IMG/VR virus record: IMGVR_UViG_3300020122_000238
Coordinates: 186,001 to 250,000 of that record
Length of the DNA stretch: 64,000 nucleotides
Direction: 5' to 3' (one strand)
How positions within the stretch are numbered: the first letter of the stretch is position 1; every line of letters begins with the position of its first letter. This document shows, one piece after another, positions 1 through 64,000 of this stretch. The notes under the pieces are model-generated. The model was not told where the DNA came from, did no database searches, and worked only from the letters and a program-made list of their open reading frames with translations. The translations under genes were made by a program, and so were the position numbers.

Positions 1-66
1 TCTCGACCCTCTCGTGATAGCGAGACTCGCAGGTCGACGGCGCCTCATCCTCAAAATCCTCGAAAT

Positions 67-435
67 TCATGGCTTATCCTCCGGAATCACAGACAACACG
101 AGGGAGAGGGCGCCCAAGGCTTCGTTGGCTCTCTCTGCTTGCTTGACGGAATCCGCGAGGAGCTTCTCCTGGTGTTCCACCACCTTCTTCCGGAAGGCGG
201 GGAGAAGCGCTTGTGCCGCCTCATCGAGGGTCTTGCCCGTCCCCATGATGAAAAGGTTCGGCACGCTCTTGTCTCCGAAGGATTGGGATTGGGTGTCGAT
301 CATGTCGATGTGGACATTGCCCACATTCCCAGCGGGGACTTCCGTCAGGATCTTCACCCTGAACGTGAACAGGGATTGCGGCCGAAGAACCAACGCTTGA
401 GCAGCAAGAAGCCTGAAAATCTCTTCTAAAACCAT
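67..435 (-). CDS. hypothetical protein
   Basis: 122-aa ORF with natural composition; divergent from the HNH gene. Confidence 0.6.
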   Translation of the reverse strand: MVLEEIFRLLAAQALVLRPQSLFTFRVKILTEVPAGNVGNVHIDMIDTQSQSFGDKSVPNLFIMGTGKTLDEAAQALLPAFRKKVVEHQEKLLADSVKQAERANEALGALSLVLSVIPEDKP

Positions 436-823
436 GGCTGACCCTTACACCAATCGTCGCTGGGAACGCGCTCAGAGACGTAGAAAACTACGCGAAAAGG
501 CTGTCTCGTATCTTGGGGGTCGCTGTATGAATCCCAAATGTGGGTACGACCGCTGTATCACGGCGTTCGACTTCCATCACGTGGATGCCCGAGAGAAGGA
601 CTTCACCATCTCGGACCGGATGACCTCCTGGAAGGTGATCCGGTCCGAGCTAGATAGGTGCGTGCTTCTCTGCGCAAATTGCCATCGGGAAGTCCACGAT
701 GGACTTCTACCCGGCTTTCTTGCCGACGATGCTGACAGAGGATTCGATCTTGACGGGCCCGATTTTGATGATCCAACCCTCGGGGAGGACGATGTTCCGG
801 ATCTGCTTGAGGATAGCGCCTAA
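434..823 (+). CDS. HNH endonuclease with acidic tail
   Basis: GGRC..CGY...FDFHH and CVLLCANCHREVH motifs. Confidence 0.8.
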   Translation: MADPYTNRRWERAQRRRKLREKAVSYLGGRCMNPKCGYDRCITAFDFHHVDAREKDFTISDRMTSWKVIRSELDRCVLLCANCHREVHDGLLPGFLADDADRGFDLDGPDFDDPTLGEDDVPDLLEDSA

Positions 824-926
824 CTCGGTCGCGGGAGCATCCGGCGGGGCGACAATCTGAATCGTGGCGGTGAGCTTGGTCATGCCGGTAGGATAGAAGG
901 TTGGCCCCCCCAGGCCAACTTTGCGG

Positions 927-1565
927 CTACGGCTTGTCGGAGGTCGGCGGGTAGAAGAAGGGCTCCACGGGCTTCGGAGTGGTTGCCGGTTCCGGAGTGG
1001 GCTCTTCTTTCTCCAGGATCGGGCGATCCTTCACGAGAAGGTCGAGTGCGGCCTCGGTCAGGGCTTCCTGGAAACCCTTCTCGTTCGAGGTCGGGTTGAA
1101 CATGCCGTCGAGGAGGTTCCGGATGCGTTGGGCCTCCTCGTCGATCAGGGTCATGACGCGGGCCGTTGCCGCGTAGAAGTTGTCCTCGGGGATGATTCGC
1201 ATGTATGAACATCCGCCCGGGATCTCGTCCACCGCATTCGGGGTGACCCCCGTCGTGTTGAGGCCCTGCTTGCCTTCGCCGTAGGAACGGCCCGCTCGCG
1301 GCATGCCCTTGTATTCGCTACCAGCGCTGGCGATCGTACCCGTGAAAACGATGGCCCCCAGCTCAGCGATCCAGAAGACCTTGAGCCCCAGAGCGAGAGG
1401 GGTCGACTCCAGGTAGCTGAACAGGGTCCCCATGCTGCGGGACTTCCTGGTCTCGGTGACAAGACCGAGCGGGAGAGCCACTTCTTGGAGGACCCTCGCC
1501 GTGAGCGTGATGGTCTCCGGAATCGTGTTGTTCTGACGGGAGATATTGAATATTTCTCGAAGCAT
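927..1565 (-). CDS. hypothetical protein
   Basis: 212-aa ORF with a Pro-rich C-terminus, in the minus-strand run. Confidence 0.6.
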   Translation of the reverse strand: MLREIFNISRQNNTIPETITLTARVLQEVALPLGLVTETRKSRSMGTLFSYLESTPLALGLKVFWIAELGAIVFTGTIASAGSEYKGMPRAGRSYGEGKQGLNTTGVTPNAVDEIPGGCSYMRIIPEDNFYAATARVMTLIDEEAQRIRNLLDGMFNPTSNEKGFQEALTEAALDLLVKDRPILEKEEPTPEPATTPKPVEPFFYPPTSDKP

Positions 1566-1583
1566 GGGGATGGTCTTTCGGGG

Positions 1584-2120
1584 CTACAGGACGAACTTTT
1601 TGCGAAATGTTCTATCGAACAGCGCGGACTCTTCCGCGGGGGAGCCGTACAGCAATGACATGTTCGAGATGCCAATGGCAGTCGTGGGGTTGATAGCGAG
1701 CTGCCCCACAACATCGGAGAAGCGGCCTTGAATGAAGGTGCATCCGTCGCGAAAGAAGCGAGGGGTTTCTTTCATGATGTCGATCCCCACGTAGTTGATA
1801 CGAGGGTCAAAGAGGACATGCTGCAAGGCCAGGCAACACCCCACGTCGTAGACCGTAAGTCGCTGCTTTTCCCAGCCCATTCTAGCTCCCATCTCTCTGA
1901 TATCGGCTTTCCTCACGAGAAGCTGTGCGAAATTCTCGTAATCCTCAATGAAGCCGAGGAAGCTCATGTCGATTCCGACTGAATCGTCTTCACACACGAG
2001 CTTCTCGACATACTCGATGAAATCTTCTCGGCGGTCGTCTGGGACTCGCCGGAGGAGAAGCTCCATCTGAGACAGCCCCTTTTCAGGAGACATGGGCGGA
2101 CTCGAAGAGGGCCGCCGCAA
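1584..2120 (-). CDS. class I SAM-dependent methyltransferase-like protein
   Basis: VYDVGCC (motif I-like) followed by YVGID; start uncertain. Confidence 0.5.
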   Translation of the reverse strand: MRRPSSSPPMSPEKGLSQMELLLRRVPDDRREDFIEYVEKLVCEDDSVGIDMSFLGFIEDYENFAQLLVRKADIREMGARMGWEKQRLTVYDVGCCLALQHVLFDPRINYVGIDIMKETPRFFRDGCTFIQGRFSDVVGQLAINPTTAIGISNMSLLYGSPAEESALFDRTFRKKFVL

Positions 2121-2379
2121 GACGATGTTTGCAGTGGGCGCCCCGAAGGGTCGAGTCCGGACAGTTGCAGGTCGAGGTGCGGGCGCGACGGTTCACCCGA
2201 ACGATGTAGTCATGGGTGGGCGCGGACTCGACGAAGTAGACGTGGTCACAGCGACCAGGCTTGACGTTGGCGACGAGCGCCTTGGCTCGCTCCATACGGG
2301 GACCAAGGTCGGGATGCTTCGCGCTCCAACGGGCGACGGTGTCGTTCACAGCGGCGGCGGTAGGGGCTTCACGTTTCAT
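2083..2379 (-). CDS. SWIM zinc-finger protein
   Basis: CNCPD..RGAHCKH motif; class I promoter motif 8 nt upstream. Confidence 0.75.
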   Translation of the reverse strand: MKREAPTAAAVNDTVARWSAKHPDLGPRMERAKALVANVKPGRCDHVYFVESAPTHDYIVRVNRRARTSTCNCPDSTLRGAHCKHRLAAALFESAHVS

Positions 2380-2387
2380 GCTTCCTC

Positions 2388-2413
2388 TACAGGATGGGGC
2401 CCGTCTTGATCAA
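2388..2413 (-). promoter_or_regulatory. class I motif TTGATC-N16-TGTA
   Basis: 8 nt upstream of ATG 2379. Confidence 0.75.
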
Positions 2414-2419
2414 CCAGGG

Positions 2420-2653
2420 TCACACGATTCGTTCGAGAGTCCCTGCTTCCAAATCCTGGAGAGCCCGGATGGTCATGTGCCGTACGAGATTGCTGAAGCC
2501 GTCCCCTTGGGAGGCGAACCCGGCGAACCTCAAGACTGCCAGCCATGCGTATTCAACCCTGAACGCGATCGTCTCCCGGACCCAATCGGGCAACCCAGGG
2601 TGATTTTCGTCCAGGAACTTGTTGGTGGCAAGGAGCCGGTCGATCTCAGGCAT
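2420..2653 (-). CDS. hypothetical protein
   Basis: 77-aa ORF in a tightly packed minus-strand run. Confidence 0.55.
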   Translation of the reverse strand: MPEIDRLLATNKFLDENHPGLPDWVRETIAFRVEYAWLAVLRFAGFASQGDGFSNLVRHMTIRALQDLEAGTLERIV

Positions 2654-2657
2654 GGGG

Positions 2658-2924
2658 TCAGATCGTCCCGGGGCGCCACTTCTTCAGCCATATGTCGTAG
2701 AGCTGGTAGCCACCTCCGGCTTTTGGGTATGCCACCTCACACTCAGCGGCACACTGGGTCGCCAGCTTTTGCTCTTCGGGGGTTCCATCCCGCAAGATGT
2801 ACGGGCAGCTCCCACAGCGAGGGTTGAGGGAATGGCTACACCAGTAAGATTCCTTGCAGTTGTCGCGGATGACGATGCGCGCCTGGTTGGGATTGCTCGC
2901 CTTGTAGCCGGGGTACTTGATCAC
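2658..2924 (-). CDS. Cys-rich hypothetical protein
   Basis: 88 aa with several Cys pairs; overlaps the stop of the upstream gene. Confidence 0.6.
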   Translation of the reverse strand: MIKYPGYKASNPNQARIVIRDNCKESYWCSHSLNPRCGSCPYILRDGTPEEQKLATQCAAECEVAYPKAGGGYQLYDIWLKKWRPGTI

Positions 2925-3166
2925 TCGATCACCCTGATCCCGTCGAGGAGCGCGTTGACCTCGGACATCAAGCAGTGCGGATCGGCCGTGCAGATGAGGG
3001 CGTGGGCGAGCAGCCTCGCCCGATGCTGGGCCGTGGCCAGGTTGGCGTTGACGCAGACGTACAGCTCGTAAGGCTTCCCCAGGCCGAGGAGCACGTTGTA
3101 GCCACCGCCGTTCGGAACGCGGGTAATCAGGACTTCGTCACGGGCTGCCTCCAGTTGGGTCGTCAT
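2921..3166 (-). CDS. hypothetical protein
   Basis: 81 aa; promoter motif 8 nt upstream. Confidence 0.65.
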   Translation of the reverse strand: MTTQLEAARDEVLITRVPNGGGYNVLLGLGKPYELYVCVNANLATAQHRARLLAHALICTADPHCLMSEVNALLDGIRVIE

Positions 3167-3174
3167 GAGGGACC

Positions 3175-3201
3175 TACAGAGGGACGGGGTGGGGTGATCA
3201 A
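3175..3201 (-). promoter_or_regulatory. class I motif TTGATC-N17-TGTA
   Basis: 8 nt upstream of ATG 3166; its TGA is the stop of ORF 3198..3632. Confidence 0.7.
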
Positions 3202-3632
3202 CCCTGATTCTCCTCTGTGATGAGACGGTGAACCCGGCGGAGCAGGATCCGCTTCCACTCGACCTTCTCTGGAGTCAGGTGCGACGGAAGCGGGCAGTCA
3301 GGCGAGAGGATGTTGGGGATCCTACCCTCGTGCTCCTTCATCGCGTCCTGGAGCCGCCGAGCGGTGGATTCCCAGTACGAGATCATGGTCTTGACCTTGT
3401 TCGCCTCCTTCTTCAGATCCTCCTTCCCTTCGGGGGTGGCCTTGGGGAACTGCGCCGAGAGCTTGTTCAGCTCCGCGCGAGCATCGTCGAGCTTCTGAAT
3501 GGGCTCCCGGAGCTGCAACCCCAGAACAGCGATCTGTTCCACAGCATTCGCCTCATCCGCTCCGAGCCGTCGGAGCATGAGGCACTCCATGATATCGAGG
3601 GGGTGATCAACGATAACGCGGCGAGGGAGCAT
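3198..3632 (-). CDS. stand-alone seryl-tRNA synthetase N-terminal coiled-coil (tRNA-binding arm)-like protein
   Basis: ML....DHP....L..R start, heptad coiled coil (RAELNKLS) and IPNILSPDCP match the SerRS N-domain ending IPNIPHPDVP; no catalytic domain. Confidence 0.7.
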   Translation of the reverse strand: MLPRRVIVDHPLDIMECLMLRRLGADEANAVEQIAVLGLQLREPIQKLDDARAELNKLSAQFPKATPEGKEDLKKEANKVKTMISYWESTARRLQDAMKEHEGRIPNILSPDCPLPSHLTPEKVEWKRILLRRVHRLITEENQG

Positions 3633-3633
3633 T

Positions 3634-3861
3634 TCAGATTACCCTTGTGGTGACGGTGGGCGGGAGGAGCTGACAGACGACCTCGAATTCCTTCTCGCAG
3701 TCGTCGCACTCGGTCGTGAGCGTGAAAACCCCCCGAGAAGGCGTTTTCCCGGATTCGATGTCGAAGTCATCGAAGTAGAGGGAATTGGACGCGCCGCAGT
3801 ACGGGCAGTTCGCCTCTTCAGGCATGCCCAACATGTGAACGAGGTCGAGGTTCAGGCCCAT
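3634..3861 (-). CDS. zinc-ribbon protein
   Basis: CPYCG and CDDCE pairs; GGTGTA 10 nt upstream. Confidence 0.65.
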   Translation of the reverse strand: MGLNLDLVHMLGMPEEANCPYCGASNSLYFDDFDIESGKTPSRGVFTLTTECDDCEKEFEVVCQLLPPTVTTRVI

Positions 3862-3871
3862 GCTCCCTTAG

Positions 3872-3877
3872 TACACC
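3872..3877 (-). promoter_or_regulatory. class II motif GGTGTA
   Basis: 10 nt upstream of ATG 3861. Confidence 0.6.
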
Positions 3878-3944
3878 GTTTTTAGGGTCCCAACCCCAAA
3901 AACGTCCCACGGCCTTGGAAATTCTGGTAATTTTGGCCGCTTTC

Positions 3945-3950
3945 GGTGTA
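3945..3950 (+). promoter_or_regulatory. class II motif GGTGTA
   Basis: 11 nt upstream of ATG 3962. Confidence 0.6.
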
Positions 3951-3961
3951 GGGATCTGCCC

Positions 3962-6289
3962 ATGGTCGACTTCCAAATCTTCTCTCTGCAAGACGAAACC
4001 AACCAGGACCCGCGTTGGATCCTCCAGAAGCATGGCCGCCCCCTTCCTCCGGCCGGCACCAAGGTCCTGAAGTGCAAGGTCCAGATCCCGGTCACGAATG
4101 GCGTCGCCCCTCCGGAAGATGGGGATGAACTCACGGCGTACTGGGTCGAGCAAGAGGAGACCACGACAAGCGCTCTCTCCTTGAACGTCTATGCGTGGGG
4201 AGACTACGTGTTCGTCGGGGATCACCACTATACCGATATCAGCTACCAGATCGGTGGTGTCGAAGATGTCGATCCGTTCGTCGAGATGCAGGTCATCGGA
4301 GTGCCGGAGCATCGGCAAGTCCAAGTCACCGAGCAGTACGAAGCAACTTTCGGCTACAACTCGTACGGAAGCCGTTGGTCGTCAAGGACCGTCTCGCAAC
4401 TGGACACCTACAACGATCGCTACGACTACGAGCTGAAGCGCTACGTGCCCGGCGCCCCGTGGAACTTCTGCAAGATGAAGGTCACGGCGGGATCTGTAAC
4501 ACAGGAGATCAACCTCAAGATCCACCGCCCCGTGGGCGGCACCCTCACGTTGGACAATGGGGGGTTGCATACCAGGCTGGAGTTCAAGGCTTCCCTGAAC
4601 TTCTTCGGGCTGCCGCTGACGTGGACCGAGTCGCTGGTGCTCAACTCCGAGCGGTATGGGGGCGGTCGCGATCAGCAGTGGTCGAAGATGACCGAGCTTC
4701 TGCGTGGATACAAGATCACGGAGGGCGCGGATGCGCTCTGGGCTCGATTCCTCGACGACAATGCGAAGAACGGGGAAGATGTCGCGAAGATCAAGGGCAT
4801 CGAGGGGCGGAAGGGAGTCAAGGAAGTCCTCGCTCGGCTGCGTGCCGAGGAGCCGCTTCTCGCCAGGTTCTATGACTGGCTCCACGAGAGCAAGACCTCT
4901 GGAGGGACCAGCAACAACACCTTGCTGGCGGCCTTCCTGACGAAGCACGGGAAGAACTACGATGAGGTCGTCGCCGGCCTTCGTACGGCCATGGCAGCGG
5001 CCCCGGGGAAGGTGACCATCACCAAAAACTGGCGCGGTCGTCGGGGTGGTGCCCATTCCTACTCGTACGAGCAGCCGATGGGGCGGAGGGAAATCTGCCT
5101 CTCGCTCCCTGGTGCTTCCGAGAAGAACGAGGAGCAGCGCTCGAAGAAGGAATGGAACATGCGCAAGGGCGCACGGAACCAGGCCATCGGCTTGGGCGTG
5201 TCCCCCGAAGGGCATCCGACCCTCCTTGCGGCCATCGAGGGTCAGGAAATCCCGCTCAGCCTCTTCCACAAGCACGGAGACGCTCTGGCTCCCGTGAACA
5301 CCGAGTTCGACCTCTGGGAGATGGCCCTCGTTCAGCCGGGCTGGAGGCCGATCCTCTCCGAGATCGCCCACGATGCGAGCCGGCGGAACAAGTACGAGAA
5401 GGACATCACGCCCTACCTCGCCTTCCTGTTCCGGCTGCCCAACTACCTCGATCGGAACACGGAGCCGGGCGCGGGCTGGAAGACGATGCCCAAGTTCGTG
5501 AAGTCGGAGTACGAGCTGGAGATGAAGGACGAAGAGGCGTCAGAAGCGGGGACCACCAAGCGTCGTTCCGCCATGACCCCCGACGTCAACAACGCCAAGA
5601 GGACCGTCGTGGTTCCCTACGTCGCCATGGCGATCTCGGGCATTCAGACGACCTACTGCTACTCGCTCGACTACCAGGTCTTCGAGACGATGGACATCGA
5701 CCGTCAGTCGAGCACCCCGATCGTCCGTGAGCTGGAGAAGAAGCTCAACGGACGCGACGACTACGGGATGATGTACTTCACGCTGACGGGAACGGCGAGG
5801 AACACGGGTTACCCCGCCTTCCTGATCATCTTCGAACGACGGAAGACCCTCTCGAAAACGCACGTACACTTTCATCGGGTTCACCCGTGCCGTTCGAAGG
5901 ACGGTCGGGCCACGCCGGCATCCAAGCTTATCGAGGAGGGGTACAGGTACATGGCGGGCAACATCCGGGCGGAAGAGATCTTCGCACAGCAGGGCGACCT
6001 CATCTTCATCAAGACGGACCAGAAGATCGAGATCACCGATGCTGTGAAGCCGGTGAAGGAGTTCGAGTCCCATTGCTTCGTCCCGAAACAAGACAAGCCC
6101 GTCCTCCTGGCTCCGAACACGACGAAGATCAAGAACCGGCTGGGTCACCTCATCTGCGAGGGCATCTTCATGGTGAAGCACCCCGAGCACGAGAACATCA
6201 AGGCGATGCCGCCCGGGACGTACGAGGTCCGGCGCTGCAAGAGCTACGAGAACAACCCCACGGGCGTCTGGGTCCTCAACATCGACTGA
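3962..6289 (+). CDS. 775-aa hypothetical protein with a C-terminal QGD...HxEH...PPGxY beta domain
   Basis: strong GC3 bias; QQGDLIFIK...HPEHENI..MPPGTYEVRR resembles a small domain I recall from phage/bacterial hypothetical proteins. Confidence 0.85.
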   Translation: MVDFQIFSLQDETNQDPRWILQKHGRPLPPAGTKVLKCKVQIPVTNGVAPPEDGDELTAYWVEQEETTTSALSLNVYAWGDYVFVGDHHYTDISYQIGGVEDVDPFVEMQVIGVPEHRQVQVTEQYEATFGYNSYGSRWSSRTVSQLDTYNDRYDYELKRYVPGAPWNFCKMKVTAGSVTQEINLKIHRPVGGTLTLDNGGLHTRLEFKASLNFFGLPLTWTESLVLNSERYGGGRDQQWSKMTELLRGYKITEGADALWARFLDDNAKNGEDVAKIKGIEGRKGVKEVLARLRAEEPLLARFYDWLHESKTSGGTSNNTLLAAFLTKHGKNYDEVVAGLRTAMAAAPGKVTITKNWRGRRGGAHSYSYEQPMGRREICLSLPGASEKNEEQRSKKEWNMRKGARNQAIGLGVSPEGHPTLLAAIEGQEIPLSLFHKHGDALAPVNTEFDLWEMALVQPGWRPILSEIAHDASRRNKYEKDITPYLAFLFRLPNYLDRNTEPGAGWKTMPKFVKSEYELEMKDEEASEAGTTKRRSAMTPDVNNAKRTVVVPYVAMAISGIQTTYCYSLDYQVFETMDIDRQSSTPIVRELEKKLNGRDDYGMMYFTLTGTARNTGYPAFLIIFERRKTLSKTHVHFHRVHPCRSKDGRATPASKLIEEGYRYMAGNIRAEEIFAQQGDLIFIKTDQKIEITDAVKPVKEFESHCFVPKQDKPVLLAPNTTKIKNRLGHLICEGIFMVKHPEHENIKAMPPGTYEVRRCKSYENNPTGVWVLNID

Positions 6290-6294
6290 CGACC

Positions 6295-6468
6295 ATGAGC
6301 ATCGAGACGTTATCCGAAACACATGACTTAGGGTTTTGCGTCCGATGTCGAGGGGAAGGATATTTCCCCAAAACAGAGCGAATCTTTCGTTGCCCAGGCT
6401 GTCTCAGAGTTTCCAAGACAGCCTGGAATTACATCGACGCAACCCCTGACGAAGCACAGGACATCTGA
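6295..6468 (+). CDS. small zinc-finger protein (57 aa)
   Basis: CVRC and CPGC pairs; ATG 5 nt after the upstream stop. Confidence 0.5.
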   Translation: MSIETLSETHDLGFCVRCRGEGYFPKTERIFRCPGCLRVSKTAWNYIDATPDEAQDI

Positions 6469-6749
6469 TGCCTCCCCCCAAGCAGCCCTTCGTCATCGAC
6501 ATGCGCCACGACGAAACGGCGGACACGCACTACGGCGTCCGCCAAACCTGGGAAGAGGCGCTCCAGGTCGCCCGGAAGTACTGGGAGGGCTGCGACGGGG
6601 AATACGACGAGACGGCCAAGCAGCCGTTCAAGGCTGGGGAGGGGTACGACCAGCAGATATTCGTCAACATGCGCAAGGGCTCGTACCTGTTTCTCTCCGA
6701 TAGCGGAGGATCGGGCCCTTGCATTCGCATCGAACGTGCAACGAAGTGA
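6468..6749 (+). CDS. hypothetical protein
   Basis: TGATG coupling with the upstream ORF; GC3 bias. Confidence 0.65.
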   Translation: MPPPKQPFVIDMRHDETADTHYGVRQTWEEALQVARKYWEGCDGEYDETAKQPFKAGEGYDQQIFVNMRKGSYLFLSDSGGSGPCIRIERATK

Positions 6750-7001
6750 TTACTTCGCGATAGCCTTCGCGAGGTGCTTCAGGTAGGGACGAACGGGGGC
6801 GTTCGCGAAGTCGATCTTGACGAGCATCGTCTTGATCCCCGCCAGCTCCGTCACGGGGGCCGTCTTCATGACGTCCACGAGGATCCCGATGGTCATGTAG
6901 TTGGTCCCGCTGGGCCCCTCCACTTCGAGGGGCTCTTCGAGAGAGATTTCCTTCTCGCTGAGGAAGGTCTTGAGCCACGTCAGGAAGGTCTTAGTAGTCA
7001 T
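6750..7001 (-). CDS. hypothetical phage-type protein
   Basis: 83 aa; class I motif 8 nt upstream. Confidence 0.7.
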   Translation of the reverse strand: MTTKTFLTWLKTFLSEKEISLEEPLEVEGPSGTNYMTIGILVDVMKTAPVTELAGIKTMLVKIDFANAPVRPYLKHLAKAIAK

Positions 7002-7009
7002 GAAGTCCC

Positions 7010-7035
7010 TACAAATTTAGGGCCGCCCAGATCAA
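7010..7035 (-). promoter_or_regulatory. class I motif TTGATC-N16-TGTA
   Basis: 8 nt upstream of ATG 7001. Confidence 0.75.
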
Positions 7036-7082
7036 CCATGAAGTTGGGGATGTGTAACCCCTAATTCGGTGTAAGAAGGGTC

Positions 7083-7280
7083 ATGCCCAAAAAAGCCGAG
7101 AAGTTCTTCGTCACGACCCTCCAGGTTCAGGGGTCGGGCGAGTACCCCTGGGATATGCTCCGGTACGACATGTGCGGACCGAAGACGGAGGGGGAGAACC
7201 TCCGGGCGCACAAGGGACTCGCCGTCGTGGTCGTGGATTACGGGGTCGTCAAGATCTTCCCGGCGGGGATGACCAAGTGA
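7083..7280 (+). CDS. hypothetical protein
   Basis: 65 aa; GGTGTA at 7068-7073. Confidence 0.55.
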   Translation: MPKKAEKFFVTTLQVQGSGEYPWDMLRYDMCGPKTEGENLRAHKGLAVVVVDYGVVKIFPAGMTK

Positions 7281-7558
7281 GTCGCGAAGCCAAGAAGGCT
7301 CCGGGAGATGCCAAACTCCAGCGGGAGAAGCACCTCAAACGCCAAGCAGCTCAAGACGCCATCAGCGCCCTCAAGCGAGGGGAGACGGTCACGGTTCAGG
7401 CTTCTCACGAGGGCTGCCCCGTAACAGTGACCGTCACGCCTATCCCTGAAGAAGGGGCCTGGGGTGTACACGTTCTCTGTCTCGTCGGACGGCGCCTCCA
7501 GGTGATGTCCGACGAGACAAGGAGGGGCGGAACGTCATGGATCGCTTCGGAAGCCTGA
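7277..7558 (+). CDS. hypothetical protein
   Basis: GTG start overlapping the upstream TGA (GTGA). Confidence 0.5.
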   Translation: MSREAKKAPGDAKLQREKHLKRQAAQDAISALKRGETVTVQASHEGCPVTVTVTPIPEEGAWGVHVLCLVGRRLQVMSDETRRGGTSWIASEA

Positions 7559-7637
7559 CGATCCCCAACGAGCAAATCTACGGAATCGTCACCAAAAATC
7601 CCAACGACGCGTAACGCCCGATTTTCGGAGCTACCCC

Positions 7638-7847
7638 ATGATCGTGAAGTTGCAACGCTCTCTCGTCACACGCGAAAACAAAGAGCAAATGTTCCTCTAC
7701 AACGAGGACCGATCCGTGTGCTACCAGGGGGCCCTCACGTCATCCGTGAGAAAACTGATGAACGGGAAAAACAAGGTACACGTCGAGGCCGACCTCAAGA
7801 ATGGGCTTTCGGTCCTCAACGACATCGTACCGAACCAAGAGTGGTGA
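7638..7847 (+). CDS. hypothetical protein
   Basis: 69-aa ORF with natural composition. Confidence 0.55.
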   Translation: MIVKLQRSLVTRENKEQMFLYNEDRSVCYQGALTSSVRKLMNGKNKVHVEADLKNGLSVLNDIVPNQEW

Positions 7848-7874
7848 AATGATCTCTCTTCGTGTGTGGGTTGG

Positions 7875-7900
7875 TTGATCGGGGGTAGGGTTAATCTGTA
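7875..7900 (+). promoter_or_regulatory. class I motif TTGATC-N16-TGTA
   Basis: 8 nt upstream of ATG 7909. Confidence 0.75.
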
Positions 7901-7908
7901 GAGAAACC

Positions 7909-8277
7909 ATGTACCGAACCGCACCCCTCACCGATCGTACCTTCATGGAAACTCTCGCGTCCGAGATCGCGGAGGTCTTCTACAAGACTTCCCTCGAAAA
8001 CGGTACGCAGGACATCGTCATCACGGGCGTCTCCAGTCCGCGTGGGACGCACCTCCTCCGAGGCTACCCGCGGGACCAGTTCATCAACCTGGTGCTGGGC
8101 CCGAACCCGGACATGGAGAACGTTCCCGAGGAGCTGCGCAAGAGCGCCCTGGAGACGGCCCCGTGCGAGAGCGGCTGTGCCACCTGGATCCTCTTCCAGG
8201 AGGGAAGCCCGCGAGCCCCCATTCAGGTGTCGCTCATGCAGCTTCCGCCGCCCCCGCCCGCGTACTGTGACGCCTGA
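7909..8277 (+). CDS. hypothetical protein
   Basis: 122 aa directly after a class I motif. Confidence 0.7.
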   Translation: MYRTAPLTDRTFMETLASEIAEVFYKTSLENGTQDIVITGVSSPRGTHLLRGYPRDQFINLVLGPNPDMENVPEELRKSALETAPCESGCATWILFQEGSPRAPIQVSLMQLPPPPPAYCDA

Positions 8278-8288
8278 AAGGAATTCCA

Positions 8289-8912
8289 ATGAAAGAGCTT
8301 GCTGCTACTGGAATCTTCGGCTGGGAAGGTGCTGAACGTCGGAGCAATCGCTATGGCGCGATTCACATGTGCTCTGAACCCTATGAGGGGCCGGCTCGCG
8401 CCCTTGCCACACACAGGGGTTGTCTCATGACCTTGCTCGGGAAACGGGTTCATCTGACCGTCAAGGTCATCGAATCCCGCAAGAGCACACATCTGGGGGA
8501 TCAGGGACTTCGCATCTTCCCAATACAACCCGAAACGGGGGAGACGGTCGATCTCGGGGTCGGGTATCTTGGTGTTGAGCCAGGATGGGACGGGACCAAC
8601 GATATCGTGCTGAGGCCCGAGGATGGGCGCACGGTCTTTTGGCTGGACCCCCATAAGATGTACCGTCTCCACGATCAAACCGTCGAGGTTTACATCGAAG
8701 AGACGACCGCCCCATGCTCGCCCGCACCTGAGATCGAGGCGAGCACGGAACAGGAAGCCTTTGACAACGGGGAAGGCAGCTTCCAGCTCAAGAATGTGGC
8801 TGCGGGGGAAGAGATCCGCATCCTCCCCCACGTCGAGGACCTTGGGGGAGGAATGTTCTCCTTCAGCCTTCAGCCCGGCAAGGGCGTCAAGATGAAGGTC
8901 ACGAAGCTCTAG
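8289..8912 (+). CDS. hypothetical protein
   Basis: 207 aa, co-oriented and closely packed. Confidence 0.7.
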   Translation: MKELAATGIFGWEGAERRSNRYGAIHMCSEPYEGPARALATHRGCLMTLLGKRVHLTVKVIESRKSTHLGDQGLRIFPIQPETGETVDLGVGYLGVEPGWDGTNDIVLRPEDGRTVFWLDPHKMYRLHDQTVEVYIEETTAPCSPAPEIEASTEQEAFDNGEGSFQLKNVAAGEEIRILPHVEDLGGGMFSFSLQPGKGVKMKVTKL

Positions 8913-8943
8913 TTTTGGGGGTCTTCCGGTGTACTAGTTGCTC

Positions 8944-10074
8944 ATGGCAAGAGCACGCACCTCCAAGACCCCTGCAACTCCCACTCCCACGGAACCCGCC
9001 ACGGCTGCTCGCGAGCTTATTGTAAGCTTCGATACAACGGGATCGATGTTCCCCTGTCTCACCCAGGTGAGACGGAACGTTGGAGCCCTGATCGAGCGCA
9101 TGTTCCGCGAGGTCCCCGGCATCCGTATTGGGCTCATCGCCCACGGCGACTACTGCGACGGGCCCCGGATGATCAGCAAGCACGAGCTGTCCACCGACAT
9201 GCGCTCGCTCAGTCGCTTCGTCGAGACGACGGATTCGACGGGCGGCGGAGATGCGCCTGAGTGCTACGAAGCAGTTCTCCACGAAGCGAGGGGCTTCAAC
9301 TGGACGTCCGGCGAATCCAAGGCCCTTGTGATGATCGGGGATGAAGTTCCCCACGGCCCGGAAGAGCGGCAGAACCGGCACCACTACGACTGGCGCAACG
9401 AGGCCAACAGTCTTCGAGACATGGGCGTCAAAATCTACGGCGTCCAGTGCCTCAACCGCCGACACGCGACCAGCTTCTACTCGACGATCGCTCGCGTCAG
9501 CGGGGGCTACCACCTTCAGCTCGACCAGTTCGCGAACATCACAGAGCTGCTCCTCGCCGTCTCGTATCAGCAGGCGGGGGAGACCCAGCTCCAGAACTAC
9601 GAAGCCGAAGTCCAGGGCTCCGGCCGGATGACTCGGAACCTCGACGCGATCTTCGCTCGGCTGCGAGGGCGGACGGTGGCGGCCACCATGGGCACGACCG
9701 ATCTCCGGGCTGTCCCCTCGGGCCGGTTCCAGGTCCTCACGGTCGACCGCGAGATGGCCATCAAGGCGTTCTGCGAGGGGCAAGGCGTCACTTTCGGCAA
9801 GGGCAGGGGCTTCTACGAGCTGTCCAAGCCCGAGACGGTTCAGGGCACCAAGGAAATCGTTCTCATGGATCGTCGGACTGGGGACCTCTTCACGGGGCCG
9901 AAGGCTCGGGAGATGCTCTCGCTCCCGCTGCACGATGAAGACGTTCGCCTGCGTCCGGCTCACCTCGAAGAGTACGCCGTCTTCATTCAATCTACCTCTG
10001 TAAATAGAAAACTGGTGACTGGGACGCGCCTTCTGTACGAGATCCCGGACTGGGATGCCGCGGTGGCAGCCTGA
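8944..10074 (+). CDS. vWA domain protein
   Basis: MIDAS-like SFDTTGSM, GGGDAPECYE and LVMIGDE; GGTGTA 8928-8933 lies 10 nt before ATG 8944. Confidence 0.85.
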   Translation: MARARTSKTPATPTPTEPATAARELIVSFDTTGSMFPCLTQVRRNVGALIERMFREVPGIRIGLIAHGDYCDGPRMISKHELSTDMRSLSRFVETTDSTGGGDAPECYEAVLHEARGFNWTSGESKALVMIGDEVPHGPEERQNRHHYDWRNEANSLRDMGVKIYGVQCLNRRHATSFYSTIARVSGGYHLQLDQFANITELLLAVSYQQAGETQLQNYEAEVQGSGRMTRNLDAIFARLRGRTVAATMGTTDLRAVPSGRFQVLTVDREMAIKAFCEGQGVTFGKGRGFYELSKPETVQGTKEIVLMDRRTGDLFTGPKAREMLSLPLHDEDVRLRPAHLEEYAVFIQSTSVNRKLVTGTRLLYEIPDWDAAVAA

Positions 10075-10082
10075 CAAACACC

Positions 10083-10283
10083 ATGAGCAAGATCGTTTCC
10101 GCTTCTAGTACTCCGACAGGGGGTTTCAACCTCACCCTGTCGGATGGCTCAATCGTGGACGTGCTCACGATGCCCAAAGAGGCCCGAGACTTTGCCCGAG
10201 ACCTCCGAAATGCGGCCGATCGGCCACAACCCGGTTGTACAGATCCCTCCGATCACTTCGCTGGGCACTGCGGCTGCAAGTAG
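10083..10283 (+). CDS. hypothetical protein
   Basis: 66-aa ORF following the vWA gene. Confidence 0.55.
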   Translation: MSKIVSASSTPTGGFNLTLSDGSIVDVLTMPKEARDFARDLRNAADRPQPGCTDPSDHFAGHCGCK

Positions 10284-10290
10284 GGAACGT

Positions 10291-10470
10291 ATGAACTTTC
10301 ACGAACTTCGGAAAAATGACGAGGAGTTTCGCGGGGTGATTGTCGAGATCGAGCGGAAGGCAAAGGACCACGAGAACCTTCAGCTCTTCCGTCTCATCCT
10401 CGTGTTGATGGCCCTGGCGCTGTTCTTCGACCTGGGTATCGTGGGGCTTCTCCTCCTCTTTACTCGATGA
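10291..10470 (+). CDS. small membrane protein
   Basis: 59 aa with a hydrophobic C-terminal segment. Confidence 0.55.
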   Translation: MNFHELRKNDEEFRGVIVEIERKAKDHENLQLFRLILVLMALALFFDLGIVGLLLLFTR

Positions 10471-10474
10471 CACC

Positions 10475-10937
10475 ATGCCCACCCTCAGCATCCCTGACAT
10501 CTCGAATGTCGAGCTGGCAAAACGCGCGAAGACGATCCGCCCCGTAGGGATGAGAGACGGCAAGCTCTATTACTACGATGCCAAGAGCGACCACCGCAAC
10601 ACGTCGTTCTTGTGGTGTCCCCTCACGACCGAGGAGGCGAAGGGTCAAGCCTCACGGGTTGACCCTTCGCACCTTGCACGCCTTCATGTACGCCGGCTCC
10701 TTCAAGCCCACCGTTCGAGAAGTCATCTCGCAGATCCCCGCAGAGGTCCGCGATGAAGTCGTGGCTTTCCTCGTCGATGGAACGAACACAGTGGACGATA
10801 CCAACCGCGAGCGAGAAGCCCGTGATGCTGGCCTCCATGTGGCGAAGACGACCCTCTACATCGCGGGGAAGCCGCAGCACCAGAAGTCTGAGTTGACTCC
10901 TTTCGGCAAGGCTCTCCTCGACGACGAGATCGGCTGA
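10475..10937 (+). pseudogene. frameshifted hypothetical gene (or sequencing error)
   Basis: protein-like sequence switches frame at AAGGGTC (~10640-10647): ...TEEAK / VKPHGLTLRTLHAF... Confidence 0.6.
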
Positions 10938-10940
10938 TGT

Positions 10941-11303
10941 ATGCCCAAAGAACGTGTCTGGTCTACTCCGCTTCTGAACATCGTGCGGATGCCTCAGGAA
11001 GGGCGAGATCGTCTCCTCCGAGAGGAGATGAAGCTTCGGGCTCTCCTTCGAGCAGAGCAAAAAGAGGAGCTGACACTTCTCGATCTCCTCAAGAAGAAGC
11101 TCGGTAGGCAGAACTACACCTTCGTCAAGGGCCCCGATTGCCGCCTTTGGGTGTGGGAGAATCCGGCTGAGGGTTGGCGGGTCTACGCCAACAACCAACA
11201 TGGCCTGTCCTTCGAGATCCTCGTTCCTGGAAAAGACCCCACCGAAGAAAAAGCGTGGGCTGCCTGGAACGCATATCGGAAGGCTCTCGGCCATCCGGTG
11301 TAG
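10941..11303 (+). CDS. hypothetical protein
   Basis: 120 aa; ends GTG TAG inside a GGTGTA motif. Confidence 0.65.
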   Translation: MPKERVWSTPLLNIVRMPQEGRDRLLREEMKLRALLRAEQKEELTLLDLLKKKLGRQNYTFVKGPDCRLWVWENPAEGWRVYANNQHGLSFEILVPGKDPTEEKAWAAWNAYRKALGHPV

Positions 11304-11312
11304 TCCGCCCCC

Positions 11313-11810
11313 ATGGGCGTTGACTACTCAGCAAATCTGATCTTGGGTGTGGCCGTTTCTCGCGAGGAGCTATTCCCGAGAGACCCCGAATCGACGGTTC
11401 TCTGTAAAAAGGGCCACGTCCGGGAGAACTCCTTCGAGTTCTGCCCCCAAGACGGCACTCCTTTCAAGGAAAAGTACCTCCACAGGCCAACCCCTGCGGT
11501 CCTCGCGTATGCCGAATCGCTGAAGATGTCCCCTGAAGACCTCTTCAGCATCGGAAACTGGGAAAAGAACGTCGGAATCTACGACGGCCAACCCTTCCCC
11601 AGCAGCATGAGCGACAAGGAGATGACCCCCGTGCTCGGGATCGAACTCCTGACAACGGGCAGCCATCGTGGGGGCTCTACTCAAGATGCCATTTCGATGT
11701 CTATCTTGGAAGCGGCGGAAAAGGTGAACCTCATCCGGACCATCGCCCTCAAGATCGGGATCCCCGAGGATCGCCCCATCGAGCTGTACCTCACGCTGAG
11801 CGCGGGCTGA
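11313..11810 (+). CDS. hypothetical protein
   Basis: 165 aa; GGTGTA (11297-11302) 10 nt upstream. Confidence 0.7.
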   Translation: MGVDYSANLILGVAVSREELFPRDPESTVLCKKGHVRENSFEFCPQDGTPFKEKYLHRPTPAVLAYAESLKMSPEDLFSIGNWEKNVGIYDGQPFPSSMSDKEMTPVLGIELLTTGSHRGGSTQDAISMSILEAAEKVNLIRTIALKIGIPEDRPIELYLTLSAG

Positions 11811-11831
11811 TTTGGTGTACTAGCCGAGGGC

Positions 11832-13505
11832 ATGAAACGACGTCTTGCCCTCGGGCTTCTCTTCCTGGTCGCTCTGACCCTGTACTACTACGCCCCGGCG
11901 TTCGTTCGCTGGCGGGTGAGCGAGAAACTCGCAGAGCGCTACCCGGATGTGAAGGTGGACCTCATCGAACCCCAATGGGGGAAGACGGTCCTTCACACCG
12001 TGACGTTCGATCGAGATTGGGTCTGCGGGAAGCTCGACACCGTCACGATCACCTGGAAGGACGCCATCACAATCCAGGGGGGCACCGTTCGCGTGTACCC
12101 CGAAAAGCGGCCCGCATCGACTGGGGAGGGGTCTGGCAAAGACATCACCATCACGGACCTCGAAGGTACAGTGATATCCCCCGAAGGTGTCTTTAGCTTC
12201 GGAGGTCTCTCCCTGCATGGCCCCATGGTGACCATCGACAATGTCGGGGCGCACAGGTATGGCCGAAATGCCTACCTCAATGGGGTCAAGTTCAACAAGA
12301 ACCACCTGGACTTCGTTCACGTCGATTCGGCGTCGATGGTCATCCCGGAAGACGGCCCTGACCAGCTCGGGACGTTGACCGCCACAGCTATCGAGGTCTC
12401 CCGCAACCCCGAAAAGGAATGGCGGGCGTCCATCGAACATGCCGAGATCGCGGAGCTGAAAGCGAGCGCTTCGTCAATCCGTCTCGAAGAGTACACGGGC
12501 GAAGACAAGATCCACCGAATGGCCATCCTTCTGGGGGAAGCCACCATCGAGCACCCGAAGCTCTTCAGCAAGCCTCTGACCGTGCATCAGATGCGAATCC
12601 CGGTGGATGCCTACACGTTCGAGAGCGGAGAATTCACGGTCTGGCACAACTCGGCCTTCACCCCTGTGATCAAGGGGAACTTCAGGAAGAAGACCCTTGA
12701 GGGGAAGGGCTCCTGTTCTGATTGGCTTGAGACATTGCCAGACCAGCTCAGGAACGAGTCCGTCAAGCAATTGGACATGACGGGGAACATGTCGTTCGAT
12801 GTCTCGACGGATCCTCCGCACGCCTTCTTTCTCTACACGTGCAAGGTTTCGTGTGATGTCCCGCTGTTCAAGGCTCTCAAAGAGGTGTTCGTTTACCCTA
12901 TCCTTCAGGCGGATGGATCTCCTGGTCTCCGATCGTCGGGACCGAAGGGGAAAGACTGGACGCCACTCTCCCAGGTGAGCCCTGATGTGGTCACGGCTTT
13001 GACCACCATGGAAGACCCGGGCTTCTTCCAGCATCGAGGGCTCAGTGGGATGGCCATCGAGAACTCGTTCCAGATGAACCTCAAGGCGAACAAGTTCGTG
13101 CGCGGGGGATCGACCCTCACGATGCAGCTCGCGAAGAACCTCTGGCTCACTCAGGAGAAGACCCTCGGCCGCAAGGTTCAGGAGGCCTTCTTGACGATGG
13201 GCTTGGAAAGCTGCCTCTCGAAGGAAGAGATCCTCGCGCTCTACGTGAATGTGGTCGAGTTCGGCAAGGGGCTCTACGGGATCAGCCCGGCGGCCCGGAA
13301 GTACTTCAAGACCTCGGCCATGGGCTTGGCTCCCGAGGAGGCCTTCTACCTCGTGTCGATCCTCCCCCATCCTCGGACCGCCAATCCTCCGGATGCGGCC
13401 ACCTTGACCCGCGTGAAGAAGCTGATAGCCCGGTTCACCAAGGAAGGCCGGATCCCCGATATGGGGATCAACGACAGCCCGATCGACGACGCCGGCTGGG
13501 AGTAG
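11832..13505 (+). CDS. membrane-anchored monofunctional peptidoglycan transglycosylase (GT51)
   Basis: N-terminal TM; EDPGFFQHRG, GGSTLTMQLAKNL, RKVQE, KEEILALYVN and YGISPAARKYF motifs; no transpeptidase domain. Confidence 0.9.
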   Translation: MKRRLALGLLFLVALTLYYYAPAFVRWRVSEKLAERYPDVKVDLIEPQWGKTVLHTVTFDRDWVCGKLDTVTITWKDAITIQGGTVRVYPEKRPASTGEGSGKDITITDLEGTVISPEGVFSFGGLSLHGPMVTIDNVGAHRYGRNAYLNGVKFNKNHLDFVHVDSASMVIPEDGPDQLGTLTATAIEVSRNPEKEWRASIEHAEIAELKASASSIRLEEYTGEDKIHRMAILLGEATIEHPKLFSKPLTVHQMRIPVDAYTFESGEFTVWHNSAFTPVIKGNFRKKTLEGKGSCSDWLETLPDQLRNESVKQLDMTGNMSFDVSTDPPHAFFLYTCKVSCDVPLFKALKEVFVYPILQADGSPGLRSSGPKGKDWTPLSQVSPDVVTALTTMEDPGFFQHRGLSGMAIENSFQMNLKANKFVRGGSTLTMQLAKNLWLTQEKTLGRKVQEAFLTMGLESCLSKEEILALYVNVVEFGKGLYGISPAARKYFKTSAMGLAPEEAFYLVSILPHPRTANPPDAATLTRVKKLIARFTKEGRIPDMGINDSPIDDAGWE

Positions 13506-13506
13506 G

Positions 13507-13532
13507 TTGATCCTGGGGTATCCCTGTATGTA
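13507..13532 (+). promoter_or_regulatory. class I motif TTGATC-N16-TGTA
   Basis: 10 nt upstream of ATG 13543. Confidence 0.75.
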
Positions 13533-13542
13533 AGTATGGGAC

Positions 13543-13791
13543 ATGATCCATTACATCACGGCACATGTCTCTGAAGGTCAAGATCCTACCAACCCCCACC
13601 ATATCGGATACGACGACGAAACGGACGAAATCTGTTTTATTTACAGTAAATGGTACAGTGTGTACCCAGGTCGAAGGGCTCTTCGACCTACATTCGGCAT
13701 TTTTCATAAATGCCTCGCGTCGATCGCTCGGGACGCAATCTTGGCCAAGATTGCGTCGGGGGAGTTGATCCGGAAATTTCCCGTTCTGTAG
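13543..13791 (+). CDS. hypothetical protein (AT-richer)
   Basis: 82 aa after a class I motif. Confidence 0.6.
   Translation: MIHYITAHVSEGQDPTNPHHIGYDDETDEICFIYSKWYSVYPGRRALRPTFGIFHKCLASIARDAILAKIASGELIRKFPVL
13765..13790 (+). promoter_or_regulatory. class I motif TTGATC-N16-TGTA
   Basis: 8 nt upstream of micro-ORF ATG 13799. Confidence 0.7.
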
Positions 13792-13828
13792 GACCTACAT
13801 GGACGTCAAGATCATTAGGCGCAAAGGG

Positions 13829-13854
13829 TTGATCCCCGCGGGTCTGAACCTGTA
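13829..13854 (+). promoter_or_regulatory. class I motif TTGATC-N16-TGTA
   Basis: 8 nt upstream of ATG 13863. Confidence 0.75.
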
Positions 13855-13862
13855 GGAGCTTT

Positions 13863-14072
13863 ATGGTAGACGACGAAGTGTCATCGCGTCCTGAGGACGC
13901 GATGACACCCGAAGAAGCTGAGGCCAAACGGAAAATCGCGCTTGCTGTATGGTGGCAAGCGTTCGCCATTAGCGGCGATTTGGCTGATTCCCCGGTCGGT
14001 CTTGCTTACTATGAGGCCGAAAGAGCCTGTCACCCTTACGGTTGGCTTGGTGGAAAAGTGATCAGAAGTTGA
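13863..14072 (+). CDS. hypothetical protein
   Basis: 69 aa; its stop lies within the next TTGATC. Confidence 0.6.
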   Translation: MVDDEVSSRPEDAMTPEEAEAKRKIALAVWWQAFAISGDLADSPVGLAYYEAERACHPYGWLGGKVIRS

Positions 14073-14094
14073 TCCCTGCGTTCTTCAGCCTGTA
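14069..14094 (+). promoter_or_regulatory. class I motif TTGATC-N16-TGTA
   Basis: 11 nt upstream of ATG 14106. Confidence 0.75.
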
Positions 14095-14105
14095 GGAGCC
14101 TCACC

Positions 14106-14330
14106 ATGAAACCTGATCGATCTGTGCTCCCCTTGATATTTGGGACAAGTCACGAAATTCCCGCTCGGGACGTTCAAATTGGAGATGAGATTGCAATCAG
14201 AAATAGCTGTGGCGGACTAGAGAGTTGGGCCTGTGTAGTGGGTACACTCAAGTACAAAATCATTCAGACGAAGGTTTGCATGTATGACGTATGCCGTGAT
14301 GACGAGTTGGTAGAAGTCCGTGCAAAATGA
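14106..14330 (+). CDS. hypothetical protein
   Basis: 74 aa after a class I motif. Confidence 0.6.
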   Translation: MKPDRSVLPLIFGTSHEIPARDVQIGDEIAIRNSCGGLESWACVVGTLKYKIIQTKVCMYDVCRDDELVEVRAK

Positions 14331-14357
14331 TTCCAACTAGGAATCATAGGGTAAGTC

Positions 14358-14810
14358 ATGCGAAGCATTCTGAGATCGATGATCTGTTCTACTTTTGAGA
14401 GCGTCTGCGGCAAATGGCAGTCCAGACAGCCCGTGCCGCAGGCCTTCAAGTTCACGTTCCGCCTTCAGACGAACCACGAGGTGGAAGAGGGCTACCGCTA
14501 CCTCGACGTCCTGATCTATGGCGAGTCGAACTACGTCCAGGTCTACTGCCGAGAACGGTCGAATGTCATCTCGCTGGACGACATGGAGGAATCGGACCCC
14601 GAGGACCAGACGGGCGAGATGGTCCCCAAAGAGGGGAAGGGCATCGTCAAGACCACGAAGCCGTGGGAAAAGGTCGCCGACCATGATTCGTGCTGGCGCG
14701 AGGGGATCGAGAAAATACTCCAAACCTACGAGCCTCGAATCAACATGCTGGACGCGCCGAACGAGGGATGGTGGTCGCTGGTCTCTCCCAAAAGCGAAGG
14801 GATCAGTTGA
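14358..14810 (+). CDS. hypothetical protein
   Basis: 150 aa; its stop lies within the next TTGATC. Confidence 0.65.
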   Translation: MRSILRSMICSTFESVCGKWQSRQPVPQAFKFTFRLQTNHEVEEGYRYLDVLIYGESNYVQVYCRERSNVISLDDMEESDPEDQTGEMVPKEGKGIVKTTKPWEKVADHDSCWREGIEKILQTYEPRINMLDAPNEGWWSLVSPKSEGIS

Positions 14811-14832
14811 TCCTGATCCCCCAAAATCTGTA
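14807..14832 (+). promoter_or_regulatory. class I motif TTGATC-N16-TGTA
   Basis: upstream of the large vWA gene; followed by GGTGTA at 14851-14856. Confidence 0.7.
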
Positions 14833-14882
14833 CGGGAACCATCTAGTTTCGGTGTAGTACCTACCCAAGGAAAACCAGAAAA

Positions 14883-17477
14883 ATGCCCTCACGATCTTTC
14901 GGAATCACCCCCAGTCTCTTCCTCGTCCTCGCCACCGTCAGCACGGCTACGGCGGCTACGGCGGGCCGTGTGCCCGTCAACAACTACGTCGCCATCGACG
15001 GGTCCGGCAGCATGTACGGGACCATCGACGACCTGCGAAACCAGGTCAAGATGAAGCTCCCGTCGATCATGGGGCCCGACGACACGCTCTCGATGGTCGT
15101 CTTCTCCAGCCGTGGCGAGGTCCACAAGGTCTGCGAGGGCGTCAAGACTTGGGATTTCAAGTCCGTCTACCCGCTCATCGATCGCCTGGTCCGCGCGACC
15201 AACATGACCGGCTTCATCGACCCCCTGAAGGAGATTGCCGCCATGCGCGATCGGGTCGGGGCGAAGCACCCGGGGGCCAACTCGTTCTGGTTCCTCTCCG
15301 ACGGCGACGAGAACCAGGGCAGCAGGGCTCAGGTCATCGAAGCCATGAAGCTCGCGTCCGCCAAGATGGACAGCGTGACGGTCGTCGAGTTCGGTCGGTA
15401 CGCCAACCGCGCGCTCCTGACCGACATGGCCACCACGGGCAACGGTCGCCGCATCTTCGCCCCCAACTTCGCGGCCTACGAGCCGGAGTTCGAGGCCACC
15501 ATGGGCCGCAAGCTCACGGGCGGCAAGCGTGTCGACGTCAAGCTCGACGGGGAGCCCGTCGCGGGCCTCGTGTACGGCTTCCAGGGCAACGATCTGCTCA
15601 CGTTCTCGGTCGCCAACGGACACGTCTCGGTTCCCAAGGACGTCTCGTTCATCTCGTACCTGTCGGCCAGCGCCGTAGGGGAAAACCAACACACCCTGGA
15701 GACCTTCGCGAAGGTCTCCGCCATGGGTGCAACTGCGAACCCCAGGGCCATTTCTCCCACAAGCGAGATGGCCCTCGGCGTCAACCATGCATACGCGGCT
15801 CTCAGCCTCTTCGCGGTGCGCCTCAAGGGCGAGGTCGTGATCCCGCTCCTCAAGTCCCTCGGCGATGTGAAGCTCATCGAGGCCTTCTCGACCTGCTTCG
15901 GCAAGGAGAAGTACTCCGACTTCGAGAAGCTCGCCCGTGAAGCGGCCTTCGGTCGCGGCCGGTTCGAGAAGGGCTACAACCCCGACGCCGTCCCTGCGGA
16001 CGACGCCTTCACGGTCTTCCGCCTCCTGGAGATCCTTACCAAGAACCAGGGCAACAAGCTCCGGATCGAGGAGTTCGAGAAGAGCTACGCGAAGATCGGC
16101 CGCGCGAAGATCGCTTCCGCCGAGAACCTCACGGTGGATGAAGCCGCGAAGGTCGAGGAGTACAACGCCGAGATCGACGTGCTCCGTGCGGACCTGAAGG
16201 GCAAGCGGTCGAGCATGGTCATCGAGCAGATCAAGGAGAAGATCGCCGCCGTCGAGGCGAAGATTCAGGTCATCCTGGACTCGAAGTCTCCGGCCCTCAA
16301 GTTCGAGGCGACCCCGGTCCCGGAAGGGATCCCGATGACGAACCTCATCTTCAACGAGGAGACCCCCAACGTCTCCGTGCAGACGACGCGTCAGGGCAAG
16401 GTGGCCCTCAAGGATCGGATCCAGGCGGAGATGGCTCGCCTCGTCGCGGACAGCAAGGCGAACCCCGCGAACGACAGCGAGAACGCAGACAAGCTCCTCC
16501 AGATCGCCAAGATCCCCGAGGTGATGGACACCTTCCGCTTCCGCAACTACGCGATCCTGAAGGATGGCTGGTGCAACGCCGACGAGCTTCCGGTGCGTCT
16601 GACGAAGGCGACCCTGGACGAGCTGGTCGCGGCGGGCTTCACGATGGCCATGCTCAAGGACCCGCCTGCCAGCTTCCCGACGGCGGGAAATGTCGACGTC
16701 ACGATCATCCTCAAGGGGATGCCGACAATGAACCGCCAGATGGTGAAGGAGACCAGCGCTCGCAAGCTCTTCGAGCTGGAGTACCGCCTCACCAAGCTCC
16801 GGGCGGAGCAGAAGGTCTACAAGGCCTTCAAGACCGAGACGGTGGGGGCGAAGAAGTCGGAAGGCTTCGTGGCCACCTACGGCGAGTACGCGGAGAAGTT
16901 CCTCAAGGAGCTGGGGCTCACGGAGTCCGGAGGCTTCGCTCCGAAGGTGACGACGGCCGACCCGATCGACTTCTACATGAGCCGGATCCTCACGGTCATG
17001 CTCTACGAGGAGGGCGCCAAGGACAAGATCGCGGCCGGCAAGGCAGCGACGGGCAAGCTCGACACGCTCCCCAGCATGGCGGAGCTGAACAAGAAGATCG
17101 CTGCGAACGGCAAGATGGCCGGCGGGGCGGCGCTCATGGCAGAGGTCGTCAAGGAGGTCGAGGCCTTCAAGAAGTCCGATGTCTACACGAAGGCGAAGGA
17201 CCCGGAGGCGCTCTTCGCGGCCTGGATCGAGGGACAGGCCGATCAGACGGTCAAGGAGACGCGTGCGGCGCTCCGTGAGAAGGCCCAGATGGTCTTCTCG
17301 ATCATCGTCGGGCAGGTCTGGTTCTCGGAGCCGGAGTACGCGACCCCGGTCGCCTTCACGATCCCGACGAAGAAGGACCCCAGGAACCTCCTCGGCACCC
17401 TGGCGACGATGACGACGGTCGACGGCTCCAAGGTCGACTTCATCGTCGGGCAGGAAGAGGAAAAGGTCCTCGTCTAG
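14883..17477 (+). CDS. large vWA domain protein (864 aa)
   Basis: N-terminal MIDAS VAIDGSGSM and FLSDGDEN; very strong GC3 bias. Confidence 0.85.
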   Translation: MPSRSFGITPSLFLVLATVSTATAATAGRVPVNNYVAIDGSGSMYGTIDDLRNQVKMKLPSIMGPDDTLSMVVFSSRGEVHKVCEGVKTWDFKSVYPLIDRLVRATNMTGFIDPLKEIAAMRDRVGAKHPGANSFWFLSDGDENQGSRAQVIEAMKLASAKMDSVTVVEFGRYANRALLTDMATTGNGRRIFAPNFAAYEPEFEATMGRKLTGGKRVDVKLDGEPVAGLVYGFQGNDLLTFSVANGHVSVPKDVSFISYLSASAVGENQHTLETFAKVSAMGATANPRAISPTSEMALGVNHAYAALSLFAVRLKGEVVIPLLKSLGDVKLIEAFSTCFGKEKYSDFEKLAREAAFGRGRFEKGYNPDAVPADDAFTVFRLLEILTKNQGNKLRIEEFEKSYAKIGRAKIASAENLTVDEAAKVEEYNAEIDVLRADLKGKRSSMVIEQIKEKIAAVEAKIQVILDSKSPALKFEATPVPEGIPMTNLIFNEETPNVSVQTTRQGKVALKDRIQAEMARLVADSKANPANDSENADKLLQIAKIPEVMDTFRFRNYAILKDGWCNADELPVRLTKATLDELVAAGFTMAMLKDPPASFPTAGNVDVTIILKGMPTMNRQMVKETSARKLFELEYRLTKLRAEQKVYKAFKTETVGAKKSEGFVATYGEYAEKFLKELGLTESGGFAPKVTTADPIDFYMSRILTVMLYEEGAKDKIAAGKAATGKLDTLPSMAELNKKIAANGKMAGGAALMAEVVKEVEAFKKSDVYTKAKDPEALFAAWIEGQADQTVKETRAALREKAQMVFSIIVGQVWFSEPEYATPVAFTIPTKKDPRNLLGTLATMTTVDGSKVDFIVGQEEEKVLV

Positions 17478-17480
17478 GGG

Positions 17481-17506
17481 TTGATCCGAGACATGGTTCC
17501 TCTGTA
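17481..17506 (+). promoter_or_regulatory. class I motif TTGATC-N16-TGTA
   Basis: 11 nt upstream of ATG 17518. Confidence 0.75.
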
Positions 17507-17517
17507 GAAGGGGGACC

Positions 17518-17775
17518 ATGTCTGACTCCTACTCCTCCCGCGTCGCGTTGACCCCCATTATCCGGTGGGTCACCCTCATCCTCCTCTTCGTGATGAAGCA
17601 TGGCGACCTGGTCCCCTCCCATGAGGGATCGGTCGACAGGTACGAGTCTCCCGAAGATTCGGATGAAGATTCGAATGACGAGGTCAATTTTCCTGGCAAC
17701 TCCGTTGACTTCACCCCCGTCGACTGTGTCGACGTAGACGACCTGGATTCAATCGAATCCTACGACATCGTCTGA
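17518..17775 (+). CDS. acidic hypothetical protein with N-terminal hydrophobic segment
   Basis: 85 aa after a class I motif. Confidence 0.55.
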   Translation: MSDSYSSRVALTPIIRWVTLILLFVMKHGDLVPSHEGSVDRYESPEDSDEDSNDEVNFPGNSVDFTPVDCVDVDDLDSIESYDIV

Positions 17776-17794
17776 TCCTGGTGTAACCCCCAGG

Positions 17795-17980
17795 ATGGCC
17801 ATGAAGCTCTTTCACGACGACGACTGCGGGGAACTCCTGGATCAGACCGGGATGTGCCCGAAGTGCAAGTTCTACCCGGACATGCAGAGCACCTCCTTCA
17901 AGGAAGTGTCGGATGCTGAGTATCGGTCCGGGAAGTCGCAAGGACAGACGTACCTCGGAAAGTATCGGACGCCGCTTTGA
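17795..17980 (+). CDS. small zinc-finger protein
   Basis: H.DDCG...CPKC; GGTGTA 17780-17785. Confidence 0.65.
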   Translation: MAMKLFHDDDCGELLDQTGMCPKCKFYPDMQSTSFKEVSDAEYRSGKSQGQTYLGKYRTPL

Positions 17981-18135
17981 TTACCCATCCCTCGAACATC
18001 ACCCAGGATGAAGCTCGGAACATCGGTCTTGCTGTGCTGACAGCAGGACTTGTGGCTGTTGTTGACAGCGTCATACGGCTCGGCTTCTACGAGTTTCAAG
18101 TGTGGCGCGAAGCACGTCGGAAAAAGCCCGAGTAA
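17977..18135 (+). CDS. small membrane protein (52 aa, not in ORF track)
   Basis: TTGA overlap start; IGLAVLTAGLVAVV hydrophobic stretch followed by a basic tail. Confidence 0.45.
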   Translation: MITHPSNITQDEARNIGLAVLTAGLVAVVDSVIRLGFYEFQVWREARRKKPE

Positions 18136-18229
18136 CAAGCTACACCCCGGTGTAGCCGGGTGGCATGAAGCTACTCGGAATTTCTGGGCTTGTCGTTTTC
18201 TATTGCCCCACACAGACACCCAGGACATA

Positions 18230-19558
18230 ATGCGGGCTATGTCTTACCGCAAGATATCAACACGGCGTTTGGAAGTCTACGGCATCTCGGGCAACAAGGG
18301 ACATGGCAAGGACACCTTCGCCAACCTCATCACACAGGCAAACACATCTTACAAAGTTGTCCCTTTCGCAGGGGCACTGAAGCGTATGTCAGCCAGGATC
18401 TTTGGGCTGACATACGCTCAGATGAACGATCCCTCCCTCAAAGAGATACCCCTTCCTCATGCCCGGGACATGGATCTGTTCGTCCCAGCCATGAAAGCCG
18501 AGACTGGACTACACATACAACCGGCGGGCAAGATTGCCCATAGTCCTCGTGAGGTCATGCAGTTTTTCGGGACAGAATATGTCCGAAGGATTCAGGACGA
18601 CTACTGGATCCAAAAACTACTCGCTGAGGTGGGAAACTCTCGACAAGTGCTCATTCCCGACGTCCGCTTTCCGAACGAAGCGGCTGCACTACGTTCTTAT
18701 GGGGGCATCATAATCAAGGTGGAACGGATCGATGCTCCCGTTCCGAAGGATGGGCATCTCTCCGAGACAGAGATGGCCAAAATCATCCCGGATCTTCTAG
18801 TGGGCGCACGGACAGGGGATCTGTCCCTTCCGTCTCGGATCGCGCGTCTCATTGCGATGAACCGTTTCGATTCTGCTACCAGCTACGACTATCGTAAGTC
18901 TAAGGAAGCAATTGCTTCCTATACATCAGGGAAGAGCGCCGAGGAGAGTTCTCTTCTCCTCGGCCACAAGCACCCCTATGCGCTCTACAACACCCTAGAT
19001 TACTATGGGGTACAGCGCCGAAAGCAGGCCCCAAACCGTGTCCACCATAAAGTTGTTGATGGGGTGGTTGGTAAATTCTGCATTCGGTGTGTGTGGCAAC
19101 CTCTGATTGAGTTCAACATGAGCACGAAGGCATGGGACGGTAAACATAGCTTGTGCCGTGCTTGCGCTTCTTTGGATCACAAGGATCGATACCAGAAGTA
19201 CGGGAAGACGGACAGCCTGTCGAGGGTCTACGCGATTTCGAAGAAACAAGCGGCGCAGCGTGGCATTCCCTTCAACTTGAGGGCGAGTGACATCCAATTC
19301 CTTTGGAATGCACAGGGAGGTCGTTGTACTTACAGCGGGCTGGAGATGACGACCGAGCTGAGATCCCCCAACAAGGTCACGATTGACAGAATTGATTCAT
19401 CGAAGGGGTATGAGATCGACAATATCGTTCTCTGCGGCTACCGCGTCAACTTGATGAAACGAGAAATGTCCTTGAGCGAGTTCAAGGGAATGATCCGCAC
19501 GTTGTACGAAAATCTGGCGGGAAGCTCATTCGGGTCGTGCGGCCCGGGGCTGGGCTGA
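18230..19558 (+). CDS. deoxynucleoside monophosphate kinase fused to an HNH-type endonuclease
   Basis: GNKGHGKDT P-loop, PREVMQFFGTE, DVRFPNE; C-terminal CTYSG...TIDRIDSSKGYEIDNIVLC. Confidence 0.85.
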   Translation: MRAMSYRKISTRRLEVYGISGNKGHGKDTFANLITQANTSYKVVPFAGALKRMSARIFGLTYAQMNDPSLKEIPLPHARDMDLFVPAMKAETGLHIQPAGKIAHSPREVMQFFGTEYVRRIQDDYWIQKLLAEVGNSRQVLIPDVRFPNEAAALRSYGGIIIKVERIDAPVPKDGHLSETEMAKIIPDLLVGARTGDLSLPSRIARLIAMNRFDSATSYDYRKSKEAIASYTSGKSAEESSLLLGHKHPYALYNTLDYYGVQRRKQAPNRVHHKVVDGVVGKFCIRCVWQPLIEFNMSTKAWDGKHSLCRACASLDHKDRYQKYGKTDSLSRVYAISKKQAAQRGIPFNLRASDIQFLWNAQGGRCTYSGLEMTTELRSPNKVTIDRIDSSKGYEIDNIVLCGYRVNLMKREMSLSEFKGMIRTLYENLAGSSFGSCGPGLG

Positions 19559-19704
19559 AGGGGGCCACGGGGCTGCACGTGAGCGAGGTTGAGCAGATGT
19601 CGATCCCCAACGAGGACTTCCACGTTGTCATCGTCAACGACGGGACCCTCGATGACCTGGCAGTCTCCGCCCGGAAGGCAGCCGAGCATTTGCTCTTTGG
19701 TTGA
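19516..19704 (+). pseudogene. orphan 3' remnant of a second dNMP kinase
   Basis: startless frame GGKLIRVVRPGAGLKGATGLHVSEVEQMSIPNEDFHVVIVNDGTLDDL...* matches the dNMP-kinase C-terminus (GG.IxV.R...HxSE...D.xI.NDGTL). Confidence 0.75.
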
Positions 19705-19741
19705 GGGCATTTTGGTGTAAGATCCCCCAGGAGGATCTTCC

Positions 19742-20047
19742 ATGGGCTGGGCTGCACACCACATCGCGAAGCTTCAAAAGGGTGAGGTCGTTCAATTTCG
19801 ACCTCACGGTCACTCGATGACGGGGAAGATCGAGAGCGGCCAGCTCGTGACAATCGAGCCCTTGCTGATGGCGACCACCCTGGAGCCAGGGGACATCGTT
19901 CTTTGCAAGGTGAAGGGCAACGAGTACGTTCACCTCATCTCCGCGGTGCGCGATCGGCAGTACCAGATATCCAACAATCGCGGACATGTCAACGGGTGGG
20001 TGACCCGAGGAGCTATCTTCGGGAAGTGCGTGCGGGTGGAGCCATGA
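19742..20047 (+). CDS. S24/S26 peptidase-like single-domain protein
   Basis: GHSMTGKIESGQLV...PGDIVL...YVHLI. Confidence 0.65.
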   Translation: MGWAAHHIAKLQKGEVVQFRPHGHSMTGKIESGQLVTIEPLLMATTLEPGDIVLCKVKGNEYVHLISAVRDRQYQISNNRGHVNGWVTRGAIFGKCVRVEP

Positions 20048-20253
20048 ATTACCGTGCGACCACACATCTGTCGTTCGGGCCTGGGAGAAACCTACTCCTC
20101 AGAGTAGGTGAGACCACTTCTTCAGAAGTGGTCAGAAAACACCCCGCACTTCAAGGAGCCATTCGCCAGGGGTGGTTGGTGGAAGTCCCTGAAGTCTCGC
20201 ATGAGATATACCCCACCTGGCAAGCCCATTTACTTGCGGACGAGACCATCTGA
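20044..20253 (+). CDS. small paralogue 1 with C-terminal TW..LL-acidic tag
   Basis: MNYRAT...AIRQGWL...PTWQAHLLADETI. Confidence 0.7.
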   Translation: MNYRATTHLSFGPGRNLLLRVGETTSSEVVRKHPALQGAIRQGWLVEVPEVSHEIYPTWQAHLLADETI

Positions 20254-20255
20254 GC

Positions 20256-20444
20256 ATGCCGTATAGGGCGACCCGAGAATTCTACTACTCGCTGATGCTC
20301 GGCGACATCACGGTATACAAAGACGACATCGTATCGGACTGGGAAGTGAAAGAGTACAATCTGGAGGACGCCATCAAGCAGGGTTGGCTCATCTCATCCG
20401 AGCCCCCTACTTGGCAAGAGCGCTTGCTCGCGGACGACATATGA
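20256..20444 (+). CDS. small paralogue 2 with C-terminal tag
   Basis: MPYRAT...AIKQGWL...PTWQERLLADDI. Confidence 0.7.
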   Translation: MPYRATREFYYSLMLGDITVYKDDIVSDWEVKEYNLEDAIKQGWLISSEPPTWQERLLADDI

Positions 20445-20638
20445 AGTACCGCGCTTTGAGCCCGTTCATAATGGGTCCCTTCACAGACCCTTTATCGTTG
20501 AGCAAGGGGTCTGTGGTGAGCACAGAGGACTTCGCGAAGTACCCGTACCTGACGCATGCCCTGAAGCAGGGGTATCTGGAGGAAATCCCTGAGCCGAAGG
20601 TCTTGACATGGCACGACCACCTCATGGAAGACGACTGA
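20441..20638 (+). CDS. small paralogue 3 with C-terminal tag
   Basis: MKYRAL...ALKQGYL...LTWHDHLMEDD. Confidence 0.7.
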   Translation: MKYRALSPFIMGPFTDPLSLSKGSVVSTEDFAKYPYLTHALKQGYLEEIPEPKVLTWHDHLMEDD

Positions 20639-20645
20639 GGGTGCC

Positions 20646-21017
20646 ATGGCTGAAATCGACGACATGTGGGACCTCTTGCATACACCATCCCCAGCCCCTC
20701 CTCGAACCTCGGGCAAGATCGAACACATACAGTGCTTTCGAGGGCTTCGTTTGGAGCCTAAACCCCATCTCGTGCTTGGCACAACGATAGAAGGTCTCCG
20801 GTTTGCCATTGAAAAGCTCTGGTGGGAAATCGATGCTTTTTCCTTGGAGAAGGAAATCACAGGTCCCCTCCCCTGTCTGATCTATCCTCAGAAGCACTGG
20901 CAAGAGATTCAGCAAGAATTAGCCTACATACAAGCCTCTTTGAGCCAGGCATTTATTGGGACAATGGACTGCTTTGTCATTGATTGTTTCTACTTCCACT
21001 CTGCGGAAGACGTCTGA
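20646..21017 (+). CDS. hypothetical protein with acidic-W-Pro N-terminal segment
   Basis: starts MAEIDDMWDLLHTPSPAPP. Confidence 0.6.
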   Translation: MAEIDDMWDLLHTPSPAPPRTSGKIEHIQCFRGLRLEPKPHLVLGTTIEGLRFAIEKLWWEIDAFSLEKEITGPLPCLIYPQKHWQEIQQELAYIQASLSQAFIGTMDCFVIDCFYFHSAEDV

Positions 21018-21152
21018 AGCCGGGTCCTGTTTTGCGATCCCTCTGGGACCCTTTCCCGCATGTCAGAAGACGACGCTGACGCCTTCTATAGATCCTACAA
21101 AACTGAAGTCCTGCACACATCTGAAATTCTTCGCACAAAAGGTCTCTGGTAG

Positions 21153-21178
21153 TTGATCCGCGGACGAGTCGAGCTGTA
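21153..21178 (+). promoter_or_regulatory. class I motif TTGATC-N16-TGTA
   Basis: 12 nt upstream of ATG 21191. Confidence 0.75.
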
Positions 21179-21190
21179 TTGCTCCCCGCC

Positions 21191-21355
21191 ATGACGATCG
21201 ACTACAACGACCTCTTCCACGCGAAACCCGCGGATGTCGTCAGGCTTGCCCGAGCTATCAAGATTCCGCTCGGGACGAAGTCCCACGATTCCCTGTGCAA
21301 GGCCGTCGCGCAGTGGATCCGCAAGAACCCCACCCCGAAGCTGAAAAACCGCTAG
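21191..21355 (+). CDS. small basic protein (54 aa, not in ORF track)
   Basis: MTIDYNDLFHAKPADVVRLARAIKIP...; follows a class I motif; GC3 bias. Confidence 0.6.
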   Translation: MTIDYNDLFHAKPADVVRLARAIKIPLGTKSHDSLCKAVAQWIRKNPTPKLKNR

Positions 21356-21439
21356 GGATTCCGAGGGTTTAGCAACAATCGTCCGCCAGCCTGTTGATTT
21401 GTGTGAAAAGCACACCATGGTTGGTGTAGAAGAAACACC

Positions 21440-22156
21440 ATGAGTCACACGTACGAATATCCCCGACCGTCTGTCACGGTCGACTGCGTTGTCTTCGGCG
21501 TCGCAGACCATCTCAAGGAGATGCACGTTCTCCTGGTCCGCCGTGGCTCCGCCCCCTTTCAGGGGTTGTGGGCTCTTCCGGGCGGGTTCGTCGAGACCTC
21601 GGATACCAGAGACCAGGGTGAGTCCCTGGACGAAGCGGCGCAACGTGAGCTGAGCGAGGAGACGGGAGCCCAAGTGGGTTTTCTGGAGCAGCTCGGCACG
21701 TATGGGACGCCCGGAAGGGATCCGCGAGGTCGAGTGATCTCGGTCGCCTACTACGCTCTGGTCCGCCTCGAAGACCATCCGGTCAAGGGTGGTGATGACG
21801 CGGCAGAGGCCAAGTGGTGGCCTCTGCCGAAAGCCCTCCGGCTATACAAGGCTTTCGACCACGACAAGATTCTCAAGGATGCTTGGGCGAGGCTACAGGC
21901 GAAGGTTCGGTATGCCCCCATCGGGTTCAACCTTCTTCCGCCGAAGTTCTCTCTGACGGAGCTGCAATCCCTCTACGAGCTGATCCTCAATCGGACGCTC
22001 GACAAGCGGAACTTCCGCAAGCGCATCCTGGCAATGGGCATCCTCAAAGAGGCGGGTGTCCAGGTTGGTGTCCCGCACCGACGAGCGTGCCTCTACAGAT
22101 TCGACAGCGTTGCTTACAAGCGAGCTGTTCGTGACGGTTTCAACTTCGAGATTTGA
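21440..22156 (+). CDS. nrtR: NrtR-family Nudix/wHTH transcriptional regulator
   Basis: [44 protein letters not shown] and [10 protein letters not shown]; adjacent to nadV. Confidence 0.85.
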
Positions 22157-22166
22157 TGGAGACCCC

Positions 22167-23552
22167 ATGACCACGTACGAAACGAACCCGATCCTCGACA
22201 CCGATAGCTACAAGCTCTCGCACCCCGAGCTGCAATACCCGGCGAACATGACGAGCATGTTCCACTACTTCGAGTCGCGCGGTGGCCGCTACGGCTCGAC
22301 CCTCTTCTTCGGCCTCAGCTATCTGTGCCAGGAGTACCTCAGCAAGGGCTTCACGCAGGACCACGTCAACGAGGCGGCCGACTTCGCCGCAGCCCACGGT
22401 GAGCCCTTCCCCAAGGCCGCCTGGGACCGTCTGGTGGCCAAGGGCGGCTACTACCCGGTGAAGATCAACGCGGTCCCGGAAGGCACGCTCGTCCCGACGC
22501 ACAACGTGCTCATGACGACGGAGTCGACGGACCCCGAGGCCCCGTGGGTCGGTTCGTGGATCGAGAACCAGCTCGTGCGCCTCTGGTATCCGATCACCGT
22601 CGCCACCCAGTCGTTCTTCATCAAGAAGATCATCTTCGAGGCCCTCGTGAAGTCCTCGGATGATCCGGTCGGCGAGATCGGATTCAAGCTCCACGACTTC
22701 GGCAGCCGTGGCGTCAGCTCGCGGGAATCGGCTGGCATCGGCGGCATGAGCCACCTGGTCAACTTCCTCGGTTCGGACACCATCGAGGGCATCCGCTACG
22801 CCAACCACTACTACACGGACAAGATGGCGGGCTTCTCGATCCCCGCGTCGGAGCACTCGACGATCACGAGCTGGGGCAAGTCGAACGAGATCGACGCCTA
22901 CCGCAACATGGTTCACCAGTTCGCGAAGCCGGGCAAGATGTTCGCCTGCGTCAGCGACTCCTACGATCTCTACAACACGGTCGAGAACATCTGGGGTGAC
23001 ATCCTCCGCGAGGAGATCAAGGAGTCGGGTGCGACCCTCGTGATCCGGCCGGACTCGGGCAATCCCTCGGAGGTCATCCTCAAGTGCCTCCAGATCTTGG
23101 AGCGCAAGGTCGGGATGACGACCAACACCAAGGGCTTCAAGGTCCTCCCGAAGTACATCCGCCTGATCCAGGGCGACGGCGTGAACGAAGAGTCGATTCG
23201 CGAGATCCTCAACGTGATGATGGCCAACGGCTACAGCGCCTCGAACATCGGATTCGGCATGGGTGGCGCTCTGCTCCAGGGTGTCAATCGCGACACCCAG
23301 CGCTTCGCCTACAAGTGCTCGGAGGTCCTGGTCGATGGTGAGACCCGCGAGGTCTTCAAGGACCCCGTCACCGACAAGGGCAAGCGCTCGAAAGCGGGCC
23401 GCGTCGACCTCATCCACGAGAACAGCGAGTTTAAGACCGTTCGGGGTACACGTCGGAACAGCGCTCTCATCTCGGTCTTTGAGAACGGCAAGATCCTGGT
23501 TCAGCCGACCCTCGCCGAGATCCGGAAAATCTCGGAACGTCACATCTTCTGA
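22167..23552 (+). CDS. nadV: nicotinamide phosphoribosyltransferase (NAMPT)
   Basis: DTDSYKLSH, LHDFGSRG, PASEHST, VSDSYD, VIRPDSG, IQGDG, FGMGGALLQ. Confidence 0.95.
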   Translation: MTTYETNPILDTDSYKLSHPELQYPANMTSMFHYFESRGGRYGSTLFFGLSYLCQEYLSKGFTQDHVNEAADFAAAHGEPFPKAAWDRLVAKGGYYPVKINAVPEGTLVPTHNVLMTTESTDPEAPWVGSWIENQLVRLWYPITVATQSFFIKKIIFEALVKSSDDPVGEIGFKLHDFGSRGVSSRESAGIGGMSHLVNFLGSDTIEGIRYANHYYTDKMAGFSIPASEHSTITSWGKSNEIDAYRNMVHQFAKPGKMFACVSDSYDLYNTVENIWGDILREEIKESGATLVIRPDSGNPSEVILKCLQILERKVGMTTNTKGFKVLPKYIRLIQGDGVNEESIREILNVMMANGYSASNIGFGMGGALLQGVNRDTQRFAYKCSEVLVDGETREVFKDPVTDKGKRSKAGRVDLIHENSEFKTVRGTRRNSALISVFENGKILVQPTLAEIRKISERHIF

Positions 23553-23640
23553 CCCCAAGAAGAAACCTTCGGTAGGTGAAGGGTATCTGGTGTACCTCTC
23601 ATCTACCGAAGCCTACCCCCAAGAAGAAAAGAGGCCCATC

Positions 23641-23820
23641 ATGGGTTCCAGCGTCTACAGCGAAGAGTTCAGCGACAAGGCCAAGCAGGCTGTGAGCGAG
23701 ACCGTCCCGGCGACCCCGGCGGTGGTGTCTCCGCCGGGAACGGAGACCAAGGAAGAGCCCTCCGTCCCGACCCCGGCTCCCACCACGACCCCGACCGGCG
23801 AGACCCCGGCGACCCCCTGA
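23641..23820 (+). CDS. 59-aa Pro/Thr-rich peptide whose N-terminus mimics the downstream vWA protein
   Basis: MGSSVYSEEF versus MGGSSYSEDF; GC3-biased codons. Confidence 0.55.
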   Translation: MGSSVYSEEFSDKAKQAVSETVPATPAVVSPPGTETKEEPSVPTPAPTTTPTGETPATP

Positions 23821-23895
23821 AGCAATGTTGGGGTTGCTGCATAGTGCGAGTAGCCCCAACACCTGCTCACCTGAGACGAAGAAAGAGAGTCCACC

Positions 23896-24855
23896 ATGGG
23901 CGGATCCAGCTACAGCGAAGACTTCTACCATGCCCGAGCCAAAGAGCGCGAACGTACGAAGACCCCGACCTTCGCACACAGCGTGACGACGGCCACGAAG
24001 CCGGCCCACGAGCAGCGTACGCACGCACTGCTCGACCCCAAGAACAAGCTCATCCGCGAGTCGCGCGATTCGAAGGCTCATCCCGAGTCCCTCGCCGTCG
24101 CCGTGATGTTTGACGTGACGGGCTCGATGGCGGCGACTCCGACGGTCTTCCAGACCAAGCTTCCGCGGCTGATGAACCTCCTCACGGCGACCGGCGTCCA
24201 GCACCCGCAGCTCCTCTTCGGATGCGTCGGTGACGCGGTCTCCGACAAGGGCTCGATTCAGATCGGCGAGTTCGAGTCCGGCAACGAGATGGACGAGACC
24301 TTCAGCCACGTCTGGCTGGAAGGTCATGGTGGCGGCACGAACCAGGAGAGCTACCAGAACGCGCTCTACTTCTTCGCCCGGCACACGCAGATCGACTGCG
24401 TCGAGAAGCGCAACAAGAAGGGCTACCTCTTCTTGCTCGGTGACGAGGAGGCCTACCCCGTGGTGCGCCGACGGGAAGTCGAGGCGCTCTTCGGCGAGAC
24501 GATCCAGGAGGATATCTCGCTGGAGAACATCATTGCGGAAGCCCACGACAAGTACAACGTCTTCTTCGTCATCCCGGCCGAGACGCAGGGAGGGCGGAAC
24601 CCGGCGATCCGCAACTACTGGGTCGACCGCTTCGACGAAACCCACGTTCTCAACCTGACCTCCGCCGAGGGCGTGGCCGAAACGATCGCCCTCACCGTGG
24701 GGCTCTGCGAAGGGACGACCAACCTCGACGCGGCTCGCCAGGACCTCGTGACCGCGGGTGTCTCGACCAAGCTGATCAACGACACCATCGCCAGCCTGAC
24801 GCCCCTCGCTGAGAGCCTCGGCAAGGCCAGCACCAGCTCGACCATCCGGCTCTAG
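23896..24855 (+). CDS. vWA-like protein of the type linked to PurA-like genes
   Basis: FDVTGSM, VGDA..D, EGHGGG..ESY, ARHT.IDC.EKR.KKGYLF..GDE. Confidence 0.85.
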   Translation: MGGSSYSEDFYHARAKERERTKTPTFAHSVTTATKPAHEQRTHALLDPKNKLIRESRDSKAHPESLAVAVMFDVTGSMAATPTVFQTKLPRLMNLLTATGVQHPQLLFGCVGDAVSDKGSIQIGEFESGNEMDETFSHVWLEGHGGGTNQESYQNALYFFARHTQIDCVEKRNKKGYLFLLGDEEAYPVVRRREVEALFGETIQEDISLENIIAEAHDKYNVFFVIPAETQGGRNPAIRNYWVDRFDETHVLNLTSAEGVAETIALTVGLCEGTTNLDAARQDLVTAGVSTKLINDTIASLTPLAESLGKASTSSTIRL

Positions 24856-24858
24856 GGG

Positions 24859-24884
24859 TTGATCAGACGGGCCGTTCTCTTGTA
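24859..24884 (+). promoter_or_regulatory. class I motif TTGATC-N16-TGTA
   Basis: 10 nt upstream of TTG 24895. Confidence 0.7.
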
Positions 24885-24894
24885 CAGTCCGACA

Positions 24895-25310
24895 TTGCAA
24901 CCCAACACGTTCTGCGGCTTCTGCGGCTTCCGATTTTTCGAGGGAGCCGCATGGCCTCGGAAGTGTTCAAATTGTACACGAACAACCTACCGGAATCCAA
25001 TGCCGGTAGTCGTGGCCATCATTTTCGTTCGTGGATTCGACCCCGACGAAAGTACCACATGGAAGTCTCCGAAGAAGTAGGAATAGTCACCTCTTCTTTG
25101 GAGTACCGTCTCCTCAACATCAAGACATCAACCACAGGATCGAGCCTGCTCATCTTCTGTGCAGGTCCGATCGTCCGCTGGGACGAGGTCGAATGGGCAT
25201 TCAAACCCAACAGGGAGGTCTCCGAGGTTGCTGTTGCCACCTTCGAGACTGAGCTGGGCTTCTCGCTTCACACGGAAGCCCTTCGTCAATACGCCCTCAA
25301 CCCAGTATAA
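24895..25310 (+). pseudogene. disrupted Zn-ribbon Nudix hydrolase
   Basis: FCGFCG..WPRKCSNC...YRNPMPVV in one frame and EVSEEVGI (end of Nudix box) plus the C-terminus in another; the strand leading to PGG is missing. Confidence 0.7.
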
Positions 25311-25361
25311 TTTTCCTCGCATGGGGATCTATACAAGGCTCCCCACCTTGTATAGATCCCC

Positions 25362-25568
25362 ATGCCCATCGAACTCTCTCCCCAGCTCATGAACACCCTC
25401 GCCGGCTTGATCGGTGAAGGCGCTTCCATCGATGACCTGTTCGCCCGTCTGCGGGAGGAAGGGGACATCCCGGAACACGAGTTTCCGGGCATCCTCTGCA
25501 AGGTGCTGACGACCACCTTGGCGGAGAACACCAACAACTTCCGCAACCAGCTCGTGAAGTTCCTGTGA
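25362..25568 (+). CDS. hypothetical protein
   Basis: 68 aa; GC3 bias. Confidence 0.6.
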   Translation: MPIELSPQLMNTLAGLIGEGASIDDLFARLREEGDIPEHEFPGILCKVLTTTLAENTNNFRNQLVKFL

Positions 25569-25843
25569 ACCTCGAAATTCACGACAACACGACGGATGAG
25601 GGGGGCACCTTGATAGGAGTCGCCAGAAATCTGGACTACATGTACCAGGCGGAGCAGTGGGTGATCGACTCCAAGGACGAGAGGCGGGTCGCTCGCTTCG
25701 TCCTGTTCTCGGGCCCTATGACGCCGATTCGCGAATGGCGTATGGTCAACGGAGAGCCGAGCGACGTCCCCATCACGCCGGGGACGGTCGCCGATCCCCG
25801 AACGTTCGCCCGCGAGACAACGGACCGAACATGTAGAGGTTGA
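25565..25843 (+). CDS. hypothetical protein
   Basis: GTGA overlap start; its stop lies within the next TTGATC. Confidence 0.6.
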   Translation: MNLEIHDNTTDEGGTLIGVARNLDYMYQAEQWVIDSKDERRVARFVLFSGPMTPIREWRMVNGEPSDVPITPGTVADPRTFARETTDRTCRG

Positions 25844-25865
25844 TCGGCAGCTCCCTCGGACTGTA
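25840..25865 (+). promoter_or_regulatory. class I motif TTGATC-N16-TGTA
   Basis: 8 nt upstream of ATG 25874. Confidence 0.75.
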
Positions 25866-25873
25866 GGACGGGC

Positions 25874-26107
25874 ATGAACACTGAAGAAATGGTGGACGCC
25901 CTATTCGCCAACAAGCCCGTGAAAGTCAGAGTGCCCGAAACGGGCCTGGCGTTCACGATCGCTCCGAAGAGGGGGTCTTTCGGGATCCTGTTCTTCGGGA
26001 TCATCCCCGAGGGAAAGAAGCGCGCTCTGAAAACTCATGGGTACATGCTCATGGGGCGGAATGAGATGTGGGCCTGGGTAAACAGTCTTGAGTCCGTGGA
26101 GAACTGA
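25874..26107 (+). CDS. hypothetical protein
   Basis: 77 aa after a class I motif. Confidence 0.65.
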   Translation: MNTEEMVDALFANKPVKVRVPETGLAFTIAPKRGSFGILFFGIIPEGKKRALKTHGYMLMGRNEMWAWVNSLESVEN

Positions 26108-26108
26108 C

Positions 26109-26468
26109 ATGTTGAGCACCATTGAACGAGCCATTGCTCTCAGAACGCACTACCGGGAAATCCTGGTCGCTCGCAACGGACACTGGGGTACTTGCTCTGG
26201 GTGCCCTCGCGACGAAGATGGTGTCCCACACCCTGGACGCTGTTCGGAGTATTCGCGATCCGATCATCACATTCCGGCCAGCGAAACGCATCGTGGTGAA
26301 GGCGTAAACACGACCGAAGCCATCGCTGCATTGGCTCGGGTTCTTTACGAGCGCGCTCCGAAGCCTGTGAAGACTGGCCACGCGGAAGCCGACGCGAAAG
26401 CGGAATGGCTGGCTGCGTGGGGCTGTGTGGAAGAAGCCGAGAAGAAATTTTATCCTCCTCGTGGTTGA
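26109..26468 (+). CDS. hypothetical protein
   Basis: ATG 1 nt after the upstream stop; its stop lies within the next TTGATC. Confidence 0.55.
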   Translation: MLSTIERAIALRTHYREILVARNGHWGTCSGCPRDEDGVPHPGRCSEYSRSDHHIPASETHRGEGVNTTEAIAALARVLYERAPKPVKTGHAEADAKAEWLAAWGCVEEAEKKFYPPRG

Positions 26469-26490
26469 TCGACAGCCACCCCCGACTGTA
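26465..26490 (+). promoter_or_regulatory. class I motif TTGATC-N16-TGTA
   Basis: 8 nt upstream of ATG 26499. Confidence 0.75.
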
Positions 26491-26498
26491 GGACTCCC

Positions 26499-26861
26499 AT
26501 GACGACCACCAAGTACGACTTCACCAAGCTCACCGCGGACCTCAAGGCTGGCCTCCTCGTGGCCAAGCAGGTTGCGGCGGCCACCCACGACGGCGGCACC
26601 TGTAACTTCGACGCCCCCAAGTTCCACTTCGATCGTTCACCGTCCCCCAAGGTGCGGGCGGAGTTCGAGAAGGCCGCAACGGAAGCGGGGGTTCCCGGCT
26701 ACTGGACGGGGGACACGTTCGGCCGTCACCAAAACCGTCGCTTCGTCTTCGGTCCCGGGTGCGGCGGGCAGGGCCACTCGCGCACGAAGGCCGCGGAAGC
26801 TCTCAAGGATCACCTCGTCGCTGCGGGCTGGGACGTCAGCATGTACTACCAGGCGGACTGA
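26499..26861 (+). CDS. hypothetical protein
   Basis: 120 aa; strong GC3 bias. Confidence 0.75.
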   Translation: MTTTKYDFTKLTADLKAGLLVAKQVAAATHDGGTCNFDAPKFHFDRSPSPKVRAEFEKAATEAGVPGYWTGDTFGRHQNRRFVFGPGCGGQGHSRTKAAEALKDHLVAAGWDVSMYYQAD

Positions 26862-27106
26862 TCATGGGACGCCTGGTAGTTACCGTGAGGGGAGAATGCG
26901 AGCACCACAAGCGACGCGGACATCTACTGTGATGTCCGCGTCGCTTGTGGTGCAACGATCCTCCGCGTCGAGATGATAGGGGACTACCCCTCCACGGGCG
27001 CCCACATCTACGTGAAGTGCCAAAAATCTCCCGCCGAGCTGTCCGCGGCTATCGACGCTGCGGACGAGATCCCGCAATATTCAATCAGGACGGAAGTAGA
27101 GCGAAA

Positions 27107-28423
27107 ATGAGTAACGTAATCCTGATCGCGGGCCTCAACTACGGAGATGAGGGCAAGGGGACGACCGTCGACTACCTCGCTCGGAAGCACGAAGCGCACA
27201 CGGTCGTCCGCTACAACGGCGGAGCCCAAGCAGGCCATTCGGTGGTCCTGGAGGATGATCGGCACCACACCTTCGCCCAGTTCGGGAGCGCCACCTTCGT
27301 CCCTGGGGTGAAGACGCACCTCAGCCGGCACATGCTCATCAACCCGATCTTCATGATGTCTGAGGAGAAGCACCTCCGCACTGTCGGCGTCGAGGATGCC
27401 TTCGAACGGATGACCATCGAACGGGATGCGCTGATCACGACTCCCTACCATGTCGCCGCGAATCGCATCCGGGAGATGGCTCGCTCAAACCGCCACGGAT
27501 CTTGTGGGATGGGAATCGGCGAGACGGTGAGCAGTCACCTGTTCCACCCTCAAGAGGATCTCCGGATTGGGGATCTGGAAGGGCCAATCACCGCGCGATT
27601 GGAGCAGATCCGAGCGCGGTATTTGTGGGAGCTGGCTACTCTGCACATTCCCGAGTGCAAGTTCCGCGACTACGATTGCATCTGCCCGTTCAAGCATGAA
27701 TGGGGCATGCTCTTGAACAAGAGCCTTCTCCCCTTGATTGTGGGGTTGCTCACGGGATTTCTCAAGCTCCCGCTCAAGGTTGTCGATGAGACCTACCTCC
27801 CGCTCATCATGGGGGAAGGGACCACGATCTTCGAGGGTGCTCAGGGTGTCCTCCTTGATCAGGACTACGGGTTCCACCCCTACACGACCTGGTCCGACAC
27901 GACCTTCAGCAACGCCCTCAACCTGATCGAAGGCTTCTCTGGAGACGTAAGGAAGATCGGGATCGTTCGATCCTACATGACCCGGCACGGGGCGGGCCCA
28001 TTCGTCACGGAAGATGTCACCCTCCAGCTCCCCTCCACGAAGGTTGAGCACAACTCGCTCAATCCCTGGCAATCGAATTTCCGGGTGGGGCATTTCGACG
28101 CCTTCGCGACCAATTACGCCCTCAAGGTGATTGGGGGTGTCGACGAGATCGCCATGACACACTGCGATGTGCCAAGTAGTGGTAAAATTTGTGTTGGATA
28201 CAGGGGAGAGTTTACCCCCGAAGTGCTTCAGGATATGCCGCATGTGAAGCATATTCGTGAAGACCTCGACGTTCGTACGGGTATCACAAATGCTCTTTTC
28301 AATGTCTTTCCGGTGTACTTGACCGATGTGGCAGAGAAGGATTTCATCCCCAAAATTGAAGATTTCGTGGGGACTCCCATCACCATCAAGTCGTACGGCC
28401 CCACGGCCAAGGACAAGCGATAA
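27107..28423 (+). CDS. divergent adenylosuccinate synthetase (PurA)-like ligase
   Basis: GDEGKG, GGAQAGH, EGAQGVLLD, TRHGAGPF and SYGP are present; the aspartate-binding TTGRxR loop is replaced by HNSLNPWQSNFR. Confidence 0.85.
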   Translation: MSNVILIAGLNYGDEGKGTTVDYLARKHEAHTVVRYNGGAQAGHSVVLEDDRHHTFAQFGSATFVPGVKTHLSRHMLINPIFMMSEEKHLRTVGVEDAFERMTIERDALITTPYHVAANRIREMARSNRHGSCGMGIGETVSSHLFHPQEDLRIGDLEGPITARLEQIRARYLWELATLHIPECKFRDYDCICPFKHEWGMLLNKSLLPLIVGLLTGFLKLPLKVVDETYLPLIMGEGTTIFEGAQGVLLDQDYGFHPYTTWSDTTFSNALNLIEGFSGDVRKIGIVRSYMTRHGAGPFVTEDVTLQLPSTKVEHNSLNPWQSNFRVGHFDAFATNYALKVIGGVDEIAMTHCDVPSSGKICVGYRGEFTPEVLQDMPHVKHIREDLDVRTGITNALFNVFPVYLTDVAEKDFIPKIEDFVGTPITIKSYGPTAKDKR

Positions 28424-29337
28424 TGGACCCCATCAAGATCATCCTCCCGCCCACCAGGCCCAAGCACGCGACGAACGCGTGGGAAGCCCTCATGGCGGAT
28501 GATGATGGTATCCTTGAGGGTGATACCGCGACCTTCACCTTCGACACGAAGGTTGCGGAAGGGGACCTCTGCGACATCTACCGAGGCACCTACAACGGCC
28601 GCCCGGCGGCTTTGAAGGTGTCCCATGGGGTCGACGTCAACGACCTCGTCGAGCATGAGGCGGACGTCATCCGGCACCTCTTCCCCGCAGAAGAGGCGAA
28701 CGTCGGGTTCCTCCGCTACCTCTCCAAGCTCAGCTACTCCTTCCATGACGAACGGGAGGGAAAGCGGATCAACGTCTTCCCCTGGCTCGGAGAACATGTC
28801 TCCGTCGCCGACATCCTGAAGGCGTATCCAGGCGGCATCGAGTACCAAAACATGGTCTGGATGTTCAAGCGTGGACTGGAAGGCCTCGGATACGTTCACG
28901 AAAAGAACGTCATTCACGGTGCGGTCCTCCCCCCGCATCTGCTGATCCATCCGGCCGACCACGGGGCCAAGCTGATCGACTGGTCCTACGCCGTCCTCAA
29001 CGCGGACGCACGACGGAACAAGGTCCGGGCCATGTCCGCACCCTGGAGGTCCTTCTATGCCCCCGAGATTCCCGGGAAAGGGATCCCGACGGCGGCGACG
29101 GATATCTACATGCTGGCCAAGTGCATGGTCGCTCTGCAAGGCGGGGACGTCACCACGGACGCGATGCCGGATACGACCCCAGAGCCCATTCAGAGGTTCT
29201 TGAGGGAGTGCCTGTCTCCCATGCAGCACCTTCGGCCGAACAGCGCATGGGATCTCGTCGAGGAGTTCAACGCGCTTCTTCGCTCCGTGATCGGCCCGCC
29301 GAAATACTTCAAGTTCGAGATGTCCCCCAAGGTGTAA
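28423..29337 (+). CDS. Ser/Thr kinase-fold protein lacking the catalytic HRD Asp (pseudokinase-like)
   Basis: AALKV and EHE kept; HGAVLPPH replaces HRDLKPEN; DWS replaces DFG; coupled to the PurA-like gene. Confidence 0.75.
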   Translation: MDPIKIILPPTRPKHATNAWEALMADDDGILEGDTATFTFDTKVAEGDLCDIYRGTYNGRPAALKVSHGVDVNDLVEHEADVIRHLFPAEEANVGFLRYLSKLSYSFHDEREGKRINVFPWLGEHVSVADILKAYPGGIEYQNMVWMFKRGLEGLGYVHEKNVIHGAVLPPHLLIHPADHGAKLIDWSYAVLNADARRNKVRAMSAPWRSFYAPEIPGKGIPTAATDIYMLAKCMVALQGGDVTTDAMPDTTPEPIQRFLRECLSPMQHLRPNSAWDLVEEFNALLRSVIGPPKYFKFEMSPKV

Positions 29338-29339
29338 TC

Positions 29340-29501
29340 ATGCTGAGTATGCAAAATATCCCGCCCGTCTGTGGGATCGTCATCGTGGTGGTTCTCATCC
29401 TCTCCGCTCTGGGGGTGGAAAATCGCTACTTGGGATACTTCATTATCGGAGCGGCGTTGGCCATGATTCTCGATGTGATCATCATGTGGGCACGTAAATA
29501 A
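29340..29501 (+). CDS. small two-TM membrane protein
   Basis: 53 aa with two hydrophobic stretches. Confidence 0.55.
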   Translation: MLSMQNIPPVCGIVIVVVLILSALGVENRYLGYFIIGAALAMILDVIIMWARK

Positions 29502-29532
29502 CGTTCTCCCACTCTGGCCGTAGAGGAGTTCC

Positions 29533-29841
29533 ATGTTCAAATTCAACGGAGGCCGGGGCGCAACGATATGTGACTTCTGCCGGACCATGTTGACCAGCGG
29601 GTCCCGCCAGATTCGACCTTTTCTCACGGTCAAGATGATGGAAGGGTCCGAAGAGCATCTCGCTTTGGTCCACCTGTGTGACGCACAGTGCTTGGCCAAG
29701 AAGATCGACCGCGTGGTCGATCAGACCGAAGCGGGCTGGGGTGACGACCACGACTTCGGAGCTGAGAACCTGCAACTCCTGATCGCCGCCCTCAAAGAGC
29801 AAGGCGTCAGGGAGGCTCGCCGTATCACGCAGCCTCGATAA
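29533..29841 (+). CDS. hypothetical protein
   Basis: MFKFNGGRGATICDFC; 102 aa. Confidence 0.6.
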   Translation: MFKFNGGRGATICDFCRTMLTSGSRQIRPFLTVKMMEGSEEHLALVHLCDAQCLAKKIDRVVDQTEAGWGDDHDFGAENLQLLIAALKEQGVREARRITQPR

Positions 29842-29897
29842 ACACAGCACACACCTAAAGTATTGACCTACCTCACGTCATACGTCAATATGTACGT

Positions 29898-30599
29898 ATG
29901 GGACGTCCTGCCACAGACCTGACGGATTTCAGGTCTGGTAAACTAACAGCCACACATCGAGAAGGGAGCACTGCTCAAGGAGCTGCTCTCTGGTTCTGCC
30001 GTTGCGATTGCGGGGAATTCGTACTCGTTCGAGGCACCAAGCTCAAATCAGGACAGATACAATCCTGTGGGTGCGGGATGCGTGAGTACCAAAACAGCCC
30101 AAAAGACTGGGAGATTCACGGTCAGGCGGGCACCCCAAAACGCAAGCCCACATCACTTTACAACACCTGGACCCTGATGCGATCCAGGTGTTGTAAAGTG
30201 AGAAACCCTGACTATCCGTCATATGGCGGGCGGGGGGTACAAGTGTGTGAAAGATGGCTAAATAGCTTCACGGCTTTCCAAGAAGATATGGGGCCGAAGC
30301 CGGGAGCCTCATACACAATCGATCGTATCGATGTCAACGGGAACTACACCCCCGAAAATTGTAGGTGGGCCACACGTAAAGAACAGGCGAGAAACCGCCG
30401 AGATAATGTCTTTGTGTCTTACGAAGGTGAGACGCTGTGCCTCACAAACTGGTCCGAACGTTTCGGGGTTGCAGCTAGAGACATCAAACGAAGGCTGTAC
30501 TTGGGCTGGTCTATTGAGCGAGCCCTGAGAGAACCTTCTCGTATGCTACCCAAGAGGCGACATGGTGACTCCGAAAGAAGTGGGCTGGGGATCGTATAA
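29898..30599 (+). CDS. free-standing HNH homing endonuclease
   Basis: WFCRCDCG, SCGC, YGGRGVQVCERW, TIDRIDVNGNYTPENCRWAT..EQARN; AT-richer than flanks. Confidence 0.85.
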   Translation: MGRPATDLTDFRSGKLTATHREGSTAQGAALWFCRCDCGEFVLVRGTKLKSGQIQSCGCGMREYQNSPKDWEIHGQAGTPKRKPTSLYNTWTLMRSRCCKVRNPDYPSYGGRGVQVCERWLNSFTAFQEDMGPKPGASYTIDRIDVNGNYTPENCRWATRKEQARNRRDNVFVSYEGETLCLTNWSERFGVAARDIKRRLYLGWSIERALREPSRMLPKRRHGDSERSGLGIV

Positions 30600-31689
30600 A
30601 TCCTATGAAGGACCGATTTGGCTCGGTCGCGATACCCCCTACAAGATGCCCGACGCCCCTACAAGTGCGGAGAAAGTGATGACTGTCATCACAAGTACGG
30701 AAGGGGGGTCCTTCTCAGCGATCAACATGTACGACCGCATGGTTATTTCATGCGGCATTTTGCAGTGGGGCGAGGCAGGCCAGTACAGCGTCTCCGATAT
30801 GATCGGGGCCATCGTTGACCAGGCAGGGGGCTTCCCGAAGCCTTTCCAAACCCAGCTCTCCAACGTCGACATCAACTTCGAGAAGAACGCCAAGGGGCGC
30901 TGGAGGTTCTTCTTCCGGGACTTCCGAGGTGAGGTCGACCGTCTCGGAGAGCAGAAGCAGCTCTTCTTGCTCCGCTCGAATGGCCTGAAGGGGACATGGG
31001 ACGAGGGCTCCAAGGAGTACGCCAAGAGCTGGGCAGCGGCTATCGCGAGCACCCTGGCACTCCCCGAGGCGCAGAAGGTCCAGGTTGCCTTCACGGTCCC
31101 GAAACTCTTGAGCTTCATCACGCCCGAGGCCCATGCGATCCTTTGGGAAGGGTCTCTCACGACGGACGCATCCGCCATGTCTTCTGGCTGGATCGGGGCT
31201 CTCCGTTCGGCCTACCTTTCCTTCGCCGCCAATCTCCCCATGGTCGCAAGCAACCAGCTCAAGATCGCGGTCGCGAAGTCAAAGGCTCCGAAGTGGTCCT
31301 CGGACTGGTGCATCGACATCTTGAAGCAGCTCACCTTTGGGCCGCAGATCACGATCTACCCGGTCCGCTACAACGGGATCCGGCCGGTCATTGAGCGGAT
31401 CTACGGTGTGGACCTACCTGACTTCGCTGCGGATCTCCAGGCATGGAGCGCGAAGCTGGGGATCGACCCGACGGATTCGATGCCTCCTTTCCTGACCCCG
31501 AAAGAGATTCAGATGGAGCTGATCGCAGAGGGTTATGACCTCGGGCCGGCGGGAGCTGATGGGCGGATTGGGGTCAAGACCACGGATGCCTTGTTTGCAT
31601 TCCAGGCAATACACGGGCTCAAGGTCGACGGAATCATCGGACCCATGACCCGCAAGGCTCTTCTGGCCGAGTGGCAGCGGCGGAACTAG
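30562..31689 (+). CDS. putative endolysin: lysozyme-like N-domain plus C-terminal PG_binding_1 domain
   Basis: C-terminal IQMEL..GYDLGPAGADG.IG.KT.DAL.AFQ..HGL.VDGIIGP.T; N-terminal EGGS.SAINMYD...SCGILQW. Confidence 0.7.
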   Translation: MVTPKEVGWGSYKSYEGPIWLGRDTPYKMPDAPTSAEKVMTVITSTEGGSFSAINMYDRMVISCGILQWGEAGQYSVSDMIGAIVDQAGGFPKPFQTQLSNVDINFEKNAKGRWRFFFRDFRGEVDRLGEQKQLFLLRSNGLKGTWDEGSKEYAKSWAAAIASTLALPEAQKVQVAFTVPKLLSFITPEAHAILWEGSLTTDASAMSSGWIGALRSAYLSFAANLPMVASNQLKIAVAKSKAPKWSSDWCIDILKQLTFGPQITIYPVRYNGIRPVIERIYGVDLPDFAADLQAWSAKLGIDPTDSMPPFLTPKEIQMELIAEGYDLGPAGADGRIGVKTTDALFAFQAIHGLKVDGIIGPMTRKALLAEWQRRN

Positions 31690-31749
31690 AGGAGGCGCCA
31701 AGTCGGAAGATGTAGGAGCTTGGGCGCATCCCACATCTTCACACCGACA

Positions 31750-32466
31750 TCAGATCGTCGGGATGGTCATCGACTCGACCGGCTCATCGACGGCCTCCGG
31801 CTTCAAGATGTCCGCGGTCGTGAAGCTCGGGATGTGCGTGCCGAACCAGCGAACAGCAACCCCCATGCGGAGCTGGCTCTCCTTGGAGCCGCCCTCGCAT
31901 GTGCCGCTCGCATAGGCCCGGAGACCCTCCAGCGTGCCAAGACGTGAGCACGAAGCCACCGACGACTTCATCAAGTGATGCGCCGCTCGAAAGCACTTCT
32001 TCCGATCCGCTAGCAGCTCGTCAGCCGTCCACCCAATCTGGACATCGGCTGCATCATCGTAGGGAGAAGCCCAGCGACTCAGGGTCTTGTTCCAGTCCCT
32101 CGTTCGCCCCTTACCCACGTTGATCTGCATCAAGCAGACGCTCTTCCCACCGTCGCCTCGAAGGAGGCCATTGTCCACCTTCGAGGCGAAACGACCCGAC
32201 TCAAAGTAGGCCCCTCCGAGCATTGCCGCAGCCGTGCGAACAAGCCCATGGTCTGGACCTTTTGCCGGGGTGCTGTAGAAAGAAGGCTCGCTCATGACCA
32301 CTTCAGCAAGGTCTTGGGCAGTCTGCTCATACCGTGCCTGGGTTTGCTCGGGAGTTTCGAGACCTCCCCCATATTGGGTGTGACCCGGCGGAGACTTAGT
32401 CACCAAGAACGTCAGGATCCAAGAAACAAGCAACTTCACAATCAACCTCCTGAAAGCCTGACCCAA
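31750..32466 (-). CDS. secreted lysozyme/lytic-transglycosylase-fold protein
   Basis: N-terminal hydrophobic signal; YFESG...GDGGKSVCLMQI. Confidence 0.55.
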   Translation of the reverse strand: MGQAFRRLIVKLLVSWILTFLVTKSPPGHTQYGGGLETPEQTQARYEQTAQDLAEVVMSEPSFYSTPAKGPDHGLVRTAAAMLGGAYFESGRFASKVDNGLLRGDGGKSVCLMQINVGKGRTRDWNKTLSRWASPYDDAADVQIGWTADELLADRKKCFRAAHHLMKSSVASCSRLGTLEGLRAYASGTCEGGSKESQLRMGVAVRWFGTHIPSFTTADILKPEAVDEPVESMTIPTI

Positions 32467-32605
32467 AAAGGGTAGGGCTGGCCTTTCTACACCAGATAAA
32501 GTCTAAATCAAGAGAAATCGACGTAATTATGAGCCTTTTGGGGATCCACACCCCCAAAAGGCTCATAATTTCTAGAACGCCTACACTTCTGGTGTAGACG
32601 CCCTT

Positions 32606-33121
32606 GTGACCATCGACGCAAAGAAGCTCCGGGCGATTCACGAGATGTTCCTGTGCAAGTCTCCGGACTCGACTCAAGAACTCCTCTACACAGCATACCC
32701 CAAAGCACGAGGTTTCTCCCACAATGAACGGAATCTAGCGGTTCTCGACGCGACCATCATTTTGGGGCTAGCTCAGACGTGGCCGGAAAACGAAGAGGAA
32801 CCGAACCAGGTGTTTTTCTTGGTCCGGTCCGCAGACGAGCTGGTCTGGTGTCTGAAAAGGCTCAAGGAGATCGCCAGAGGCTTCTTCGAGCGCCTCAAGC
32901 AGATGCCCAGTCAGAAGGAGGCCAAGGTGCAAGCGGCAAAGCTCATTGCCTCTTTCTTCAACAACCTTCGTATCGGGATCTCCACTCAGTTTGACGAGCC
33001 CCCGGCAAACTGGGTGTCCTTTAGCTACCTCGCATCCGACCCGGTCCCGACCTGGATGCGAGACAAGCTTATCCCTGTGCCTGTGCAACAGGACATGTTC
33101 GCCGGAGTCGAGGAGCAGTGA
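32606..33121 (+). CDS. hypothetical protein
   Basis: GTG start 9 nt after GGTGTA (32591-32596). Confidence 0.7.
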   Translation: MTIDAKKLRAIHEMFLCKSPDSTQELLYTAYPKARGFSHNERNLAVLDATIILGLAQTWPENEEEPNQVFFLVRSADELVWCLKRLKEIARGFFERLKQMPSQKEAKVQAAKLIASFFNNLRIGISTQFDEPPANWVSFSYLASDPVPTWMRDKLIPVPVQQDMFAGVEEQ

Positions 33122-33213
33122 GTATGTCCAGAGAGTAGACTTTCACGTTTTCCGTCTAGTACGTGATCCAACATACTAGACGATACCCGTCGAAGTCGGT
33201 GTAACCTCTCCCC

Positions 33214-34029
33214 ATGTATGACGATGCCTCGCTGGACGATTACTGGGCCATGTTGCGGCCCCCCGAGCCCATGCCGTCCCCTGTGATCTCCCTTGAGACC
33301 GCTACCGAATGGCTGAAAACCATTGGGGCTCCGAGACATTCTCCCCTCTTGGTAGTCCCTGGTACATCTGTGGAGCGTTGCAGCGTTTTTCGGGCTCTGG
33401 GGAAAGTCGTGGACAGCACCTACTTCGAGTGCGACCTGGAAAACGCCTCCTGGTTAGAGGTGGGTCTCGACACGACCATCGCAGCTCTCGTCTCCTGTCA
33501 GGACCTCGATCTGGAGGGCACCATTCGAACGATGGCTGACACGTCCCATTACCTGGAGCATGACGTGTACCGGATTCTCTGGGAAATTCGGTTCTTGCGT
33601 CGTGAAGATCGGCATCAAGCGGACGAGCTGTTCGATATCTTCCGGCGATTGGTCCGTGACACACAACTTCGAGAACATGAGGTTCGGAGGCTCCGGGACC
33701 TTGGCATCTCGAAGTTCATCTTCTCTTTCCGGGAGAAAGTGGAAGTGCTGTGCTTCCTCCGCACCCTCGCCTCTCAGAACGAAATCCCGAGTCGCCTGGT
33801 TCTTTCTTTCGACGGGTTGGACCAGGCCATACAAGCTGAGAACAAGGGGGTTCTTCGCCAGCTCGTGATGCTCATCTCTGAAGTCCGACGTTGGACGCTA
33901 ATCACCAGTTGCCCGATTGGCATCCTCCTGGGTTTTTCAGCGGCCCGAAGTAATACCGCAAAACTCCGCAAGCTCAATCAGAATCTCACCGCCGAAATGG
34001 AGGCCGGGCTCGCCTGGACCAAGTCATGA
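33214..34029 (+). CDS. hypothetical protein with N-terminal acidic-YW-Pro tag
   Basis: MYDDASLDDYWAMLRPPEP; GGTGTA 10 nt upstream. Confidence 0.7.
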   Translation: MYDDASLDDYWAMLRPPEPMPSPVISLETATEWLKTIGAPRHSPLLVVPGTSVERCSVFRALGKVVDSTYFECDLENASWLEVGLDTTIAALVSCQDLDLEGTIRTMADTSHYLEHDVYRILWEIRFLRREDRHQADELFDIFRRLVRDTQLREHEVRRLRDLGISKFIFSFREKVEVLCFLRTLASQNEIPSRLVLSFDGLDQAIQAENKGVLRQLVMLISEVRRWTLITSCPIGILLGFSAARSNTAKLRKLNQNLTAEMEAGLAWTKS

Positions 34030-34535
34030 TCCGGATCAATTTCACTTGCGATGTTGTCGAACTCGAACCGCTCAACACTGACGAGTACGACGGCCTGCTC
34101 ATGGTGATCTCCACAGCCACCACCCCGATTGGAGGGAATGACCAGGTGAAACATCAGGATACGGCGACGGGGGAATGGGACGACATCCCTGTTTCTGCGG
34201 GGGCCCGCTCAACAGGGGGGTTGGTCTTCCGGGAGCGGCAAGTCACTCTGCCGGGGAAGTACCTGATCCGCTCCGCGATCCGCAATGGGAAAGAGCCCTT
34301 CAGGACTTTCGACCTCTTCCTCGAACATCTGGGAGACCGAAATGCCCGCCTCACGGTCGAGCCTGGAAGCACCCTTGCGTTCTGGATCATGGGCAACTTC
34401 GACCCGATCTTGATCGGTGCAGAGCGTACGATCATTCACATCGAGAATGGGCAAATCACGTTGATCGACACAGGGAAGCCGAGCGATCAGCGCCGTCCGA
34501 CCGCCTGGGAGAAAATGGACGACGACGACATCTAG
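34026..34535 (+). CDS. hypothetical protein with C-terminal tag
   Basis: ends PTAWEKMDDDDI. Confidence 0.7.
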   Translation: MIRINFTCDVVELEPLNTDEYDGLLMVISTATTPIGGNDQVKHQDTATGEWDDIPVSAGARSTGGLVFRERQVTLPGKYLIRSAIRNGKEPFRTFDLFLEHLGDRNARLTVEPGSTLAFWIMGNFDPILIGAERTIIHIENGQITLIDTGKPSDQRRPTAWEKMDDDDI

Positions 34536-34556
34536 CTCTTGGTGTCCATAGAAGGG

Positions 34557-35159
34557 ATGCCCCCTCGTCACCATCAACTAGACCCCCAAAGTGGAATGGG
34601 TATGAGCCCTCCGCACTGCCTCGTCTGTCGGGCCAGCTTCAACCCCAACGAGCCGCTCACCTCATGCGACCATATCTCGATCGACGACCTGAAGATCCAG
34701 ACAGTCTACGACATCGACATGGACGAGAAGCCCATCGGCATGGGGCTCTCGGGGGAGTGCTTCAACCTGAAGTGCCCCGACTGCAAGCAGACCTTCATGC
34801 AGCTCCGCAAGTCCATGCACGGGCTCTTCTATGGGTGCCCTTCCTACCCCGCGTGCAAGGGCACTCACGGGGCCAATGCGGACGGCGCTCCGAAGGGCAT
34901 CCCTGGAGACTTCGCGACCCGTCAGGCCCGTATAGCGGTTCACCTGGTCTTCGATCGTATATGGAATCAACCTGGCTCCAACCTGACCCGAATCCAGGCC
35001 TATACCTGGATGGCTTGGGAAATGAGGCTGGGAATCATGGAAGCCCATATCGCACGCTTCGACATTGAAATGTGCGAGAAGCTCGTCTCCCTGGTGAAAA
35101 AACACTTCGGGGTCACGAACGCGTGGGAAGCCATCCTCGACGACTCCATCTGGGATTGA
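34557..35159 (+). CDS. zinc-finger protein (topoisomerase Zn-ribbon/DUF3268-like) with C-terminal tag
   Basis: CPDC...FYGCPSYPAC.GTHGA..DG.P.G.P...TRQAR..VH..FD.IW; ends TNAWEAILDDSIWD. Confidence 0.75.
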   Translation: MPPRHHQLDPQSGMGMSPPHCLVCRASFNPNEPLTSCDHISIDDLKIQTVYDIDMDEKPIGMGLSGECFNLKCPDCKQTFMQLRKSMHGLFYGCPSYPACKGTHGANADGAPKGIPGDFATRQARIAVHLVFDRIWNQPGSNLTRIQAYTWMAWEMRLGIMEAHIARFDIEMCEKLVSLVKKHFGVTNAWEAILDDSIWD

Positions 35160-35183
35160 CGTCGTAAGACGCTACCCCGAAGG

Positions 35184-35408
35184 ATGGGTCCCCCAACAGC
35201 GTTTGCCGGGGGTTCATTTTGCGCCCGCGGACCCATGCGTCTTATCGACGGACCCTACGGCCGGTTCTACGGCTGCAAGCACTGGCCTGACTGTGTGTCT
35301 CGAATTCCGGCCGAGTATGACGGTACGCCGAAGTACCCGAAAAAGAAGCTGCCCCGAAGTCATTCGCGGGGCAGCTTCTTTCGGACGACTTCGACTAGTC
35401 GTTGGTGA
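35184..35408 (+). CDS. degenerate topoisomerase-type Zn-ribbon ORF
   Basis: PMRLIDGPYGRFYGCKHWPDC; the first Cys pair is incomplete. Confidence 0.4.
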   Translation: MGPPTAFAGGSFCARGPMRLIDGPYGRFYGCKHWPDCVSRIPAEYDGTPKYPKKKLPRSHSRGSFFRTTSTSRW

Positions 35409-35841
35409 CGGTCTCGACCGTCCAGTAAGGCGGGAGGGGCTCGGCGATCCGAGCGGCCATGGCCTGGACGACGTCCAGGGGAGTTCCGTGCAGGTTCCGA
35501 GCTGCCGCCTTCTCGACAGAGCACTCGATGCGCAGGATGGCCGCCTCGTACCCGAAGGCCGAAGCCGCGAGCATGTAAGGCGCGATCTCGGCAACCGACG
35601 TGTTCGTGTTGTCGACGACGATGAGACTCCAGTCGGCCTCCAACGCAATGAGGAATCTCTTGAAGCACCTTCCGTGCGCTTCCCCGATCTTGGTGGGATC
35701 GAACTCATACTCCCCCGCCTCGTTGACCATGAATTGGTCGGTGGAGACGATGACCGCCTGGTTGACACCCTCGACCAGCTTTTTTGCAATCGTGGACTTC
35801 CCCGATCCCGACAGACCTTGCAAAACGATAACCTTCGGCAT
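35395..35841 (-). CDS. AAA_33/polynucleotide-kinase-like P-loop protein
   Basis: GLSGSGKST, VSTDQF, IVVDNTN. Confidence 0.8.
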   Translation of the reverse strand: MPKVIVLQGLSGSGKSTIAKKLVEGVNQAVIVSTDQFMVNEAGEYEFDPTKIGEAHGRCFKRFLIALEADWSLIVVDNTNTSVAEIAPYMLAASAFGYEAAILRIECSVEKAAARNLHGTPLDVVQAMAARIAEPLPPYWTVETVTND

Positions 35842-35850
35842 GTGTACATC

Positions 35851-35876
35851 TACACAGGAAGAGGGAGGGGGATCAA
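35851..35876 (-). promoter_or_regulatory. class I motif TTGATC-N16-TGTA
   Basis: 9 nt upstream of ATG 35841; one of a divergent pair. Confidence 0.75.
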
Positions 35877-35891
35877 CCATATTTTCCCTGG

Positions 35892-35917
35892 TTGATCCCC
35901 CTCCCGGTGTTTTTGTA
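35892..35917 (+). promoter_or_regulatory. class I motif TTGATC-N16-TGTA
   Basis: 10 nt upstream of ATG 35928. Confidence 0.75.
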
Positions 35918-35927
35918 AGACGACCAC

Positions 35928-37253
35928 ATGACGGCCACCCAAATGCACTTTCGGATCGATGGGGACGACTTCACTCGCATCGCCAGGGATTTCTTTCTGG
36001 AGGAGCGCCCTGATGCTGCGTGGCGCTTCATCACGGAAGGCCTGATGGGTGGTGAGCCAGGACAAGCCGAGCACTACGCCAAGCTCATCCTCAACGGAAA
36101 GACCAAGCTCATCGGCAACGAGACCGTGGGGCTGGAGCCGGTCGACGATGACGCGGCTGACTTTCAAAAGCAGGCCCGGTACATCTACGCCGGGCGCATC
36201 CGTAAAGAGGGCCGATGGTGGCGGCCGAGAGCCAAGGTCACGAACTTCGGCCCCGAGGATTGGCCGAAGGGAGCTGTGGCAGGTGATCAAGCCACCACGG
36301 CAGGCAAGGCGCATCTCCACGAGATCGGACGTCAGCGCGTCGCCCACTACGAGCTCAAGGACGAGCGCGTCTTCGATGTCGAAGGGGATTCCCTCATCTT
36401 CGAGCCGTGTGGAGAGCCACCGCATTGGTGGCCGGTTAACCGCACGACCGATGCCGCCCTCAAGGATTTCTTGGCCGCCGGGCGCAAGCTGGAGCTGGAT
36501 GGCTGGTCGCGTCGCTACCAGGTCCGTACCAAGAAGATCACCCCGCCGCCCCTCACGGACGACGAAAAGAGGGCCATTGCTGCCAAGCGGGCCAAGGAAG
36601 ACGAGGAAGATCGGAAGAAGATTGCAGCCTTCTCGATGAAGTGCACCATCATCGGGGCTCAGGTGGTGCTCCAAGCCGGCGAGGACACGTTCGACATGCC
36701 CTTGGAGGACGGGACGACGATCAAGGTCCCGCGGGCTCCGTTCGAAAACTGGGCCCTCCGGAACACGTCGCTGAGCCACCTCGCCCCGGCGTGGCAACCA
36801 ATATCCACGCCGGGGATGAAGATGCCGGGGGACGATGTCTTCCACACGGACTGGGTTCTCGGGGCCCAGCAGACGCTCAAGTCGGCCTATGAGGGCCCGG
36901 TCAAGGATGCCTCCTGGACTGCACGGTTCGATCTGCAACGGAAGCTGGGCAACTGGGAGTGTGGTGTCGTCGTCTCGGGGGAAGATGTGACGGGTGTGGT
37001 CGGCAAGGGCATCCTTGTGCTGTCCGACCTCGACCCCAAGAACCTCGAAGCCGTGATGAAGTCGAAAGCCGTCATCACGCAAGCGGGAGGGAGGCTCGCG
37101 CACCTGGCTCTGGTGGCCATGGAGCACTGCGTCCCGATCCTGCTTGTCCCCGACGCTCTGACCCGATACCCCAAGGGGGCGAAGTTGACCCTCTCGCCGA
37201 AAGACGGGAAGATCCACACGAGGGAGATCGGGGCCATCTACGACTGCGGTTGA
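35928..37253 (+). CDS. hypothetical protein with C-terminal PEP-utilising enzyme mobile (phospho-His swivel) domain
   Basis: KAVITQAGGRLAHLALVAMEHCVPIL matches the TxxGGxxxH..IVA.E..IP signature. Confidence 0.75.
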   Translation: MTATQMHFRIDGDDFTRIARDFFLEERPDAAWRFITEGLMGGEPGQAEHYAKLILNGKTKLIGNETVGLEPVDDDAADFQKQARYIYAGRIRKEGRWWRPRAKVTNFGPEDWPKGAVAGDQATTAGKAHLHEIGRQRVAHYELKDERVFDVEGDSLIFEPCGEPPHWWPVNRTTDAALKDFLAAGRKLELDGWSRRYQVRTKKITPPPLTDDEKRAIAAKRAKEDEEDRKKIAAFSMKCTIIGAQVVLQAGEDTFDMPLEDGTTIKVPRAPFENWALRNTSLSHLAPAWQPISTPGMKMPGDDVFHTDWVLGAQQTLKSAYEGPVKDASWTARFDLQRKLGNWECGVVVSGEDVTGVVGKGILVLSDLDPKNLEAVMKSKAVITQAGGRLAHLALVAMEHCVPILLVPDALTRYPKGAKLTLSPKDGKIHTREIGAIYDCG

Positions 37254-37275
37254 TCCCGGTCGCCCACTTGCTGTA
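37250..37275 (+). promoter_or_regulatory. class I motif TTGATC-N16-TGTA
   Basis: 8 nt upstream of ATG 37284; its TGA is the upstream stop. Confidence 0.75.
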
Positions 37276-37283
37276 GGTGAAAC

Positions 37284-37523
37284 ATGGACCGTCGAACCAA
37301 CTACGAAGATCGCACCATCCGTCGTCTGACCCGCATCATGTACCCCAAGTACGTGGAGGTCATGAAGAAGGGGGTGGCGCAGGGTGACATCTGGACCCTG
37401 AACGTCTCTGGGAAGAATGTCCTCGCCATCATCGGCGACGGAAACATCACCGTGATGGCGGATGGCGGGGGCTTCCGCCAGGTGGGCACCCCCAAGCGCA
37501 GCAAGTACACCCCCATCTTCTGA
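37284..37523 (+). CDS. hypothetical protein
   Basis: 79 aa after a class I motif. Confidence 0.7.
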   Translation: MDRRTNYEDRTIRRLTRIMYPKYVEVMKKGVAQGDIWTLNVSGKNVLAIIGDGNITVMADGGGFRQVGTPKRSKYTPIF

Positions 37524-37527
37524 CCCC

Positions 37528-37743
37528 ATGTCGACCCCTCAGCACCCTTCCCTGGAAGAACGCCTCAGTCTCTCTTGGGCCTCGTGGCTGCACTCGCATG
37601 AGGACGCAACACAGAAGTGCCCGGTGGTCCACTGCGAGCATAACCGCCCGCTTGGGACTATGCCGGGCTCCTCGTGTTGTTGCTCGTGGTGTCAAGGCCC
37701 GCCTTGGCCGATAAAAGAGCCGAATCCTAGTCCGAAGGTGTAA
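37528..37743 (+). CDS. Cys/His-rich small protein
   Basis: CPVVHCEH...CCCSWC; ends GTG TAA inside GGTGTA. Confidence 0.5.
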   Translation: MSTPQHPSLEERLSLSWASWLHSHEDATQKCPVVHCEHNRPLGTMPGSSCCCSWCQGPPWPIKEPNPSPKV

Positions 37744-37746
37744 TCT

Positions 37747-38211
37747 ATGGCGATGAACCCCGACGCCGTAGCCGTGTGGCAAGACTTGAAGACATGGGCG
37801 ATCCCTATCTTCGAGTGGTGCAAGGTGCATCCCTGGGGTGTTCTTACGTTCAACTTGTTCTTCGTCCTCGGGTGTTTCGACTCCTACCGCAGAGGGGCTC
37901 GCAAATACCGGCGTCTGGCAGAAGCTCAACAACTTCGAGACAGCAAACTGATCCGGGGCCTGGAGCAAAATGTGGAAAGTCGCATCCGGCGCCTGGACCA
38001 AGTGCAGCAAGCGCTTGCGGATCTTCGAGCGCAAGTCGCGTTGATTCGACCTGGGGGTGAGACAACGCCTGAACTCTTCCCCGAGATCCCGTCGCCACCC
38101 AAGAAGGCTCCGCGAAAGTCTCGGGCAAAGAAGGTCCCGCCGGAGCCGACCACATGGCACTCAAAGCTCCTCGACGACGGGGATGACATTGGGACGGCCG
38201 AGAAGAAGTAG
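37747..38211 (+). CDS. membrane-anchored coiled-coil protein with C-terminal tag
   Basis: TM near the N-terminus, coiled coil, TTWHSKLLDDGDD near the end. Confidence 0.7.
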   Translation: MAMNPDAVAVWQDLKTWAIPIFEWCKVHPWGVLTFNLFFVLGCFDSYRRGARKYRRLAEAQQLRDSKLIRGLEQNVESRIRRLDQVQQALADLRAQVALIRPGGETTPELFPEIPSPPKKAPRKSRAKKVPPEPTTWHSKLLDDGDDIGTAEKK

Positions 38212-38214
38212 ACG

Positions 38215-38958
38215 ATGCCTACCCCTGACGACGACATCCTCAAAGAGTACTGGGAAGACCTACAGGTTGGGCCGGTCCCGGACCCCACCCTCCCGAGCTT
38301 CTACGGGAAGCATCCTGGAGACCTGGTCATCGGGACATCCAAGGATCGGATCCTTGTTCGGATCCACCCCGACGGCACTCTGACCTATGGCCCGGACTAC
38401 ACGCCGGATGAAGCTGCGGTCGAGTTCTGGACGCAAATGTGCGTTCGTCGTATGGAGTCTGAAGAGCGGGTGATGCACCTCGGAGTCGTCGAGTCGATGC
38501 TCATTCGCATGGGGAACGCCGACCTCAACTACGAGGGCCGACAGAGGCAAGCTCAAGCCGAGGGCGCGACAGACCACGATCGCTTCCAAGCGGAGATGGC
38601 CCGACGCAACCTCGAAGCCATCGTTCACCAGACGATCGAATTCGGACGTGGCCTGGTCGCTCGTCCGGATGCTCCGGCTCCCATCGTGCCTGAACCTGCC
38701 CCCTCGGACGTGGACGGTCCTCCGGTCGATTACGAGCAGTATTCGTCCCCCATCGCGGATCCCCCTCCGACTCCGCGACCCTCGGCGAACCTTCAAGATG
38801 CGTGGAACATGATGAGCAACAGGCTCGAAGAGGCCGCAGCTCGTCGCCCCGTGGAGCACAGGCGAGCCCCTGGGTTTGGCAATGGCGTCGGGCCTTGTGT
38901 GTGTGGCGCTGCCTGGGATTTCAGGCAGCGTCGATGTTCGACCAGGAATTCTGGTTGA
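38215..38958 (+). CDS. hypothetical protein with N-terminal acidic-YW-Pro tag
   Basis: MPTPDDDILKEYWEDLQVGPVPDP. Confidence 0.75.
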   Translation: MPTPDDDILKEYWEDLQVGPVPDPTLPSFYGKHPGDLVIGTSKDRILVRIHPDGTLTYGPDYTPDEAAVEFWTQMCVRRMESEERVMHLGVVESMLIRMGNADLNYEGRQRQAQAEGATDHDRFQAEMARRNLEAIVHQTIEFGRGLVARPDAPAPIVPEPAPSDVDGPPVDYEQYSSPIADPPPTPRPSANLQDAWNMMSNRLEEAAARRPVEHRRAPGFGNGVGPCVCGAAWDFRQRRCSTRNSG

Positions 38959-38981
38959 GCGGATCAATCGAGTCGAAGATC

Positions 38982-39179
38982 ATGGAATTCGCGAGCATCG
39001 TCACTGAGTACCTCGAACTCGTTGGCTCGTATGCACTGGTCGACGAGTTCGAGGTAAGCCTAGTCACGGTCGAACGTTGGGCGACCGGCATTGCGACCCC
39101 ACACCCGAAGATCCAGGAGCTTGTCACGGCTTGGGTCCTCAAGCAGAAGCCGCTTGCAATTCTCGCTGTCTTGCTGTAG
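38982..39179 (+). CDS. small HTH-like protein
   Basis: LVDEFEVSLVTVERWATG...PHP resembles an XRE/Cro HTH. Confidence 0.5.
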   Translation: MEFASIVTEYLELVGSYALVDEFEVSLVTVERWATGIATPHPKIQELVTAWVLKQKPLAILAVLL

Positions 39180-39217
39180 GCTGGTTTCTCTGGATCGGTC
39201 GTGGTGAGTGGGCATGG

Positions 39218-39251
39218 AAGCCCGGGAAGTTTTGACTTCCCGGGCTTTTTT
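39218..39251 (+). terminator. intrinsic terminator
   Basis: 13-bp stem AAGCCCGGGAAGT/ACTTCCCGGGCTT, 4-nt loop, T tail; lies between convergent genes. Confidence 0.85.
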
Positions 39252-39994
39252 CATTGGCCAACGCCAGGCAGACGCACAAGTTTCAGGGCCCCGTTGTGGC
39301 TAACGAGAGGCGCCAGCTCGGGACTCCGGAACACGTCGAACAGGTGCATATCCTGACCGTCGACCGTGCAGCCCAACGAGACAAGGGTGACCGTCTGGCT
39401 GTAGTCCGTGTGCGCCATGTTGTGTCGCCACCCACAACCCTGAATGACGCGGACGAAGCGCCCCTTGGAGTCCTTCGAAAGAGAGACATTGGCTTCCCCT
39501 CGGATGCCCTTGTACCCCACGCCCTCGAAGTGCCAGCCGTAGTTCTCGACGAAGCCCGGGTGCGAGAGAATGGCGTTGTCGAGGACCCAGTGCTTGCCGA
39601 CGTTGCACACGAGGCCCTCAGGGTTCCCTTGCGCAGCGAGAGCCGTGTCAATCCGGCCGCTATGGGCGAGCATTGCAGCCGTTGAAGAATTGAACGGCTG
39701 AATCGAAGGCCCGAGAGTAACAACTTTCTGCGTCCAGATGAGATCCGCCAGCTTCGGGGTGAGTAGAGAACAGCCAAGAAGATCCGCGAGGTGCTGCTCC
39801 GTTTCGGCGGAAGCGTTGATCCGCACGCCCTCGATTTTGAGCGCATCCGAGAAGACCTGGAACTCGGCGTGGTGATCGCCATGGTCGGAGGTGACCGTGG
39901 ACCACAAGATAGGGTCAAAGGTCCCTTCTGCGACGAGTGCTCGGATTGCTTGTTCGCGAGCAGGGCCAGCGGACGGGGGAAGGTTCAGGCTCAT
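39251..39994 (-). CDS. hypothetical protein
   Basis: 247 aa with GC3 bias; ENYGWH and HNMAHTDYSQ conserved-looking motifs. Confidence 0.75.
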   Translation of the reverse strand: MSLNLPPSAGPAREQAIRALVAEGTFDPILWSTVTSDHGDHHAEFQVFSDALKIEGVRINASAETEQHLADLLGCSLLTPKLADLIWTQKVVTLGPSIQPFNSSTAAMLAHSGRIDTALAAQGNPEGLVCNVGKHWVLDNAILSHPGFVENYGWHFEGVGYKGIRGEANVSLSKDSKGRFVRVIQGCGWRHNMAHTDYSQTVTLVSLGCTVDGQDMHLFDVFRSPELAPLVSHNGALKLVRLPGVGQ

Positions 39995-40027
39995 ACTGAG
40001 GATCTTCCTAAAAAAACCCTATACACG

Positions 40028-41065
40028 ATGGCCATGATCGGACTCCGGGTGCCTCCCGAAACTGCTCAACTCCTGAAGCAGATCGACCTCAAGGGATTTG
40101 GGGTCCCCGAGCCTATGGATCAAGCGCACATCACGCTGCTCCATTTGGGGGATGATGTTCCGATTGAGTCTCTGACCGAGGCAATTCGGGTGTTGTACAC
40201 AGTGGCCTCGAAGACCAGACCATTTGCTGTGCAGACGAGCCGAGCGACAACCTTCCCGCCCCAAGATGGGAAGAAGACTCCCATGATTGCTCAGGTGGAC
40301 TCCAATGCCCTCCACGACTTCCACCGAGCCCTACAAGAAGCCTTCGAGGCTGCCGGGATCGACTTCTCGAAGAAGTGGCCCGAGTTCAAGCCTCATGTGA
40401 CTTTGGGGTATTCTAAAGACCCTTTGGTCGATGCAGACCACGTATTCGATGAGACTTTCCCTACGGTCGAGTGGGGCGCCCATGAAGCTGTGCTTTTTGG
40501 GGGTGACAAAGGAAAACAGACCATGATGGTAACAACCCCCTTCTCTCTGAGCCCCTTTCGCCAGGCTGTCCGACAGGCCATGTTCCGAGCTGCCAACCGG
40601 CCCTACGAACACGACCAGGAGGCTCAAAGCGAGAAGAAGGAGCTTCTTAAGAAGCTCGAATTGCTTTCCCAAGCAGCCTATGCTTCGGGAGACAACGCAA
40701 TGGCGTCCTTCGCAGAAAGTCTGGGGATGCAACTCGAACGAGCGGACACAGCCTGGAACTTCAGTCTCCCCCAAGAACGGAAACTCCGGGAAGGCCTACA
40801 ACAGTACCATCACCTGATGTCTCACCCGGCTGAGCTTGATCGACTGTTTGAAGAGAAGAACCGAGCCCCTCAAGTCAGCCCCGCGGAGCAGACGAGAAAC
40901 CTTCGGATCCGAATCAACCAGCTCCTCGATGCCGCGAAGCAAGATGGGGACAACTGGGTGATCAGTTTCGCAACCAATATCGGGAACATGGTGCGAAACA
41001 ACCGACAGCTATCTCCCGCTCAAAGCAACGCGCTGGAGAAAGCATTCAAGAAGTACCGTCTTTGA
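40028..41065 (+). CDS. 2H phosphoesterase (LigT/Acb1-like) with C-terminal extension
   Basis: two HxT motifs: AHITLLHLG and KPHVTLGY. Confidence 0.75.
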   Translation: MAMIGLRVPPETAQLLKQIDLKGFGVPEPMDQAHITLLHLGDDVPIESLTEAIRVLYTVASKTRPFAVQTSRATTFPPQDGKKTPMIAQVDSNALHDFHRALQEAFEAAGIDFSKKWPEFKPHVTLGYSKDPLVDADHVFDETFPTVEWGAHEAVLFGGDKGKQTMMVTTPFSLSPFRQAVRQAMFRAANRPYEHDQEAQSEKKELLKKLELLSQAAYASGDNAMASFAESLGMQLERADTAWNFSLPQERKLREGLQQYHHLMSHPAELDRLFEEKNRAPQVSPAEQTRNLRIRINQLLDAAKQDGDNWVISFATNIGNMVRNNRQLSPAQSNALEKAFKKYRL

Positions 41066-41435
41066 GATTCGAGCCCCAGTAAATGACGTCATTCTGAGAG
41101 TACGACCTCGCGTGCCCCATTTCTTCGAGCCACGCGAGACCGTGCCGTAGAAGGGCAGAGGAGACCCCCGACGTCTTCCGCCACGCTTCGAGTTGGGGCC
41201 ACGTCCGAGGCTCCGACAAGTACTTGGAGATGGGGGCAGTCCACCCCACCCAACAGGGGTCCGTGAGAGTTGGAGCCCGCACATCCGAGAGCCGATGGTC
41301 GAACTTGTTCCTGGGAACCCCAGGAACAAGTTCGGGTTTTTTGGTGCGGGAGGGTCTCTTCACAGACGGGACTTTTGCTGCGGGGGCCACGTTGGAAACA
41401 GGGAACCCCAAGTCGTCTTCTGTCTCTTGCCACAT
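41046..41435 (-). CDS. hypothetical protein
   Basis: 129 aa; GGTGTA (41445-41450) 9 nt upstream. Confidence 0.6.
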   Translation of the reverse strand: MWQETEDDLGFPVSNVAPAAKVPSVKRPSRTKKPELVPGVPRNKFDHRLSDVRAPTLTDPCWVGWTAPISKYLSEPRTWPQLEAWRKTSGVSSALLRHGLAWLEEMGHARSYSQNDVIYWGSNLKDGTS

Positions 41436-41498
41436 CCCCGTCCCTACACCGACATTTTTATCGTTGCAGGATTACCCAAAGAATCGTAGGAAATAGGT

Positions 41499-42308
41499 AT
41501 GGCCACCGTAATCGCCCAATGCAAGAGCTGTCATCAGATGATCTATTGGGAGGACCACATCGCCGGAGCGTGTTCCTGCCCTGAAGGCTCCTTGCGTCAG
41601 CTTCTCGCGCAGAAGCAACGTCGGCCGGCAACAATGGCTCGAACCGCGAGCCAAGCTCCAGTTCGTCAACAACTTCCGGACCTTACCCCCGAGATGCTCC
41701 TATCGAGCAGTGCCCTCCGAGAAATGCGAGCGGCCGAGGGCCACACGCATCGGATGCCTGCTCCTCGGCCTCCCCGAAATGAGGACAGGAACGCCTATCG
41801 GCGTGAGTATGCCGCCTCCTTCGACTCCGAGGATGAGCCCGCTGAAGACCCGGCGGCGTCCCTGGGGAGCCTGGAGGACATCTGGGGAGGGGCTGTGGCG
41901 AGGGATACCGGACGGCGAGGGAGCCTCGACATCGACTTCTCGACCGGGGAGCTGGATTACGAACCGCCTGTGCAGCAAGCACGGCCTTCGGGCATGGGAG
42001 CCGCCAGCCTTCCTCGCTTCAATGTCACCCGTCCTCCGGTGGATCAGACCGCGTTCCGCCGAGAGCTGGTCGGGGCCAACATGCGTGAGATCGGCCGGAC
42101 CCGAAACGGGCAGGTGATCTTCTCCGATCGGAGCACCCGCTCGGTTGATGAGCCCGCGCCTCGCCCCAGCTTCATCGAGCACACCTCCAGGACGGTGCCT
42201 GCCTCGCAAGCAAACGCCAGAACGGCCGCGATTCGAGCCGCGGAGCATGCGAAGCTCCCGACGGCGTTCGAGGTTCTACAGAGGCCCTTCCTCGAAGACG
42301 ACGACTGA
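41499..42308 (+). CDS. largely disordered protein with N-terminal Cys motif and variant C-terminal tag
   Basis: CKSCH..CSC; ends PTAFEVLQRPFLEDDD. Confidence 0.7.
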   Translation: MATVIAQCKSCHQMIYWEDHIAGACSCPEGSLRQLLAQKQRRPATMARTASQAPVRQQLPDLTPEMLLSSSALREMRAAEGHTHRMPAPRPPRNEDRNAYRREYAASFDSEDEPAEDPAASLGSLEDIWGGAVARDTGRRGSLDIDFSTGELDYEPPVQQARPSGMGAASLPRFNVTRPPVDQTAFRRELVGANMREIGRTRNGQVIFSDRSTRSVDEPAPRPSFIEHTSRTVPASQANARTAAIRAAEHAKLPTAFEVLQRPFLEDDD

Positions 42309-42349
42309 TTTGGGGTCGTCTTGGGAGTCCCTTGGTGTACTCTCAAGGA

Positions 42350-42740
42350 ATGGACCTCGAAGCATTCTCAAGCCCGCAATGAGGACGAGCGCCTGGAAAT
42401 GCAAGTCATCCTCGTGGGGCAAAAGGGGTCTGTCCCCGAGACGGTCAAAGACATCATTCAGGTTGTCCCGGACTTGTTCGAGATGACCATCGAACAAGTC
42501 CGTGATCATCTGGCTCATGTCCAGCCTCAGATCCCCACGTTCATCATCTTGCCCGAAGTGGCAGAGGAGCTGCTGGGGTTGAATCTGACGCAGATATACG
42601 CCTGTGTGACACAGGCGGTTCTGGACCTCAAGCTCACCCCGAACGAGCCCAACGAGCCCAACGAGCTGGTCCGTGGCGTCAGGGACATGTCCGCGGAGCT
42701 GGTCCGCCTGCATCGCAATCGTCTCTTCCCGGCCAAATAG
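42350..42740 (+). pseudogene. hypothetical gene with a probable early frameshift
   Basis: ATG 42350 lies 10 nt after GGTGTA but is out of frame with the main ORF; next in-frame ATG is 42399. Confidence 0.5.
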
Positions 42741-42777
42741 GCTCAGGACAGCCATGGGGCGGTGTAGTCCCGCCTCC

Positions 42778-43215
42778 ATGCTAGACATTTCTTCTCCCGA
42801 GTCCTTCATCAAGGGTCTCGAAGTCCTCAACACCCTCCGAGACCTCGTCGTCGACAATTCCACGAAGAAGGGCTTTCGAGCCCAGCTCATGTTGGGCTTG
42901 ACGGCAGCTCAGATCGCGGGCCCGATCGGCACCCTCATCCGAGCTGCCGTGATGACGATGAACGAAGTCGGCGAGCTGGCCGAGTTCTGGGAGTCGTTCC
43001 GGGATGGAACTCTCTTCTCGGAATGCGATAAGGCCGAGAAGATGCGCTTGATGGGGCTACCCGTTCTCACGAGTGCCGAAGAAGAAGTCGCGGACTCCTT
43101 CATTCGGAATCTCGATCGGGCAGAAGCCTTCAACGTTGATGTGGCGAAGGCGGTCGCCGTGAAGATGCTGATGAACGCAGGGCGCGCGCATCTTCACGGC
43201 GGAAAATTGGCATAG
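42778..43215 (+). CDS. hypothetical protein
   Basis: ATG 11 nt after GGTGTA (42761-42766). Confidence 0.7.
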   Translation: MLDISSPESFIKGLEVLNTLRDLVVDNSTKKGFRAQLMLGLTAAQIAGPIGTLIRAAVMTMNEVGELAEFWESFRDGTLFSECDKAEKMRLMGLPVLTSAEEEVADSFIRNLDRAEAFNVDVAKAVAVKMLMNAGRAHLHGGKLA

Positions 43216-43246
43216 TTGGAGGAAGTGCTTGTAAAGCGTCTCAGGT

Positions 43247-43865
43247 ATGACACTGAGCGACGAAGCACGACAACAAAAAATTAGAGCCAAAGCTGAAGGA
43301 CGAGCTTGGAGGGAAGCCAACCCCAAGCTCGTCCTTCAGGGTATCCGGCGGTGTGCCCGATGTGGTTATATCGGGCAGCAAGAAACAGATTTCATTGCTG
43401 ATGCTCGGTGTCAAGGGGGCTACCGAAATGTGCCGAAAGTGTATTCGGGAATCTTCAGTCAAGTATCGTGAGACAAATCACGACGAGCTTCGCGAACGAT
43501 TCAAGAAGTGGCACCAAGCGAACATGGAAACATACCGAGCTAGCAAAAGAGCGTCTAACAAGAAACATGCGGTAAAGATCGCAGTGCAGAAGCGATCCGC
43601 TCGTCTCAAGCGGAATTATGGCCTCACGCTTGAGGATTACGAACACATGCTAGCGGAACAGGGGGGTGCATGTGCGATCTGTCACGACACTCCAAACGGG
43701 CGTTGGACGAAATTGAATATCGACCATTGCCACATAACCGGAAAAGTCCGGGGCCTTCTTTGCGTCAACTGTAACCGGGCTCTGGGGTATCTCAAGGATG
43801 ACCCCTCTAGGGCGATCCGTTGTGCAGAGTATCTTCAAATTAGCAAAGAAGGGAAGCTTCCCTGA
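43247..43865 (+). pseudogene. endonuclease VII-type homing endonuclease split by a frameshift
   Basis: YGLTLEDY..ML.EQGG.CAIC...IDHCH.TGKVRGLLC.NCN.ALG; N-terminal CxxC...CxxC finger split across frames at a G5 run (~43415). Confidence 0.7.
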
Positions 43866-43942
43866 TGGACACTATTCCCCCGCGGATCCCGATCCCAAGC
43901 CGTACTAGTACGGCTTGGGATCGGGATCCGCGGGAAGCGGGC

Positions 43943-44503
43943 CTAGAAGCAGGTCCCCTCGCTGAACCATCCGCCGGCTTTGTTCTGGGCCGTGCAGATG
44001 CTTCCGTGCTTGCAGTAGCCGAGATCCGCCGGGTTACCCGAGCAGAGAAGCTTCCTCATCGGGTCATCCCACTTCCCCTGGAAGAGATTGTACCCGTTGG
44101 GAGAAGTATTCCCCGACCCGTCGCACCCAAGCACCGTGATGTACCCACCCTCAGGAGCCGGCACAGCACAGACGACAGGGACATGGGGCAAGCAGACTCC
44201 ATCGAGACAGACTCCGTCGGGGCACAGATCCCCATCTGTCGCACAGAACCCGCCCCCCGAAGACGAAGACGAAGACGAAGACGCCGAAACGGATGTTGAC
44301 GAGCTGGTCTCGCCCGTCCCTCCGGCCGTACCCATCTCACCCCCAGCTCCGCCGAGTCCAGGCATCCCCCCCATGCCGCCCATGCCGCCCGTACCCGAAG
44401 AGCCGGCGTTCGTTGCGGTCGTGCTGCCGCCAGATCCCGAAGGGTCAGGGGTGGAAGCACAGCCAGTCAAAACCAAGATTCCCAAGAGAACGATGTTCTT
44501 CAT
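43943..44503 (-). CDS. lipoprotein with Gly/Ser linker and Cys-rich domain (paralogue A)
   Basis: lipobox LTGC, GGMGGMGG linker, C..DGVC.DGVC; GGTGTA 10 nt upstream. Confidence 0.75.
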   Translation of the reverse strand: MKNIVLLGILVLTGCASTPDPSGSGGSTTATNAGSSGTGGMGGMGGMPGLGGAGGEMGTAGGTGETSSSTSVSASSSSSSSSGGGFCATDGDLCPDGVCLDGVCLPHVPVVCAVPAPEGGYITVLGCDGSGNTSPNGYNLFQGKWDDPMRKLLCSGNPADLGYCKHGSICTAQNKAGGWFSEGTCF

Positions 44504-44563
44504 GTTTTTGGGGTACACCGAAGCCAGGGTCTTACTTCCCTGGTTTCGATGTACGGGGGATCC

Positions 44564-45109
44564 TTAGTTCGTCGAGTTGGCGAGGTAACAGGTCCCGCGC
44601 ATCATGAAGAACGGCCCCCCATTGGGGTACACGACCGTCACCGCGCAGGAGTCGCCGTTGTCGCAGAACCCGATCTCCTCGACCTTGCCCGTGCAGAGCT
44701 GAAGAGCCGCCGCCCAGTCCTCGTTGGTGGGCACATCGGGCAGCGGACCATCCGTCTTGTAGATGGTGACCCCGTGCGGGGGAAAGCCGACTGCGTCGAT
44801 CCCATCCTTGCCGTCGCAGCCCTTCACGAAGAGGGAGGGCTTGGCCGGGTCCTTGTCCACGATCTGACAGGTGACCGGGATGCGCTCGACGCACTCACCC
44901 TGGAAGCAGATGCCCGTGGTGGGTCCGCCGCCTTCCAAGGGGCAGACGGTTCCGTTTTCCCCACAGAGGTTCGGTTTGCCGCCCGTACCGGAGCTGGATG
45001 AAGTCGTCGTCGTCGAGCTGGATGCGTCGGACCACGGAGCAGTATCGTCCGTGCCGCAGCCGCAGCCGAAGATGAAACCAGAGAAAATGATCAAAATGGT
45101 GTGCTTCAT
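44564..45109 (-). CDS. lipoprotein with Ser/Thr linker and Cys-rich domain (paralogue B)
   Basis: IFGC lipobox, SSSTTTTSSSSGTGG linker, Cys spacing shared with paralogue A. Confidence 0.75.
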   Translation of the reverse strand: MKHTILIIFSGFIFGCGCGTDDTAPWSDASSSTTTTSSSSGTGGKPNLCGENGTVCPLEGGGPTTGICFQGECVERIPVTCQIVDKDPAKPSLFVKGCDGKDGIDAVGFPPHGVTIYKTDGPLPDVPTNEDWAAALQLCTGKVEEIGFCDNGDSCAVTVVYPNGGPFFMMRGTCYLANSTN

Positions 45110-45117
45110 GTCGCCTC

Positions 45118-45143
45118 TATAGTCCGACCTGGATTCGGATCAA
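45118..45143 (-). promoter_or_regulatory. class I variant TTGATC-N16-TATA
   Basis: 8 nt upstream of ATG 45109. Confidence 0.65.
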
Positions 45144-45164
45144 CTGGTGTAAGTAAAAAAAGAT

Positions 45165-45647
45165 ATGCCTAAGCTCGACAAGAAACTCCGCCTGGAAGTC
45201 GCACAGACCGTGCTCGATGGGGGGTCCGTCCTCTTCCTCACTCCGAACTCAGAAATGAATGACCGGGTTGCGGACCTCTTCAGGAAGGCATTCGTGGAGA
45301 ACGCCATGGATGTCACAGGCTGCGCGGAACTCACCGCCCGCAAGCTCATGAAGCCCGAAGGCGCAAATCCGAGCTATGTCCAGCTCGCGAAAGGCCCCGG
45401 GCATGCCTTCTTCCACCCGAACCAGGACATGACCGCCGACGAAGAGATCGGGAACCCCACCTTCGTCTACTGGCCGACCGAGGGCGGGGACTACCAGAAG
45501 GTGCCCTATAACACATGGAAGCGAGAGCGTCGGGCTCACCTCTGGCGGCCGGTTCACCTGAAGGGACAGCTCCTTTGGGAAGACACGCCGGCTGTGATTG
45601 CGGGCCCGTCGAATGCGTGGGCCAAGATCCTGGAGGATGACCTGTGA
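45165..45647 (+). CDS. hypothetical protein with C-terminal tag
   Basis: ends SNAWAKILEDDL; GGTGTA 45146-45151. Confidence 0.75.
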   Translation: MPKLDKKLRLEVAQTVLDGGSVLFLTPNSEMNDRVADLFRKAFVENAMDVTGCAELTARKLMKPEGANPSYVQLAKGPGHAFFHPNQDMTADEEIGNPTFVYWPTEGGDYQKVPYNTWKRERRAHLWRPVHLKGQLLWEDTPAVIAGPSNAWAKILEDDL

Positions 45648-45880
45648 CCCCAAGCGAGATGAAGCTGGCGGGCATTCTCCTGGAGATGGCGGCCGACGAG
45701 TTCGGCAATCACAGCTGCAACGACTTCAAGTTGCCACCGATGCCGGAGACAGCCGTGCTCACCCTCCTCACGGAGTACTACGCCCCGGATCCGATCCCTG
45801 AGCTTCAGAGCCCCATCCTCAACGACGCCATCCTCATGTCGATGATGGCCAAGAAGCTCCTGGTGGATGCCGGGCCATGA
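45644..45880 (+). CDS. hypothetical protein
   Basis: GTGA and ATGA coupling on both sides. Confidence 0.65.
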   Translation: MTPSEMKLAGILLEMAADEFGNHSCNDFKLPPMPETAVLTLLTEYYAPDPIPELQSPILNDAILMSMMAKKLLVDAGP

Positions 45881-46302
45881 GCACGACGGCATGGGACCTG
45901 ATCCTGAACGATTTCGATGAAATCGAAGACCGGATCACGGCGGCCTGCCTCGCCTGCAAAGCCCGAGGGATTGTTGTCCAGTCTGGCGACTGGGGCGTCA
46001 CCTATGACGAAGACACCCACAAGTGGGTCCAGGGTACACCTTGGCGGGAGAGCACCTCTCTCCCTGTGAATCTCCTCGGCGCCTTGTTGCTCATCGAGAA
46101 CCCTTTCCCCGAGATGTACGTGTACGAGAACCGCACATGTTACGCGCCCACCGACACGGTGAGTAGACTTTTGGGCGTTGGGATCGCCTGGACTCTCTCA
46201 TTCTTCGCGGGGTGGGATGCAGCTCGGTTCCCCTCTTCGGGAGTCAGGACCGCCTATGACTTCGGGCAGCGGTTGGCAACAGAGATTTCATGTCCTCTGT
46301 GA
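45877..46302 (+). CDS. hypothetical protein carrying the tag at its N-terminus
   Basis: starts MSTTAWDLILNDFDE. Confidence 0.65.
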   Translation: MSTTAWDLILNDFDEIEDRITAACLACKARGIVVQSGDWGVTYDEDTHKWVQGTPWRESTSLPVNLLGALLLIENPFPEMYVYENRTCYAPTDTVSRLLGVGIAWTLSFFAGWDAARFPSSGVRTAYDFGQRLATEISCPL

Positions 46303-46345
46303 AATCTCTGAATGTCCGGGATAATTTCTGGTGTACTACGAGAAT

Positions 46346-46669
46346 ATGACCGACCCCACTTCGATTCCGACCGCAACCGCAACTGCAACTGCAACCCCGA
46401 AGCGCATCAAGCGCCCGACCAAGAAGACCTCGGCGAAGAAAACCGCCAAGAAGGTGGCCAAGAAGACCGTGGACACCACCATCAACGCCGTGGCTGCGTG
46501 GGCGACCACCAAGGCCAAGGCCAAGAAGGGTGACCGTGCCATGTTCGAGGCTGCCGCTGGCTTCCTCAACCAGCTCGCCAGCGCTCAGGCGGCGCTCCTC
46601 GCGAACCTCAGCCCCAGCGTGCTGAAGGCCGTCAAGGATCGCCTCGCTGCACTCCCGTACGGAAAGTGA
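46346..46669 (+). CDS. basic Lys/Ala/Thr-rich (histone H1-like) protein
   Basis: KRPTKKTSAKKTAKKVAKK; GGTGTA 10 nt upstream. Confidence 0.7.
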   Translation: MTDPTSIPTATATATATPKRIKRPTKKTSAKKTAKKVAKKTVDTTINAVAAWATTKAKAKKGDRAMFEAAAGFLNQLASAQAALLANLSPSVLKAVKDRLAALPYGK

Positions 46670-46673
46670 ACGC

Positions 46674-46715
46674 AAAAAAGCCCCCGGAGCAGCACGCTGC
46701 TCCGGGGGCTTTTTT
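46674..46715. terminator. bidirectional intrinsic terminator
   Basis: perfect 20-bp inverted repeat AAAAAAGCCCCCGGAGCAGC / GCTGCTCCGGGGGCTTTTTT between convergent genes. Confidence 0.9.
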
Positions 46716-46719
46716 CATT

Positions 46720-47583
46720 TCAGCCCGCCTTCTTCCAGCCGTCTTCCGTCAACGTGACCCTGAACGTCCCCTTCGGGTTGTCCTTCGAGGTCCCGTTGTC
46801 ACGCTCGTTCAGCCAGAACCGGATGCCCAGCCCCGGCTTCTGGTGAAGAAGCCACACGAAGCAGACCCCGCCGCCATTCTCCAGCTCGCGAGAGACGACC
46901 ATCGGACGACCGTCGCGGTGGACCAGGATGCGCTCATCCGCGTCCTTGATGCGACGGAGGTTGTTGACCGTGCAGTTCGAGTTACGCGTGCAACCCGCCC
47001 GCTTCGCCGAGTGAATGACCGCCGTGCCGACGATCGTGTAGTACTTGCCAGCGATCTGGCAGGGAACCGTCTCGATGAAGGGGTGCTTCAACCCCTTCGA
47101 GAAACGATCCGCCGCCTCCTCCAGAGCCACCTGAAGGCCATCCTTCGGGGGAGCCGGAGCAGGCTCGTTCAGGTCCTCCAGAAGGAGGTCCATGTCCGCC
47201 GGATCGAGCGCGAGATTCACACCCGGGTTCGAGGGAGGAGTCTTGTCCTCCTCCTTCTTCCCCTGGAGGAAGTTCTGGAGAGCCTCTTCCGTCTTGGACT
47301 GGACAGGACGGAAGAGATTCCGGAGTGCCTCTTCCATCTTGTCCACGACAGGAGGAAGCTGCATCGCCATCGGAGGCTGCGGGAAGAGCCTGGATAGAAT
47401 CGTCCAGGCGTGGCGGTTCGTCTCCGCCGGGTACTGCTTGCCCATCGGCTCCAACATCAGCAGCTCCAGGAACTTGGTCCGCACAGCGTCCGCCTTGTCG
47501 GGCCGGAGAGCACCCTCCGAGACGAGAACCGTCGTGAGGGTCTGGAGTAGAAACGAGTTCGAGCCTTCCTTGATCTTCGCCAT
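46720..47583 (-). CDS. hypothetical protein
   Basis: 287 aa from MAKIKEG; GC3 bias. Confidence 0.7.
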   Translation of the reverse strand: MAKIKEGSNSFLLQTLTTVLVSEGALRPDKADAVRTKFLELLMLEPMGKQYPAETNRHAWTILSRLFPQPPMAMQLPPVVDKMEEALRNLFRPVQSKTEEALQNFLQGKKEEDKTPPSNPGVNLALDPADMDLLLEDLNEPAPAPPKDGLQVALEEAADRFSKGLKHPFIETVPCQIAGKYYTIVGTAVIHSAKRAGCTRNSNCTVNNLRRIKDADERILVHRDGRPMVVSRELENGGGVCFVWLLHQKPGLGIRFWLNERDNGTSKDNPKGTFRVTLTEDGWKKAG

Positions 47584-47709
47584 GACACACCTCTGTGTGA
47601 GTGTTTCGACCCTCGATCCCCCACTGAGGACTTCGAGGGAGGCCGAGACTCCTCTGAGCCCCGGTCGTATACCCACTCTACACCAGAGATATCGTGTCTC
47701 AGACGGAAA

Positions 47710-48009
47710 TCAGAAGTCTTCGTCTTCTTTTAGCAACCGCTCATGCCACGTCCGAATTTTTTGAGCCCGAAGTCTGGCGAGGGGGCTAGGAAACAGAACA
47801 TCATACCCACGCAACTCACTCCGGAATGGCCCTCTGTAGCCTTCTTTGAAGATGACACGAATTCTAAATGAGTCCCTCGTAAAAATGGACTCCAACACGG
47901 CTTCAACCATCGAATCAGAACGGAAAAGAGAGACAATATGACGGAAACGAGTTTTCTCCTCAATCGTGAAGGTAGGGAACTCCAAGTCCCAAACGACTTG
48001 ATTAGACAT
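47710..48009 (-). CDS. hypothetical protein with C-terminal tag (AT-richer)
   Basis: ends RTWHERLLKEDEDF. Confidence 0.65.
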   Translation of the reverse strand: MSNQVVWDLEFPTFTIEEKTRFRHIVSLFRSDSMVEAVLESIFTRDSFRIRVIFKEGYRGPFRSELRGYDVLFPSPLARLRAQKIRTWHERLLKEDEDF

Positions 48010-48010
48010 A

Positions 48011-48406
48011 TCAGTCCTCCAGGATGGCATCCCAAACCGTGGGACCCTTCAAAGAATGAAACTGGTTGATAAAGTTTACCCATGAAGTAATTCGGAATTG
48101 TCTTGAATCATCGTGACTATAAGACAGCCAGCCATTTTTGATGGTCATAACGGAGACCATGTTTTTAAAATGTGTGGGATCCTTGTCTACAAAAACGGCG
48201 TCATGGTGTACCCAATGAGGAACGGGGGTGCCTTCATATTTCGGATGGAAAGGCGACCAAAAACGCTCAACTCTCTCAAGAGAAGTACATCCTGGTCGAC
48301 TCTCCCCCACGGCCAAAAGCCAGAGCCCATTGTCCGAGAAAGCCACGACCTCCGCCCAATACCCGGGCCCCTCAAGTTCCAACCAATCCCCAATTTCGTA
48401 GGCCAT
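48011..48406 (-). CDS. hypothetical protein with C-terminal tag (AT-richer)
   Basis: MAYEIGDW... ends PTVWDAILED; GGTGTA (48416-48421) 9 nt upstream. Confidence 0.65.
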   Translation of the reverse strand: MAYEIGDWLELEGPGYWAEVVAFSDNGLWLLAVGESRPGCTSLERVERFWSPFHPKYEGTPVPHWVHHDAVFVDKDPTHFKNMVSVMTIKNGWLSYSHDDSRQFRITSWVNFINQFHSLKGPTVWDAILED

Positions 48407-48421
48407 ACAAGAGATTACACC

Positions 48422-48748
48422 ATGAAGTGGAACGTCGACAAAGCCCTGACCGACTTGGCGAAGTGGGCGAGCGATCGGGACACCTTGGCGGGCATCTCGC
48501 AGGTCTACGTGGACGCTTCGAGGGCGACAGAGGTTGGGGTGCATCCGACCCCGCCCGAGACGAAGAAGGGGGTCGTCTACGTCTGGAAGGTGTACCTGCT
48601 CGCCGGGATGAACATCCACAGTTTCTACGGCCGGACGATTCAGGAGGCCTACCACAAGGCTCGCCGGATGCTTCGGCCCCCGGTCGGCAAGTCGACCAAG
48701 AAGAAGGTTGATCGGTTCAAACGTCGGCGTGTAGGACACGAGCAATGA
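48422..48748 (+). CDS. hypothetical protein
   Basis: MKWNVDKAL...; GC3 bias. Confidence 0.6.
   Translation: MKWNVDKALTDLAKWASDRDTLAGISQVYVDASRATEVGVHPTPPETKKGVVYVWKVYLLAGMNIHSFYGRTIQEAYHKARRMLRPPVGKSTKKKVDRFKRRRVGHEQ
48708..48733 (+). promoter_or_regulatory. class I motif TTGATC-N16-TGTA
   Basis: 11 nt upstream of ATG 48745. Confidence 0.7.
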
Positions 48749-48990
48749 GCACAGTAGAATCCAAAGAGCCTGCCTGCTTCGCCATTTCGTTGGCAGTCAG
48801 TTCCTACATCGTTACCACGGCGGTCCGATCAGGAGGGACCGTGGTGTATGTCACAAAAAGTGTGGGAACTCACGCTCATCACAAGTACATCGGGACCTTC
48901 GGAGCTGAGGATGAAACTCCGGAGATGGAGCATCTCCGAGGCTACCGAGATTTACTGCTCGACACTGTCAAGAGGATGTTCGTGAAATGA
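48745..48990 (+). CDS. hypothetical protein
   Basis: 81 aa after a class I motif. Confidence 0.6.
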   Translation: MSTVESKEPACFAISLAVSSYIVTTAVRSGGTVVYVTKSVGTHAHHKYIGTFGAEDETPEMEHLRGYRDLLLDTVKRMFVK

Positions 48991-49265
48991 AAGAAAAAAA
49001 GCCCCCCATCTCTCTGAAGGCTGTCCGCAAGGTGTGCAGCTTGCCGGGGAACAAGGCAAGCGTCGCCTGGTGGGATGACACGCTTCACGTCTGGTGGTAC
49101 AAGCCTTTGAGCATCGAAGCCGCACAGGGGCGCCTGAACAAGCTTCTGGACGACAAGGATGTGCATGACGGGCGTTGCCCCTACGCCCTGAGCCCCAAGC
49201 CGGGGGCTCGTCCCGCCCTCACGGTCGACGACGTGTACACGCCTCCGAAGCACATCCTGGAGTAA
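48987..49265 (+). CDS. hypothetical protein
   Basis: ATGA coupling with the upstream ORF. Confidence 0.65.
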   Translation: MKEKKPPISLKAVRKVCSLPGNKASVAWWDDTLHVWWYKPLSIEAAQGRLNKLLDDKDVHDGRCPYALSPKPGARPALTVDDVYTPPKHILE

Positions 49266-49348
49266 GAATTTTGGGTACGCGAGCCTGAATCCCTATATGG
49301 TCAAGACTCGCGTACGTCGTCCGGTGGACCTTCCCAGTAATGGGTGAG

Positions 49349-49684
49349 CTACGATGCTCTTGAGCCATTCGACCGCGGAATCAACAGCGGGCAAACCCGG
49401 CGGGCGTGGTGGAAAGCCACGCCATTTTCTCTAGAACTCCTCGTCGAGCCTCTCCCACCCCGTGAGATACGGGAGTTTCGGTGGGGTGAGTGGCGGGGTT
49501 CAGGATTGGAGCAAGGCTCCACAAGAATCGAACCTACCCCGATTGGGAAGTAGGTTGCTATCTCCTTCGAACAACGCGTGCAGATGTAGAAGTGCTTTGC
49601 CCAAAGCCCAATCGCACCGGACTCAACCTGAGTCCGGTGCGATTGGGGGCAAAAGAGGTGCCCAGCGTTATACGTCGTCGCCAT
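49349..49684 (-). CDS. possible Zn-ribbon protein containing an internal palindrome
   Basis: FCPQ...YICTRC; overlaps the stop of the upstream gene. Confidence 0.4.
   Translation of the reverse strand: MATTYNAGHLFCPQSHRTQVESGAIGLWAKHFYICTRCSKEIATYFPIGVGSILVEPCSNPEPRHSPHRNSRISRGGRGSTRSSRENGVAFHHARRVCPLLIPRSNGSRAS
49607..49647. repeat. perfect 19-bp inverted repeat
   Basis: CCCAATCGCACCGGACTCA-ACC-TGAGTCCGGTGCGATTGGG. Confidence 0.9.
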
Positions 49685-50033
49685 CAAGATGCTCCCAAAC
49701 CGTGGGGTTGGTCTCTGGCAGCTTCGGTTGAGCTTGCGCCATCGGGGGCAGAGTTGTTCTCAGAACGAGGCTCAGAAGCTCTGAATCACCCCGCGGTCGA
49801 GCTTGTGCCTGAAGCTGGGCTCGTAGCTCCCTGCGTTCTCGGATGATCCTCTCCAGGACCTCGACGGAGTTCTCGTCGCTGTCTTCCGCGTACCTTTGCA
49901 GACGTTCCGTGAGCTGCTTGAGGAGGACTGCATCTTCAGACTCCGTGTGAACGTAGGCAAGGAGCTTGCCTACGCCAATTGCTATCGCAATGAGCAGCAC
50001 CGCGAGACCAAGGGTAACAATGAAAGCGATCAT
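49668..50033 (-). CDS. membrane-anchored coiled-coil protein with C-terminal tag
   Basis: N-terminal TM; ends PTVWEHLDGDDV. Confidence 0.7.
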   Translation of the reverse strand: MIAFIVTLGLAVLLIAIAIGVGKLLAYVHTESEDAVLLKQLTERLQRYAEDSDENSVEVLERIIRERRELRAQLQAQARPRGDSELLSLVLRTTLPPMAQAQPKLPETNPTVWEHLDGDDV

Positions 50034-50422
50034 CCGATCTCCTCTTCATCCGAGAGCAAGGCCGCAGCTCCCGCCGGTTGCGGGGGAGGAGTAGGTTCTT
50101 CAAACACATCTCCTCCCGCCCAGACCACTTCACCCCCACGAGTACAAATATAGCCAAAGCAAGAGGCCTTAAGCCCCCTCACGATTTCCCGAGTGTCATC
50201 GAGAACCTGACTGTGAGGTGGCGTCTCGTTGCCATCCTTGAAGGTTGTCCCTGTCCCCCCCACAGTCAGAGACAGGAGAGCAGAGTACTTGGTGTTCTGC
50301 GAGAGCTTCTTGGTTGATGCGAGGGCGCCCACTGTATACCCTTTGGCCACCAATCCCGCAATAATGCGAGGGATGTGCATCTCGGATATGAGGGTCACCC
50401 AAAGTCGACACGTAGCTTCCAT
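50030..50422 (-). CDS. hypothetical protein
   Basis: 130 aa; ends ALLSDEEEIG; ATGA coupling. Confidence 0.6.
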   Translation of the reverse strand: MEATCRLWVTLISEMHIPRIIAGLVAKGYTVGALASTKKLSQNTKYSALLSLTVGGTGTTFKDGNETPPHSQVLDDTREIVRGLKASCFGYICTRGGEVVWAGGDVFEEPTPPPQPAGAAALLSDEEEIG

Positions 50423-50498
50423 GACGTCTCCAAAAAAAGGAAGGTCTGTCCCGCTTTCGGGACAGACCTTCCTTACACCTCAACCAGAGCGAACCTGC

Positions 50499-51665
50499 TT
50501 ACCAGTCGGAGCCGCCGCCGCTGGAGTCCGAGCTGGACGATGAGTCCGAGCTGGACGATGAGTCCGAGCTGCTTCCTCCGCGGTCCGAGGGCGGAGAAGT
50601 CGAGGAGACCCAGTTCGAGGACCCGCCACCCGCATCGTAGCTCGAAGAACCTCCCGAGCTGGGCTCGTAGCTCGGCGTGGGCGTGTAGCTGTGACGTTGG
50701 ATCGGAACCTCACGCTCGATGTACACGTCCCGCTCGACGACGCGACCCCGATCCCGATGCAAGGCATCTCCGATGAGCATGCCCGTGAGCAGGTCGTTGC
50801 CATTCGAGCCGTAGTGGCCACCGTACCCGCCGTTGTTGTTGATGACCGTCGTGGAACTCGATGCAGCGGCAGCCGCGGGAGCCGGCTGGATGTAGGTGGG
50901 AGCCGCGACCCGGCGAGGAATGGGGGTGCTCGCCACGTTGTAGTCACCTCGGCCGATGCCACCCGTCCTCGCCCTGGCGGCCCCTGCTGAGGCGCTGGCT
51001 GTCGCCGTGGACTTCCGGATACCCTCGGCCCACGCACCTTCCTCGATGTTCCGCGAGCGCATTTCCTGAGCTTCCTCGCGGGTTTCGTTCAACACGGCCT
51101 GGTAGCGGGCCTGATCCGCCTGCGACTTGCGGTACAGGTAGATGGCGAACCAGACGAGCGAGCCGACACCGAGGAGGATGAGAGCCCAGCCACCGACACC
51201 GAGGCCTTCATGCACGACGATCGGGGGCGGGGGAGCGAGAGTCCCGCTGGTCGTCCTGGTCGACACATCGGCACGGGCTCCGATGGCCGTGAGTCCGCCC
51301 ACCCAGTTCTTCTCGCGAAAGGCCGGATTGCCCGCGGCGAAGATGGAGTCCTGATCGAGGGCCTTCACCGGGACGCCGACCCCGAACCGAACGATCGTCG
51401 AGTGATGGTCCGGATCGAGCGCGATGACGATGACGTTGGGCGAGTCCACCCAGGCTTTGGCCGCGCTGACGAGCGCTTCCTTGGCGGGCGAAACCCGGAT
51501 GAGGACATGGGTCTCGAAGGACCAGCTCGACCCTCTGGCCTGGAGGTTCGCGACATCAGCCGACGAAAGCAGATGCGCCTCATCGTTGACGACGACATGT
51601 CCAGCCATGGCGGACAAGGTCCAGAAGAAGACGGCGAATGCGAGGGAAATGCTGTGTTTTTTCAT
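50499..51665 (-). CDS. TPM (DUF477-like) domain membrane protein with Gly/Ser-rich tail
   Basis: signal peptide, VNDEAHLLS, one TM, C-terminal SSGGGSDW tail. Confidence 0.7.
   Translation of the reverse strand: MKKHSISLAFAVFFWTLSAMAGHVVVNDEAHLLSSADVANLQARGSSWSFETHVLIRVSPAKEALVSAAKAWVDSPNVIVIALDPDHHSTIVRFGVGVPVKALDQDSIFAAGNPAFREKNWVGGLTAIGARADVSTRTTSGTLAPPPPIVVHEGLGVGGWALILLGVGSLVWFAIYLYRKSQADQARYQAVLNETREEAQEMRSRNIEEGAWAEGIRKSTATASASAGAARARTGGIGRGDYNVASTPIPRRVAAPTYIQPAPAAAAASSSTTVINNNGGYGGHYGSNGNDLLTGMLIGDALHRDRGRVVERDVYIEREVPIQRHSYTPTPSYEPSSGGSSSYDAGGGSSNWVSSTSPPSDRGGSSSDSSSSSDSSSSSDSSGGGSDW
50524..50571. repeat. 18-bp tandem repeat (about 2.7 copies) encoding a Ser-rich tail
   Basis: unit GAGTCCGAGCTGGACGAT. 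Confidence 0.85.
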
Positions 51666-51679
51666 GTCTTCTCTTCAAT

Positions 51680-52786
51680 CTACACCAGCTTGAGATCAAC
51701 CGAAGCGCGTTCAAGAGAGTCGAACGATGCCCTCAAATCCCCGACACCACCACGGTAGGCGAGAGCGTAAGGGGTAGGGTTGTCCCCAGCGGCATCCGTC
51801 AGTTTTTTGGAAACGGCGTGCCCGATCAGACCTTCCAAGATGATCATGGCACCCACACCCCCATTTCGGATCTTATGCGCGAGGTTGGATGATATCTTGT
51901 GCCCGCCGTTGTCGGTGGGATACCATTCGGCCTCGATGTTGAAGCGCTCCCGAATCGTCCGGAGCTTCTCGTCTTTGACGATGCCCCCGATGATGACGAG
52001 CGGCTTGTTTTGAAGCCGGGCCCTGAGCGTGGGCCATTCCCCAGGGGTGACTGTCTTCGCGAGGATCACATCTTCTTCCCCCTCGAAGGCGGCGAGCTTC
52101 TCCCTGGATTCGCGGGCGATCCTATCCCAGTCGTCGTTATGATCCTTCGCGAGTCCTCGTACGTAGTTGTGGGGGCAGTTGTCCCCACGGACCTTGGAGA
52201 GCAGGGGGATCGAGCGTTCGACCTGCCAGAACAGGTGATGGGTTGAGGGCAGCCGCGTCAACATCTGGCGCACCTCAGCCGTGAGAGCCTGCACGTAGGT
52301 TTGGATCTGAGCAGGGGGTTTCTTCCGAAGATCTGACGTGGCGAAATCCTCGATCTCATCGAGGATCCTCTGTGCACTATGTGCGAGAGGATCTTCCTCG
52401 ACTGCCGGGTCTTCGTGCGGGGGTGCCTGGGGTGGGAGGACCACCTTGACAGGAGGCACCTCTACCACCTTGACAGGGACAGGCGAGGCTTTCAGCTCTT
52501 GCGGGGGAGCTTGAAACGGAACCGCACCGATCAACTCCAGAAGGCTTGTCAACGCATCGCATAGTTTGAGACGCTCTGCATCGATGATTGAAGGCGCTGG
52601 AGTGGACGCTTCCTGTTTGATGGCCGCGAGCATGGCGGCGATCGTTCGTTGTTCCGCATCCTCTCTGTGCGCGACCTCGAAGGAGGTGAGTCGTTCGCGG
52701 AGACATGCGACCATGTCAGATATCGGCCGCACCTCGGCTTCGACGCTGAGAGCACAGGCATTGTATAGTAAATTGGGCAGTTCCAT
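51680..52786 (-). CDS. helical protein with C-terminal DUF2325-like domain
   Basis: LVIIGG...AMIILEGLIGHAVSKKL; start uncertain; ends GTG TAG inside GGTGTA. Confidence 0.6.
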   Translation of the reverse strand: MELPNLLYNACALSVEAEVRPISDMVACLRERLTSFEVAHREDAEQRTIAAMLAAIKQEASTPAPSIIDAERLKLCDALTSLLELIGAVPFQAPPQELKASPVPVKVVEVPPVKVVLPPQAPPHEDPAVEEDPLAHSAQRILDEIEDFATSDLRKKPPAQIQTYVQALTAEVRQMLTRLPSTHHLFWQVERSIPLLSKVRGDNCPHNYVRGLAKDHNDDWDRIARESREKLAAFEGEEDVILAKTVTPGEWPTLRARLQNKPLVIIGGIVKDEKLRTIRERFNIEAEWYPTDNGGHKISSNLAHKIRNGGVGAMIILEGLIGHAVSKKLTDAAGDNPTPYALAYRGGVGDLRASFDSLERASVDLKLV

Positions 52787-52862
52787 TGTTTCCCGAGTTA
52801 CCTTTGAAAGGTGTACAATGTAGGCAAAAATGGCCTCGTTGAGGTTCTCCCTTCTATACACC

Positions 52863-52893
52863 GGGGAGCCCTGGGGGTAAAACAGGGCTCCCC
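52863..52893. repeat. 11-bp stem-loop between divergent GGTGTA motifs
   Basis: GGGGAGCCCTG-N9-CAGGGCTCCCC. Confidence 0.7.
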
Positions 52894-52935
52894 GCACGTC
52901 GACCTAGAATACAAATTGCCGGTGTATAGGCCAAC

Positions 52936-53325
52936 ATGTCCGACGACGACTTGGAAGAATACTGGGAGGTCAGTGTCCTCCCTCCCCGCCCTCCTGGTCT
53001 TCTCCAACCTTTGGGCCCTCCGGAAGGATCTGGAGGGCCTCTCTATATTTTTGGAAAGGCCTCTGTGCTCTATTTGGAGGTAGGGGCCGCAAATTGCGAG
53101 CGCTTTGGAGACCGGCAACCCATTACGATGACCCCCGTATCTGACACAGGGGGCACGCAATGGCGACTCAGCCCGGAATTCCGATTTACACGATCAGCAC
53201 TCATCTCAAGGTTCGATCTTTGGGATAATCCAAGCGGCGGGCGCAAGCTATACACCTCTGACTTCGAGCCTCTCAACGTTGGCCCTGAGTATACATTCAC
53301 CTTCCACCTGAATATTAAAATTTGA
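52936..53325 (+). CDS. tail-fibre-associated-like beta protein with N-terminal acidic-YW-Pro tag
   Basis: MSDDDLEEYWEVSVLPPRPP; LWDNPSGGRKLY is similar to ORF 59224. Confidence 0.65.
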   Translation: MSDDDLEEYWEVSVLPPRPPGLLQPLGPPEGSGGPLYIFGKASVLYLEVGAANCERFGDRQPITMTPVSDTGGTQWRLSPEFRFTRSALISRFDLWDNPSGGRKLYTSDFEPLNVGPEYTFTFHLNIKI

Positions 53326-53326
53326 C

Positions 53327-53608
53327 ATGCCTACCGATCGCCAAACCCTCGTCGCTGTTCTATCGCTCCCTCCGGGCAAGCTATCCCCGCGAGAGAAGAC
53401 CATCTTCACGCAGTGGCTCGATACTCTCGACGCTGGAGTCATCGCCCTGACCAAGGGGCAGCGAAAGTGGGTGGATGATGTCTTCGTGAAAAATGAGCTA
53501 GACAAGGGGGAGCGGCCTCCCCCCAAGCCGCTGAAGGGGCGCATCAAGAATGAGCAGCCCCTCGACAAGATGCCCCGACCTCTGCGTCCCCCGGGGCGAT
53601 CGAAATGA
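53327..53608 (+). CDS. hypothetical protein
   Basis: 93 aa; GC3 bias. Confidence 0.7.
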   Translation: MPTDRQTLVAVLSLPPGKLSPREKTIFTQWLDTLDAGVIALTKGQRKWVDDVFVKNELDKGERPPPKPLKGRIKNEQPLDKMPRPLRPPGRSK

Positions 53609-54240
53609 GCGGTACCCATGAAAATCTCATGGGGCAGGTCTTCGGTCGCCTCACGGTAATCGCGGGCCCGACCCATAAACGTGGGCGCACAGCCTGGATG
53701 TGTCTGTGCTCATGCAGCAAACGAAACTCTTTTATCGTTTGCTCGAAAGAGTTGAAGATGGGGCAGTCCACCTCATGCGGTTGCATCAAGGATGAGCTTC
53801 ATCGCGTCCGCCTCGCAACACATGGGATGTCCGAAACCCCTGAATACCGTGCCTGGCAGCTCATCAAGAACAGATGTGGAAACCCCAAGGCAAGAGAGTA
53901 CCTCTACTACGGGGGACGGGGAATCAAGCTATACGACGCCTGGCAGACCTCCTTTGTGCTATTCCACACACATCTTGGGCCAAGACCCTCACCCCTACAT
54001 TCTGTGGATCGGCATCCCGACATGAATGGGGACTATGCACCTGGTAACGTTCGATGGGCAACCTCCAAAGAGCAGAACAGAAATCGTAGAAACAACGTAC
54101 TAATCGTAGTTGGCGGGCGCACAATAACGTTGGCACAGGCTGCCGAAGAAGCTGGCCTCCCTTACGGTCTGGTGTATCGAAGATTCGTCAGAGATAAATT
54201 TACACCTGAATTGACTCTCAAACCTCCTGGACGAAAATGA
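53605..54240 (+). CDS. free-standing HNH homing endonuclease
   Basis: WMCLCSC, SCGC, YGGRGI, SVDR...NGDYAPGNVRWAT.KEQNRN; paralogue of 29898; ATGA-coupled on both sides. Confidence 0.85.
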   Translation: MSGTHENLMGQVFGRLTVIAGPTHKRGRTAWMCLCSCSKRNSFIVCSKELKMGQSTSCGCIKDELHRVRLATHGMSETPEYRAWQLIKNRCGNPKAREYLYYGGRGIKLYDAWQTSFVLFHTHLGPRPSPLHSVDRHPDMNGDYAPGNVRWATSKEQNRNRRNNVLIVVGGRTITLAQAAEEAGLPYGLVYRRFVRDKFTPELTLKPPGRK

Positions 54241-54797
54241 AACGCTGGGATCCTGACATCGAGGATTACATCGACGAGACGAATGGCGAGGAGCCGGATA
54301 TCGAAGACGATATCCGCTTCAAGCTCGATATGGTCGAGATGATCCGTACCGAGTTGGGAGACAAGAAAGCAGCTTTGGCTCAAACCACGCTGAAGATCCC
54401 CGAGCTGGACTATTCTATGTCCTTCCACGTCGGGATGTGGCTGCGCCATGCTGAAGACGAAGTAACCAGAGTTCGTCTCGAAATATTGGAGGTTCGAGAC
54501 GAAACCTGTCTCGTCTACTGCGTCGGGTGGGAGGAGCCGACTGAGAAAACAAAGAAGATACTCTGTTGGTATAGAATATCTGAACCCCCCTCGACGGCTC
54601 TGCCATCTTGGGTGAAGCCGGGTGCGTACTTCGGCAGCAATTCTCGCAACAGATGGTGCATTCTTACCATCAAAGAGGGCATGTTCACAGCGAAGCGTAC
54701 ACGCGATCAGTACTTCGCCACCTGGACATCAGAGGACCTGTTCGACGAGTGCCGTCCCATCCTCACGGCATGGGAACAGCTCGACGACTTGGGATAG
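54237..54797 (+). CDS. hypothetical protein with C-terminal tag
   Basis: acidic N-terminus; ends LTAWEQLDDLG. Confidence 0.7.
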   Translation: MKRWDPDIEDYIDETNGEEPDIEDDIRFKLDMVEMIRTELGDKKAALAQTTLKIPELDYSMSFHVGMWLRHAEDEVTRVRLEILEVRDETCLVYCVGWEEPTEKTKKILCWYRISEPPSTALPSWVKPGAYFGSNSRNRWCILTIKEGMFTAKRTRDQYFATWTSEDLFDECRPILTAWEQLDDLG

Positions 54798-54799
54798 CT

Positions 54800-55105
54800 A
54801 TGGCTCGTTTCTGTACACACTTTTCCGATATCGACTGCTGTGATGTCCCTTGTTCAAGGCAAGGCTGTGGACACGAATGCTCGTACCACGAAGAGAAGTT
54901 GTGCATTGGCGTGGGTTGTACCTGCACAGCCTTCGACAACACCCCCGTTGTCCGAGATCACCATGCTGAGGACCTCAGCTTCATCCTGGAGCTGAGGACT
55001 GCGACCCCCGAGAAGCTCCGCGAGCTTGAGATCAACCTGCACTTTGGGGGTCCACAGTGGCAGCGCATCGCAGTTGAACGAGAAGTCTCAAAAAGATCGG
55101 TGTAG
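54800..55105 (+). CDS. Cys/His-rich protein
   Basis: CTH..DCCDVPC..GCGHEC.YH..C..VGCTC. Confidence 0.6.
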   Translation: MARFCTHFSDIDCCDVPCSRQGCGHECSYHEEKLCIGVGCTCTAFDNTPVVRDHHAEDLSFILELRTATPEKLRELEINLHFGGPQWQRIAVEREVSKRSV

Positions 55106-55114
55106 TCGCTCGGG

Positions 55115-55687
55115 ATGTTGACGAAGAAGATCCTGACGGCGACGAAGCATTACCTGAGCAAGACCCCCGAAGAGAACCGCGCCTATGGCCTGGTTACGGA
55201 TGGGAAGATCAACCCCGGCACCTTCCGCTTCATGCCGGTGCTGGCGTGGCTTCGCAAGAAGCCCGAGAGGAGCAGGATTGTCCTCTCGGGCTTCTTGCTG
55301 CGCATGACGGAAGGTGCTTTCGTGGGAGGCCTCGACTGGTCCATCCCGCTGAACCCGGAAACCGAGAACGACGCCGCGAACCTTCTCTCGTCCTTCGGGT
55401 GGGACAATCGAGTGTGGCCTTCAGACCCGGGCTGGCCCGACGATCTGCCGGATGAGGAACACACGCTGCACGGGATGCTCAAGAAGAAGGGCATCTTGGA
55501 GACGCTCACGTTCCCGCCGAAGGAATCGGGCAACAGGGTGATGACGCTTCATGTGCTGAAGGTGTCGAACCCCTTCCCGCTGCCGATCCTGGTTGCTGAT
55601 GAAGACCGTCAGGAGGTGGCCCCCGAGATGCTCTCGAAACTTCGAGAGCTGGTCGCCGACCCGAGCTGCTTCTCGCTGTCCTCCTAG
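55115..55687 (+). CDS. hypothetical protein
   Basis: 190 aa; GGTGTA (55099-55104) 10 nt upstream. Confidence 0.75.
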   Translation: MLTKKILTATKHYLSKTPEENRAYGLVTDGKINPGTFRFMPVLAWLRKKPERSRIVLSGFLLRMTEGAFVGGLDWSIPLNPETENDAANLLSSFGWDNRVWPSDPGWPDDLPDEEHTLHGMLKKKGILETLTFPPKESGNRVMTLHVLKVSNPFPLPILVADEDRQEVAPEMLSKLRELVADPSCFSLSS

Positions 55688-56277
55688 TCGTCCGCGAGAA
55701 GGTGCCCCCACGCGTTGTCAGGTCTACCTTTGGGCCCTCTCGTCCGAAGCAACCTGACAATGGGGAGATCGGCTGCCGCAGCCAGGGAATCATCCAGCTC
55801 CCTGGTTGCGATGGAGCACTGGTCGATGTGGTGCGCGGGATTTGAGATGTCCCGCACCGTGATGAGCCACACCCCCTTCTTCTTCTGAATGTAGACCCCA
55901 GCCCGCCAGGTGTTCATGACCTTCGTGTTGGGGTCTTGGGCTCCCGTGGCGACATCGAATGGCTCTGGGATCAAAGCCATCGTGTTCTCCGTCTCACGGT
56001 AGAGATGTTTCCCGAAGGGCCGTCGCGTGTACTCCGTGCTGATCTGGTTCAGCGGAATTTGAGTCTCATGGCAGACAGTATCCCACCGCGTAAGAATTCC
56101 CCCAGGCACGAGAGTGGTGATTGGCCCTGTAGTTCTTGACCCGTGGGGGGTCGTCAGGTCAGGCCGCCAGGTCACGATCCCATCAACCTCGGAGGTCTTC
56201 AGCGATCGAATCACAACATGACCGGGGCACATGTCCCCCAAAATCATGACAGGCTTCTGCATCAGGACAAGGATCAT
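55684..56277 (-). CDS. hypothetical protein with C-terminal tag
   Basis: ends DNAWGHLLADD; GGTGTA 10 nt upstream. Confidence 0.65.
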   Translation of the reverse strand: MILVLMQKPVMILGDMCPGHVVIRSLKTSEVDGIVTWRPDLTTPHGSRTTGPITTLVPGGILTRWDTVCHETQIPLNQISTEYTRRPFGKHLYRETENTMALIPEPFDVATGAQDPNTKVMNTWRAGVYIQKKKGVWLITVRDISNPAHHIDQCSIATRELDDSLAAAADLPIVRLLRTRGPKGRPDNAWGHLLADD

Positions 56278-56287
56278 CTTGAGGATC

Positions 56288-56301
56288 TACACCGCGGTGT
56301 A
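56288..56301. promoter_or_regulatory. palindromic back-to-back pair of class II motifs
   Basis: TACACCGCGGTGTA; ATGs at 56277 (-) and 56312 (+), each 10 nt away. Confidence 0.75.
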
Positions 56302-56311
56302 CTCTAGCGAC

Positions 56312-57031
56312 ATGGGATCGACCCCCAAAAAGACCCCTGTGAAGTACCACTCCTGGTGGACCGAGAAAGCCGTACCTCATCGGAACATGTTGATGGTGAG
56401 GTACGACTACGGGCACTCCAGGGTCGATAGATCCTTGTACGGATGTCTGGTCGTCGGAGACGACCAGACGCTCCTCTGGCTCAGCAGTGAGGAGATCCGG
56501 GAAAAGTGGAAGCCCTTCCGCGTACCCTTCTCGGCAGTTATTCCTCTGGGGGTGTGGCCCCAGTGGGTGACTCGACGAGATGTCCAATGGCACACAGCGC
56601 CAGACCATCCTCGGCGAATGACCATCGTCTCGTACAAGCCCAAGAGCTTCTGGCTTGCAACCACCACCGTGGTCGAGCCCTTCGAGGGCCCAAGATTCCA
56701 AGTCTACAGAGCAACGCAGAGTTTCAAGGTTGATCACGAGATGGTGCAATACGGGGACCATCTCACCCTCGATAGAGACTACAACGTGTGGACCGTGCGT
56801 AAGAAGAGCATCGCTCGGTTCTGCAACCGGGAGATCACAGCCTTCCTTGCTATGCAATACCTCATCCCCGTGATTCAACCGAGCGGGATGCCCTTCGATT
56901 GGAGCATTCAGAAGTTCACCACACGCTTCTGGAGTCTCCACACTTTCGCTCAGAACCATCGGCCTCTGATGCCCTCAAAACCGACCGCTTGGGACGTTGT
57001 GATGGCCGACGAATTCGAGGAAATGGTGTAG
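56312..57031 (+). CDS. hypothetical protein with C-terminal tag
   Basis: ends PTAWDVVMADEFEEMV. Confidence 0.7.
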   Translation: MGSTPKKTPVKYHSWWTEKAVPHRNMLMVRYDYGHSRVDRSLYGCLVVGDDQTLLWLSSEEIREKWKPFRVPFSAVIPLGVWPQWVTRRDVQWHTAPDHPRRMTIVSYKPKSFWLATTTVVEPFEGPRFQVYRATQSFKVDHEMVQYGDHLTLDRDYNVWTVRKKSIARFCNREITAFLAMQYLIPVIQPSGMPFDWSIQKFTTRFWSLHTFAQNHRPLMPSKPTAWDVVMADEFEEMV

Positions 57032-57040
57032 GTATAGCCC

Positions 57041-57586
57041 ATGGGAATCCTCGATCGTGTTGTGCGTCGCGTCTGTGAAAAAGTCTCCAAGTGGGCCCCT
57101 TCGTGGCGCATGATCACCCGAGGTGACAACGAGCCCTACCTGAAGAGGTACTACTTCTTCAGGCGTGAATGGGTTCTGGAATGGTTCGAGACTCAGGGTT
57201 GGGAGACCCCGAGGTTCGTGGCCAAGATCCCCTCGCTCTACCTTCACCATTTCGTGGCGGGGGATGATGAGGTCGAGCTGCACAACCATCCCTTCAAGAA
57301 GAGCCTCGCCCTCGTTCTGACGGGCGGGTATCACGAGGAACGTAAGGTGGGGAACGAGGTCCACAGCCGGATCGTCCCGCCCTGGTCCTTCAACCTCATC
57401 GACGCCAATACCTTCCACAAGGTGGAACTCCTCGACAAGGAGAAGGGCGCCTGGACCATCTTCCTTTCGGGAGAGCGTACCCAGCGCTGGGGTTTTTGGC
57501 ATCCGGAGACGTTCGAGTACGTCGACTGGGAAAACCATGTGGACGCCCGCCCCAACCCCGAGGCAAGGCTTCACCATGCCCCCTAG
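57041..57586 (+). CDS. cupin-like protein
   Basis: LYLHHF...D..LHNHPF..SLALVL.GGY.E...FHKV...WTIF. Confidence 0.65.
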   Translation: MGILDRVVRRVCEKVSKWAPSWRMITRGDNEPYLKRYYFFRREWVLEWFETQGWETPRFVAKIPSLYLHHFVAGDDEVELHNHPFKKSLALVLTGGYHEERKVGNEVHSRIVPPWSFNLIDANTFHKVELLDKEKGAWTIFLSGERTQRWGFWHPETFEYVDWENHVDARPNPEARLHHAP

Positions 57587-57908
57587 AATGTGGGCTGGGG
57601 GGCCCCTCTACCCTGACTGGTTGGTCATCAACCAACTCGTTGAGACGACGGCAAGACACCCAGGGATACGACAACAATCAGTCATTACCAGGATCACTGA
57701 CGGGTTGGTGTACGTCCGATCAAATACCGGCATCGGAGATATTTGGTATCGAGCAGAGCACTTCGTGGACGAATGGCGGGTGCTTCATACCCCCCTGAAG
57801 AACGATCTCGCTCCCGAGGACTACAGGTGGGAGCCCAAGCCTGTCGAGCCCCCCAAGCCCGCTCCGACGTGGCATGAGCTCCTCATTGACGATGACTTCG
57901 ACATCTAG
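57576..57908 (+). CDS. hypothetical protein with C-terminal tag
   Basis: ends PTWHELLIDDDFDI. Confidence 0.7.
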   Translation: MPPRMWAGGPLYPDWLVINQLVETTARHPGIRQQSVITRITDGLVYVRSNTGIGDIWYRAEHFVDEWRVLHTPLKNDLAPEDYRWEPKPVEPPKPAPTWHELLIDDDFDI

Positions 57909-57933
57909 TCGAAGTCATCGTCAATGAGGAGCT
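57877..57933. repeat. perfect 26-bp inverted repeat formed by the 3' ends of two convergent genes
   Basis: AGCTCCTCATTGACGATGACTTCGAC-ATCTA-GTCGAAGTCATCGTCAATGAGGAGCT. Confidence 0.95.
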
Positions 57934-58621
57934 GCTCCCAGGCAGTGGGCCAGAAGATGTGGACCCTGGGGGTGGCCGGAGGGGGAGGGGGCTGCGTCGG
58001 CACCCCGGGAAGGTACCTCCCCATCAGAGAGGGGGTCTCGGTCGGATCGAACTCCGGGACTTCAACTCGACGTCGCATGTTTTCCAAAGCCCGCGTGTTG
58101 AAGACCATGTCCCCAACGTGTTCGTGAGCCGTTAACCCCTCGCCGGAAATCCGATCCATGGCGTCGAAGACCCGCTGGTCCTCTTCCTCTCGAAGACGCT
58201 CTTGCGCGAACATCTCTCGTGTCCTCACAACATCCTGCCACACAGTATTAGGGGCAACCTGCACGAAGGAGGGCGTAAACTCCTCTCGGAAAACCGAGTA
58301 CCTGGGGTCAGGAGAGGGTTCTCCAATCCCGTAGACGTTGCGGAACGTTTCTTGGGAGACGCACAGATCCACGTGGACCATACGCTCCATGATCTCCATT
58401 TCCTCCGATAGGTTGAGGGATGAGGGCAGCAAAGGAAGCAACTGTATGGGGGGTGCCGGTAGGATGGGGAGCGCCGGTAGGACCGGTAGGATGGGGAGCG
58501 CCGGTAGGACCGGTAGGAGCCCCATCCTCCTGATCACTTCATTCGCACGCTCACGTATGTCTTGGAGCACCAGATGCTCCAGAACTCGCCGGATGAGAGG
58601 GACACCATCACGAGGGGGCAT
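57905..58621 (-). CDS. hypothetical Pro-rich protein with C-terminal tag
   Basis: ends PTAWEQLLIDDDFD; GGTGTA (58631-58636) 9 nt upstream. Confidence 0.65.
   Translation of the reverse strand: MPPRDGVPLIRRVLEHLVLQDIRERANEVIRRMGLLPVLPALPILPVLPALPILPAPPIQLLPLLPSSLNLSEEMEIMERMVHVDLCVSQETFRNVYGIGEPSPDPRYSVFREEFTPSFVQVAPNTVWQDVVRTREMFAQERLREEEDQRVFDAMDRISGEGLTAHEHVGDMVFNTRALENMRRRVEVPEFDPTETPSLMGRYLPGVPTQPPPPPATPRVHIFWPTAWEQLLIDDDFD
58456..58518. repeat. 27-bp tandem repeat (about 2.3 copies) encoding LPx repeats
   Basis: unit CCGGTAGGATGGGGAGCGCCGGTAGGA. Confidence 0.85.
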
Positions 58622-58662
58622 GGAGAGCCCTACACCACCTTTCCGCGGTGTAGGGCAGGAAG

Positions 58663-59136
58663 ATGGCTGACGAAGATCCGGATGATTTGAGCGCGGACTG
58701 GAAACTGATCGGAGGACCTCCGCCTCCTCCCGAAGAACCCCCTCCGATCAGTGCAACCGAAGCCATCGAGCGCATGGTGATGGCTTCGGTTCAGTACTTG
58801 GCCATCCTATCGGCAAGGGTGGAAAAGTCCCCATCCATCACCATACAGGTGCATCACAAGAAGGACGCAGAGGGGCAAATCGTCACGACCTGGTCTGCCC
58901 AATACCGCTCCGAGTCGAACCCAGCCATCAGCCTGGTCCCCAGTACGCAGTTCCCCACCATCGACGAAGCCGTTGAGAGCTTGCATAGCAACATGGCTAC
59001 CATGCTCTCGAATCAGTTGAGAGCATGGCAAAAAGAGGCGGCCTCGCACCAACAGCAGATGGAGGAGAAGTTCAAGATCGCTTCCTCCATCGCTACGATC
59101 TTGGGGAATTTAGGGGTTCCGCAGACGAAAGTCTAG
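58663..59136 (+). CDS. hypothetical protein with N-terminal acidic-W-polyPro tag
   Basis: MADEDPDDLSADWKLIGGPPPPPEEP; GGTGTA 10 nt upstream. Confidence 0.7.
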   Translation: MADEDPDDLSADWKLIGGPPPPPEEPPPISATEAIERMVMASVQYLAILSARVEKSPSITIQVHHKKDAEGQIVTTWSAQYRSESNPAISLVPSTQFPTIDEAVESLHSNMATMLSNQLRAWQKEAASHQQQMEEKFKIASSIATILGNLGVPQTKV

Positions 59137-59223
59137 CCTTACAGGCTACGTCTGTGTTACCCTCGCCTCGAAACCCTGCCAGATCAGCGCGATCTAGGGC
59201 AAAGCCGGTGTATAGGAGTACTC

Positions 59224-59649
59224 ATGAGCGAAGACCTGTATGATTTGGACAGCTATTGGGAGTTGAGGGTTCTACCTCCTCGGCCTCCCGAACCTGAGAT
59301 CGAAGCAGCGCCAGAACCCATTCAAGAACTCACTTTCACTCCGAGGGGAGTGTACTTGGGCCTATTCACAGCCCTACCCCAAGACACCAATGAGGGTGTG
59401 GAGCTTACCGATACCAGATACGCTCGCGCATCTGTGAATCCCAGATTCACATCAAACAGTAGGGGGGAATCGGTAGCTGAGATCACACACCGATTCCCCC
59501 CTATGAGCACTCCCGTGGTTGTGATGGGTGGGGGTCTTTGGGATGCCCCTGTGGGGGGCAATCTCCTCTACTTTTCAAGCCTAGCCGTGAATCTCCGCGT
59601 CGACCTCGGAATGAACGCGGAGATTCACCTCACCGTCTCTGCTGACTAG
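59224..59649 (+). CDS. tail-fibre-associated-like protein with N-terminal acidic-YW-Pro tag
   Basis: VYLGLFTALP...YARA...LWDAPVGGNLLY resembles a small family often annotated as phage tail fibre protein. Confidence 0.65.
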   Translation: MSEDLYDLDSYWELRVLPPRPPEPEIEAAPEPIQELTFTPRGVYLGLFTALPQDTNEGVELTDTRYARASVNPRFTSNSRGESVAEITHRFPPMSTPVVVMGGGLWDAPVGGNLLYFSSLAVNLRVDLGMNAEIHLTVSAD

Positions 59650-60035
59650 AGCTGTACCTTCACCTGAGCGTAAGCGAGCGCATCGGCCCAGCCCTCTTCG
59701 GAGGCGGGAAAGCGAGCGGAAGGACCCGGGGCCTCCGTGGCGTCACGAGAAGCCTTCTTAGGGTCTCGGAAGTGCGGGTCGATGGTCCGCCAGCGCATCG
59801 CATTCAGAGACGAGACGCCCAGATAGACGAGGACCTTCACCCCCTCGTAACTGCATGTCTTGCAGTTGGGGTAGGACACCTTGATGACGAGGTGCCGTCC
59901 AACCGCAACTGCGTCCACGATTGTGTAGTTCTTGGCGTCGGGTGTCTTGGGCACGGAGGAGTAGCTTTCGTAGGGGTCTCTGTAGTCCTTGTGGCTGCTA
60001 CAGCTCGGGTCATTGGCGCTGTGTCGACAGGTCAT
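59646..60035 (-). CDS. hypothetical phage-type protein
   Basis: NY.IV...G..LVIKVSYPNC..YEG.KVLVY...DPHF...ARF...GW. Confidence 0.7.
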   Translation of the reverse strand: MTCRHSANDPSCSSHKDYRDPYESYSSVPKTPDAKNYTIVDAVAVGRHLVIKVSYPNCKTCSYEGVKVLVYLGVSSLNAMRWRTIDPHFRDPKKASRDATEAPGPSARFPASEEGWADALAYAQVKVQL

Positions 60036-60059
60036 GGGCTCTCTTCAAGGGTAAGACGT

Positions 60060-60299
60060 TTAGACGTAACGTGGATCCCGCAAGTACGGAAACAGCTCTT
60101 GCATCGAACCAGGCTTGGCCGGAGGGAACCCTTCACCATCCGGCACCCCCAGCATCTTGCTGAAGTTCGGCTCGCCCGTTTCAGCCGCCATATCATTCAG
60201 GGTATCGGCGAAAGACGCTGCCAGATCCTCCGGAAGATCGGGGTTGGCGTCGATGGCCTTTTGTTCTGCGGGCGTCCAGTTCGTCGTCTTCATCGTCAC
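60060..60299 (-). CDS. hypothetical protein
   Basis: 79 aa coupled to the upstream gene. Confidence 0.6.
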   Translation of the reverse strand: MTMKTTNWTPAEQKAIDANPDLPEDLAASFADTLNDMAAETGEPNFSKMLGVPDGEGFPPAKPGSMQELFPYLRDPRYV

Positions 60300-61429
60300 T
60301 TCGCCGTGTTGCGCAGCTCGGTCGAGCTGATGTCCCAGCGGCCCGGGACGTCCTTGAACAGAAAGACAAGGATGTCGACGACATCCTTGTGGGCGTAGAT
60401 GATGTCACTGCCCGTCTTGTACTCACCCTTGACGAGCCGACCGAGCACGTAAAAGCGCGTGCAGTGGGCCGAGAACTCCTCCAGCAAGGGCGCGACTTCG
60501 ATGCCCCACTTGGGGTCGAGCATCGTCGCCAGGGTGTCCGCCCCGAGCACGAAGGCAGCACCCGGGAAGGCCTTCGCCTTGTCGAGGAAGAGCGGGTCGT
60601 TCTCCGACAAGAGGTAGTTACGCCCTCGCATCCCAGCCACCCGTTGCAACAGCTCCGGGACCGTGACAGGCGTCTTGTGGACCGGGTTGATGGTGGTCAT
60701 GTGGACCAACGTCTGGTAGAACCTGTAGGCGAGAAGATGCGCTTCCCGGCCCCCCTTCTCGTGCCCATCATGGAAGGGATTGAAGCTCCCCGGGTAGATA
60801 AGGGTCGTCAGGGGGTTGATGTCCGCAGCCGTTCCGCGCGTCCCATCCGCCTTGAAGTAGGGGTGAGCGAAGAGACGAGCCCGCGCTTTGTCCATGGCCT
60901 CGATGGGCTCGAACTTCACCCCGAGGATGTCGGGGTCGACCGGGAGGCCCATCGCTCGCGAGAGGATGTTCAACCCCATCGAATCGGCGATCATCCCGTC
61001 CACCGTGCGCTGCTCCCAGCCCACTCCTTTGGGGATGACAGCGGAGGCGATGTAGCAGCCCCCATCACCGAAGGCCGCGACGAAGATCCGGTGATCTCCC
61101 CGGTGCTCCCGAGTCGAAGCGACCGAAGCAGCGAGGCCAATCCCGATTGCCTTCGAGCCAGGCTTCACGGCCCGGAGGTACGCGGTCATGGCGAGGTCGA
61201 GCGCGATGTTCTCGTCGCAGTACTTCTCGGGGATGAATCCGAGATGGCGCGCGGTGGCCTCGGGCTCGTACGGGAAGCACGCTTCGATGAAGAAGTTAGA
61301 AATGCCCGGAGGAGCCCAGAGGCGGGACTGGACCCCTGCTCCGGCCCCCGTGGCGATGACGACGACCCGTGGAGCGTCAGCCCCAAGGTCGCGGAGGATT
61401 TCGATGTTGCGTGTGGTGTTGGTGCTCAT
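60296..61429 (-). CDS. CinA-like domain fused to a nicotinamide-nucleotide adenylyltransferase (NMNAT)-like domain
   Basis: YPGSFNPFHDGH (HxGH), FVLGADT, DISSTELR; N-terminal TGAG...GIGLAASVAS...RGDHRIFVA. Confidence 0.75.
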   Translation of the reverse strand: MSTNTTRNIEILRDLGADAPRVVVIATGAGAGVQSRLWAPPGISNFFIEACFPYEPEATARHLGFIPEKYCDENIALDLAMTAYLRAVKPGSKAIGIGLAASVASTREHRGDHRIFVAAFGDGGCYIASAVIPKGVGWEQRTVDGMIADSMGLNILSRAMGLPVDPDILGVKFEPIEAMDKARARLFAHPYFKADGTRGTAADINPLTTLIYPGSFNPFHDGHEKGGREAHLLAYRFYQTLVHMTTINPVHKTPVTVPELLQRVAGMRGRNYLLSENDPLFLDKAKAFPGAAFVLGADTLATMLDPKWGIEVAPLLEEFSAHCTRFYVLGRLVKGEYKTGSDIIYAHKDVVDILVFLFKDVPGRWDISSTELRNTAK

Positions 61430-61440
61430 GTTGTCGGCTC

Positions 61441-61466
61441 TACAAGACGAGAAAGCCACGGATCAA
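61441..61466 (-). promoter_or_regulatory. class I motif TTGATC-N16-TGTA
   Basis: 11 nt upstream of ATG 61429. Confidence 0.75.
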
Positions 61467-61583
61467 CCAGGATTCTCTTCGGGGTTGTGGGTCCCCACAG
61501 AGATCGGACCAGTGGCGTCGATGTAGCATAGCCTAACCTTCCAGGGCTTCCTTCTCCCGAAGGACATGGTGCTTTGGGGCACC

Positions 61584-61862
61584 TTAAAAATCGTCGTCTT
61601 CCAAGAGGAAGGCCACATGTGGGGGAGGCAGAAGCCGTAACCGACTCACGAGCACGCCTGCATGTGTCGTCTCCCCATACTGAAGATCCAGGGGGCATAC
61701 AGTGACCCACCCCTTCTGGAAATGATACCCGGGAGTGGAGTTGTCGCGCACTCCCGAAATCAATCGAACTTTTCTCCCCTGCCAACTATAACCCAAGCGA
61801 CCTTCGACGATGTATATCTCGGGAGAAAAGTTGGCACGTGGTTGAGGACAGTCTTCGCTCAT
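61584..61862 (-). CDS. hypothetical protein with variant acidic tail
   Basis: ATGA coupling; ends HVAFLLEDDDF. Confidence 0.5.
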   Translation of the reverse strand: MSEDCPQPRANFSPEIYIVEGRLGYSWQGRKVRLISGVRDNSTPGYHFQKGWVTVCPLDLQYGETTHAGVLVSRLRLLPPPHVAFLLEDDDF

Positions 61863-62083
61863 TTGCGGTGGAAGACCTTGATCTCCCCCTCGGTCTCTTC
61901 GACGGAAGCCAGCATTTGCAGGGCTTCTTGGGCGGTTCGGACCTTCTCCCGAGTGCTGTAGGTGAAGGCCCAAGATCGTACGTCAACCCATCCGTCGGTA
62001 TCCCCCGCCCACCAATACCTCCGAGCCCAGCGATTGGCGGCAGAGGTATCAACACGCACATCTCGACGGATGATGTAGAGCAT
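61859..62083 (-). CDS. hypothetical protein
   Basis: 74 aa directly downstream of the DUF4419-like gene. Confidence 0.55.
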   Translation of the reverse strand: MLYIIRRDVRVDTSAANRWARRYWWAGDTDGWVDVRSWAFTYSTREKVRTAQEALQMLASVEETEGEIKVFHRK

Positions 62084-62086
62084 GGA

Positions 62087-63178
62087 CTACTTCGCAGCCG
62101 GCTCGTCGCGCACAGCCCAGCCGATGGCCGGACGCACGATGAGGCTCTCCTCGTTCTGTGATACGCCAACGAAGCCCCCGAGGAACTCCATCTCGAACTT
62201 CGCGTCGTAGTAGAGCCAGGTGAACGGGACCTTCGAGAGACCGAGCGAGAAATCGGAGGGGTTGGGCCCTCCGCACATGTCCCCGATGCCCCGGGACCAC
62301 TTGTCGAGCGCGCGGTTCTTCCCGCGCGTGAGGTACGGGAAGAGCACGTTGATCCAACCCGTCACGTACGGCCCGCCGCTACCCCCGCCCTCATGGTAGA
62401 AGCTCTCCCAGAACTTGGGGTCGGCCTTACCTTCGGCCGACTCGATGACCTTGTCCAACACGGGGAGCAGCGCGTCAATCCACCACCCAAGGTCGTACTC
62501 CGCGAGGACCGCTGCCCGCGCCTTGACCCGACGCCAGTCTTCCACGGTGCCGAGCAGGGTGATCTCCGGGATGCCGCATGCCGTCCGCATGCCGTATGTG
62601 AAGTAGGCGCTCATGGCGTCCATGAGGACAATCTCGGAGGCCGCCTTCTCGATCAGGCCGGTCGTCGAGAAGTCCGCAACGATGAGGTCACGGGTCTTGC
62701 CGATGTGCTGGGCGAGCTGGTCAGAGAACTCACCGAAGGCTCCCGGCCAATCATTATCGGCGGAGCCCTTCACGAAGAAGTCCCGCACGACCTCGATGTG
62801 CTCCTTCCCCTCGTGCTTGACGAAGCGGCTCCGGAGCTTCTCCGCATTCTCATTGACATGGGCCGCGAAGCCCTGCGCGATGCAGAGCCAGAAGTCGTCC
62901 GGGCTCAGGGCGAACGGGTAGTGGTGATCGAAGGCGATGTGGACAGCCGAGATGAAGGGGTTGATGCTGACGGTGTCCCCTTTTCTCTCCGACTTGCGGG
63001 TTCCGATGAGGGTCTCCGAGCTGGAGGCCGCTGCTTCGGGGGGAGCACCCCCAACGAGCCGGTGAATGGCTTCACCAACGGCAATACCGGCATCATAGGG
63101 CCGGTATTTGTTTTTGATCTGGGTGTACGGAGCTTCCGCGAGGGCGATCTTTTTGATCGTGGCTTTGAAGGTCTGCAT
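62087..63178 (-). CDS. DUF4419-like protein
   Basis: LSPDDFWL.IAQGF..HVNENAEKLR..FV.HEGK, FSTT, CGIP.ITL.GT.EDW, YVTGWI. Confidence 0.75.
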   Translation of the reverse strand: MQTFKATIKKIALAEAPYTQIKNKYRPYDAGIAVGEAIHRLVGGAPPEAAASSSETLIGTRKSERKGDTVSINPFISAVHIAFDHHYPFALSPDDFWLCIAQGFAAHVNENAEKLRSRFVKHEGKEHIEVVRDFFVKGSADNDWPGAFGEFSDQLAQHIGKTRDLIVADFSTTGLIEKAASEIVLMDAMSAYFTYGMRTACGIPEITLLGTVEDWRRVKARAAVLAEYDLGWWIDALLPVLDKVIESAEGKADPKFWESFYHEGGGSGGPYVTGWINVLFPYLTRGKNRALDKWSRGIGDMCGGPNPSDFSLGLSKVPFTWLYYDAKFEMEFLGGFVGVSQNEESLIVRPAIGWAVRDEPAAK

Positions 63179-63204
63179 GAGGACCTCTTACACCAAGACG
63201 ACCC

Positions 63205-63534
63205 TCAAGAGAGGAAGAAAAAGTCCACCCTTTTGCCCTCGAACTCCCAAACCTCGACGATCTTCTCATCCTGAGACCCCAAGCTCCGCCACCTCGCCTG
63301 GACGATGTCCTTGTCGTAGAGCTTCTTCAGCCCAGCGCCTCGAAGGATCTGTTCCACCCAGAGCTTGTCCTGATCAGCGGACGACGCCGGGTAGACGATC
63401 AGATCCATGTCTTTGGTGCTCGACCCCTTGATCAAAACACTCCCCGTCAAGCCGAGATAGTACCTCGGCTTGAGAAGCTCGGAAAGCGTGAGAATGAAGG
63501 TCAGGCCGGAATCTCGATCCCAGGTGATAGGCAT
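63205..63534 (-). CDS. minimal Pol-beta-like nucleotidyltransferase
   Basis: LTGSVLIKGSSTKDMDLIV (GS..G...DxD) and a third acidic in RVDFF; GGTGTA 10 nt upstream. Confidence 0.65.
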   Translation of the reverse strand: MPITWDRDSGLTFILTLSELLKPRYYLGLTGSVLIKGSSTKDMDLIVYPASSADQDKLWVEQILRGAGLKKLYDKDIVQARWRSLGSQDEKIVEVWEFEGKRVDFFFLS

Positions 63535-63557
63535 CCCCAGGGGCTACACCAACCAGG

Positions 63558-63989
63558 TCAGAGCGATTCCGTCTCAAGCCACCAAAAATGAGGCAAGTAC
63601 TCTGCGGGTACGAATGGAGATTGACGTCCAGCCACTCGCATAGGTTGGAAATTCACCAGAAGGCGAAGCAAGGTTTCGAACTCCCAAGGTTCTGGTGTTT
63701 TGGGGTCCTTGAGCCATTCTTCAATGAAACCGCGCTGCTCGTATCGAAATCTGGACAGAAAAACTCTTGTCTCAAGAAGTTTGTGCGCCGCGACCATCTG
63801 ATCATAGGCAAGAGCATCCAGTCGAGCCTGCATCTCTACAGAGATGCAGGCTTCCGGCACTCGAAGTCGGAAGCGTTCGGGAACAACAGTTTGAGGGTTC
63901 CAGTCTTCAAGACCCAAGGATGCTCGAAGTTCATTGATATAGGACAGCAGAGAAGAAGACAGACGAAACAATTCTCGTGTCCCCTCCAC
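63558..63989 (-). CDS. hypothetical protein
   Basis: 143 aa, AT-richer. Confidence 0.55.
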   Translation of the reverse strand: MEGTRELFRLSSSLLSYINELRASLGLEDWNPQTVVPERFRLRVPEACISVEMQARLDALAYDQMVAAHKLLETRVFLSRFRYEQRGFIEEWLKDPKTPEPWEFETLLRLLVNFQPMRVAGRQSPFVPAEYLPHFWWLETESL

Positions 63990-64000
63990 ATAGATCCAGT

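Follow-up and report, generated by a model that had tools for sequence, protein, structure and literature searches.

A 1323 bp cassette encoding a dNMP kinase fused to a predicted PacI-type HNH nuclease domain has replaced the middle of the resident kinase gene in a 275 kb phage contig. The stretch analysed here, referred to as the window, comprises 64,000 nucleotides of this contig (IMG/VR record IMGVR_UViG_3300020122_000238, positions 186,001 to 250,000), and all features of the window described below are on its plus strand. Similar replacements have occurred independently in two other phage lineages, one of them with the fusion gene inverted, and the resident-side junctions fall at nearly the same position of the kinase gene. 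The cassette is best read as a homing-type "cut and replace" element, although nuclease activity is inferred from sequence and predicted structure alone. The initial annotation had described an AT-richer ORF for a complete kinase fused to an HNH domain, its last codons overlapping a GC-rich, startless frame for a second kinase C-terminus, and this observation is confirmed. Its reading of the locus as a self-contained gene-replacement drive is only partly supported: the structural part holds fully, while support for the drive is circumstantial, though much better than the window alone provides.

Replacement of the resident kinase gene

A sister phage (L024, about 90% nucleotide identity) carries an intact "plain" kinase gene of 239 aa (L024 13295-14014) at the same locus, as do L025 and 84-88 kb contigs from three public sequencing runs. 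The kinase of these endonuclease-free relatives ends in the sequence stranded in the window, a check that the initial annotation had itself proposed. By blastn, window 18148-18192 corresponds to L024 13278-13322 (93% identity) and window 19516-19728 to L024 13826-14038 (86% identity, E 2e-68), on either side of the replaced segment. Window 18193-19515 (1323 bp) therefore stands in place of 503 bp (L024 13323-13825, resident codons 10-177), and the same joint is seen in the contigs of the three runs that carry the endonuclease-free form. A direct search of viral contigs for relatives of the remnant returned nothing; the relatives were instead found through the neighbouring 864-aa gene.

The initial annotation held that the resident gene had been overwritten up to the GG motif. 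However, a 5′ stub also survives, consisting of the ATG at 18165 and codons 2-9 (MKLLGISGL), with homology to L024 ending at 18192. From the resident ATG a residual 21-codon ORF runs from 18165 to 18230, and its TAA stop overlaps the first ATG of the fusion ORF (TAATG); possible translational coupling is an inference. A hairpin at 18139-18156 (GCTACAC..GTGTAGC) upstream of the resident start belongs to the resident backbone rather than to the cassette, as it is shared with L024 upstream of the plain kinase and with another relative, L026, upstream of its fusion gene.

The 3′ remnant at 19516-19704 comprises codons 178-239 plus the stop, beginning at GGKLIRVV, and has no usable N-terminus or P-loop. 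Its first 43 nt are also read in another frame as the tail of the fusion ORF, such that the last 13 codons and the stop of that ORF come from resident DNA. The remnant differs from L024 by 13 synonymous and 8 non-synonymous codons, with no stop. The frame 19414-19704 matches PHROG 139 positions 205-259 (E 1.9e-7), but matches Pfam DNMK positions 180-230 only at E 0.0086, below the cut-off; the decisive evidence for its identity is the DNA match to L024. A terminator-like hairpin plus T-run at 19691-19719, a consensus match only, is the retained 3′ signal of the resident gene. The compositional contrast described in the initial annotation is real, with the cassette at 52.3% GC (GC3 0.62) and the remnant at 65.1% GC (GC3 0.84).

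An intron or intein interrupting a single kinase gene is excluded. Rfam returned no group I or group II match at gathering score over the window and only chance matches at E up to 10 over 17400-20400, and no tRNA genes and no Hint domain were found. Although the ORF lies within a gene and the remnant lies downstream on the same strand, the two are in different frames, the fusion ORF has its own complete kinase including the C-terminal motifs, and resident codons 10-177 are absent, so that splicing could restore nothing. Nor does the cassette resemble a transposon, as it has no terminal inverted or direct repeats, no target duplication and no transposase, and holds one ORF. An assembly chimera is very unlikely. 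The exact junctions of the window were found in no other metagenome contig, viral contig or sequencing run, and the arrangement rests on one assembly. However, neither joint has shared sequence that could mislead an assembler, two joints 1.3 kb apart would be needed inside a backbone that is itself about 10% diverged from L024, and analogous arrangements occur in two unrelated assemblies (L040 and L042/L043, described below), that of L042 being seen in two samples.

Domain organization of the fusion ORF

The fusion ORF spans 18230-19558 and encodes 442 aa without stops (P0001). Judging from the N-termini of its relatives, the likely natural start is the second in-frame ATG at 18239. The region 18203-18238 is a 5′ element that travels with the cassette and holds a sigma-70-like match (TTGCCC, 17 nt, CATAAT) and a degenerate copy of a hairpin that directly precedes the start codon in other family members, clear hairpins being seen in L029, L032, L033, L036, L039 and L040. 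The 46 nt upstream of the start could be read as a promoter giving a leaderless mRNA, but only the window and L029 fit that consensus, and the promoter remains only a possibility; the hairpin next to the start codon is the feature that is actually conserved.

The kinase domain (18269-18865, residues about 14-212) is of the T4 gp1 type. It matches Pfam DNMK (PF21448) at 44.6 bits against a cut-off of 27.1 and PHROG 139 at E 1.8e-37, and the AF2 model (pLDDT 81.5) matches T4 dNMP kinase 1dek_A by Foldseek at E 3.4e-8. Family-invariant residues are kept, and the P-loop GISGNKGHGKDT and the GG..K..R..H.SE motifs are conserved across the family. The kinase is only distantly related to the plain kinase (28% amino acid identity) and has GGIII in place of GGKLI, with no DNA similarity. 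It is followed by a helical linker (18866-19003, residues 213-258; YDYR...LDYYG), which many kinases of this subfamily have with or without the nuclease, and by a zinc ribbon (19046-19165, residues 273-312) with invariant C284, C287, C309 and C312, three strands in the model and partial hits to PHROG 5558/2633.

The C-terminal domain (19217-19522, residues about 330-431) is a predicted His-Me finger (HNH) nuclease of the PacI type, which corrects the plain HNH assignment of the initial annotation, with Arg where the HNH histidine normally sits. It hits PHROG endonuclease/HNH families (PHROG 1035/3322/3118) at E 1e-20 to 1e-24, whereas no Pfam HNH model matches at E up to 0.1. A profile of the family hits PacI (3ldy_A) at E 1.6e-6, and Foldseek matches the model to 3ldy_A at E 1.5e-3 (probability 1.0, TM(target) 0.54). 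The invariant residues are C366, D386-R387, G393-Y394, N398, N407 and K410. The motif DR.D..GY..N..N..K is shared with PacI, in that D386-R387 aligns with PacI "DR" and G393-Y394 with PacI "GY", both invariant in 18 sequences; in PacI the tyrosine replaces the catalytic histidine (PMC5714182). The domain is therefore plausibly active. Two zinc sites per subunit are expected of PacI-type nucleases; here one invariant CxxC...CxxC ribbon is present, and in the core only two of the four expected cysteines (C366 and C402) are kept.

The fusion family and its recurrence in kinase genes

The fusion is a conserved family found at about 15 loci. Eleven full-length relatives have 39-71% identity to the C-terminal part (residues 216-442), all carry DNMK, and the zinc ribbon and nuclease motif are invariant. 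In all six loci measured (the window plus five others), the fusion gene or cassette has 1-7 points lower GC than the sequence around it. No near-identical DNA was found in cultured phages, and no cultured phage record covers 80% or more of the fusion protein. A quick tree of the kinase domain, which is poorly resolved, places 9 of 10 fusion genes in one loose clade and pairs P0001 with P0123; we draw no conclusion from it on the number of gains or losses. No other dNMP kinase and no second copy of the nuclease domain were found on the 275 kb contig.

Two other members also sit inside broken plain-type kinase genes. L040 has a plain-type 5′ stub (E 5e-10) and 3′ stub (E 2e-19) around its fusion gene, together with a 146-nt second copy of the 3′ end of the upstream Transgly gene, which looks carried in from the donor. 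L042 has a plain-type 3′ stub (89% to P0247, E 1e-26) on the opposite strand, abutting the fusion gene. Each has its own endonuclease-free relative (L064/L065 and L063, respectively), defining replacements of 470 and 1365 bp. The three resident kinases are only about 51-56% identical to each other and the three fusion alleles 50-58% identical, and the events are therefore independent. The resident-side junctions lie at columns 191, 192 and 206 of a 252-column alignment, that is, at GG|K twice and 15 codons downstream once, at or near the GG(K) motif to which the initial annotation pointed, while the other junction lies at codon 10, at codon 32 or beyond the gene. This clustering has P = 0.014 under a uniform model, but with only three junctions the statistic is weak.

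Ordinary phage mosaicism, in which the cassette entered by random illegitimate recombination between co-infecting phages without any part played by the nuclease, is an unlikely but not negligible alternative. In this view, only recombinants that kept a working kinase and the signals of the neighbours survived, which would explain why kinase-for-kinase swaps are what is seen. The region is mosaic anyway, as the window and L024 differ by several other indels and replacements close by (17593-17794, 17920-18147, L024 14039-14303, and 7311-9900), and both joints lack homology and transposon marks. In addition, 12 of 15 loci show no remnant. The cut-and-replace reading is also limited by other family members: in L026, L029, L032 and L036 the fusion gene sits cleanly in the same nucleotide and NAD metabolism neighbourhood and could be an ordinary, vertically inherited gene there. 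The fusion gene often occupies this locus in the wider phage group, so "resident" and "invader" hold for this lineage only. Identity between the fusion proteins of the window and L026 (72%) is close to that of flanking proteins (46-68%), indicating that the cassette came from within the same phage group rather than from afar. Against mosaicism, three independent insertions of the same gene family fall into the same target gene family, in two orientations, with junctions clustered at one motif. A random process would rarely put a 1.3-1.5 kb piece inside the one gene it can replace, and selection explains a minimum stub length but not a maximum.

It is also possible, though we consider it unlikely, that the fusion is a bifunctional metabolic enzyme whose nuclease degrades host DNA to dNMPs for re-phosphorylation by the fused kinase, and that it displaces plain kinases because it is better for the phage. 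The two parts have been co-inherited over 39-72% identity with an invariant nuclease motif, the gene lies near Nuc_deoxyri_tr2, NUDIX-NrtR and NAMPT genes, and viral PacI homologues have been speculated to be host-degrading "restrictases" (PMC5714182). However, the nuclease part appears dispensable and decays while the kinase stays intact: it is deleted in L035, split off by a 2.6 kb insertion in L030, and in a different frame from the kinase in L031, L036 and L037, although some of these frame changes may be assembly errors. The zinc ribbon and linker resemble the DNA-binding add-ons of site-specific enzymes, and the nuclease type behaves as a mobile gene here, as L024 has a free-standing 189-aa homologue between two conserved genes that the window lacks, a presence/absence polymorphism like that of homing genes. 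Nor does this reading explain why the insertions land inside kinase genes at one motif.

A proposed homing-type cut-and-replace element and its closest parallels

We favor, with moderate confidence, a model in which the nuclease made from a cassette-bearing genome during co-infection breaks plain-type kinase genes at or next to the codons of the conserved GGK(L/V)(I/V)R motif. The 3′ side of the break would be kept almost to the break, while the 5′ side would be resected over a variable distance, and the gap would be repaired by copying the cassette from the donor without homology, through illegitimate or microhomology joints, leaving a 5′ and a 3′ stub. The fused kinase differs at the target codons and would therefore be immune while supplying the lost enzyme, so that the element would carry both the cutter and the rescue copy. 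Our analysis establishes the anatomy of the locus, the replacement and its exact borders, its recurrence in three lineages, the junction clustering and the PacI-type motif, whereas nuclease activity and specificity, the target site and the resistance of the fused allele, the resection asymmetry, kinase function and the expression signals are inferences.

The model is close to the intronless homing of free-standing endonuclease genes in T-even phages (SegF/gene 56, SegG/gene 32 and MobE/nrdB; PMC2988022, PMC2790892). There, a nuclease gene lies next to, or in, a conserved nucleotide-metabolism gene, is present in some close relatives and absent in others, and is thought to cut the endonuclease-free allele and to be copied in together with the linked, resistant allele of the target gene. 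The presence/absence polymorphism is seen here in all three pairs of loci. However, the presumed resistant "allele" is translationally fused to the nuclease and is a distant xenologue, leaving no homology for repair; the joints are illegitimate, stubs of the target remain, and no co-conversion tract is visible, the flanks staying L024-like right up to both joints. The nuclease is PacI-type, not Seg (GIY-YIG) or Mob (classical HNH).

A second parallel exists in mobile endonuclease ORFs of fungal mitochondria that carry a foreign gene C-terminus (Allomyces atp6; Glomus atp6, atp9, cox2 and nad3; PMC3630166). As in the window, the endonuclease ORF is in phase with a carried replacement copy, and the native end is left stranded downstream, close in sequence to relatives that lack the element. 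Those elements carry only the C-terminal piece, downstream of a retained native 5′ part, and encode LAGLIDADG or GIY-YIG enzymes, whereas here a whole kinase gene is carried upstream of a PacI-type domain, a 5′ stub also remains, and the host is a phage. PacI itself (His-Me finger group 20; PDB 3ldy, 3m7k; PMC5714182), which shares the motif, the tyrosine in place of the catalytic histidine and, so far as the cysteines are kept here, the zinc-binding elements flanking the core, belongs to a predominantly viral group but is a 142-aa stand-alone homodimeric restriction enzyme, whereas here the domain is the C-terminal third of a kinase fusion. F-CphI and the DHHRN (Endo VII-motif) homing endonucleases (PMC6083498) include a free-standing phage homing endonuclease built on an Endo VII-like beta-beta-alpha-metal core, and PHROG 1035, labelled "endonuclease VII", is the best PHROG hit of P0001; but the defining H41 and H43 are replaced by R387 and D389, and P0001 is not a member. 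Synthetic "cleave and rescue" (ClvR/TARE-type) gene drives follow the same logic, in that a nuclease that destroys a needed gene is linked to a cleavage-resistant rescue copy. Those drives are engineered Cas9 systems in animals that act through killing of non-carriers, whereas here the system is natural, in phages, and spread would be by copying into the broken gene.

A more far-reaching and tentative possibility is that the fusion is a natural "cleave-and-rescue" gene drive of large phages. The nuclease domain would cut the GGK-motif codons of plain-type dNMP kinase genes in co-infecting phages, and the fused kinase, too diverged to be cut, would replace the destroyed function, so that the one-gene element could invade unrelated phage lineages in either orientation and without any flanking homology.

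Homing endonuclease genes are known to spread linked to a resistant allele of the gene they cut; here the linkage has become a single protein and the "allele" a distant xenologue. The three invaded/uninvaded genome pairs make the idea directly testable in vitro without culturing the phages. If the nuclease does target plain-type kinase genes, the cassette is a minimal natural cut-and-replace element that needs no homology arms, a mechanism for xenologous gene displacement in phages, and a natural counterpart of engineered cleave-and-rescue drives. It could yield new rare-cutting enzymes whose target can be guessed from genomic scars, and would also give the first biological role to phage members of the little-studied PacI branch of HNH nucleases.

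Architecture of the kinase-nuclease fusion ORF

The window covers bases 186001-250000 of a 275.3 kb IMG/VR viral contig that is estimated to be 58% complete, and derives from a large phage known only from metagenomes. No cultured phage was found to share DNA with the region. A single ORF runs from 18230 to 19558 and encodes a protein of 442 aa (P0001). Its N-terminal 215 residues are a dNMP kinase of the T4 gp1 type, supported by a Pfam DNMK score of 44.6 bits against a cut-off of 27.1 and by a match to PHROG 139 at E 1.8e-37. The AlphaFold model (pLDDT 81.5) has T4 dNMP kinase 1dek as its best PDB match, at E 3.4e-8. The kinase is followed by a helical linker, a four-cysteine ribbon, and a domain that matches PHROG "endonuclease VII/HNH" families at E 1e-20 to 1e-24 but no Pfam HNH model. 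Downstream, in another frame, 19516-19704 encodes the last 62 residues of a kinase, which match PHROG 139 positions 205-259 at E 1.9e-7. The cassette is AT-richer (52.3% GC, GC3 0.62) than this remnant (65.1% GC, GC3 0.84). The initial annotation had described a complete dNMP kinase fused to an HNH domain in an AT-richer ORF, overlapping a GC-rich, startless second kinase C-terminus, and this observation holds.

The nuclease domain carries Arg (R387) where HNH and Endo VII enzymes have their catalytic histidine, and therefore fails the DHHRN/Endo VII definition. A profile built from this domain and free-standing phage homologues hits the restriction enzyme PacI (3ldy) at E 1.6e-6, with the motif DR.D..GY..N..N..K shared, and PacI was also found by a Foldseek search. 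PacI is the known case in which the histidine is missing and a loop tyrosine does its job, and its group is mostly viral (PMC5714182). Residues D386, R387, G393, Y394, N398, N407 and K410 are invariant in the family. An active nuclease is therefore plausible, although activity is inferred here from sequence and predicted structure alone.

Replacement of a resident kinase gene

A search with the neighboring 864-aa gene returned two contigs, L024 and L025, with 91% protein identity and about 90% DNA identity to the window around the locus. These sister-phage contigs lack the endonuclease and carry an intact 239-aa "plain" kinase (P0122), located at L024 13295-14014. Window 18148-18192 matches the region from just upstream of the start of this gene through codon 9 (93%), and window 19516-19728 matches from its codon 178 (GGKLIRVV) through the stop and beyond (86%), while nothing in between matches. 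That endonuclease-free relatives should have a kinase ending in the remnant sequence had been set beforehand as a test, and these relatives do. Thus 1323 bp (18193-19515) stand where 503 bp of the resident gene stood. Contigs of 84-88 kb from three public runs (one from sediment and two from microbial mats) show the same arrangement relative to the window, passing from 18192 to 19516, skipping 1323 letters and holding 503 in between. P0122 and the fused kinase are only 28% identical and share no DNA similarity. The plain type is the common one, with 1713 hits in a word search against 122 for the other subfamily.

Splicing cannot restore the resident gene, because resident codons 10-177 are gone, and an Rfam search found no intron. 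The resident ATG (18165) now opens a 21-codon ORF, whose TAA overlaps the first ATG of the fusion ORF. The fusion ORF lost about three codons of its natural end and runs 13 codons into resident DNA before it meets a stop. The remnant has no stop and differs from L024 by 13 synonymous and 8 non-synonymous codons; it has therefore not decayed much. There are no terminal repeats.

Further mosaic differences from L024 lie next to the kinase locus (window 17593-18147 and 19729-19740, compared with L024 12687-13277 and 14039-14303). The upstream small gene keeps its first roughly 40 codons but has a different C-terminal part (61 aa in the window, 157 aa in L024), and L024 has an extra 56-aa ORF downstream of the kinase that the window lacks. 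About 2.6 kb of the window (7311-9900) likewise has no counterpart at the corresponding place in L024 (3953/3937), representing another indel between the two phages. Nuclease-independent mosaic recombination combined with selection is a rival explanation for the kinase replacement itself.

The fusion family and its genomic neighborhood

The fusion is a family. Eleven full-length relatives (379-595 aa) have 39-71% identity over the C-terminal part (residues 216-442), and all carry DNMK. The closest relative, P0123 (72% identity), lies in a 377 kb contig (L026) that is syntenic with the window, both having the 840/864-aa gene, the S24-like gene, NUDIX-NrtR and NAMPT. In L026 the fusion gene starts exactly where the plain kinase starts in L024, behind the same hairpin, and no remnant is present. 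Flanking proteins are 46-68% identical between the window and L026; the donor therefore belonged to the same broad phage group. In the six loci measured (the window plus five others), the fusion gene or cassette is 1-7 GC points below the sequence around it.

In the window, a NUDIX-NrtR-type regulator/hydrolase (238 aa) is followed by an ORF orthologous to the NAMPT gene annotated in L026 (67% aa identity). Together (21440-23552) they look like a phage NAD-salvage module, conserved in L024, L026 and another family locus, L036. A second rival explanation is that the fusion is a bifunctional salvage enzyme. Window 20047-20640 holds three tandem, paralogous small ORFs of about 62-70 aa, which begin M.YRA and end in W..(R/H)L(L/M)(A/E)(D/E)D. 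L026 has one copy on the other side of the S24-like gene, so gene order differs between the relatives.

Two hairpin elements recur at these loci. A recurring GGTGTAG-containing hairpin or motif lies 8-20 nt upstream of start codons at the kinase locus in several of these phages, whichever kinase type follows (window 18139-18164, L024 13268-13294, L026 5975-6000, and the upstream regions of L027, L031, L041 and L042). A second, conserved hairpin directly abuts the start codon of many fusion genes in otherwise different contexts (L029, L032, L033, L036, L039 and L040). Its arms read roughly ACCCCACTC...GAGTGGGGT, often preceded by TTGAC, and the window has a degenerate copy at 18203-18238. This hairpin could control translation or transcription of the cassette.

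The nuclease part is sometimes lost or damaged while the kinase stays intact. Among the relatives, it is deleted in L035, separated by a 2.6 kb insertion in L030, and in a different frame from the kinase in L031, L036 and L037, although some of these frame changes may be assembly errors. In L030, residues about 15-365 are encoded at 4031-5107 and the nuclease core (residues about 361-426) at 7743-7939, with about 2.6 kb (5108-7742) holding four ORFs, one with a pyruvate-kinase Pfam hit, in between. L024 has a free-standing 189-aa PacI-type HNH homologue of the nuclease (21609-22178, motif GIDRKNNSLGY...CCAICN) between a conserved 120-aa gene and the adenylosuccinate-synthetase-like gene, in an interval (L024 21554-22200) where the window has only 275 nt (26862-27136). 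This is a second endonuclease presence/absence polymorphism between the two phages. These are the habits of homing endonuclease genes.

Recurrent insertion and a proposed cut-and-replace mechanism

The flanks of all fetched family loci were scanned in six frames with a kinase HMM, and this revealed two more cases. In L040, a plain-type 5′ stub (32 codons; E 5e-10) and a 3′ stub (45 codons; 76% to P0140, E 2e-19) flank the fusion gene. The last 146 nt of the upstream Transgly gene occur twice in this contig (1877-2022 and 2321-2466; 92.5% identical), the second copy lying between the 5′ stub and the fusion gene. In L029, Transgly lies directly upstream of the fusion gene, whereas in L032 and L036 a Nuc_deoxyri_tr2 gene separates the two. 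The copy therefore looks carried in from the donor with the cassette. The endonuclease-free relatives L064/L065 show that 470 bp were replaced. In L042/L043, a plain-type 3′ stub (89% to P0247, E 1e-26) lies on the opposite strand, 16 nt from the start of the fusion gene. The relative L063 shows that 1365 bp were replaced here, covering the first 544 nt of the kinase gene and the whole upstream gene. The three resident kinases are 51-56% identical to each other and the three fusion alleles are 50-58% identical; these are three independent events.

In a protein alignment of the three intact plain kinases, the resident-side junctions fall at columns 191, 192 and 206 of 252, that is, before or within GG|K twice and 15 codons downstream once. 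The other junction lies at codon 10, at codon 32, or outside the gene. Three uniform junctions would lie this close in 1.4% of trials. Different ends of the cassette are joined to this same spot, so microhomology with the cassette does not explain it.

The logic of the element matches the intronless homing of Seg and Mob genes in T-even phages. In anatomy it is closest to fungal mitochondrial mobile ORFs that bring a foreign gene C-terminus and strand the native one (PMC3630166). It differs in that a whole xenologous gene is translationally fused to a PacI-type nuclease, the joints are illegitimate, and stubs remain on both sides. Our literature searches found no description of a kinase-HNH fusion.

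The simplest account is a break made in plain-type kinase genes at or near the GGK codons, followed by variable loss on the 5′ side and homology-free copying of the cassette. The fused kinase reads GGIII at that point and is unlike the target in DNA. A precedent for a nuclease staying bound to one break product, and so protecting it, exists in T4 intron homing. The anatomy of the fusion, the replacement and its borders, its recurrence in three lineages, the clustering of junctions and the PacI-type motif rest directly on the sequence comparisons, whereas nuclease activity, its target, the asymmetric loss at the break, kinase activity and expression are inferred. The interpretation in the initial annotation, that an endonuclease fused to its own replacement copy of the target gene acts as a self-contained gene-replacement drive, is partly supported: the structural part fully, the drive part only circumstantially. 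In this view, and as that annotation proposed, the element would unite cutter and rescue copy.

What the first reader, a model, noticed from the sequence alone, without database searches (positions are those of the whole stretch)
20200..61620. A shared C-terminal peptide tag ([TN]-W..LL-acidic) on at least 15 mostly unrelated proteins: candidate sorting or docking system
Seen: these ORF ends carry one motif: PTWQAHLLADETI (20253), PTWQERLLADDI (20444), LTWHDHLMEDD (20638), PTAWEKMDDDDI (34535), TNAWEAILDDSIWD (35159), TTWHSKLLDDGDD (38211), SNAWAKILEDDL (45647), RTWHERLLKEDEDF (47710), PTVWDAILED (48011), PTVWEHLDGDDV (49668), LTAWEQLDDLG (54797), DNAWGHLLADD (55684), PTAWDVVMADEFEEMV (57031), PTWHELLIDDDFDI (57908), PTAWEQLLIDDDFD (57905). 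Looser variants end ORFs 10937, 42308, 50030 and 61584. Anchored on T/N (position 0), Trp is at +1 or +2, a hydrophobic residue is at +5 (usually +6 too), and Asp/Glu follow. This is the pattern of an N-capped amphipathic helix with an acidic tail. Apart from one paralogous triplet, the carriers are unrelated (Zn finger, membrane coiled coils, beta proteins) and occur in both GC-rich and AT-rich genes. Codons vary, so selection appears to act on the peptide. The recognisable metabolic enzymes (NadV, NrtR, NMNAT, GT51, PurA-like) lack it. Established analogues are short terminal motifs that dock many clients on one hub, such as T4 gp45 clamp-binding C-termini, the SSB acidic tail and capsid-targeting sequences. 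Inference: a portable address label routing a client set to one hub (virion packaging/ejection, a phage compartment, a chaperone or protease, or a host complex). I know of no described system with this consensus.
Basis: partly seen in the sequence, partly recalled or inferred. Interest (0 to 1): 0.92.

Follow-up and report, generated by a model that had tools for sequence, protein, structure and literature searches.

The report
Shared Trp-acidic docking tag, huge phage
About one in six genes in this stretch of an uncultivated 275-kb soil phage ends in the same short tryptophan, di-leucine and acidic peptide; the peptide is conserved across a whole clade of such phages and looks like an undescribed address or docking label whose receptor is still unknown.

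Summary
All 15 listed ORF ends carry the motif. I found one more C-terminal copy, two N-terminal copies, and conserved variants with F/Y or without W.

- **Enrichment:** 17 ORFs carry a terminal tag against 0.66 expected from shuffles.
- **Peptide-level selection:** codons vary. Tag residues are 93% identical to 84-91% relatives, against 65% for the adjoining linker.
- **Deep conservation:** in one family, 36 of 38 members (21-60% identity) keep the tag behind a variable linker.
- **Distribution:** a DNA pattern for PTAW[DE]xhhxD[DE] is terminal in 5 of 7 viral hits and about 22 of 52 metagenome hits. It is terminal in about 2 of 26 hits in 596 Gb of cellular genomes.
- **Where it is absent:** 638 kb of structural modules from related phages, and a distant 485-kb relative.
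- **Kinase family:** the tag sits N-terminally or in a loop, and alternates with a J domain.

Best reading: a portable N-capped amphipathic acidic helix on a flexible tether that docks non-structural proteins to one conserved receptor. The receptor is not identified. Candidates are the phage's very conserved actin-like protein, its vWA proteins, and a chaperone. Capsid targeting, a degron and membrane binding are disfavoured. No matching system was found in the literature or the PDB.

The parts
20044..20253 (+). Carrier 1 of a paralogous triplet (69 aa), tail PTWQAHLLADETI
   Evidence: tail conserved in L002/L003
20256..20444 (+). Carrier 2 of the triplet (62 aa), tail PTWQERLLADDI
20441..20638 (+). 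Carrier 3 of the triplet (65 aa), tail LTWHDHLMEDD; the linker diverges in relatives while the tag stays identical
34026..34535 (+). Beta-rich protein (169 aa), tail PTAWEKMDDDDI; the genes at the same syntenic position in L051/L093 (no significant sequence match) end in TAWERILEDDD / PTAWDRLGDLDD
34602..35159 (+). Zn-ribbon (Top1-type) + DUF3268 protein (185 aa), tail TNAWEAILDDSIWD; orthologues at 49-55% identity keep a tag
37747..38211 (+). N-terminal TM + coiled coil + basic Pro/Lys linker + tag TTWHSKLLDDGDD, followed by 8 residues
45165..45647 (+). Member of a conserved alpha/beta family (160 aa), tail SNAWAKILEDDL; 36 of 38 aligned family members carry the tag
47710..48009 (-). Small AT-richer protein (99 aa), tail RTWHERLLKEDEDF
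48011..48406 (-). Protein of about 131 aa (start inferred), tail PTVWDAILED
49668..50033 (-). N-terminal TM + coiled coil protein (121 aa), tail PTVWEHLDGDDV; the next gene's ATG lies inside the tag-coding DNA
49431..49690 (-). Small CxxC protein whose tag TGWERLDEEF is out of frame with the body in this window; an intact ORF (about 86 aa from the Met) ends in TWWERLDEDF in L011
54237..54797 (+). 186-aa protein, tail LTAWEQLDDLG
55684..56277 (-). 197-aa protein, tail DNAWGHLLADD
56279..57031 (+). 250-aa protein (JGI start), tail PTAWDVVMADEFEEMV; the last codons overlap a GGTGTA site
57537..57908 (+). Small ORF (start uncertain, not called by JGI), tail PTWHELLIDDDFDI
57905..58621 (-). 238-aa Pro-rich protein, tail PTAWEQLLIDDDFD; convergent with the previous ORF
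41499..42308 (+). Zn-ribbon + long disordered protein (269 aa), F variant PTAFEVLQRPFLEDDD; orthologues end in PTAWERLISDD, PTAYDRIQKGFLDDD, PTAYDRLLDEDP
10578..10937 (+). W-less variant TPFGKALLDDEIG, conserved in L003 while the linker diverges
50030..50422 (-). W-less variant AGAAALLSDEEEIG, identical in L011 although the body is only 32% identical
61584..61862 (-). Possible variant VAFLLEDDDF; not verified in relatives
28423..29337 (+). Ser/Thr kinase with an N-terminal copy of the tag (TNAWEALMADDDG, coded at 28474-28512); 42 of 120 homologues carry a tag and 55 carry a J domain instead
45877..46302 (+). 141-aa protein with the tag at its N-terminus (MSTTAWDLILNDFDE), conserved in L011/L012

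Best explanation
The tag is a short linear docking motif. It has a helix N-cap residue (T, less often S, N or D, usually after Pro or Arg), then Trp (rarely Tyr or Phe) one or two residues later. Two hydrophobic residues at cap+5 and cap+6 and a run of Asp/Glu follow. Consensus: [RP][PRK]-T-A-W-[DE]-R-L-L-[DE]-D-D, with a median of 9 residues after W.

The tag hangs on a variable Pro/Lys/Arg-rich linker at the end of otherwise unrelated non-structural proteins. These include winged-helix and Zn-ribbon DNA binders, a Ser/Thr kinase, membrane-anchored coiled coils and many orphans.

Inferred mechanism: the two- to three-turn amphipathic helix puts W and LL into a hydrophobic groove flanked by basic residues on one very conserved receptor. 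This tethers the whole client set to the same place or machine during infection.

Shown: the motif exists, is selected as a peptide, is portable and works at either terminus or in a loop, and spans a clade.

Inferred: the helix-in-groove binding and the single receptor.

Unknown: the receptor. My ranked candidates are the phage's own ultra-conserved MreB/BeeR-like actin homologue, a chaperone system (because the tag alternates with a J domain), the two phage vWA proteins, and a host protein.
For: - Terminal enrichment is 17 against 0.66 expected. Outside controls stay near background.
- Synonymous codon variation.
- The tag is 93% conserved, against 65% for the linker and 66% for the body, in 84-91% relatives; Fisher p 1e-8 to 1e-10.
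- 36 of 38 members of the 45165 family (21-60% identity) keep the tag behind a linker of variable length. The tag's Trp is one of only four columns conserved at 90% or more.
- AlphaFold2 gives a confident domain (pLDDT above 90), a low-confidence linker, and a short helix at the tag, residues 151-158.
- Orthologues at 30-55% identity in L051, L086 and L093 retain tags.
- The pattern scan is terminal in 5 of 7 viral hits and about 22 of 52 metagenome hits, against about 2 of 26 cellular hits.
- Longer tagged loci carry several tagged genes.
- The cap residues T, S, N and D are exactly the good helix N-caps (established helix-capping preferences).
- The tag also occurs N-terminally and in a loop of the kinase N-lobe, and is mutually exclusive with an N-terminal J domain in 120 homologues.
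- Carriers are unrelated to each other.
Against: - No binding partner has been shown or modelled, because no multimer prediction was available.
- One receptor is an assumption. The TW, TxW and W-less ALL-acidic classes could have different partners.
- The predicted tag helix has only moderate confidence (pLDDT about 63).
- The actin-like candidate also occurs in a distant relative that has no tags. The one tagged gene next to it is not conserved there.
- Acidic tails on DNA-binding proteins can act within the same molecule.
Confidence: 0.6

Rival explanations
1. Sorting signal in the strict sense: the tag is read by a translocation or import machine that moves clients into a phage-built compartment or structure, rather than simply tethering them.
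For: DNA-binding proteins, an SNF2 helicase (internal copy) and the kinase carry the tag, while metabolic enzymes do not. About 10-25% of accessory genes are tagged.
Against: No shell, importer or translocase gene was recognised in the roughly 125 kb of this genome that I read. In known nucleus-forming phages, import does not use terminal signals (PMC12908238). Membrane-anchored carriers fit tethering better than transport.
Confidence: 0.15
2. Autoinhibitory or DNA-mimic tail: the acidic helix folds back on the carrier's own basic or DNA-binding surface, as in HMGB1, T4 gp32 and T7 gp2.5, with no common partner.
For: Several carriers are Zn-ribbon or winged-helix proteins with basic linkers.
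Against: The same precise consensus, including the cap residue and Trp, occurs on unrelated folds, membrane proteins and a kinase. This is hard to explain by many independent self-interactions. AlphaFold2 does not give the tag high confidence, as packing on its own domain would.
Confidence: 0.08
3. Degradation or stability signal read by a host or phage protease to time the removal of early proteins.
For: It is a terminal, exposed, conserved peptide on many non-structural proteins.
Against: Known bacterial C-terminal degrons are non-polar (ssrA LAA), and the DD variant is the standard non-degradable control (established knowledge). The tag also works at N-termini and in a loop. No protease gene was seen in the regions read.
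Confidence: 0.07
4. Capsid-targeting or virion-packaging signal, as in T4 internal proteins or encapsulin cargo peptides.
For: There is precedent for short targeting peptides on cargo of HK97-fold shells.
Against: I found 1 true tag in 638 kb of structural modules from 36 related contigs, against 16 in this 64-kb accessory window. Carriers include integral membrane proteins. The consensus is unlike known cargo peptides.
Confidence: 0.05
5. Membrane-binding amphipathic helix, nascent-peptide or termination effect, or a by-product of a DNA element at gene ends.
For: It is an amphipathic helix. Gene ends overlap downstream starts and GGTGTA sites. One convergent pair forms a 26-bp hairpin.
Against: The net acidic charge argues against binding anionic membranes. 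The tag is already present on TM proteins. N-terminal and loop copies argue against a termination effect. Codons vary and the motif survives at 21-60% protein identity.
Confidence: 0.03

Closest known systems
Sliding-clamp-binding tails (bacterial QL[SD]LF; the T4 gp45-binding C-termini of gp43, gp33 and gp55) and the SSB C-terminal tail DDDIPF
   Same: A short hydrophobic-plus-acidic peptide at the end of a flexible tail docks several unrelated proteins on one hub.
   Different: The consensus differs: there is no Gln-Leu-x-Leu-Phe and no Ile-Pro-Phe-COOH. Here the clients, not the hub, carry the acidic tail. The number of carriers is far larger. A clamp or SSB partner has not been shown.
SspB C-terminal ClpX-binding peptide and the chemoreceptor NWETF pentapeptide that docks CheR/CheB
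   Same: The anatomy is the same: a folded domain, a long variable linker and a short conserved terminal peptide that acts purely as a tether. NWETF also has an N-W-E core.
   Different: Those peptides sit on one protein family each. SspB's is basic, and NWETF is five residues long and ends in Phe-COOH. Here the peptide is a helix of about 11 residues with an acidic run on many families.
Amphipathic helices that bind actin-family proteins (ParR C-terminal helix with ParM, FtsZ C-terminal peptide with FtsA or ZipA, WH2 motifs with actin)
   Same: Many unrelated proteins use a short terminal amphipathic helix on a linker to bind one very conserved cytoskeletal protein. DNA-binding adaptors and membrane anchors are typical clients. 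This phage encodes an MreB/BeeR-like protein that is 70-85% identical across the clade.
   Different: There is no sequence similarity to those motifs. Binding is untested. The actin-like gene lies in the structural module and also occurs in a relative without tags.
Ku-binding motif of APLF, CYREN and WRN (basic patch, then L-P-[ST]-W-[ML]-L) bound by the Ku80 vWA domain
   Same: A basic linker followed by P-T/S-W and hydrophobic residues, at the termini of unrelated proteins, with a vWA domain as receptor. Two vWA proteins are encoded in the window.
   Different: That system is eukaryotic, has no acidic run and has different spacing. The resemblance is recalled from memory and was not tested.
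J domain (Hsp70-recruiting module)
   Same: In the orthologous kinase family the tag and a J domain occupy the same accessory position and exclude each other. Both behave as add-on partner-recruitment modules.
   Different: A J domain is a folded four-helix domain of about 70 residues with an HPD loop, and the tag is an 11-residue peptide. No J domain was found in the tag-bearing genome regions. Whether the partner is the same is unknown.
C-terminal translocation signals (Dot/Icm E-block), encapsulin cargo peptides and the T4 capsid targeting sequence
   Same: A shared terminal label on many unrelated proteins, which is Glu-rich in Dot/Icm effectors.
   Different: No secretion or shell context was found. 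The tag has a much sharper consensus than the E-block and is absent from structural modules.

Membership tests
SSB C-terminal tail (SSB-Ct) | Extreme C-terminus D-D-D-[IL]-P-F-COOH on an OB-fold ssDNA-binding protein | tested here: not met
   In the profile of 93 tails no Pro-Phe terminus appears and Trp is invariant. Carriers have no OB-fold or SSB Pfam hits.
Beta-clamp / gp45 clamp-binding motif | Q-L-[SD]-L-F type pentapeptide (or the T4 S-L-D-F-L type), usually on replication or repair proteins | tested here: not met
   The consensus T-x-W-[DE]-R-L-L-acidic has no Gln and no Leu-Phe. Carriers are not replication enzymes.
ssrA-like / ClpX C-terminal degron | Non-polar C-terminal residues (L-A-A-COOH or similar) | tested here: not met
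   Tails end in Asp/Glu runs, and copies also occur at N-termini and in loops.
Capsid-targeting / encapsulin cargo peptide | Carried by proteins packaged in the shell, typically encoded in or beside the structural module | tested here: not met
   One true tag was found in 638 kb around the structural block of 36 related contigs, against 16 in the 64-kb window. Packaging itself is not testable here.
Membrane-targeting amphipathic helix (MinD/FtsA type) | An amphipathic helix with basic and hydrophobic faces that binds anionic lipid | tested here: not met
   The tag is net acidic, with D/E at W+1 and W+5 to W+8, and is present on proteins that already have a TM segment.
ParMRC-like adaptor tail / actin-cleft binder | A small DNA-binding adaptor encoded next to the actin-like ATPase, with its terminal helix binding the ATPase | tested here: inconclusive
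   In this genome an 84-aa tagged Zn-ribbon gene directly follows the actin-like gene. It is absent at that position in L099, L100 and L101. Binding is not testable with these tools.
J-domain proteins | A four-helix domain with an HPD loop | tested here: not met
   No J-like HPD context occurs in the window or in the 40 kb of the same contig that I scanned. J domains occur only in kinase homologues that lack the tag.
Generic short linear motif (SLiM) for docking | Short, in a disordered or flexible context, conserved more than its flanks, found convergently on unrelated proteins, and independent of position | tested here: met
   Flanks diverge while the motif is kept. There is a low-pLDDT linker. 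Carriers are unrelated. The motif occupies C-terminal, N-terminal and loop positions. The partner, which is the last defining feature, is not testable here.

The most novel reading that the evidence does not exclude
The tag is the address label of a virus-encoded client-recruitment system. It would be a WH2-like or NLS-like peptide by which a clade of soil huge phages attaches 10-25% of its accessory proteome to a phage-built intracellular structure. That proteome includes transcription factors, a kinase and membrane anchors. The most concrete candidate structure is the filament of the phage's own MreB/BeeR-like actin, the most conserved gene I saw in the clade. In sister lineages a J domain would take the tag's place on the same kinase.
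Probability: 0.18. Interest if true: 0.95.

Novelty: new variant of a known kind. Interest (0 to 1): 0.8.

Why it matters
Shared terminal docking peptides organise replisomes, chemoreceptor arrays, proteolysis and protein shells. None has been described that marks such a large and varied part of a phage proteome.

If this tag recruits clients to one receptor, it gives three things:
- It groups dozens of orphan huge-phage genes into one functional set.
- It offers a handle of about 11 residues for pull-downs, localisation and structure prediction, which could reveal a hub in phages that cannot be cultured.
- It could serve as a portable tag for synthetic recruitment.

The alternation with a J domain on an orthologous kinase suggests that huge phages repeatedly evolve ways to wire their own proteins to a central machine.

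Tried and rejected
- Megablast of 25 kb against cultured phages found no match.
- Pfam and PHROGs on ten carriers gave only the Zn-ribbon/DUF3268 hit.
- The word-based homologue search on the Zn-finger carrier found only itself and one close relative.
With alignment A2 it found only close relatives.
- A stricter DNA pattern, TAW[DE]RLL[DE]D[DE], gave 0 hits in IMG/VR. The clade is therefore poorly represented there.
- The PDB profile search with the tail alignment gave only a chance collagen hit. A literature string search for tag peptides found nothing relevant, and general literature searches found no description.
- Foldseek of the 45165-family model found no significant fold match.
- Host mimicry: the cellular-genome scan gave almost only internal, helicase motif-II-like or chance hits. 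The single Chitinophaga and actinobacterial DUF4192 terminal hits look incidental.
- The idea that the actin-like gene and a tagged adaptor form a conserved ParMR-like pair was rejected as a general rule, because the small gene is specific to this genome.
- The idea that Thr is a phospho-acceptor was set aside. The allowed residues T, S, N and D match helix N-caps, and Asn cannot be phosphorylated or mimic phosphate.
- The first exact-protein look-up failed because the start codon was wrong.

Full report
**Source and setting.** The window is positions 186001-250000 of a 275,300-bp JGI/IMG-VR contig (Ga0210602_10499276 = IMGVR_UViG_3300020122_000238) with GC 58.7%. Close relatives at 84-91% protein identity are contigs of 350 kb and 128 kb. 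No cultured phage matches at the DNA level.
- GT51 transglycosylase (11832-13505)
- dNMP kinase-like protein (18050-19558)
- NrtR (21440-22156)
- NadV (22056-23552)
- PurA-like protein (26945-28423)
- Ser/Thr kinase (28423-29337)
- 2H/Acb1-like phosphoesterase (39791-41065)
- NMNAT-like protein (60296-61459)
- two vWA proteins (8944-10074 and 14883-17477)

None of the enzymes ends in the motif.

Every one of the 15 listed ORF ends carries the stated tail. I added three kinds of copy:
- A sixteenth canonical tail at 49431-49463(-). In this window it is out of frame with its small CxxC gene body, but the gene is intact in relative L011.
- Two N-terminal copies, in the kinase and in 45877-46302.
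- Conserved variants. The 42308 family carries W, Y or F in different genomes. The tails at 10937 and 50030 lack Trp but are kept unchanged in relatives whose protein bodies have diverged to 32% identity.

A six-frame count gives 17 tagged ORFs of at least 60 aa. Residue shuffles give 0.66 (maximum 3) and reversed sequences give 0. Hits are terminal far more often than chance, with p of about 1e-8. The same expression gives 7 hits, of which one is real, in 638 kb of structural-module DNA from 36 contigs of the same clade. It gives 2 hits in 199 kb of bacterial loci and 16 in the window. A 485-kb distant relative has no canonical tag. In the JGI gene calls, which are independent of mine, about 10 of 104 genes in the sampled parts of this genome are tagged.

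**Selection acts on the peptide, not the DNA.** Codons for Thr, Leu and Asp differ freely among tags. Between the window and its 84-91% relatives, tag residues are 93% identical. The 15 residues just upstream are 65% identical and the rest of the carriers 66% (Fisher p 1e-8 to 1e-10). With the tags removed, only the triplet at 20.0-20.6 kb shows any mutual similarity.

**The tag persists over deep divergence.** A full HMMER search with the family of 45165-45647 found 48 representative proteins. 36 of the 38 alignable full-length members, at 21-60% identity, end in the tag behind a linker of variable length and composition. The other two end within or just before the acidic run. The tag's Trp is one of only four columns conserved at 90% or more. 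AlphaFold2 on that alignment gives a confident alpha/beta domain (pLDDT above 90), a low-confidence linker, and a short helix exactly at the tag. The fold has no significant PDB neighbour. Orthologues of the Zn-ribbon carrier, the membrane coiled-coil carrier and the 42308 family in loci at 30-55% identity also keep tags, and the genes at the syntenic position of the beta-rich protein are tagged too.

**Consensus.** From 93 distinct tails the profile is [RP][PRK]-T-A-W-[DE]-R-L-L-[DE]-D-D, followed by an end, D, or a hydrophobic residue. There is a median of nine residues after Trp. The cap position takes T, S, N or D, which are the residues preferred at helix N-caps. Aligned on the cap, the two hydrophobic residues stay at +5 and +6, while Trp sits at +1 or +2.

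**Distribution.** I scanned three collections with a DNA pattern for P-T-A-W-[DE]-x-h-h-x-D-[DE].
- In IMG/VR it hit seven places. Five were followed by a stop within a few codons, and all five lie on huge contigs: this one three times, a 437-kb contig and a 252-kb contig.
- In 596 Gb of bacterial and archaeal genomes it hit 26 places. Only about two were near a stop, and the rest were internal, many of them helicase motif II.
- In metagenome contigs it hit 52 places. About 22 were terminal, came from soil, peat and rhizosphere samples, and had GC 0.56-0.67. The longer of these loci carry two or three tagged genes and are syntenic with the window.

The tag is therefore a property of a clade of uncultivated huge phages and not a widespread host motif. 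A more distant huge phage, LR745208, shares few genes with the window. It has none of the carriers and no tags.

**What kinds of protein carry it.**
- Small winged-helix (MarR-like) proteins.
- Several Zn-ribbon proteins, including one with a Top1-type ribbon plus DUF3268.
- Two or three proteins with an N-terminal TM segment, a coiled coil and a basic linker. By the positive-inside rule their tag should face the cytoplasm; this is my inference.
- An SNF2 helicase with an internal copy.
- The kinase.
- Many orphans.

Structural modules are essentially free of tags.

**The kinase family is the most informative.** Among the 120 best homologues of the window's kinase, 42 carry the tag. It sits either at the N-terminus or inserted after the first strands of the N-lobe, and often with F in place of W. 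Another 55 carry an N-terminal module with an HPD motif whose best, and mostly only, Pfam match is the DnaJ J domain. That match held in 8 of 8 tested, with one above the curated threshold. The two modules never truly co-occur. In a 434-kb genome with the J-domain kinase, the syntenic region has no canonical tag in 23 genes. The tag-bearing genome regions have no J-like motif. So the tag is independent of position and is exchangeable in evolution with a module whose only known job is to recruit a partner, Hsp70 (established knowledge; phage example cited in PMC12619734).

**Mechanism.** I conclude that the tag is a docking motif: a tethered amphipathic acidic helix recognised by a conserved receptor with a hydrophobic pocket and a basic rim. 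The receptor is not identified.

*Candidate 1, the actin homologue.* It lies elsewhere on the same contig (L098 8957-9994, Pfam Volactin). Its AlphaFold model, of moderate quality, is closest to the BeeR filament protein and MreB. It has 1880 homologues, and the top 120 are 70-85% identical on contigs up to 434 kb. It is the most conserved gene of its block, at 70-73% against 53-60% for the large neighbours. Actin-family proteins are classic receptors for terminal amphipathic helices (ParR-ParM, FtsZ-FtsA, WH2-actin; established knowledge). DNA-binding adaptors and membrane anchors are the expected clients. Against this, the only tagged gene next to it is specific to this genome, and the gene also exists in a relative without tags.

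*Candidate 2, a chaperone system,* suggested by the J-domain alternation.

*Candidate 3, the vWA proteins,* by analogy with the Ku-binding motif. That resemblance is from memory and untested.

**Rivals.** A strict import or sorting signal remains possible, but no compartment genes were seen. Known phage nuclei do not use terminal signals (PMC12908238). Capsid targeting, ClpX-type degrons, membrane binding, termination effects and a DNA artefact each conflict with at least one result above.

**Novelty.** No paper in the searchable library contains these peptide strings or describes such a motif. No PDB chain matches the tail profile. The kind of thing, a shared terminal docking peptide, is known. 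This consensus, its scale (about one gene in six in this window) and its host clade are new.

Noticed in passing
window-wide, e.g. 3945, 8928, 11814, 45146, 55099, 57025, 58647 (+); 56293, 58636, 63194 (-): The hexamer GGTGTA occurs 57 times against 10.7 expected. 40 of the 57 copies are followed within 3-30 nt by the start of an ORF of at least 50 codons (random positions give 20.6), with a sharp mode at a spacing of 9-11 nt. No classical Shine-Dalgarno sequence is evident. It is probably a phage promoter, a TSS-proximal element or a translation-initiation element, and it overlaps the last codons of some upstream genes.
   Followed up: partly
window 57877-57934: The tag-coding ends of two convergent genes form a perfect 26-bp stem with a 5-nt loop (RNA fold -52 kcal/mol). 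It may be a bidirectional terminator or a trace of an inverted duplication.
   Followed up: partly
window 49431-49690 (-): The body of a small CxxC gene and its tag are in different frames here, but form one ORF in relative L011. This is a frameshift, which could be a sequencing error, a pseudogene or recoding. Its ATG lies inside the tag-coding DNA of the upstream gene.
   Followed up: partly
L098 8957-9994 (same contig, position about 63.8-64.8 kb): An MreB/BeeR-like actin homologue (Pfam Volactin) sits inside the conserved structural block. It is 70-85% identical across more than 100 huge-phage contigs and is the most conserved gene of that block.
   Followed up: partly
P0176-P0290 (homologues of window 28423-29337); L150 10001-11194: Many huge-phage Ser/Thr kinases are fused to a divergent N-terminal J domain (HPD motif). 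They occur on contigs up to 760 kb.
   Followed up: partly
window 8944-10074 and 14883-17477: Two vWA (MIDAS-motif) proteins. The 864-aa one has very high GC3 (0.92) and is 30% identical to vWA proteins of Ackermannviridae and Aeromonas phages.
   Followed up: partly
window 39791-41065; L098 2414-3322; L092 6056-7036: Likely counter-defence and NAD-related genes: a 2H/Acb1-like phosphoesterase, an Acb2/Tad1-hairpin protein and an ADP-ribosyl glycohydrolase. They add to the NrtR-NadV-NMNAT set in the window.
   Followed up: no
window 43401-45109: An Endonuclease_7/HNH gene and two reverse-strand genes separate a gene pair (42754-43215 and 45165-45647) that is adjacent and translationally coupled in relatives L051, L093 and L095.
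   Followed up: partly
window 50499-51665 (-): A 388-aa protein ends in a long Ser/Asp repeat with a terminal Trp. It lies directly upstream of a run of five tagged genes on the same strand.
   Followed up: no

What the first reader, a model, noticed from the sequence alone, without database searches (positions are those of the whole stretch)
23896..29337. vWA + Nudix + PurA-like ligase with a rewired substrate loop + pseudokinase: a nucleotide-ligation module of unknown product
Seen: the PurA-like protein keeps the catalytic Asp in GDEGKG, the His in AGH, EGAQG and TRxGxGPF. It loses the aspartate-recognition loop (E. coli GATTGRRRR, here EHNSLNPWQSNFR), has GSCG in place of the IMP-site GTT, and THCD in place of TKLD. 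Established: PurA activates the 6-oxo of IMP with GTP and ligates an amine; PurZ is the known phage repurposing, and this is not PurZ. The gene is stop/start-coupled to a kinase-fold protein. It lies downstream of a vWA protein and a Zn-ribbon Nudix, a four-gene combination I recall from bacterial (notably actinobacterial) genomes but cannot verify here. Inference: the enzyme joins a purine nucleotide to a non-aspartate amine, possibly a protein or peptide. The Nudix would be the eraser and the vWA a target or scaffold. Placement directly after nrtR-nadV suggests a role in nucleotide-based conflict.
Basis: partly seen in the sequence, partly recalled or inferred. Interest (0 to 1): 0.82.

Follow-up and report, generated by a model that had tools for sequence, protein, structure and literature searches.

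The report
Rewired PurA ligase cassette in phage
A jumbo phage carries a gene cassette, shared with hundreds of bacteria and phages, built around a copy of the purine enzyme PurA whose aspartate pocket has been rebuilt; it probably joins a nucleotide to something other than aspartate, possibly the tip of its partner protein, and no function has been described for it.

Summary
The window (IMG/VR contig, 275 kb) encodes a vWA-fold protein, a PurA-family protein and a kinase-fold protein just after nrtR-nadV. The Zn-ribbon Nudix between them is broken here: a deletion removes half the Nudix box and shifts the frame.

The PurA-like protein keeps the GTP site and the catalytic Asp/His/Gln. The aspartate loop and most IMP ribose-phosphate contacts are replaced by different, clade-invariant residues. 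It is neither a canonical PurA nor PurZ.

- vWA-like plus PurA-like are adjacent in 74 of 77 bacterial loci and 60 of 61 viral loci.
- A kinase-like gene, lacking the catalytic Asp and usually carrying a J domain, joins them in most.
- An NrtR-like Nudix regulator with its own operator heads the operon in Actinomycetota.
- About 200 Bixzunavirus mycobacteriophages carry the trio.
- NadV, NMNAT-Nudix, NADAR and KptA recur nearby.

The vWA-like protein has an invariant N-terminal Met-Gly motif. The motif is copied onto mini-proteins in the NadV-linked phages.

My best reading, which is inference: a GTP-dependent ligase that uses this N-terminal glycine instead of aspartate, deployed under ADP-ribose/NAD stress. 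I found no paper on the cassette. The product is unknown.

The parts
21401..21415 (.). Palindrome GTGTG-N5-CACAC, 25 nt upstream of nrtR; candidate NrtR operator
   Evidence: It is the only exact copy in the window. Among 168 loci, the same palindrome occurs only just upstream of the NrtR-like gene in the sister phages and in the Pirellulales locus L082. Binding was not tested.
21440..22156 (+). NrtR-like protein: Nudix domain plus winged-helix domain
   Evidence: Pfam NUDIX 8e-22 and NrtR_WHD 3e-23. It is 40% identical to the NrtR-like first gene of the Micromonospora operon. The REUXEEXGU part of the Nudix box is intact in the translation.
22167..23552 (+). NadV / nicotinamide phosphoribosyltransferase
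   Evidence: Pfam NAMPT_N and NAPRTase. I took the start as the in-frame ATG after the nrtR stop; the ORF listed from GTG 22056 overlaps nrtR.
23641..23820 (+). 59-aa mini-protein that shares the N-terminal motif of the vWA-like protein (MGSSVYSEEF...), followed by a Pro/Thr-rich tail
   Evidence: There is an AAGAGG ribosome-binding site upstream. The ORF is conserved in the sister contigs. Mini-ORFs with the same N-terminus sit in the same place, between nadV and the vWA-like gene, in the more distant phage loci L092, L093, L094 and L097.
23896..24855 (+). vWA-fold (MIDAS) protein of a distinct family: invariant N-terminal Met-Gly motif and a C-terminal ...RL
   Evidence: AlphaFold model pLDDT 91. 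Foldseek matches integrin I domains and the SpaC vWA domain. PHROG 2971, 2e-45. It is 40% identical to the Micromonospora operon member. Invariant residues: G2, Y11, the RESRDS motif, D73-x-T75-x-S77, D183.
24859..25310 (+). Zn-ribbon (NudC-like) Nudix gene, disrupted: internal deletion plus frameshift
   Evidence: Alignment with the intact homologue L003:5071-5601 (Pfam NUDIX 4e-13) shows loss of the first half of the Nudix box and a change of frame.
25319..25365 (.). Perfect 20-nt inverted repeat after the Nudix remnant. Similar hairpins lie at 23567-23611 and 26891-26964.
   Evidence: the repeat finder pairs I1, I2 and I3. These are probably terminators or processing sites between transcription units; not tested.
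25362..26861 (+). Small ORFs of unknown function (25362-25568, 25874-26107, 26109-26468, 26499-26861); lineage-specific filler, not part of the conserved cassette
   Evidence: They are 76-88% identical to the genes of sister contig L003. They are absent between the vWA-like and PurA-like genes in other lineages. No Pfam hits; one PHROG of unknown function.
27107..28423 (+). PurA-family GTP-dependent ligase with re-specified substrate pockets
   Evidence: Pfam PF00709, 3e-63, full length. Far below all purA equivalog cut-offs, and the PurZ model scores 42 against a cut-off of 300. Model pLDDT 87; TM 0.75-0.78 to E. coli and mouse AdSS, 0.59 to PurZ. Clade signature.
28423..29337 (+). Kinase-fold protein without the catalytic Asp (H-G-A in place of H-R-D). 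This phage lineage lacks the J domain found in most relatives.
   Evidence: Pkinase 27.4 bits, under the 31.7 cut-off. PHROG 3043 'kinase', 2e-35. It is 32-34% identical to the Micromonospora and Cane17 proteins. Motif analysis. Structural neighbours in the atlas are named J-domain/DnaJ proteins.

Best explanation
The finding is one copy of a widespread, self-contained cassette. Its core is a PurA-derived enzyme and a MIDAS-type vWA protein. A J-domain pseudokinase usually joins them.

Shown:
- The enzyme keeps the P-loop, the guanine-specificity Asp, and the catalytic Asp, His and Gln of adenylosuccinate synthetase.
- The residues that hold aspartate, and most of those that hold the ribose 5'-phosphate of IMP, are replaced by other residues that are invariant in the clade.

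Inferred:
- It still uses GTP to phosphorylate a lactam oxygen, of a 6-oxopurine nucleotide or a close analogue, and lets a primary amine displace the phosphate.
- That amine is not aspartate.
- The most likely amine is the free alpha-amine of the invariant N-terminal glycine of the partner vWA protein, exposed after the initiator Met is removed. The mini-proteins that carry the same N-terminus in NadV-linked phages would be further acceptors.
- The product would be a protein N-terminus joined to C6 of a purine nucleotide.
- The pseudokinase would act as a nucleotide-binding scaffold that, through its J domain, recruits DnaK.
- In Actinomycetota the operon is headed by an NrtR-type, ADP-ribose-sensing Nudix regulator with its own operator. 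In phages the cassette travels with NAD+ salvage genes. I therefore infer that it is used when NAD+ is being broken down to ADP-ribose.

What the modified protein then does is unknown.
For: Enzyme (119 clade members):
- Kept (E. coli numbering): D13, K16, H41, Q224 and D333 in 119/119; T239 in 117/119; S414 in 112/119.
- Changed: T301 to W (115), G302 to Q (119), R305 to F (104), V273 to H (119), T129 to C (119), I126 to H (119), N38 to Q (113). R303 is variable. R143 is mostly Asp or Glu.

Fold: closest to long-form AdSS, not PurZ.

Obligate pairing:
- PurA-like lies directly after vWA-like in 74 of 77 bacterial loci and 60 of 61 viral loci.
- Only three gene families are broadly conserved around it.
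- In isolated phages the hit counts match: 201/200/201 Mycobacterium phages for the three genes. The 10 Rhizobium and 6 Vibrio phages have only the vWA-like plus PurA-like pair.

N-terminus (n = 154):
- G2 in 154/154; an aromatic residue at position 6 in 154/154; S7 in 141; Y11 in 144.
- Profile matches begin at residue 1 of nearly all relatives.
- Both termini are flexible in the model.
- The motif alone is copied onto mini-ORFs between nadV and the vWA-like gene in seven phage loci (three of them the window's own contig and two near-identical sister contigs), spanning lineages whose vWA-like proteins are only about 49% identical to the window's.
- The motif persists in cassettes without a kinase, so its partner is not the kinase.

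Pseudokinase: the Lys, Glu, DFG-Asp, APE, subdomain-IX Asp and subdomain-XI Arg are kept; HRD is H-G-A. An HPD-containing J domain is present in the five bacterial and Bixzunavirus homologues aligned and in further homologues from several phyla.

ADP-ribose/NAD context:
- NrtR-like gene in 59 of 74 loci.
- A single GTTnTTCTC-N5-GAGAAnAAC operator upstream of it in 21 loci.
- L082: NrtR, NADAR, KptA, then the cassette.
- L107: NrtR, vWA-like, NMNAT-like Nudix, NadV, PurA-like, kinase, NADAR.
- Va1: NADAR next door. RHph_TM40: NMNAT/Nudix and a PRTase nearby.
Against: - Nothing here shows catalysis, a product or a protein adduct.
- I know of no precedent for ligating a purine to a protein N-terminus.
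- If IMP were still the substrate, the wholesale change of its 5'-phosphate contacts (T129C, R143 to an acidic residue, N38Q) would be unexpected. The oxo-substrate is therefore uncertain.
- The many invariant polar residues of the vWA-like protein suggest it binds a ligand or has a role beyond being a substrate.
- The N-terminal motif could be a docking or pseudo-substrate peptide rather than a nucleophile.
- This window's kinase-like protein has no J domain and its Zn-Nudix is broken, so parts of the general model do not apply to this copy.
- I could not inspect the pocket in 3-D. The rewired loop is the least confident part of the model (residues 311-314, pLDDT below 50).
Confidence: 0.33

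Rival explanations
1. Small-molecule enzyme plus activase. The PurA-like protein aminates or ligates a free metabolite of NAD/ADP-ribose or purine salvage. Examples: direct NH3-dependent amination of a 6-oxopurine or pyridone/nicotinate-type nucleotide, or of a dinucleotide with a hypoxanthine base. The vWA-like protein and the J-domain pseudokinase (with DnaK) serve as its assembly, activation or regulatory factors, as MIDAS-vWA adaptors do for Rubisco (CbbO) or NO reductase (NorD).
For: - NadV, NMNAT-Nudix, NADAR, KptA and NrtR recur beside or inside the cassette in unrelated lineages.
- The IMP 5'-phosphate contacts are rebuilt, as expected for a different nucleotide.
- New invariant His, Cys, His and Trp residues could form a closed pocket or a metal site.
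- PurZ shows that phages do repurpose this fold for another small molecule.
- vWA proteins have been predicted as peptide-binding chaperones in NrtR-regulated ADP-ribose operons (PMC9503650).
Against: - It does not explain why Gly2 and the N-terminal motif are invariant and sit at the extreme N-terminus.
- It does not explain why phages copy that motif onto mini-proteins.
- No glutaminase, lyase or other pathway enzyme is co-conserved.
- In most loci there are no NAD genes other than NrtR.
Confidence: 0.27
2. Conflict system. In bacteria the cassette is an ADP-ribose-induced sensor or signal generator: the vWA domain senses peptides and the PurA-like protein makes a modified nucleotide. Large phages carry copies, and N-terminal decoy mini-proteins, as counter-defence.
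For: - It is patchy across Actinomycetota, Chloroflexota, Planctomycetota and Myxococcota.
- It is abundant in large phages: 438 IMG/VR contigs.
- Decoy-like mini-proteins occur only in phages.
- An intein interrupts the vWA-like gene in some Bixzunaviruses.
- The NrtR-type sensor parallels the predicted anti-ADP-ribosylation operons.
Against: - No effector gene (nuclease, NADase, pore) is linked.
- No PADLOC model matches the vWA-like or PurA-like protein.
- The cassette is very uniform in composition and order, unlike typical fast-changing defence loci.
- Bacterial and phage versions are ordinary homologues, 40-50% identical.
Confidence: 0.15
3. It is still an adenylosuccinate synthetase, an auxiliary purine gene that binds aspartate in a different way.
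For: - Full-length Pfam PF00709 match.
- Public records annotate it as adenylosuccinate synthetase.
- The catalytic residues and GTP site are intact.
Against: - T300, T301, R303 and R305 of the aspartate loop and V273 are all replaced, in a clade-conserved way.
- It scores 158-168 bits against purA equivalog cut-offs of about 395-402.
- Its strict linkage to a vWA-like gene, and the absence of purB linkage, would be unexplained.
Confidence: 0.06
4. Carboxylate activation. The enzyme phosphorylates the conserved C-terminal ...RL carboxylate of the vWA-like protein, and the N-terminal Gly of another copy or of a mini-protein attacks it. The result is head-to-tail protein ligation.
For: - Both termini of the vWA-like protein are conserved: R at -2 in 116/154 and L at -1 in 122/154.
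- Both termini are flexible.
- Three mini-proteins carry internal TRF(D/E)RIL motifs.
- From general knowledge, relatives of the PurA fold (cobyrinic acid amidases, formyl-THF synthetase) activate carboxylates.
Against: - The residues that serve lactam chemistry in PurA (D13 as the base for N1-H, and Q224) are invariant.
- No PurA-family enzyme is known to act on a carboxylate.
- The window's own mini-protein lacks the RL motif.
Confidence: 0.04

Closest known systems
Adenylosuccinate synthetase PurA (EC 6.3.4.4; Pfam PF00709)
   Same: Same fold over the full length (TM 0.75-0.78 to E. coli and mouse enzymes). The P-loop GDxGKG, catalytic Asp13, His41 and Gln224, the TR.G.GPF segment, the guanine-binding Asp333 and the S-x-G-P motif are all kept.
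   Different: The aspartate loop G-A-T-T-G-R-R-R-R is replaced by a clade-specific (G/N)-P-W-Q-x-x-F-R. Other changes: V273H, T129C, I126H, N38Q, R143 to an acidic residue, K331H. It scores far below every purA equivalog cut-off and is always paired with a vWA-like gene.
PurZ (phage N6-succino-2-amino-2'-deoxyadenylate synthase)
   Same: A phage-borne repurposing of the PurA fold. RefSeq and PHROGs label the Bixzunavirus relatives '2-aminooxy adenylosuccinate synthetase', which looks like a garbled PurZ name.
   Different: The NCBIfam PurZ model scores 42 bits against a cut-off of 300. TM is only 0.59 and identity 16-17% to solved PurZ/DgsS structures. This is the long-form enzyme, not the short PurZ form. 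From general knowledge, PurZ keeps aspartate as substrate; this clade has lost the aspartate loop.
NrtR-regulated ADP-ribose-processing operons with vWA 'chaperones', predicted by Iyer, Burroughs, Anantharaman and Aravind 2022 (PMC9503650)
   Same: A Nudix-wHTH (NrtR-type) regulator heads an operon that contains a vWA protein. The operon is found in actinobacteria and planctomycetes, and NADAR is an occasional accessory.
   Different: Those systems are centred on an ADP-ribosylglycohydrolase plus phosphatases. PurA-like and kinase-like genes are not mentioned: the terms 'PurA' and 'succin' do not occur in that paper.
MIDAS-vWA adaptor plus ATPase pairs (CbbO/CbbQ, NorD/NorQ, CoxE/CoxD); comparison from general knowledge
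   Same: A vWA protein with a MIDAS motif is encoded next to the enzyme it serves, together with a chaperone-type partner.
   Different: There is no AAA+ MoxR ATPase here. The only chaperone link is the J domain on the pseudokinase, which would recruit DnaK. This vWA family also has conserved extreme termini that those adaptors are not known to have.
NAD+ reconstitution by phages (NadV/Nampt plus NMNAT)
   Same: The window has nrtR-nadV directly upstream. In locus L107 the NMNAT-like Nudix and NadV genes lie inside the cassette.
   Different: Most copies of the cassette, in bacteria and in Bixzunavirus, have no NadV or NMNAT next to them. The cassette is therefore not simply part of that pathway.

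Membership tests
Adenylosuccinate synthetase superfamily (Pfam PF00709) | Full-length match to the family profile, and the same fold | tested here: met
   214 bits against a cut-off of 27, covering residues 7-435. Foldseek TM 0.75-0.78 to solved AdSS structures.
Canonical PurA (functional adenylosuccinate synthetase) | Score above the NCBIfam equivalog cut-offs (TIGR00184, NF002223) | tested here: not met
   158 against 395.55, and 167.7 against 402.
Canonical PurA (functional adenylosuccinate synthetase) | Aspartate-binding loop (E. coli T300, T301, R303, R305) and Val273 | tested here: not met
   Replaced by P/W/variable/F, and by His at 273. W301 is found in 115/119, Q302 in 119/119 and H273 in 119/119 clade members.
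Canonical PurA (functional adenylosuccinate synthetase) | IMP 5'-phosphate contacts (N38, T129, R143 of the partner subunit, T239) | tested here: not met
   N38Q, T129C (119/119) and R143 mostly Asp or Glu. Only T239 is kept. The list of contacts is from my knowledge of the E. coli structures.
Canonical PurA (functional adenylosuccinate synthetase) | GTP site and catalytic residues (D13, K16, H41, Q224, D333) | tested here: met
   All invariant in 119 clade members and in the window protein.
PurZ | Score above the NCBIfam NF038379 cut-off; short-form fold | tested here: not met
   42.1 bits against 300, N-terminal part only. TM 0.59 and 17% identity to S-2L PurZ.
von Willebrand factor A (vWA) domain | Rossmann-like vWA fold with a MIDAS motif (D-x-S/T-x-S ... 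D) | tested here: met
   No Pfam hit. The model (pLDDT 91) matches integrin I/beta-I, vWF A and SpaC domains at probability 1.0, with TM by target 0.5-0.64 for isolated I domains. D73-x-T75-x-S77 and D183 are invariant.
Active Ser/Thr protein kinase | Catalytic Asp of the HRD motif | tested here: not met
   H165-G-A167 is invariant in 8 homologues from phages and four bacterial phyla. Lys65, Glu79, Asp186, Glu215, Asp227 and Arg271 are kept. Pkinase scores 27.4, below the cut-off of 31.7.
J-domain protein | HPD motif in an N-terminal J domain | tested here: not met
   Absent from the window protein and its sister. Present in the Micromonospora, Cane17, Chloroflexota, Planctomycetota and Myxococcota homologues. 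Atlas neighbours are named J-domain/DnaJ.
Nudix hydrolase (the Zn-ribbon gene at 24859-25310) | Complete Nudix box G-x5-E-x7-REUxEExGU in one reading frame | tested here: not met
   The first half of the box is deleted and the frame is shifted relative to the intact L003 homologue. Neither piece gets a Pfam NUDIX hit.
NrtR (ADP-ribose-responsive Nudix regulator) | Nudix domain plus the NrtR winged-helix domain; operator near its own gene | tested here: met
   Both Pfam domains are present. A candidate palindrome lies 25 nt upstream and is conserved in the sister phages and L082. ADP-ribose binding and DNA binding are not testable here.
Known anti-phage defence systems (PADLOC 2.0) | Match of the core proteins to a system model | tested here: not met
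   No hit for the vWA-like or PurA-like protein. The kinase-like protein gives only generic kinase-domain matches (MkoA, mad6, PD-T4-6).

The most novel reading that the evidence does not exclude
The cassette is a protein-modification system of a new chemical kind. A PurA-derived, GTP-driven ligase joins the free N-terminal glycine of a dedicated vWA protein, and of phage mini-proteins with the same tag, to C6 of a purine nucleotide ('N-terminal purinylation'). It is switched on by ADP-ribose through NrtR, and large phages use it while NAD+ is being destroyed.
Probability: 0.25. Interest if true: 0.9.

Novelty: new variant of a known kind. Interest (0 to 1): 0.76.

Why it matters
If the enzyme has a new amine substrate, it would be only the second known repurposing of the adenylosuccinate synthetase fold after PurZ. 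If the amine is a protein N-terminus, it would be a new type of protein-nucleotide linkage.

The cassette is common:
- at least 595 bacterial species,
- 438 viral contigs,
- about 2,300 sequence clusters of the vWA-like partner,
- about 200 well-studied mycobacteriophages that grow on M. smegmatis, so it can be tested at the bench now.

Its repeated association with NrtR, NadV, NMNAT, NADAR and KptA places it in the NAD+/ADP-ribose contest between phages and bacteria. The known counter-measures there (NAD+ reconstitution, signal sponges) do not include anything like it.

It also corrects annotation. The relatives are labelled as adenylosuccinate synthetase or, in garbled form, as PurZ, and their kinase as an active Ser/Thr kinase. 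The sequence supports none of these labels.

Tried and rejected
- PurZ and canonical PurA: rejected by model scores, fold ranking and residue analysis.
- Near-identical DNA in isolated phages: none.
- PADLOC: no system match.
- Literature: nine full-text searches found only genome announcements and the Aravind-lab survey of NAD/ADP-ribose systems, which does not mention this cassette.
- Further conserved neighbours: all-against-all clustering of ORFs in 80 bacterial and 80 viral loci found none beyond the three or four cassette genes. The bacterial clustering was blurred by spurious long ORFs in high-GC DNA.
- The actinobacterial NrtR operator: not found in the window, even with 3 mismatches.
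- Read support for the Nudix deletion: one soil run holds only short fragments of this phage, with none across 24958-25345, so this was uninformative.
I rebuilt the alignment without them.
- The structure tools return no coordinates. I could not measure whether H126, C129, H273 and H294 form a metal site, or dock the N-terminal peptide.
- The exhaustive profile search lists only the 150 closest relatives, so distant vWA-like relatives with other partner enzymes could not be sampled.
- Loci L009 and L016 lack a PurA-like gene next to the vWA-like gene. I did not resolve why.

Full report
**What is in the window.** The window is part of IMG/VR contig IMGVR_UViG_3300020122_000238 (275,300 bp). 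G+C is about 59%. Gene content is phage-like: dNMP kinase fused to an endonuclease, an RNA-ligase-like gene and several PHROG families.

On the + strand the region reads as follows.

| Coordinates | Feature | Evidence |
|---|---|---|
| 21440-22156 | nrtR | |
| about 22167-23552 | nadV | |
| 23641-23820 | 59-aa ORF | |
| 23896-24855 | vWA-like gene | |
| 24859-25310 | Zn-ribbon Nudix remnant | |
| 25362-26861 | small ORFs and hairpins | |
| 27107-28423 | PurA-like gene | |
| 28423-29337 | kinase-like gene | |

The kinase-like start overlaps the PurA-like stop by one base (TAATG).

The PurA-like protein matches Pfam PF00709 over its whole length (3e-63). It reaches only 158-168 bits against purA equivalog cut-offs near 400, and 42 bits against the PurZ cut-off of 300. 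Its AlphaFold model (pLDDT 87) is closest to E. coli and mouse adenylosuccinate synthetases (TM 0.75-0.78). Solved PurZ structures come well behind (TM 0.59 or less).

The 'vWA' protein has no Pfam hit. Its model (pLDDT 91) matches integrin I and beta-I domains, vWF A domains and the SpaC adhesin. It carries D73-x-T75-x-S77 and D183.

The kinase-like protein is just under the Pkinase threshold but matches PHROG 3043 'kinase'.

The one factual correction concerns the Nudix. Compared with the intact 176-aa gene of a sister contig (L003, Pfam NUDIX 4e-13), the window copy has lost about 90 nt. These encode the first half of the Nudix box, and the frame changes. The only public run that holds this phage has no contig over that stretch, so the deletion could not be checked independently.

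**The co-conservation is real.** A Micromonospora echinospora locus has four overlapping or abutting genes:
- an NrtR-like gene (40% identical to the window's),
- a kinase-like gene (32%),
- a vWA-like gene (40%),
- a PurA-like gene (46%).

They are mostly Actinomycetota, with Chloroflexota, Planctomycetota and Myxococcota. In the best 80 loci:

| Neighbour of the vWA-like gene | Loci with it |
|---|---|
| PurA-like gene directly downstream | 74 of 77 with room |
| Kinase-like gene directly upstream | 70 of 77 |
| NrtR-like gene further upstream | 59 of 74 |
| Zn-ribbon Nudix after the PurA-like gene (Kitasatospora/Streptomyces) | 7 of 80 |

*Viral contigs.* In IMG/VR, 438 contigs encode a relative, many of them 100-500 kb. 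Of 61 loci with full flanks, 60 have the PurA-like gene and at least 47 the kinase-like gene. Clustering all neighbouring ORFs shows only these three families to be broadly conserved: 69, 63 and 61 of 80 loci, with the next family at 10.

*Isolated phages.* The three genes hit 201, 200 and 201 Mycobacterium phages, all cluster C/Bixzunavirus, for example Cane17 gp250, gp251 and gp253. Ten Rhizobium and six Vibrio phages have only the vWA-like plus PurA-like pair. The minimal core is therefore the vWA-like and PurA-like genes. The vWA-like family has about 2,300 representatives at 50% identity.

**The enzyme.** I aligned 119 clade members with E. coli PurA.

Kept in the whole clade:
- the P-loop residues G12, D13, K16 and G17;
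- H41, Q224 and T239;
- the TR.G.GPF segment;
- D333, which reads guanine;
- the S414-x-G-P motif.

Changed, and fixed as something else:

| E. coli residue | In the clade | Count of 119 |
|---|---|---|
| T301 | W | 115 |
| G302 | Q | 119 |
| R303 | variable | - |
| R305 | F | 104 |
| V273 | H | 119 |
| I126 | H | 119 |
| T128 | S | 119 |
| T129 | C | 119 |
| N38 | Q | 113 |
| Q34 | N | 111 |
| R143 | mostly E or D | - |
| K331 | mostly H | - |
| S240 | W or R | - |
| P135 | E | 118 |

By my knowledge of the E. coli structures, T300, T301, R303, R305 and V273 form the aspartate site. N38, T129, R143' and T239 hold the IMP 5'-phosphate.

So the phosphotransfer machinery is preserved, while both the amine pocket and the ribose-phosphate pocket were rebuilt and then frozen. 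That is the pattern of a changed specificity, not of decay. The rewired loop is the least confident part of the model, as expected for a loop that orders on its substrate.

**The partner proteins.**

*vWA-like protein.* It has unusually conserved ends. Among 154 homologues:
- G2 is present in all;
- an aromatic residue sits at position 6 in all;
- S7 in 141, D9 in 107, Y11 in 144;
- the C-terminus is R-L in 104 (R at -2 in 116, L at -1 in 122).

Both ends are flexible in the model. Profile matches begin at residue 1 of almost every relative.

Phages that place nadV next to the cassette also carry a mini-ORF between nadV and the vWA-like gene. It starts with the same motif and continues as low-complexity sequence: 59 aa here and in the sister contigs, and 81, 63, 94 and 67 aa in L092, L093, L094 and L097. 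The vWA-like proteins of those four loci are only about 49% identical to the window's. None was found in the bacterial loci. The N-terminal motif is therefore a functional unit in its own right. It is also kept in the kinase-less Rhizobium and Vibrio phage cassettes, so its partner is not the kinase.

*Kinase-like protein.* It keeps the ATP-binding Lys and Glu, the DFG Asp (as D-W), the APE Glu, and the subdomain IX Asp and XI Arg. It has H-G-A where the catalytic H-R-D should be, in every homologue examined. Most homologues, including those of Bixzunavirus and four bacterial phyla, begin with a J domain carrying HPD. Atlas structural neighbours are named J-domain/DnaJ proteins. The window's lineage has lost the J domain.

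**Link to ADP-ribose and NAD+.**
- In 21 actinobacterial loci a palindrome, GTTnTTCTC-N5-GAGAAnAAC, occurs exactly once per 17-kb locus, 26-136 nt upstream of the estimated start of the NrtR-like gene in all but one locus, where it lies about 250 nt upstream. The operon is evidently under NrtR control there.
- The window lacks that site. It has GTGTG-N5-CACAC 25 nt before nrtR, shared only with the sister phages and with Pirellulales locus L082.
- L082 reads NrtR, NADAR, KptA/Tpt1, J-kinase, vWA-like, PurA-like.
- Viral locus L107 reads NrtR, vWA-like, a Nudix protein with an NMNAT-like N-terminus, NadV, PurA-like, kinase-like, then NADAR a little further on.
- Vibrio phage Va1 has NADAR just upstream. 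Rhizobium phage RHph_TM40 has NMNAT/Nudix and a Ter-type PRTase nearby.
- Most copies, however, have no NAD gene other than NrtR.

**Interpretation.** The shown facts are a re-specified PurA-family enzyme, an obligate vWA partner with a portable N-terminal Gly tag, a pseudokinase, and ADP-ribose-linked regulation and neighbours.

My preferred mechanism is inference. PurA chemistry needs a primary alpha-amine. The residues that bind the side-chain carboxylate of aspartate are gone. An always-exposed N-terminal glycine is the only conserved amine-bearing feature tied to the enzyme. I therefore propose that the enzyme ligates an activated 6-oxopurine-type nucleotide to that glycine (confidence about 0.3).

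The main rival, about equally likely, is a small-molecule reaction in NAD/purine salvage, with the vWA protein and J-pseudokinase as activase or regulator. It explains the context better and the N-terminal tag worse.

A conflict-system reading, an unchanged PurA and a carboxylate-ligase reading are less likely, for the reasons given under the rival explanations.

**Comparison with what is known.** I found no paper on this cassette. The nearest described concept is the set of NrtR- or WYL-regulated ADP-ribosylglycohydrolase operons with vWA 'chaperones' predicted by Iyer et al. 2022, which does not include these genes. PADLOC has no model for it.

I therefore rate it a new variant of a known enzyme kind, embedded in a gene system that has not been described. 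Interest is high because it is widespread, conserved, mis-annotated and testable in M. smegmatis phages.

Noticed in passing
L001 (Mycobacterium phage Cane17) 3897-5714: The vWA-like gene gp251 (605 aa) is interrupted by a Hint/intein-like insert just before the conserved LF..GDE strand. In phage CharlieB the same place is annotated as an HNH endonuclease. The annotated start is probably 12 codons too early: the conserved MGSGAW N-terminus begins at 3933.
   Followed up: partly
RefSeq and PHROG annotation of the Bixzunavirus relatives: The product name '2-aminooxy adenylosuccinate synthetase' appears to be a garbled PurZ name transferred to proteins that fail the PurZ model. Their partner is annotated 'serine/threonine kinase' although it lacks the catalytic Asp.
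   Followed up: partly
window 23567-23611, 25319-25365, 26891-26964: There are long, near-perfect hairpins (19-34 nt arms) in the intergenic gaps after nadV, after the Nudix remnant and before the PurA-like gene. A half-site of the second also occurs at 21082-21095. They may be terminators, processing sites or a phage repeat element.
   Followed up: no
window 26973-27110: A 45-aa ORF ends in ATGA overlapping the PurA-like start. At the same place the sister contig L003 carries a 189-aa HNH/endonuclease VII-like gene, a mobile insertion absent here.
   Followed up: partly
L092:8699-8944, L094:8661-8945, L097:5322-5525: The mini-proteins of these phages carry one or two internal TRF(D/E)RIL motifs, reminiscent of the ...RL C-terminus of the vWA-like protein. 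The window's mini-protein has none.
   Followed up: no
L035 6425-8484: A Chloroflexota locus has two tandem vWA-like paralogues before the PurA-like gene. Both have the MGSGRWSTDVY N-terminus and an ...RRL end.
   Followed up: no
window 21401-21415 and L082 4908-4922: The candidate NrtR operator of this phage lineage is identical in form to the one in a Pirellulales genome and differs from the actinobacterial one. This is a weak hint that the host is a planctomycete.
   Followed up: no
window 8938-10074, 11832-13505, 18050-19558, 39791-41065: Other notable genes in the window: a second, unrelated vWA protein (weak Pfam VWA); a protein with a PBP-type peptidoglycan glycosyltransferase domain (PF00912); a dNMP kinase fused to an endonuclease VII/HNH domain; and an RNA-ligase-like protein.
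   Followed up: no
L009 and L016: Two bacterial loci have the vWA-like gene without a PurA-like neighbour. In L016 (Caldilinea) a sigma-70/TPR gene lies on the opposite strand instead. They may be decayed cassettes or the enzyme may be encoded elsewhere.
   Followed up: partly
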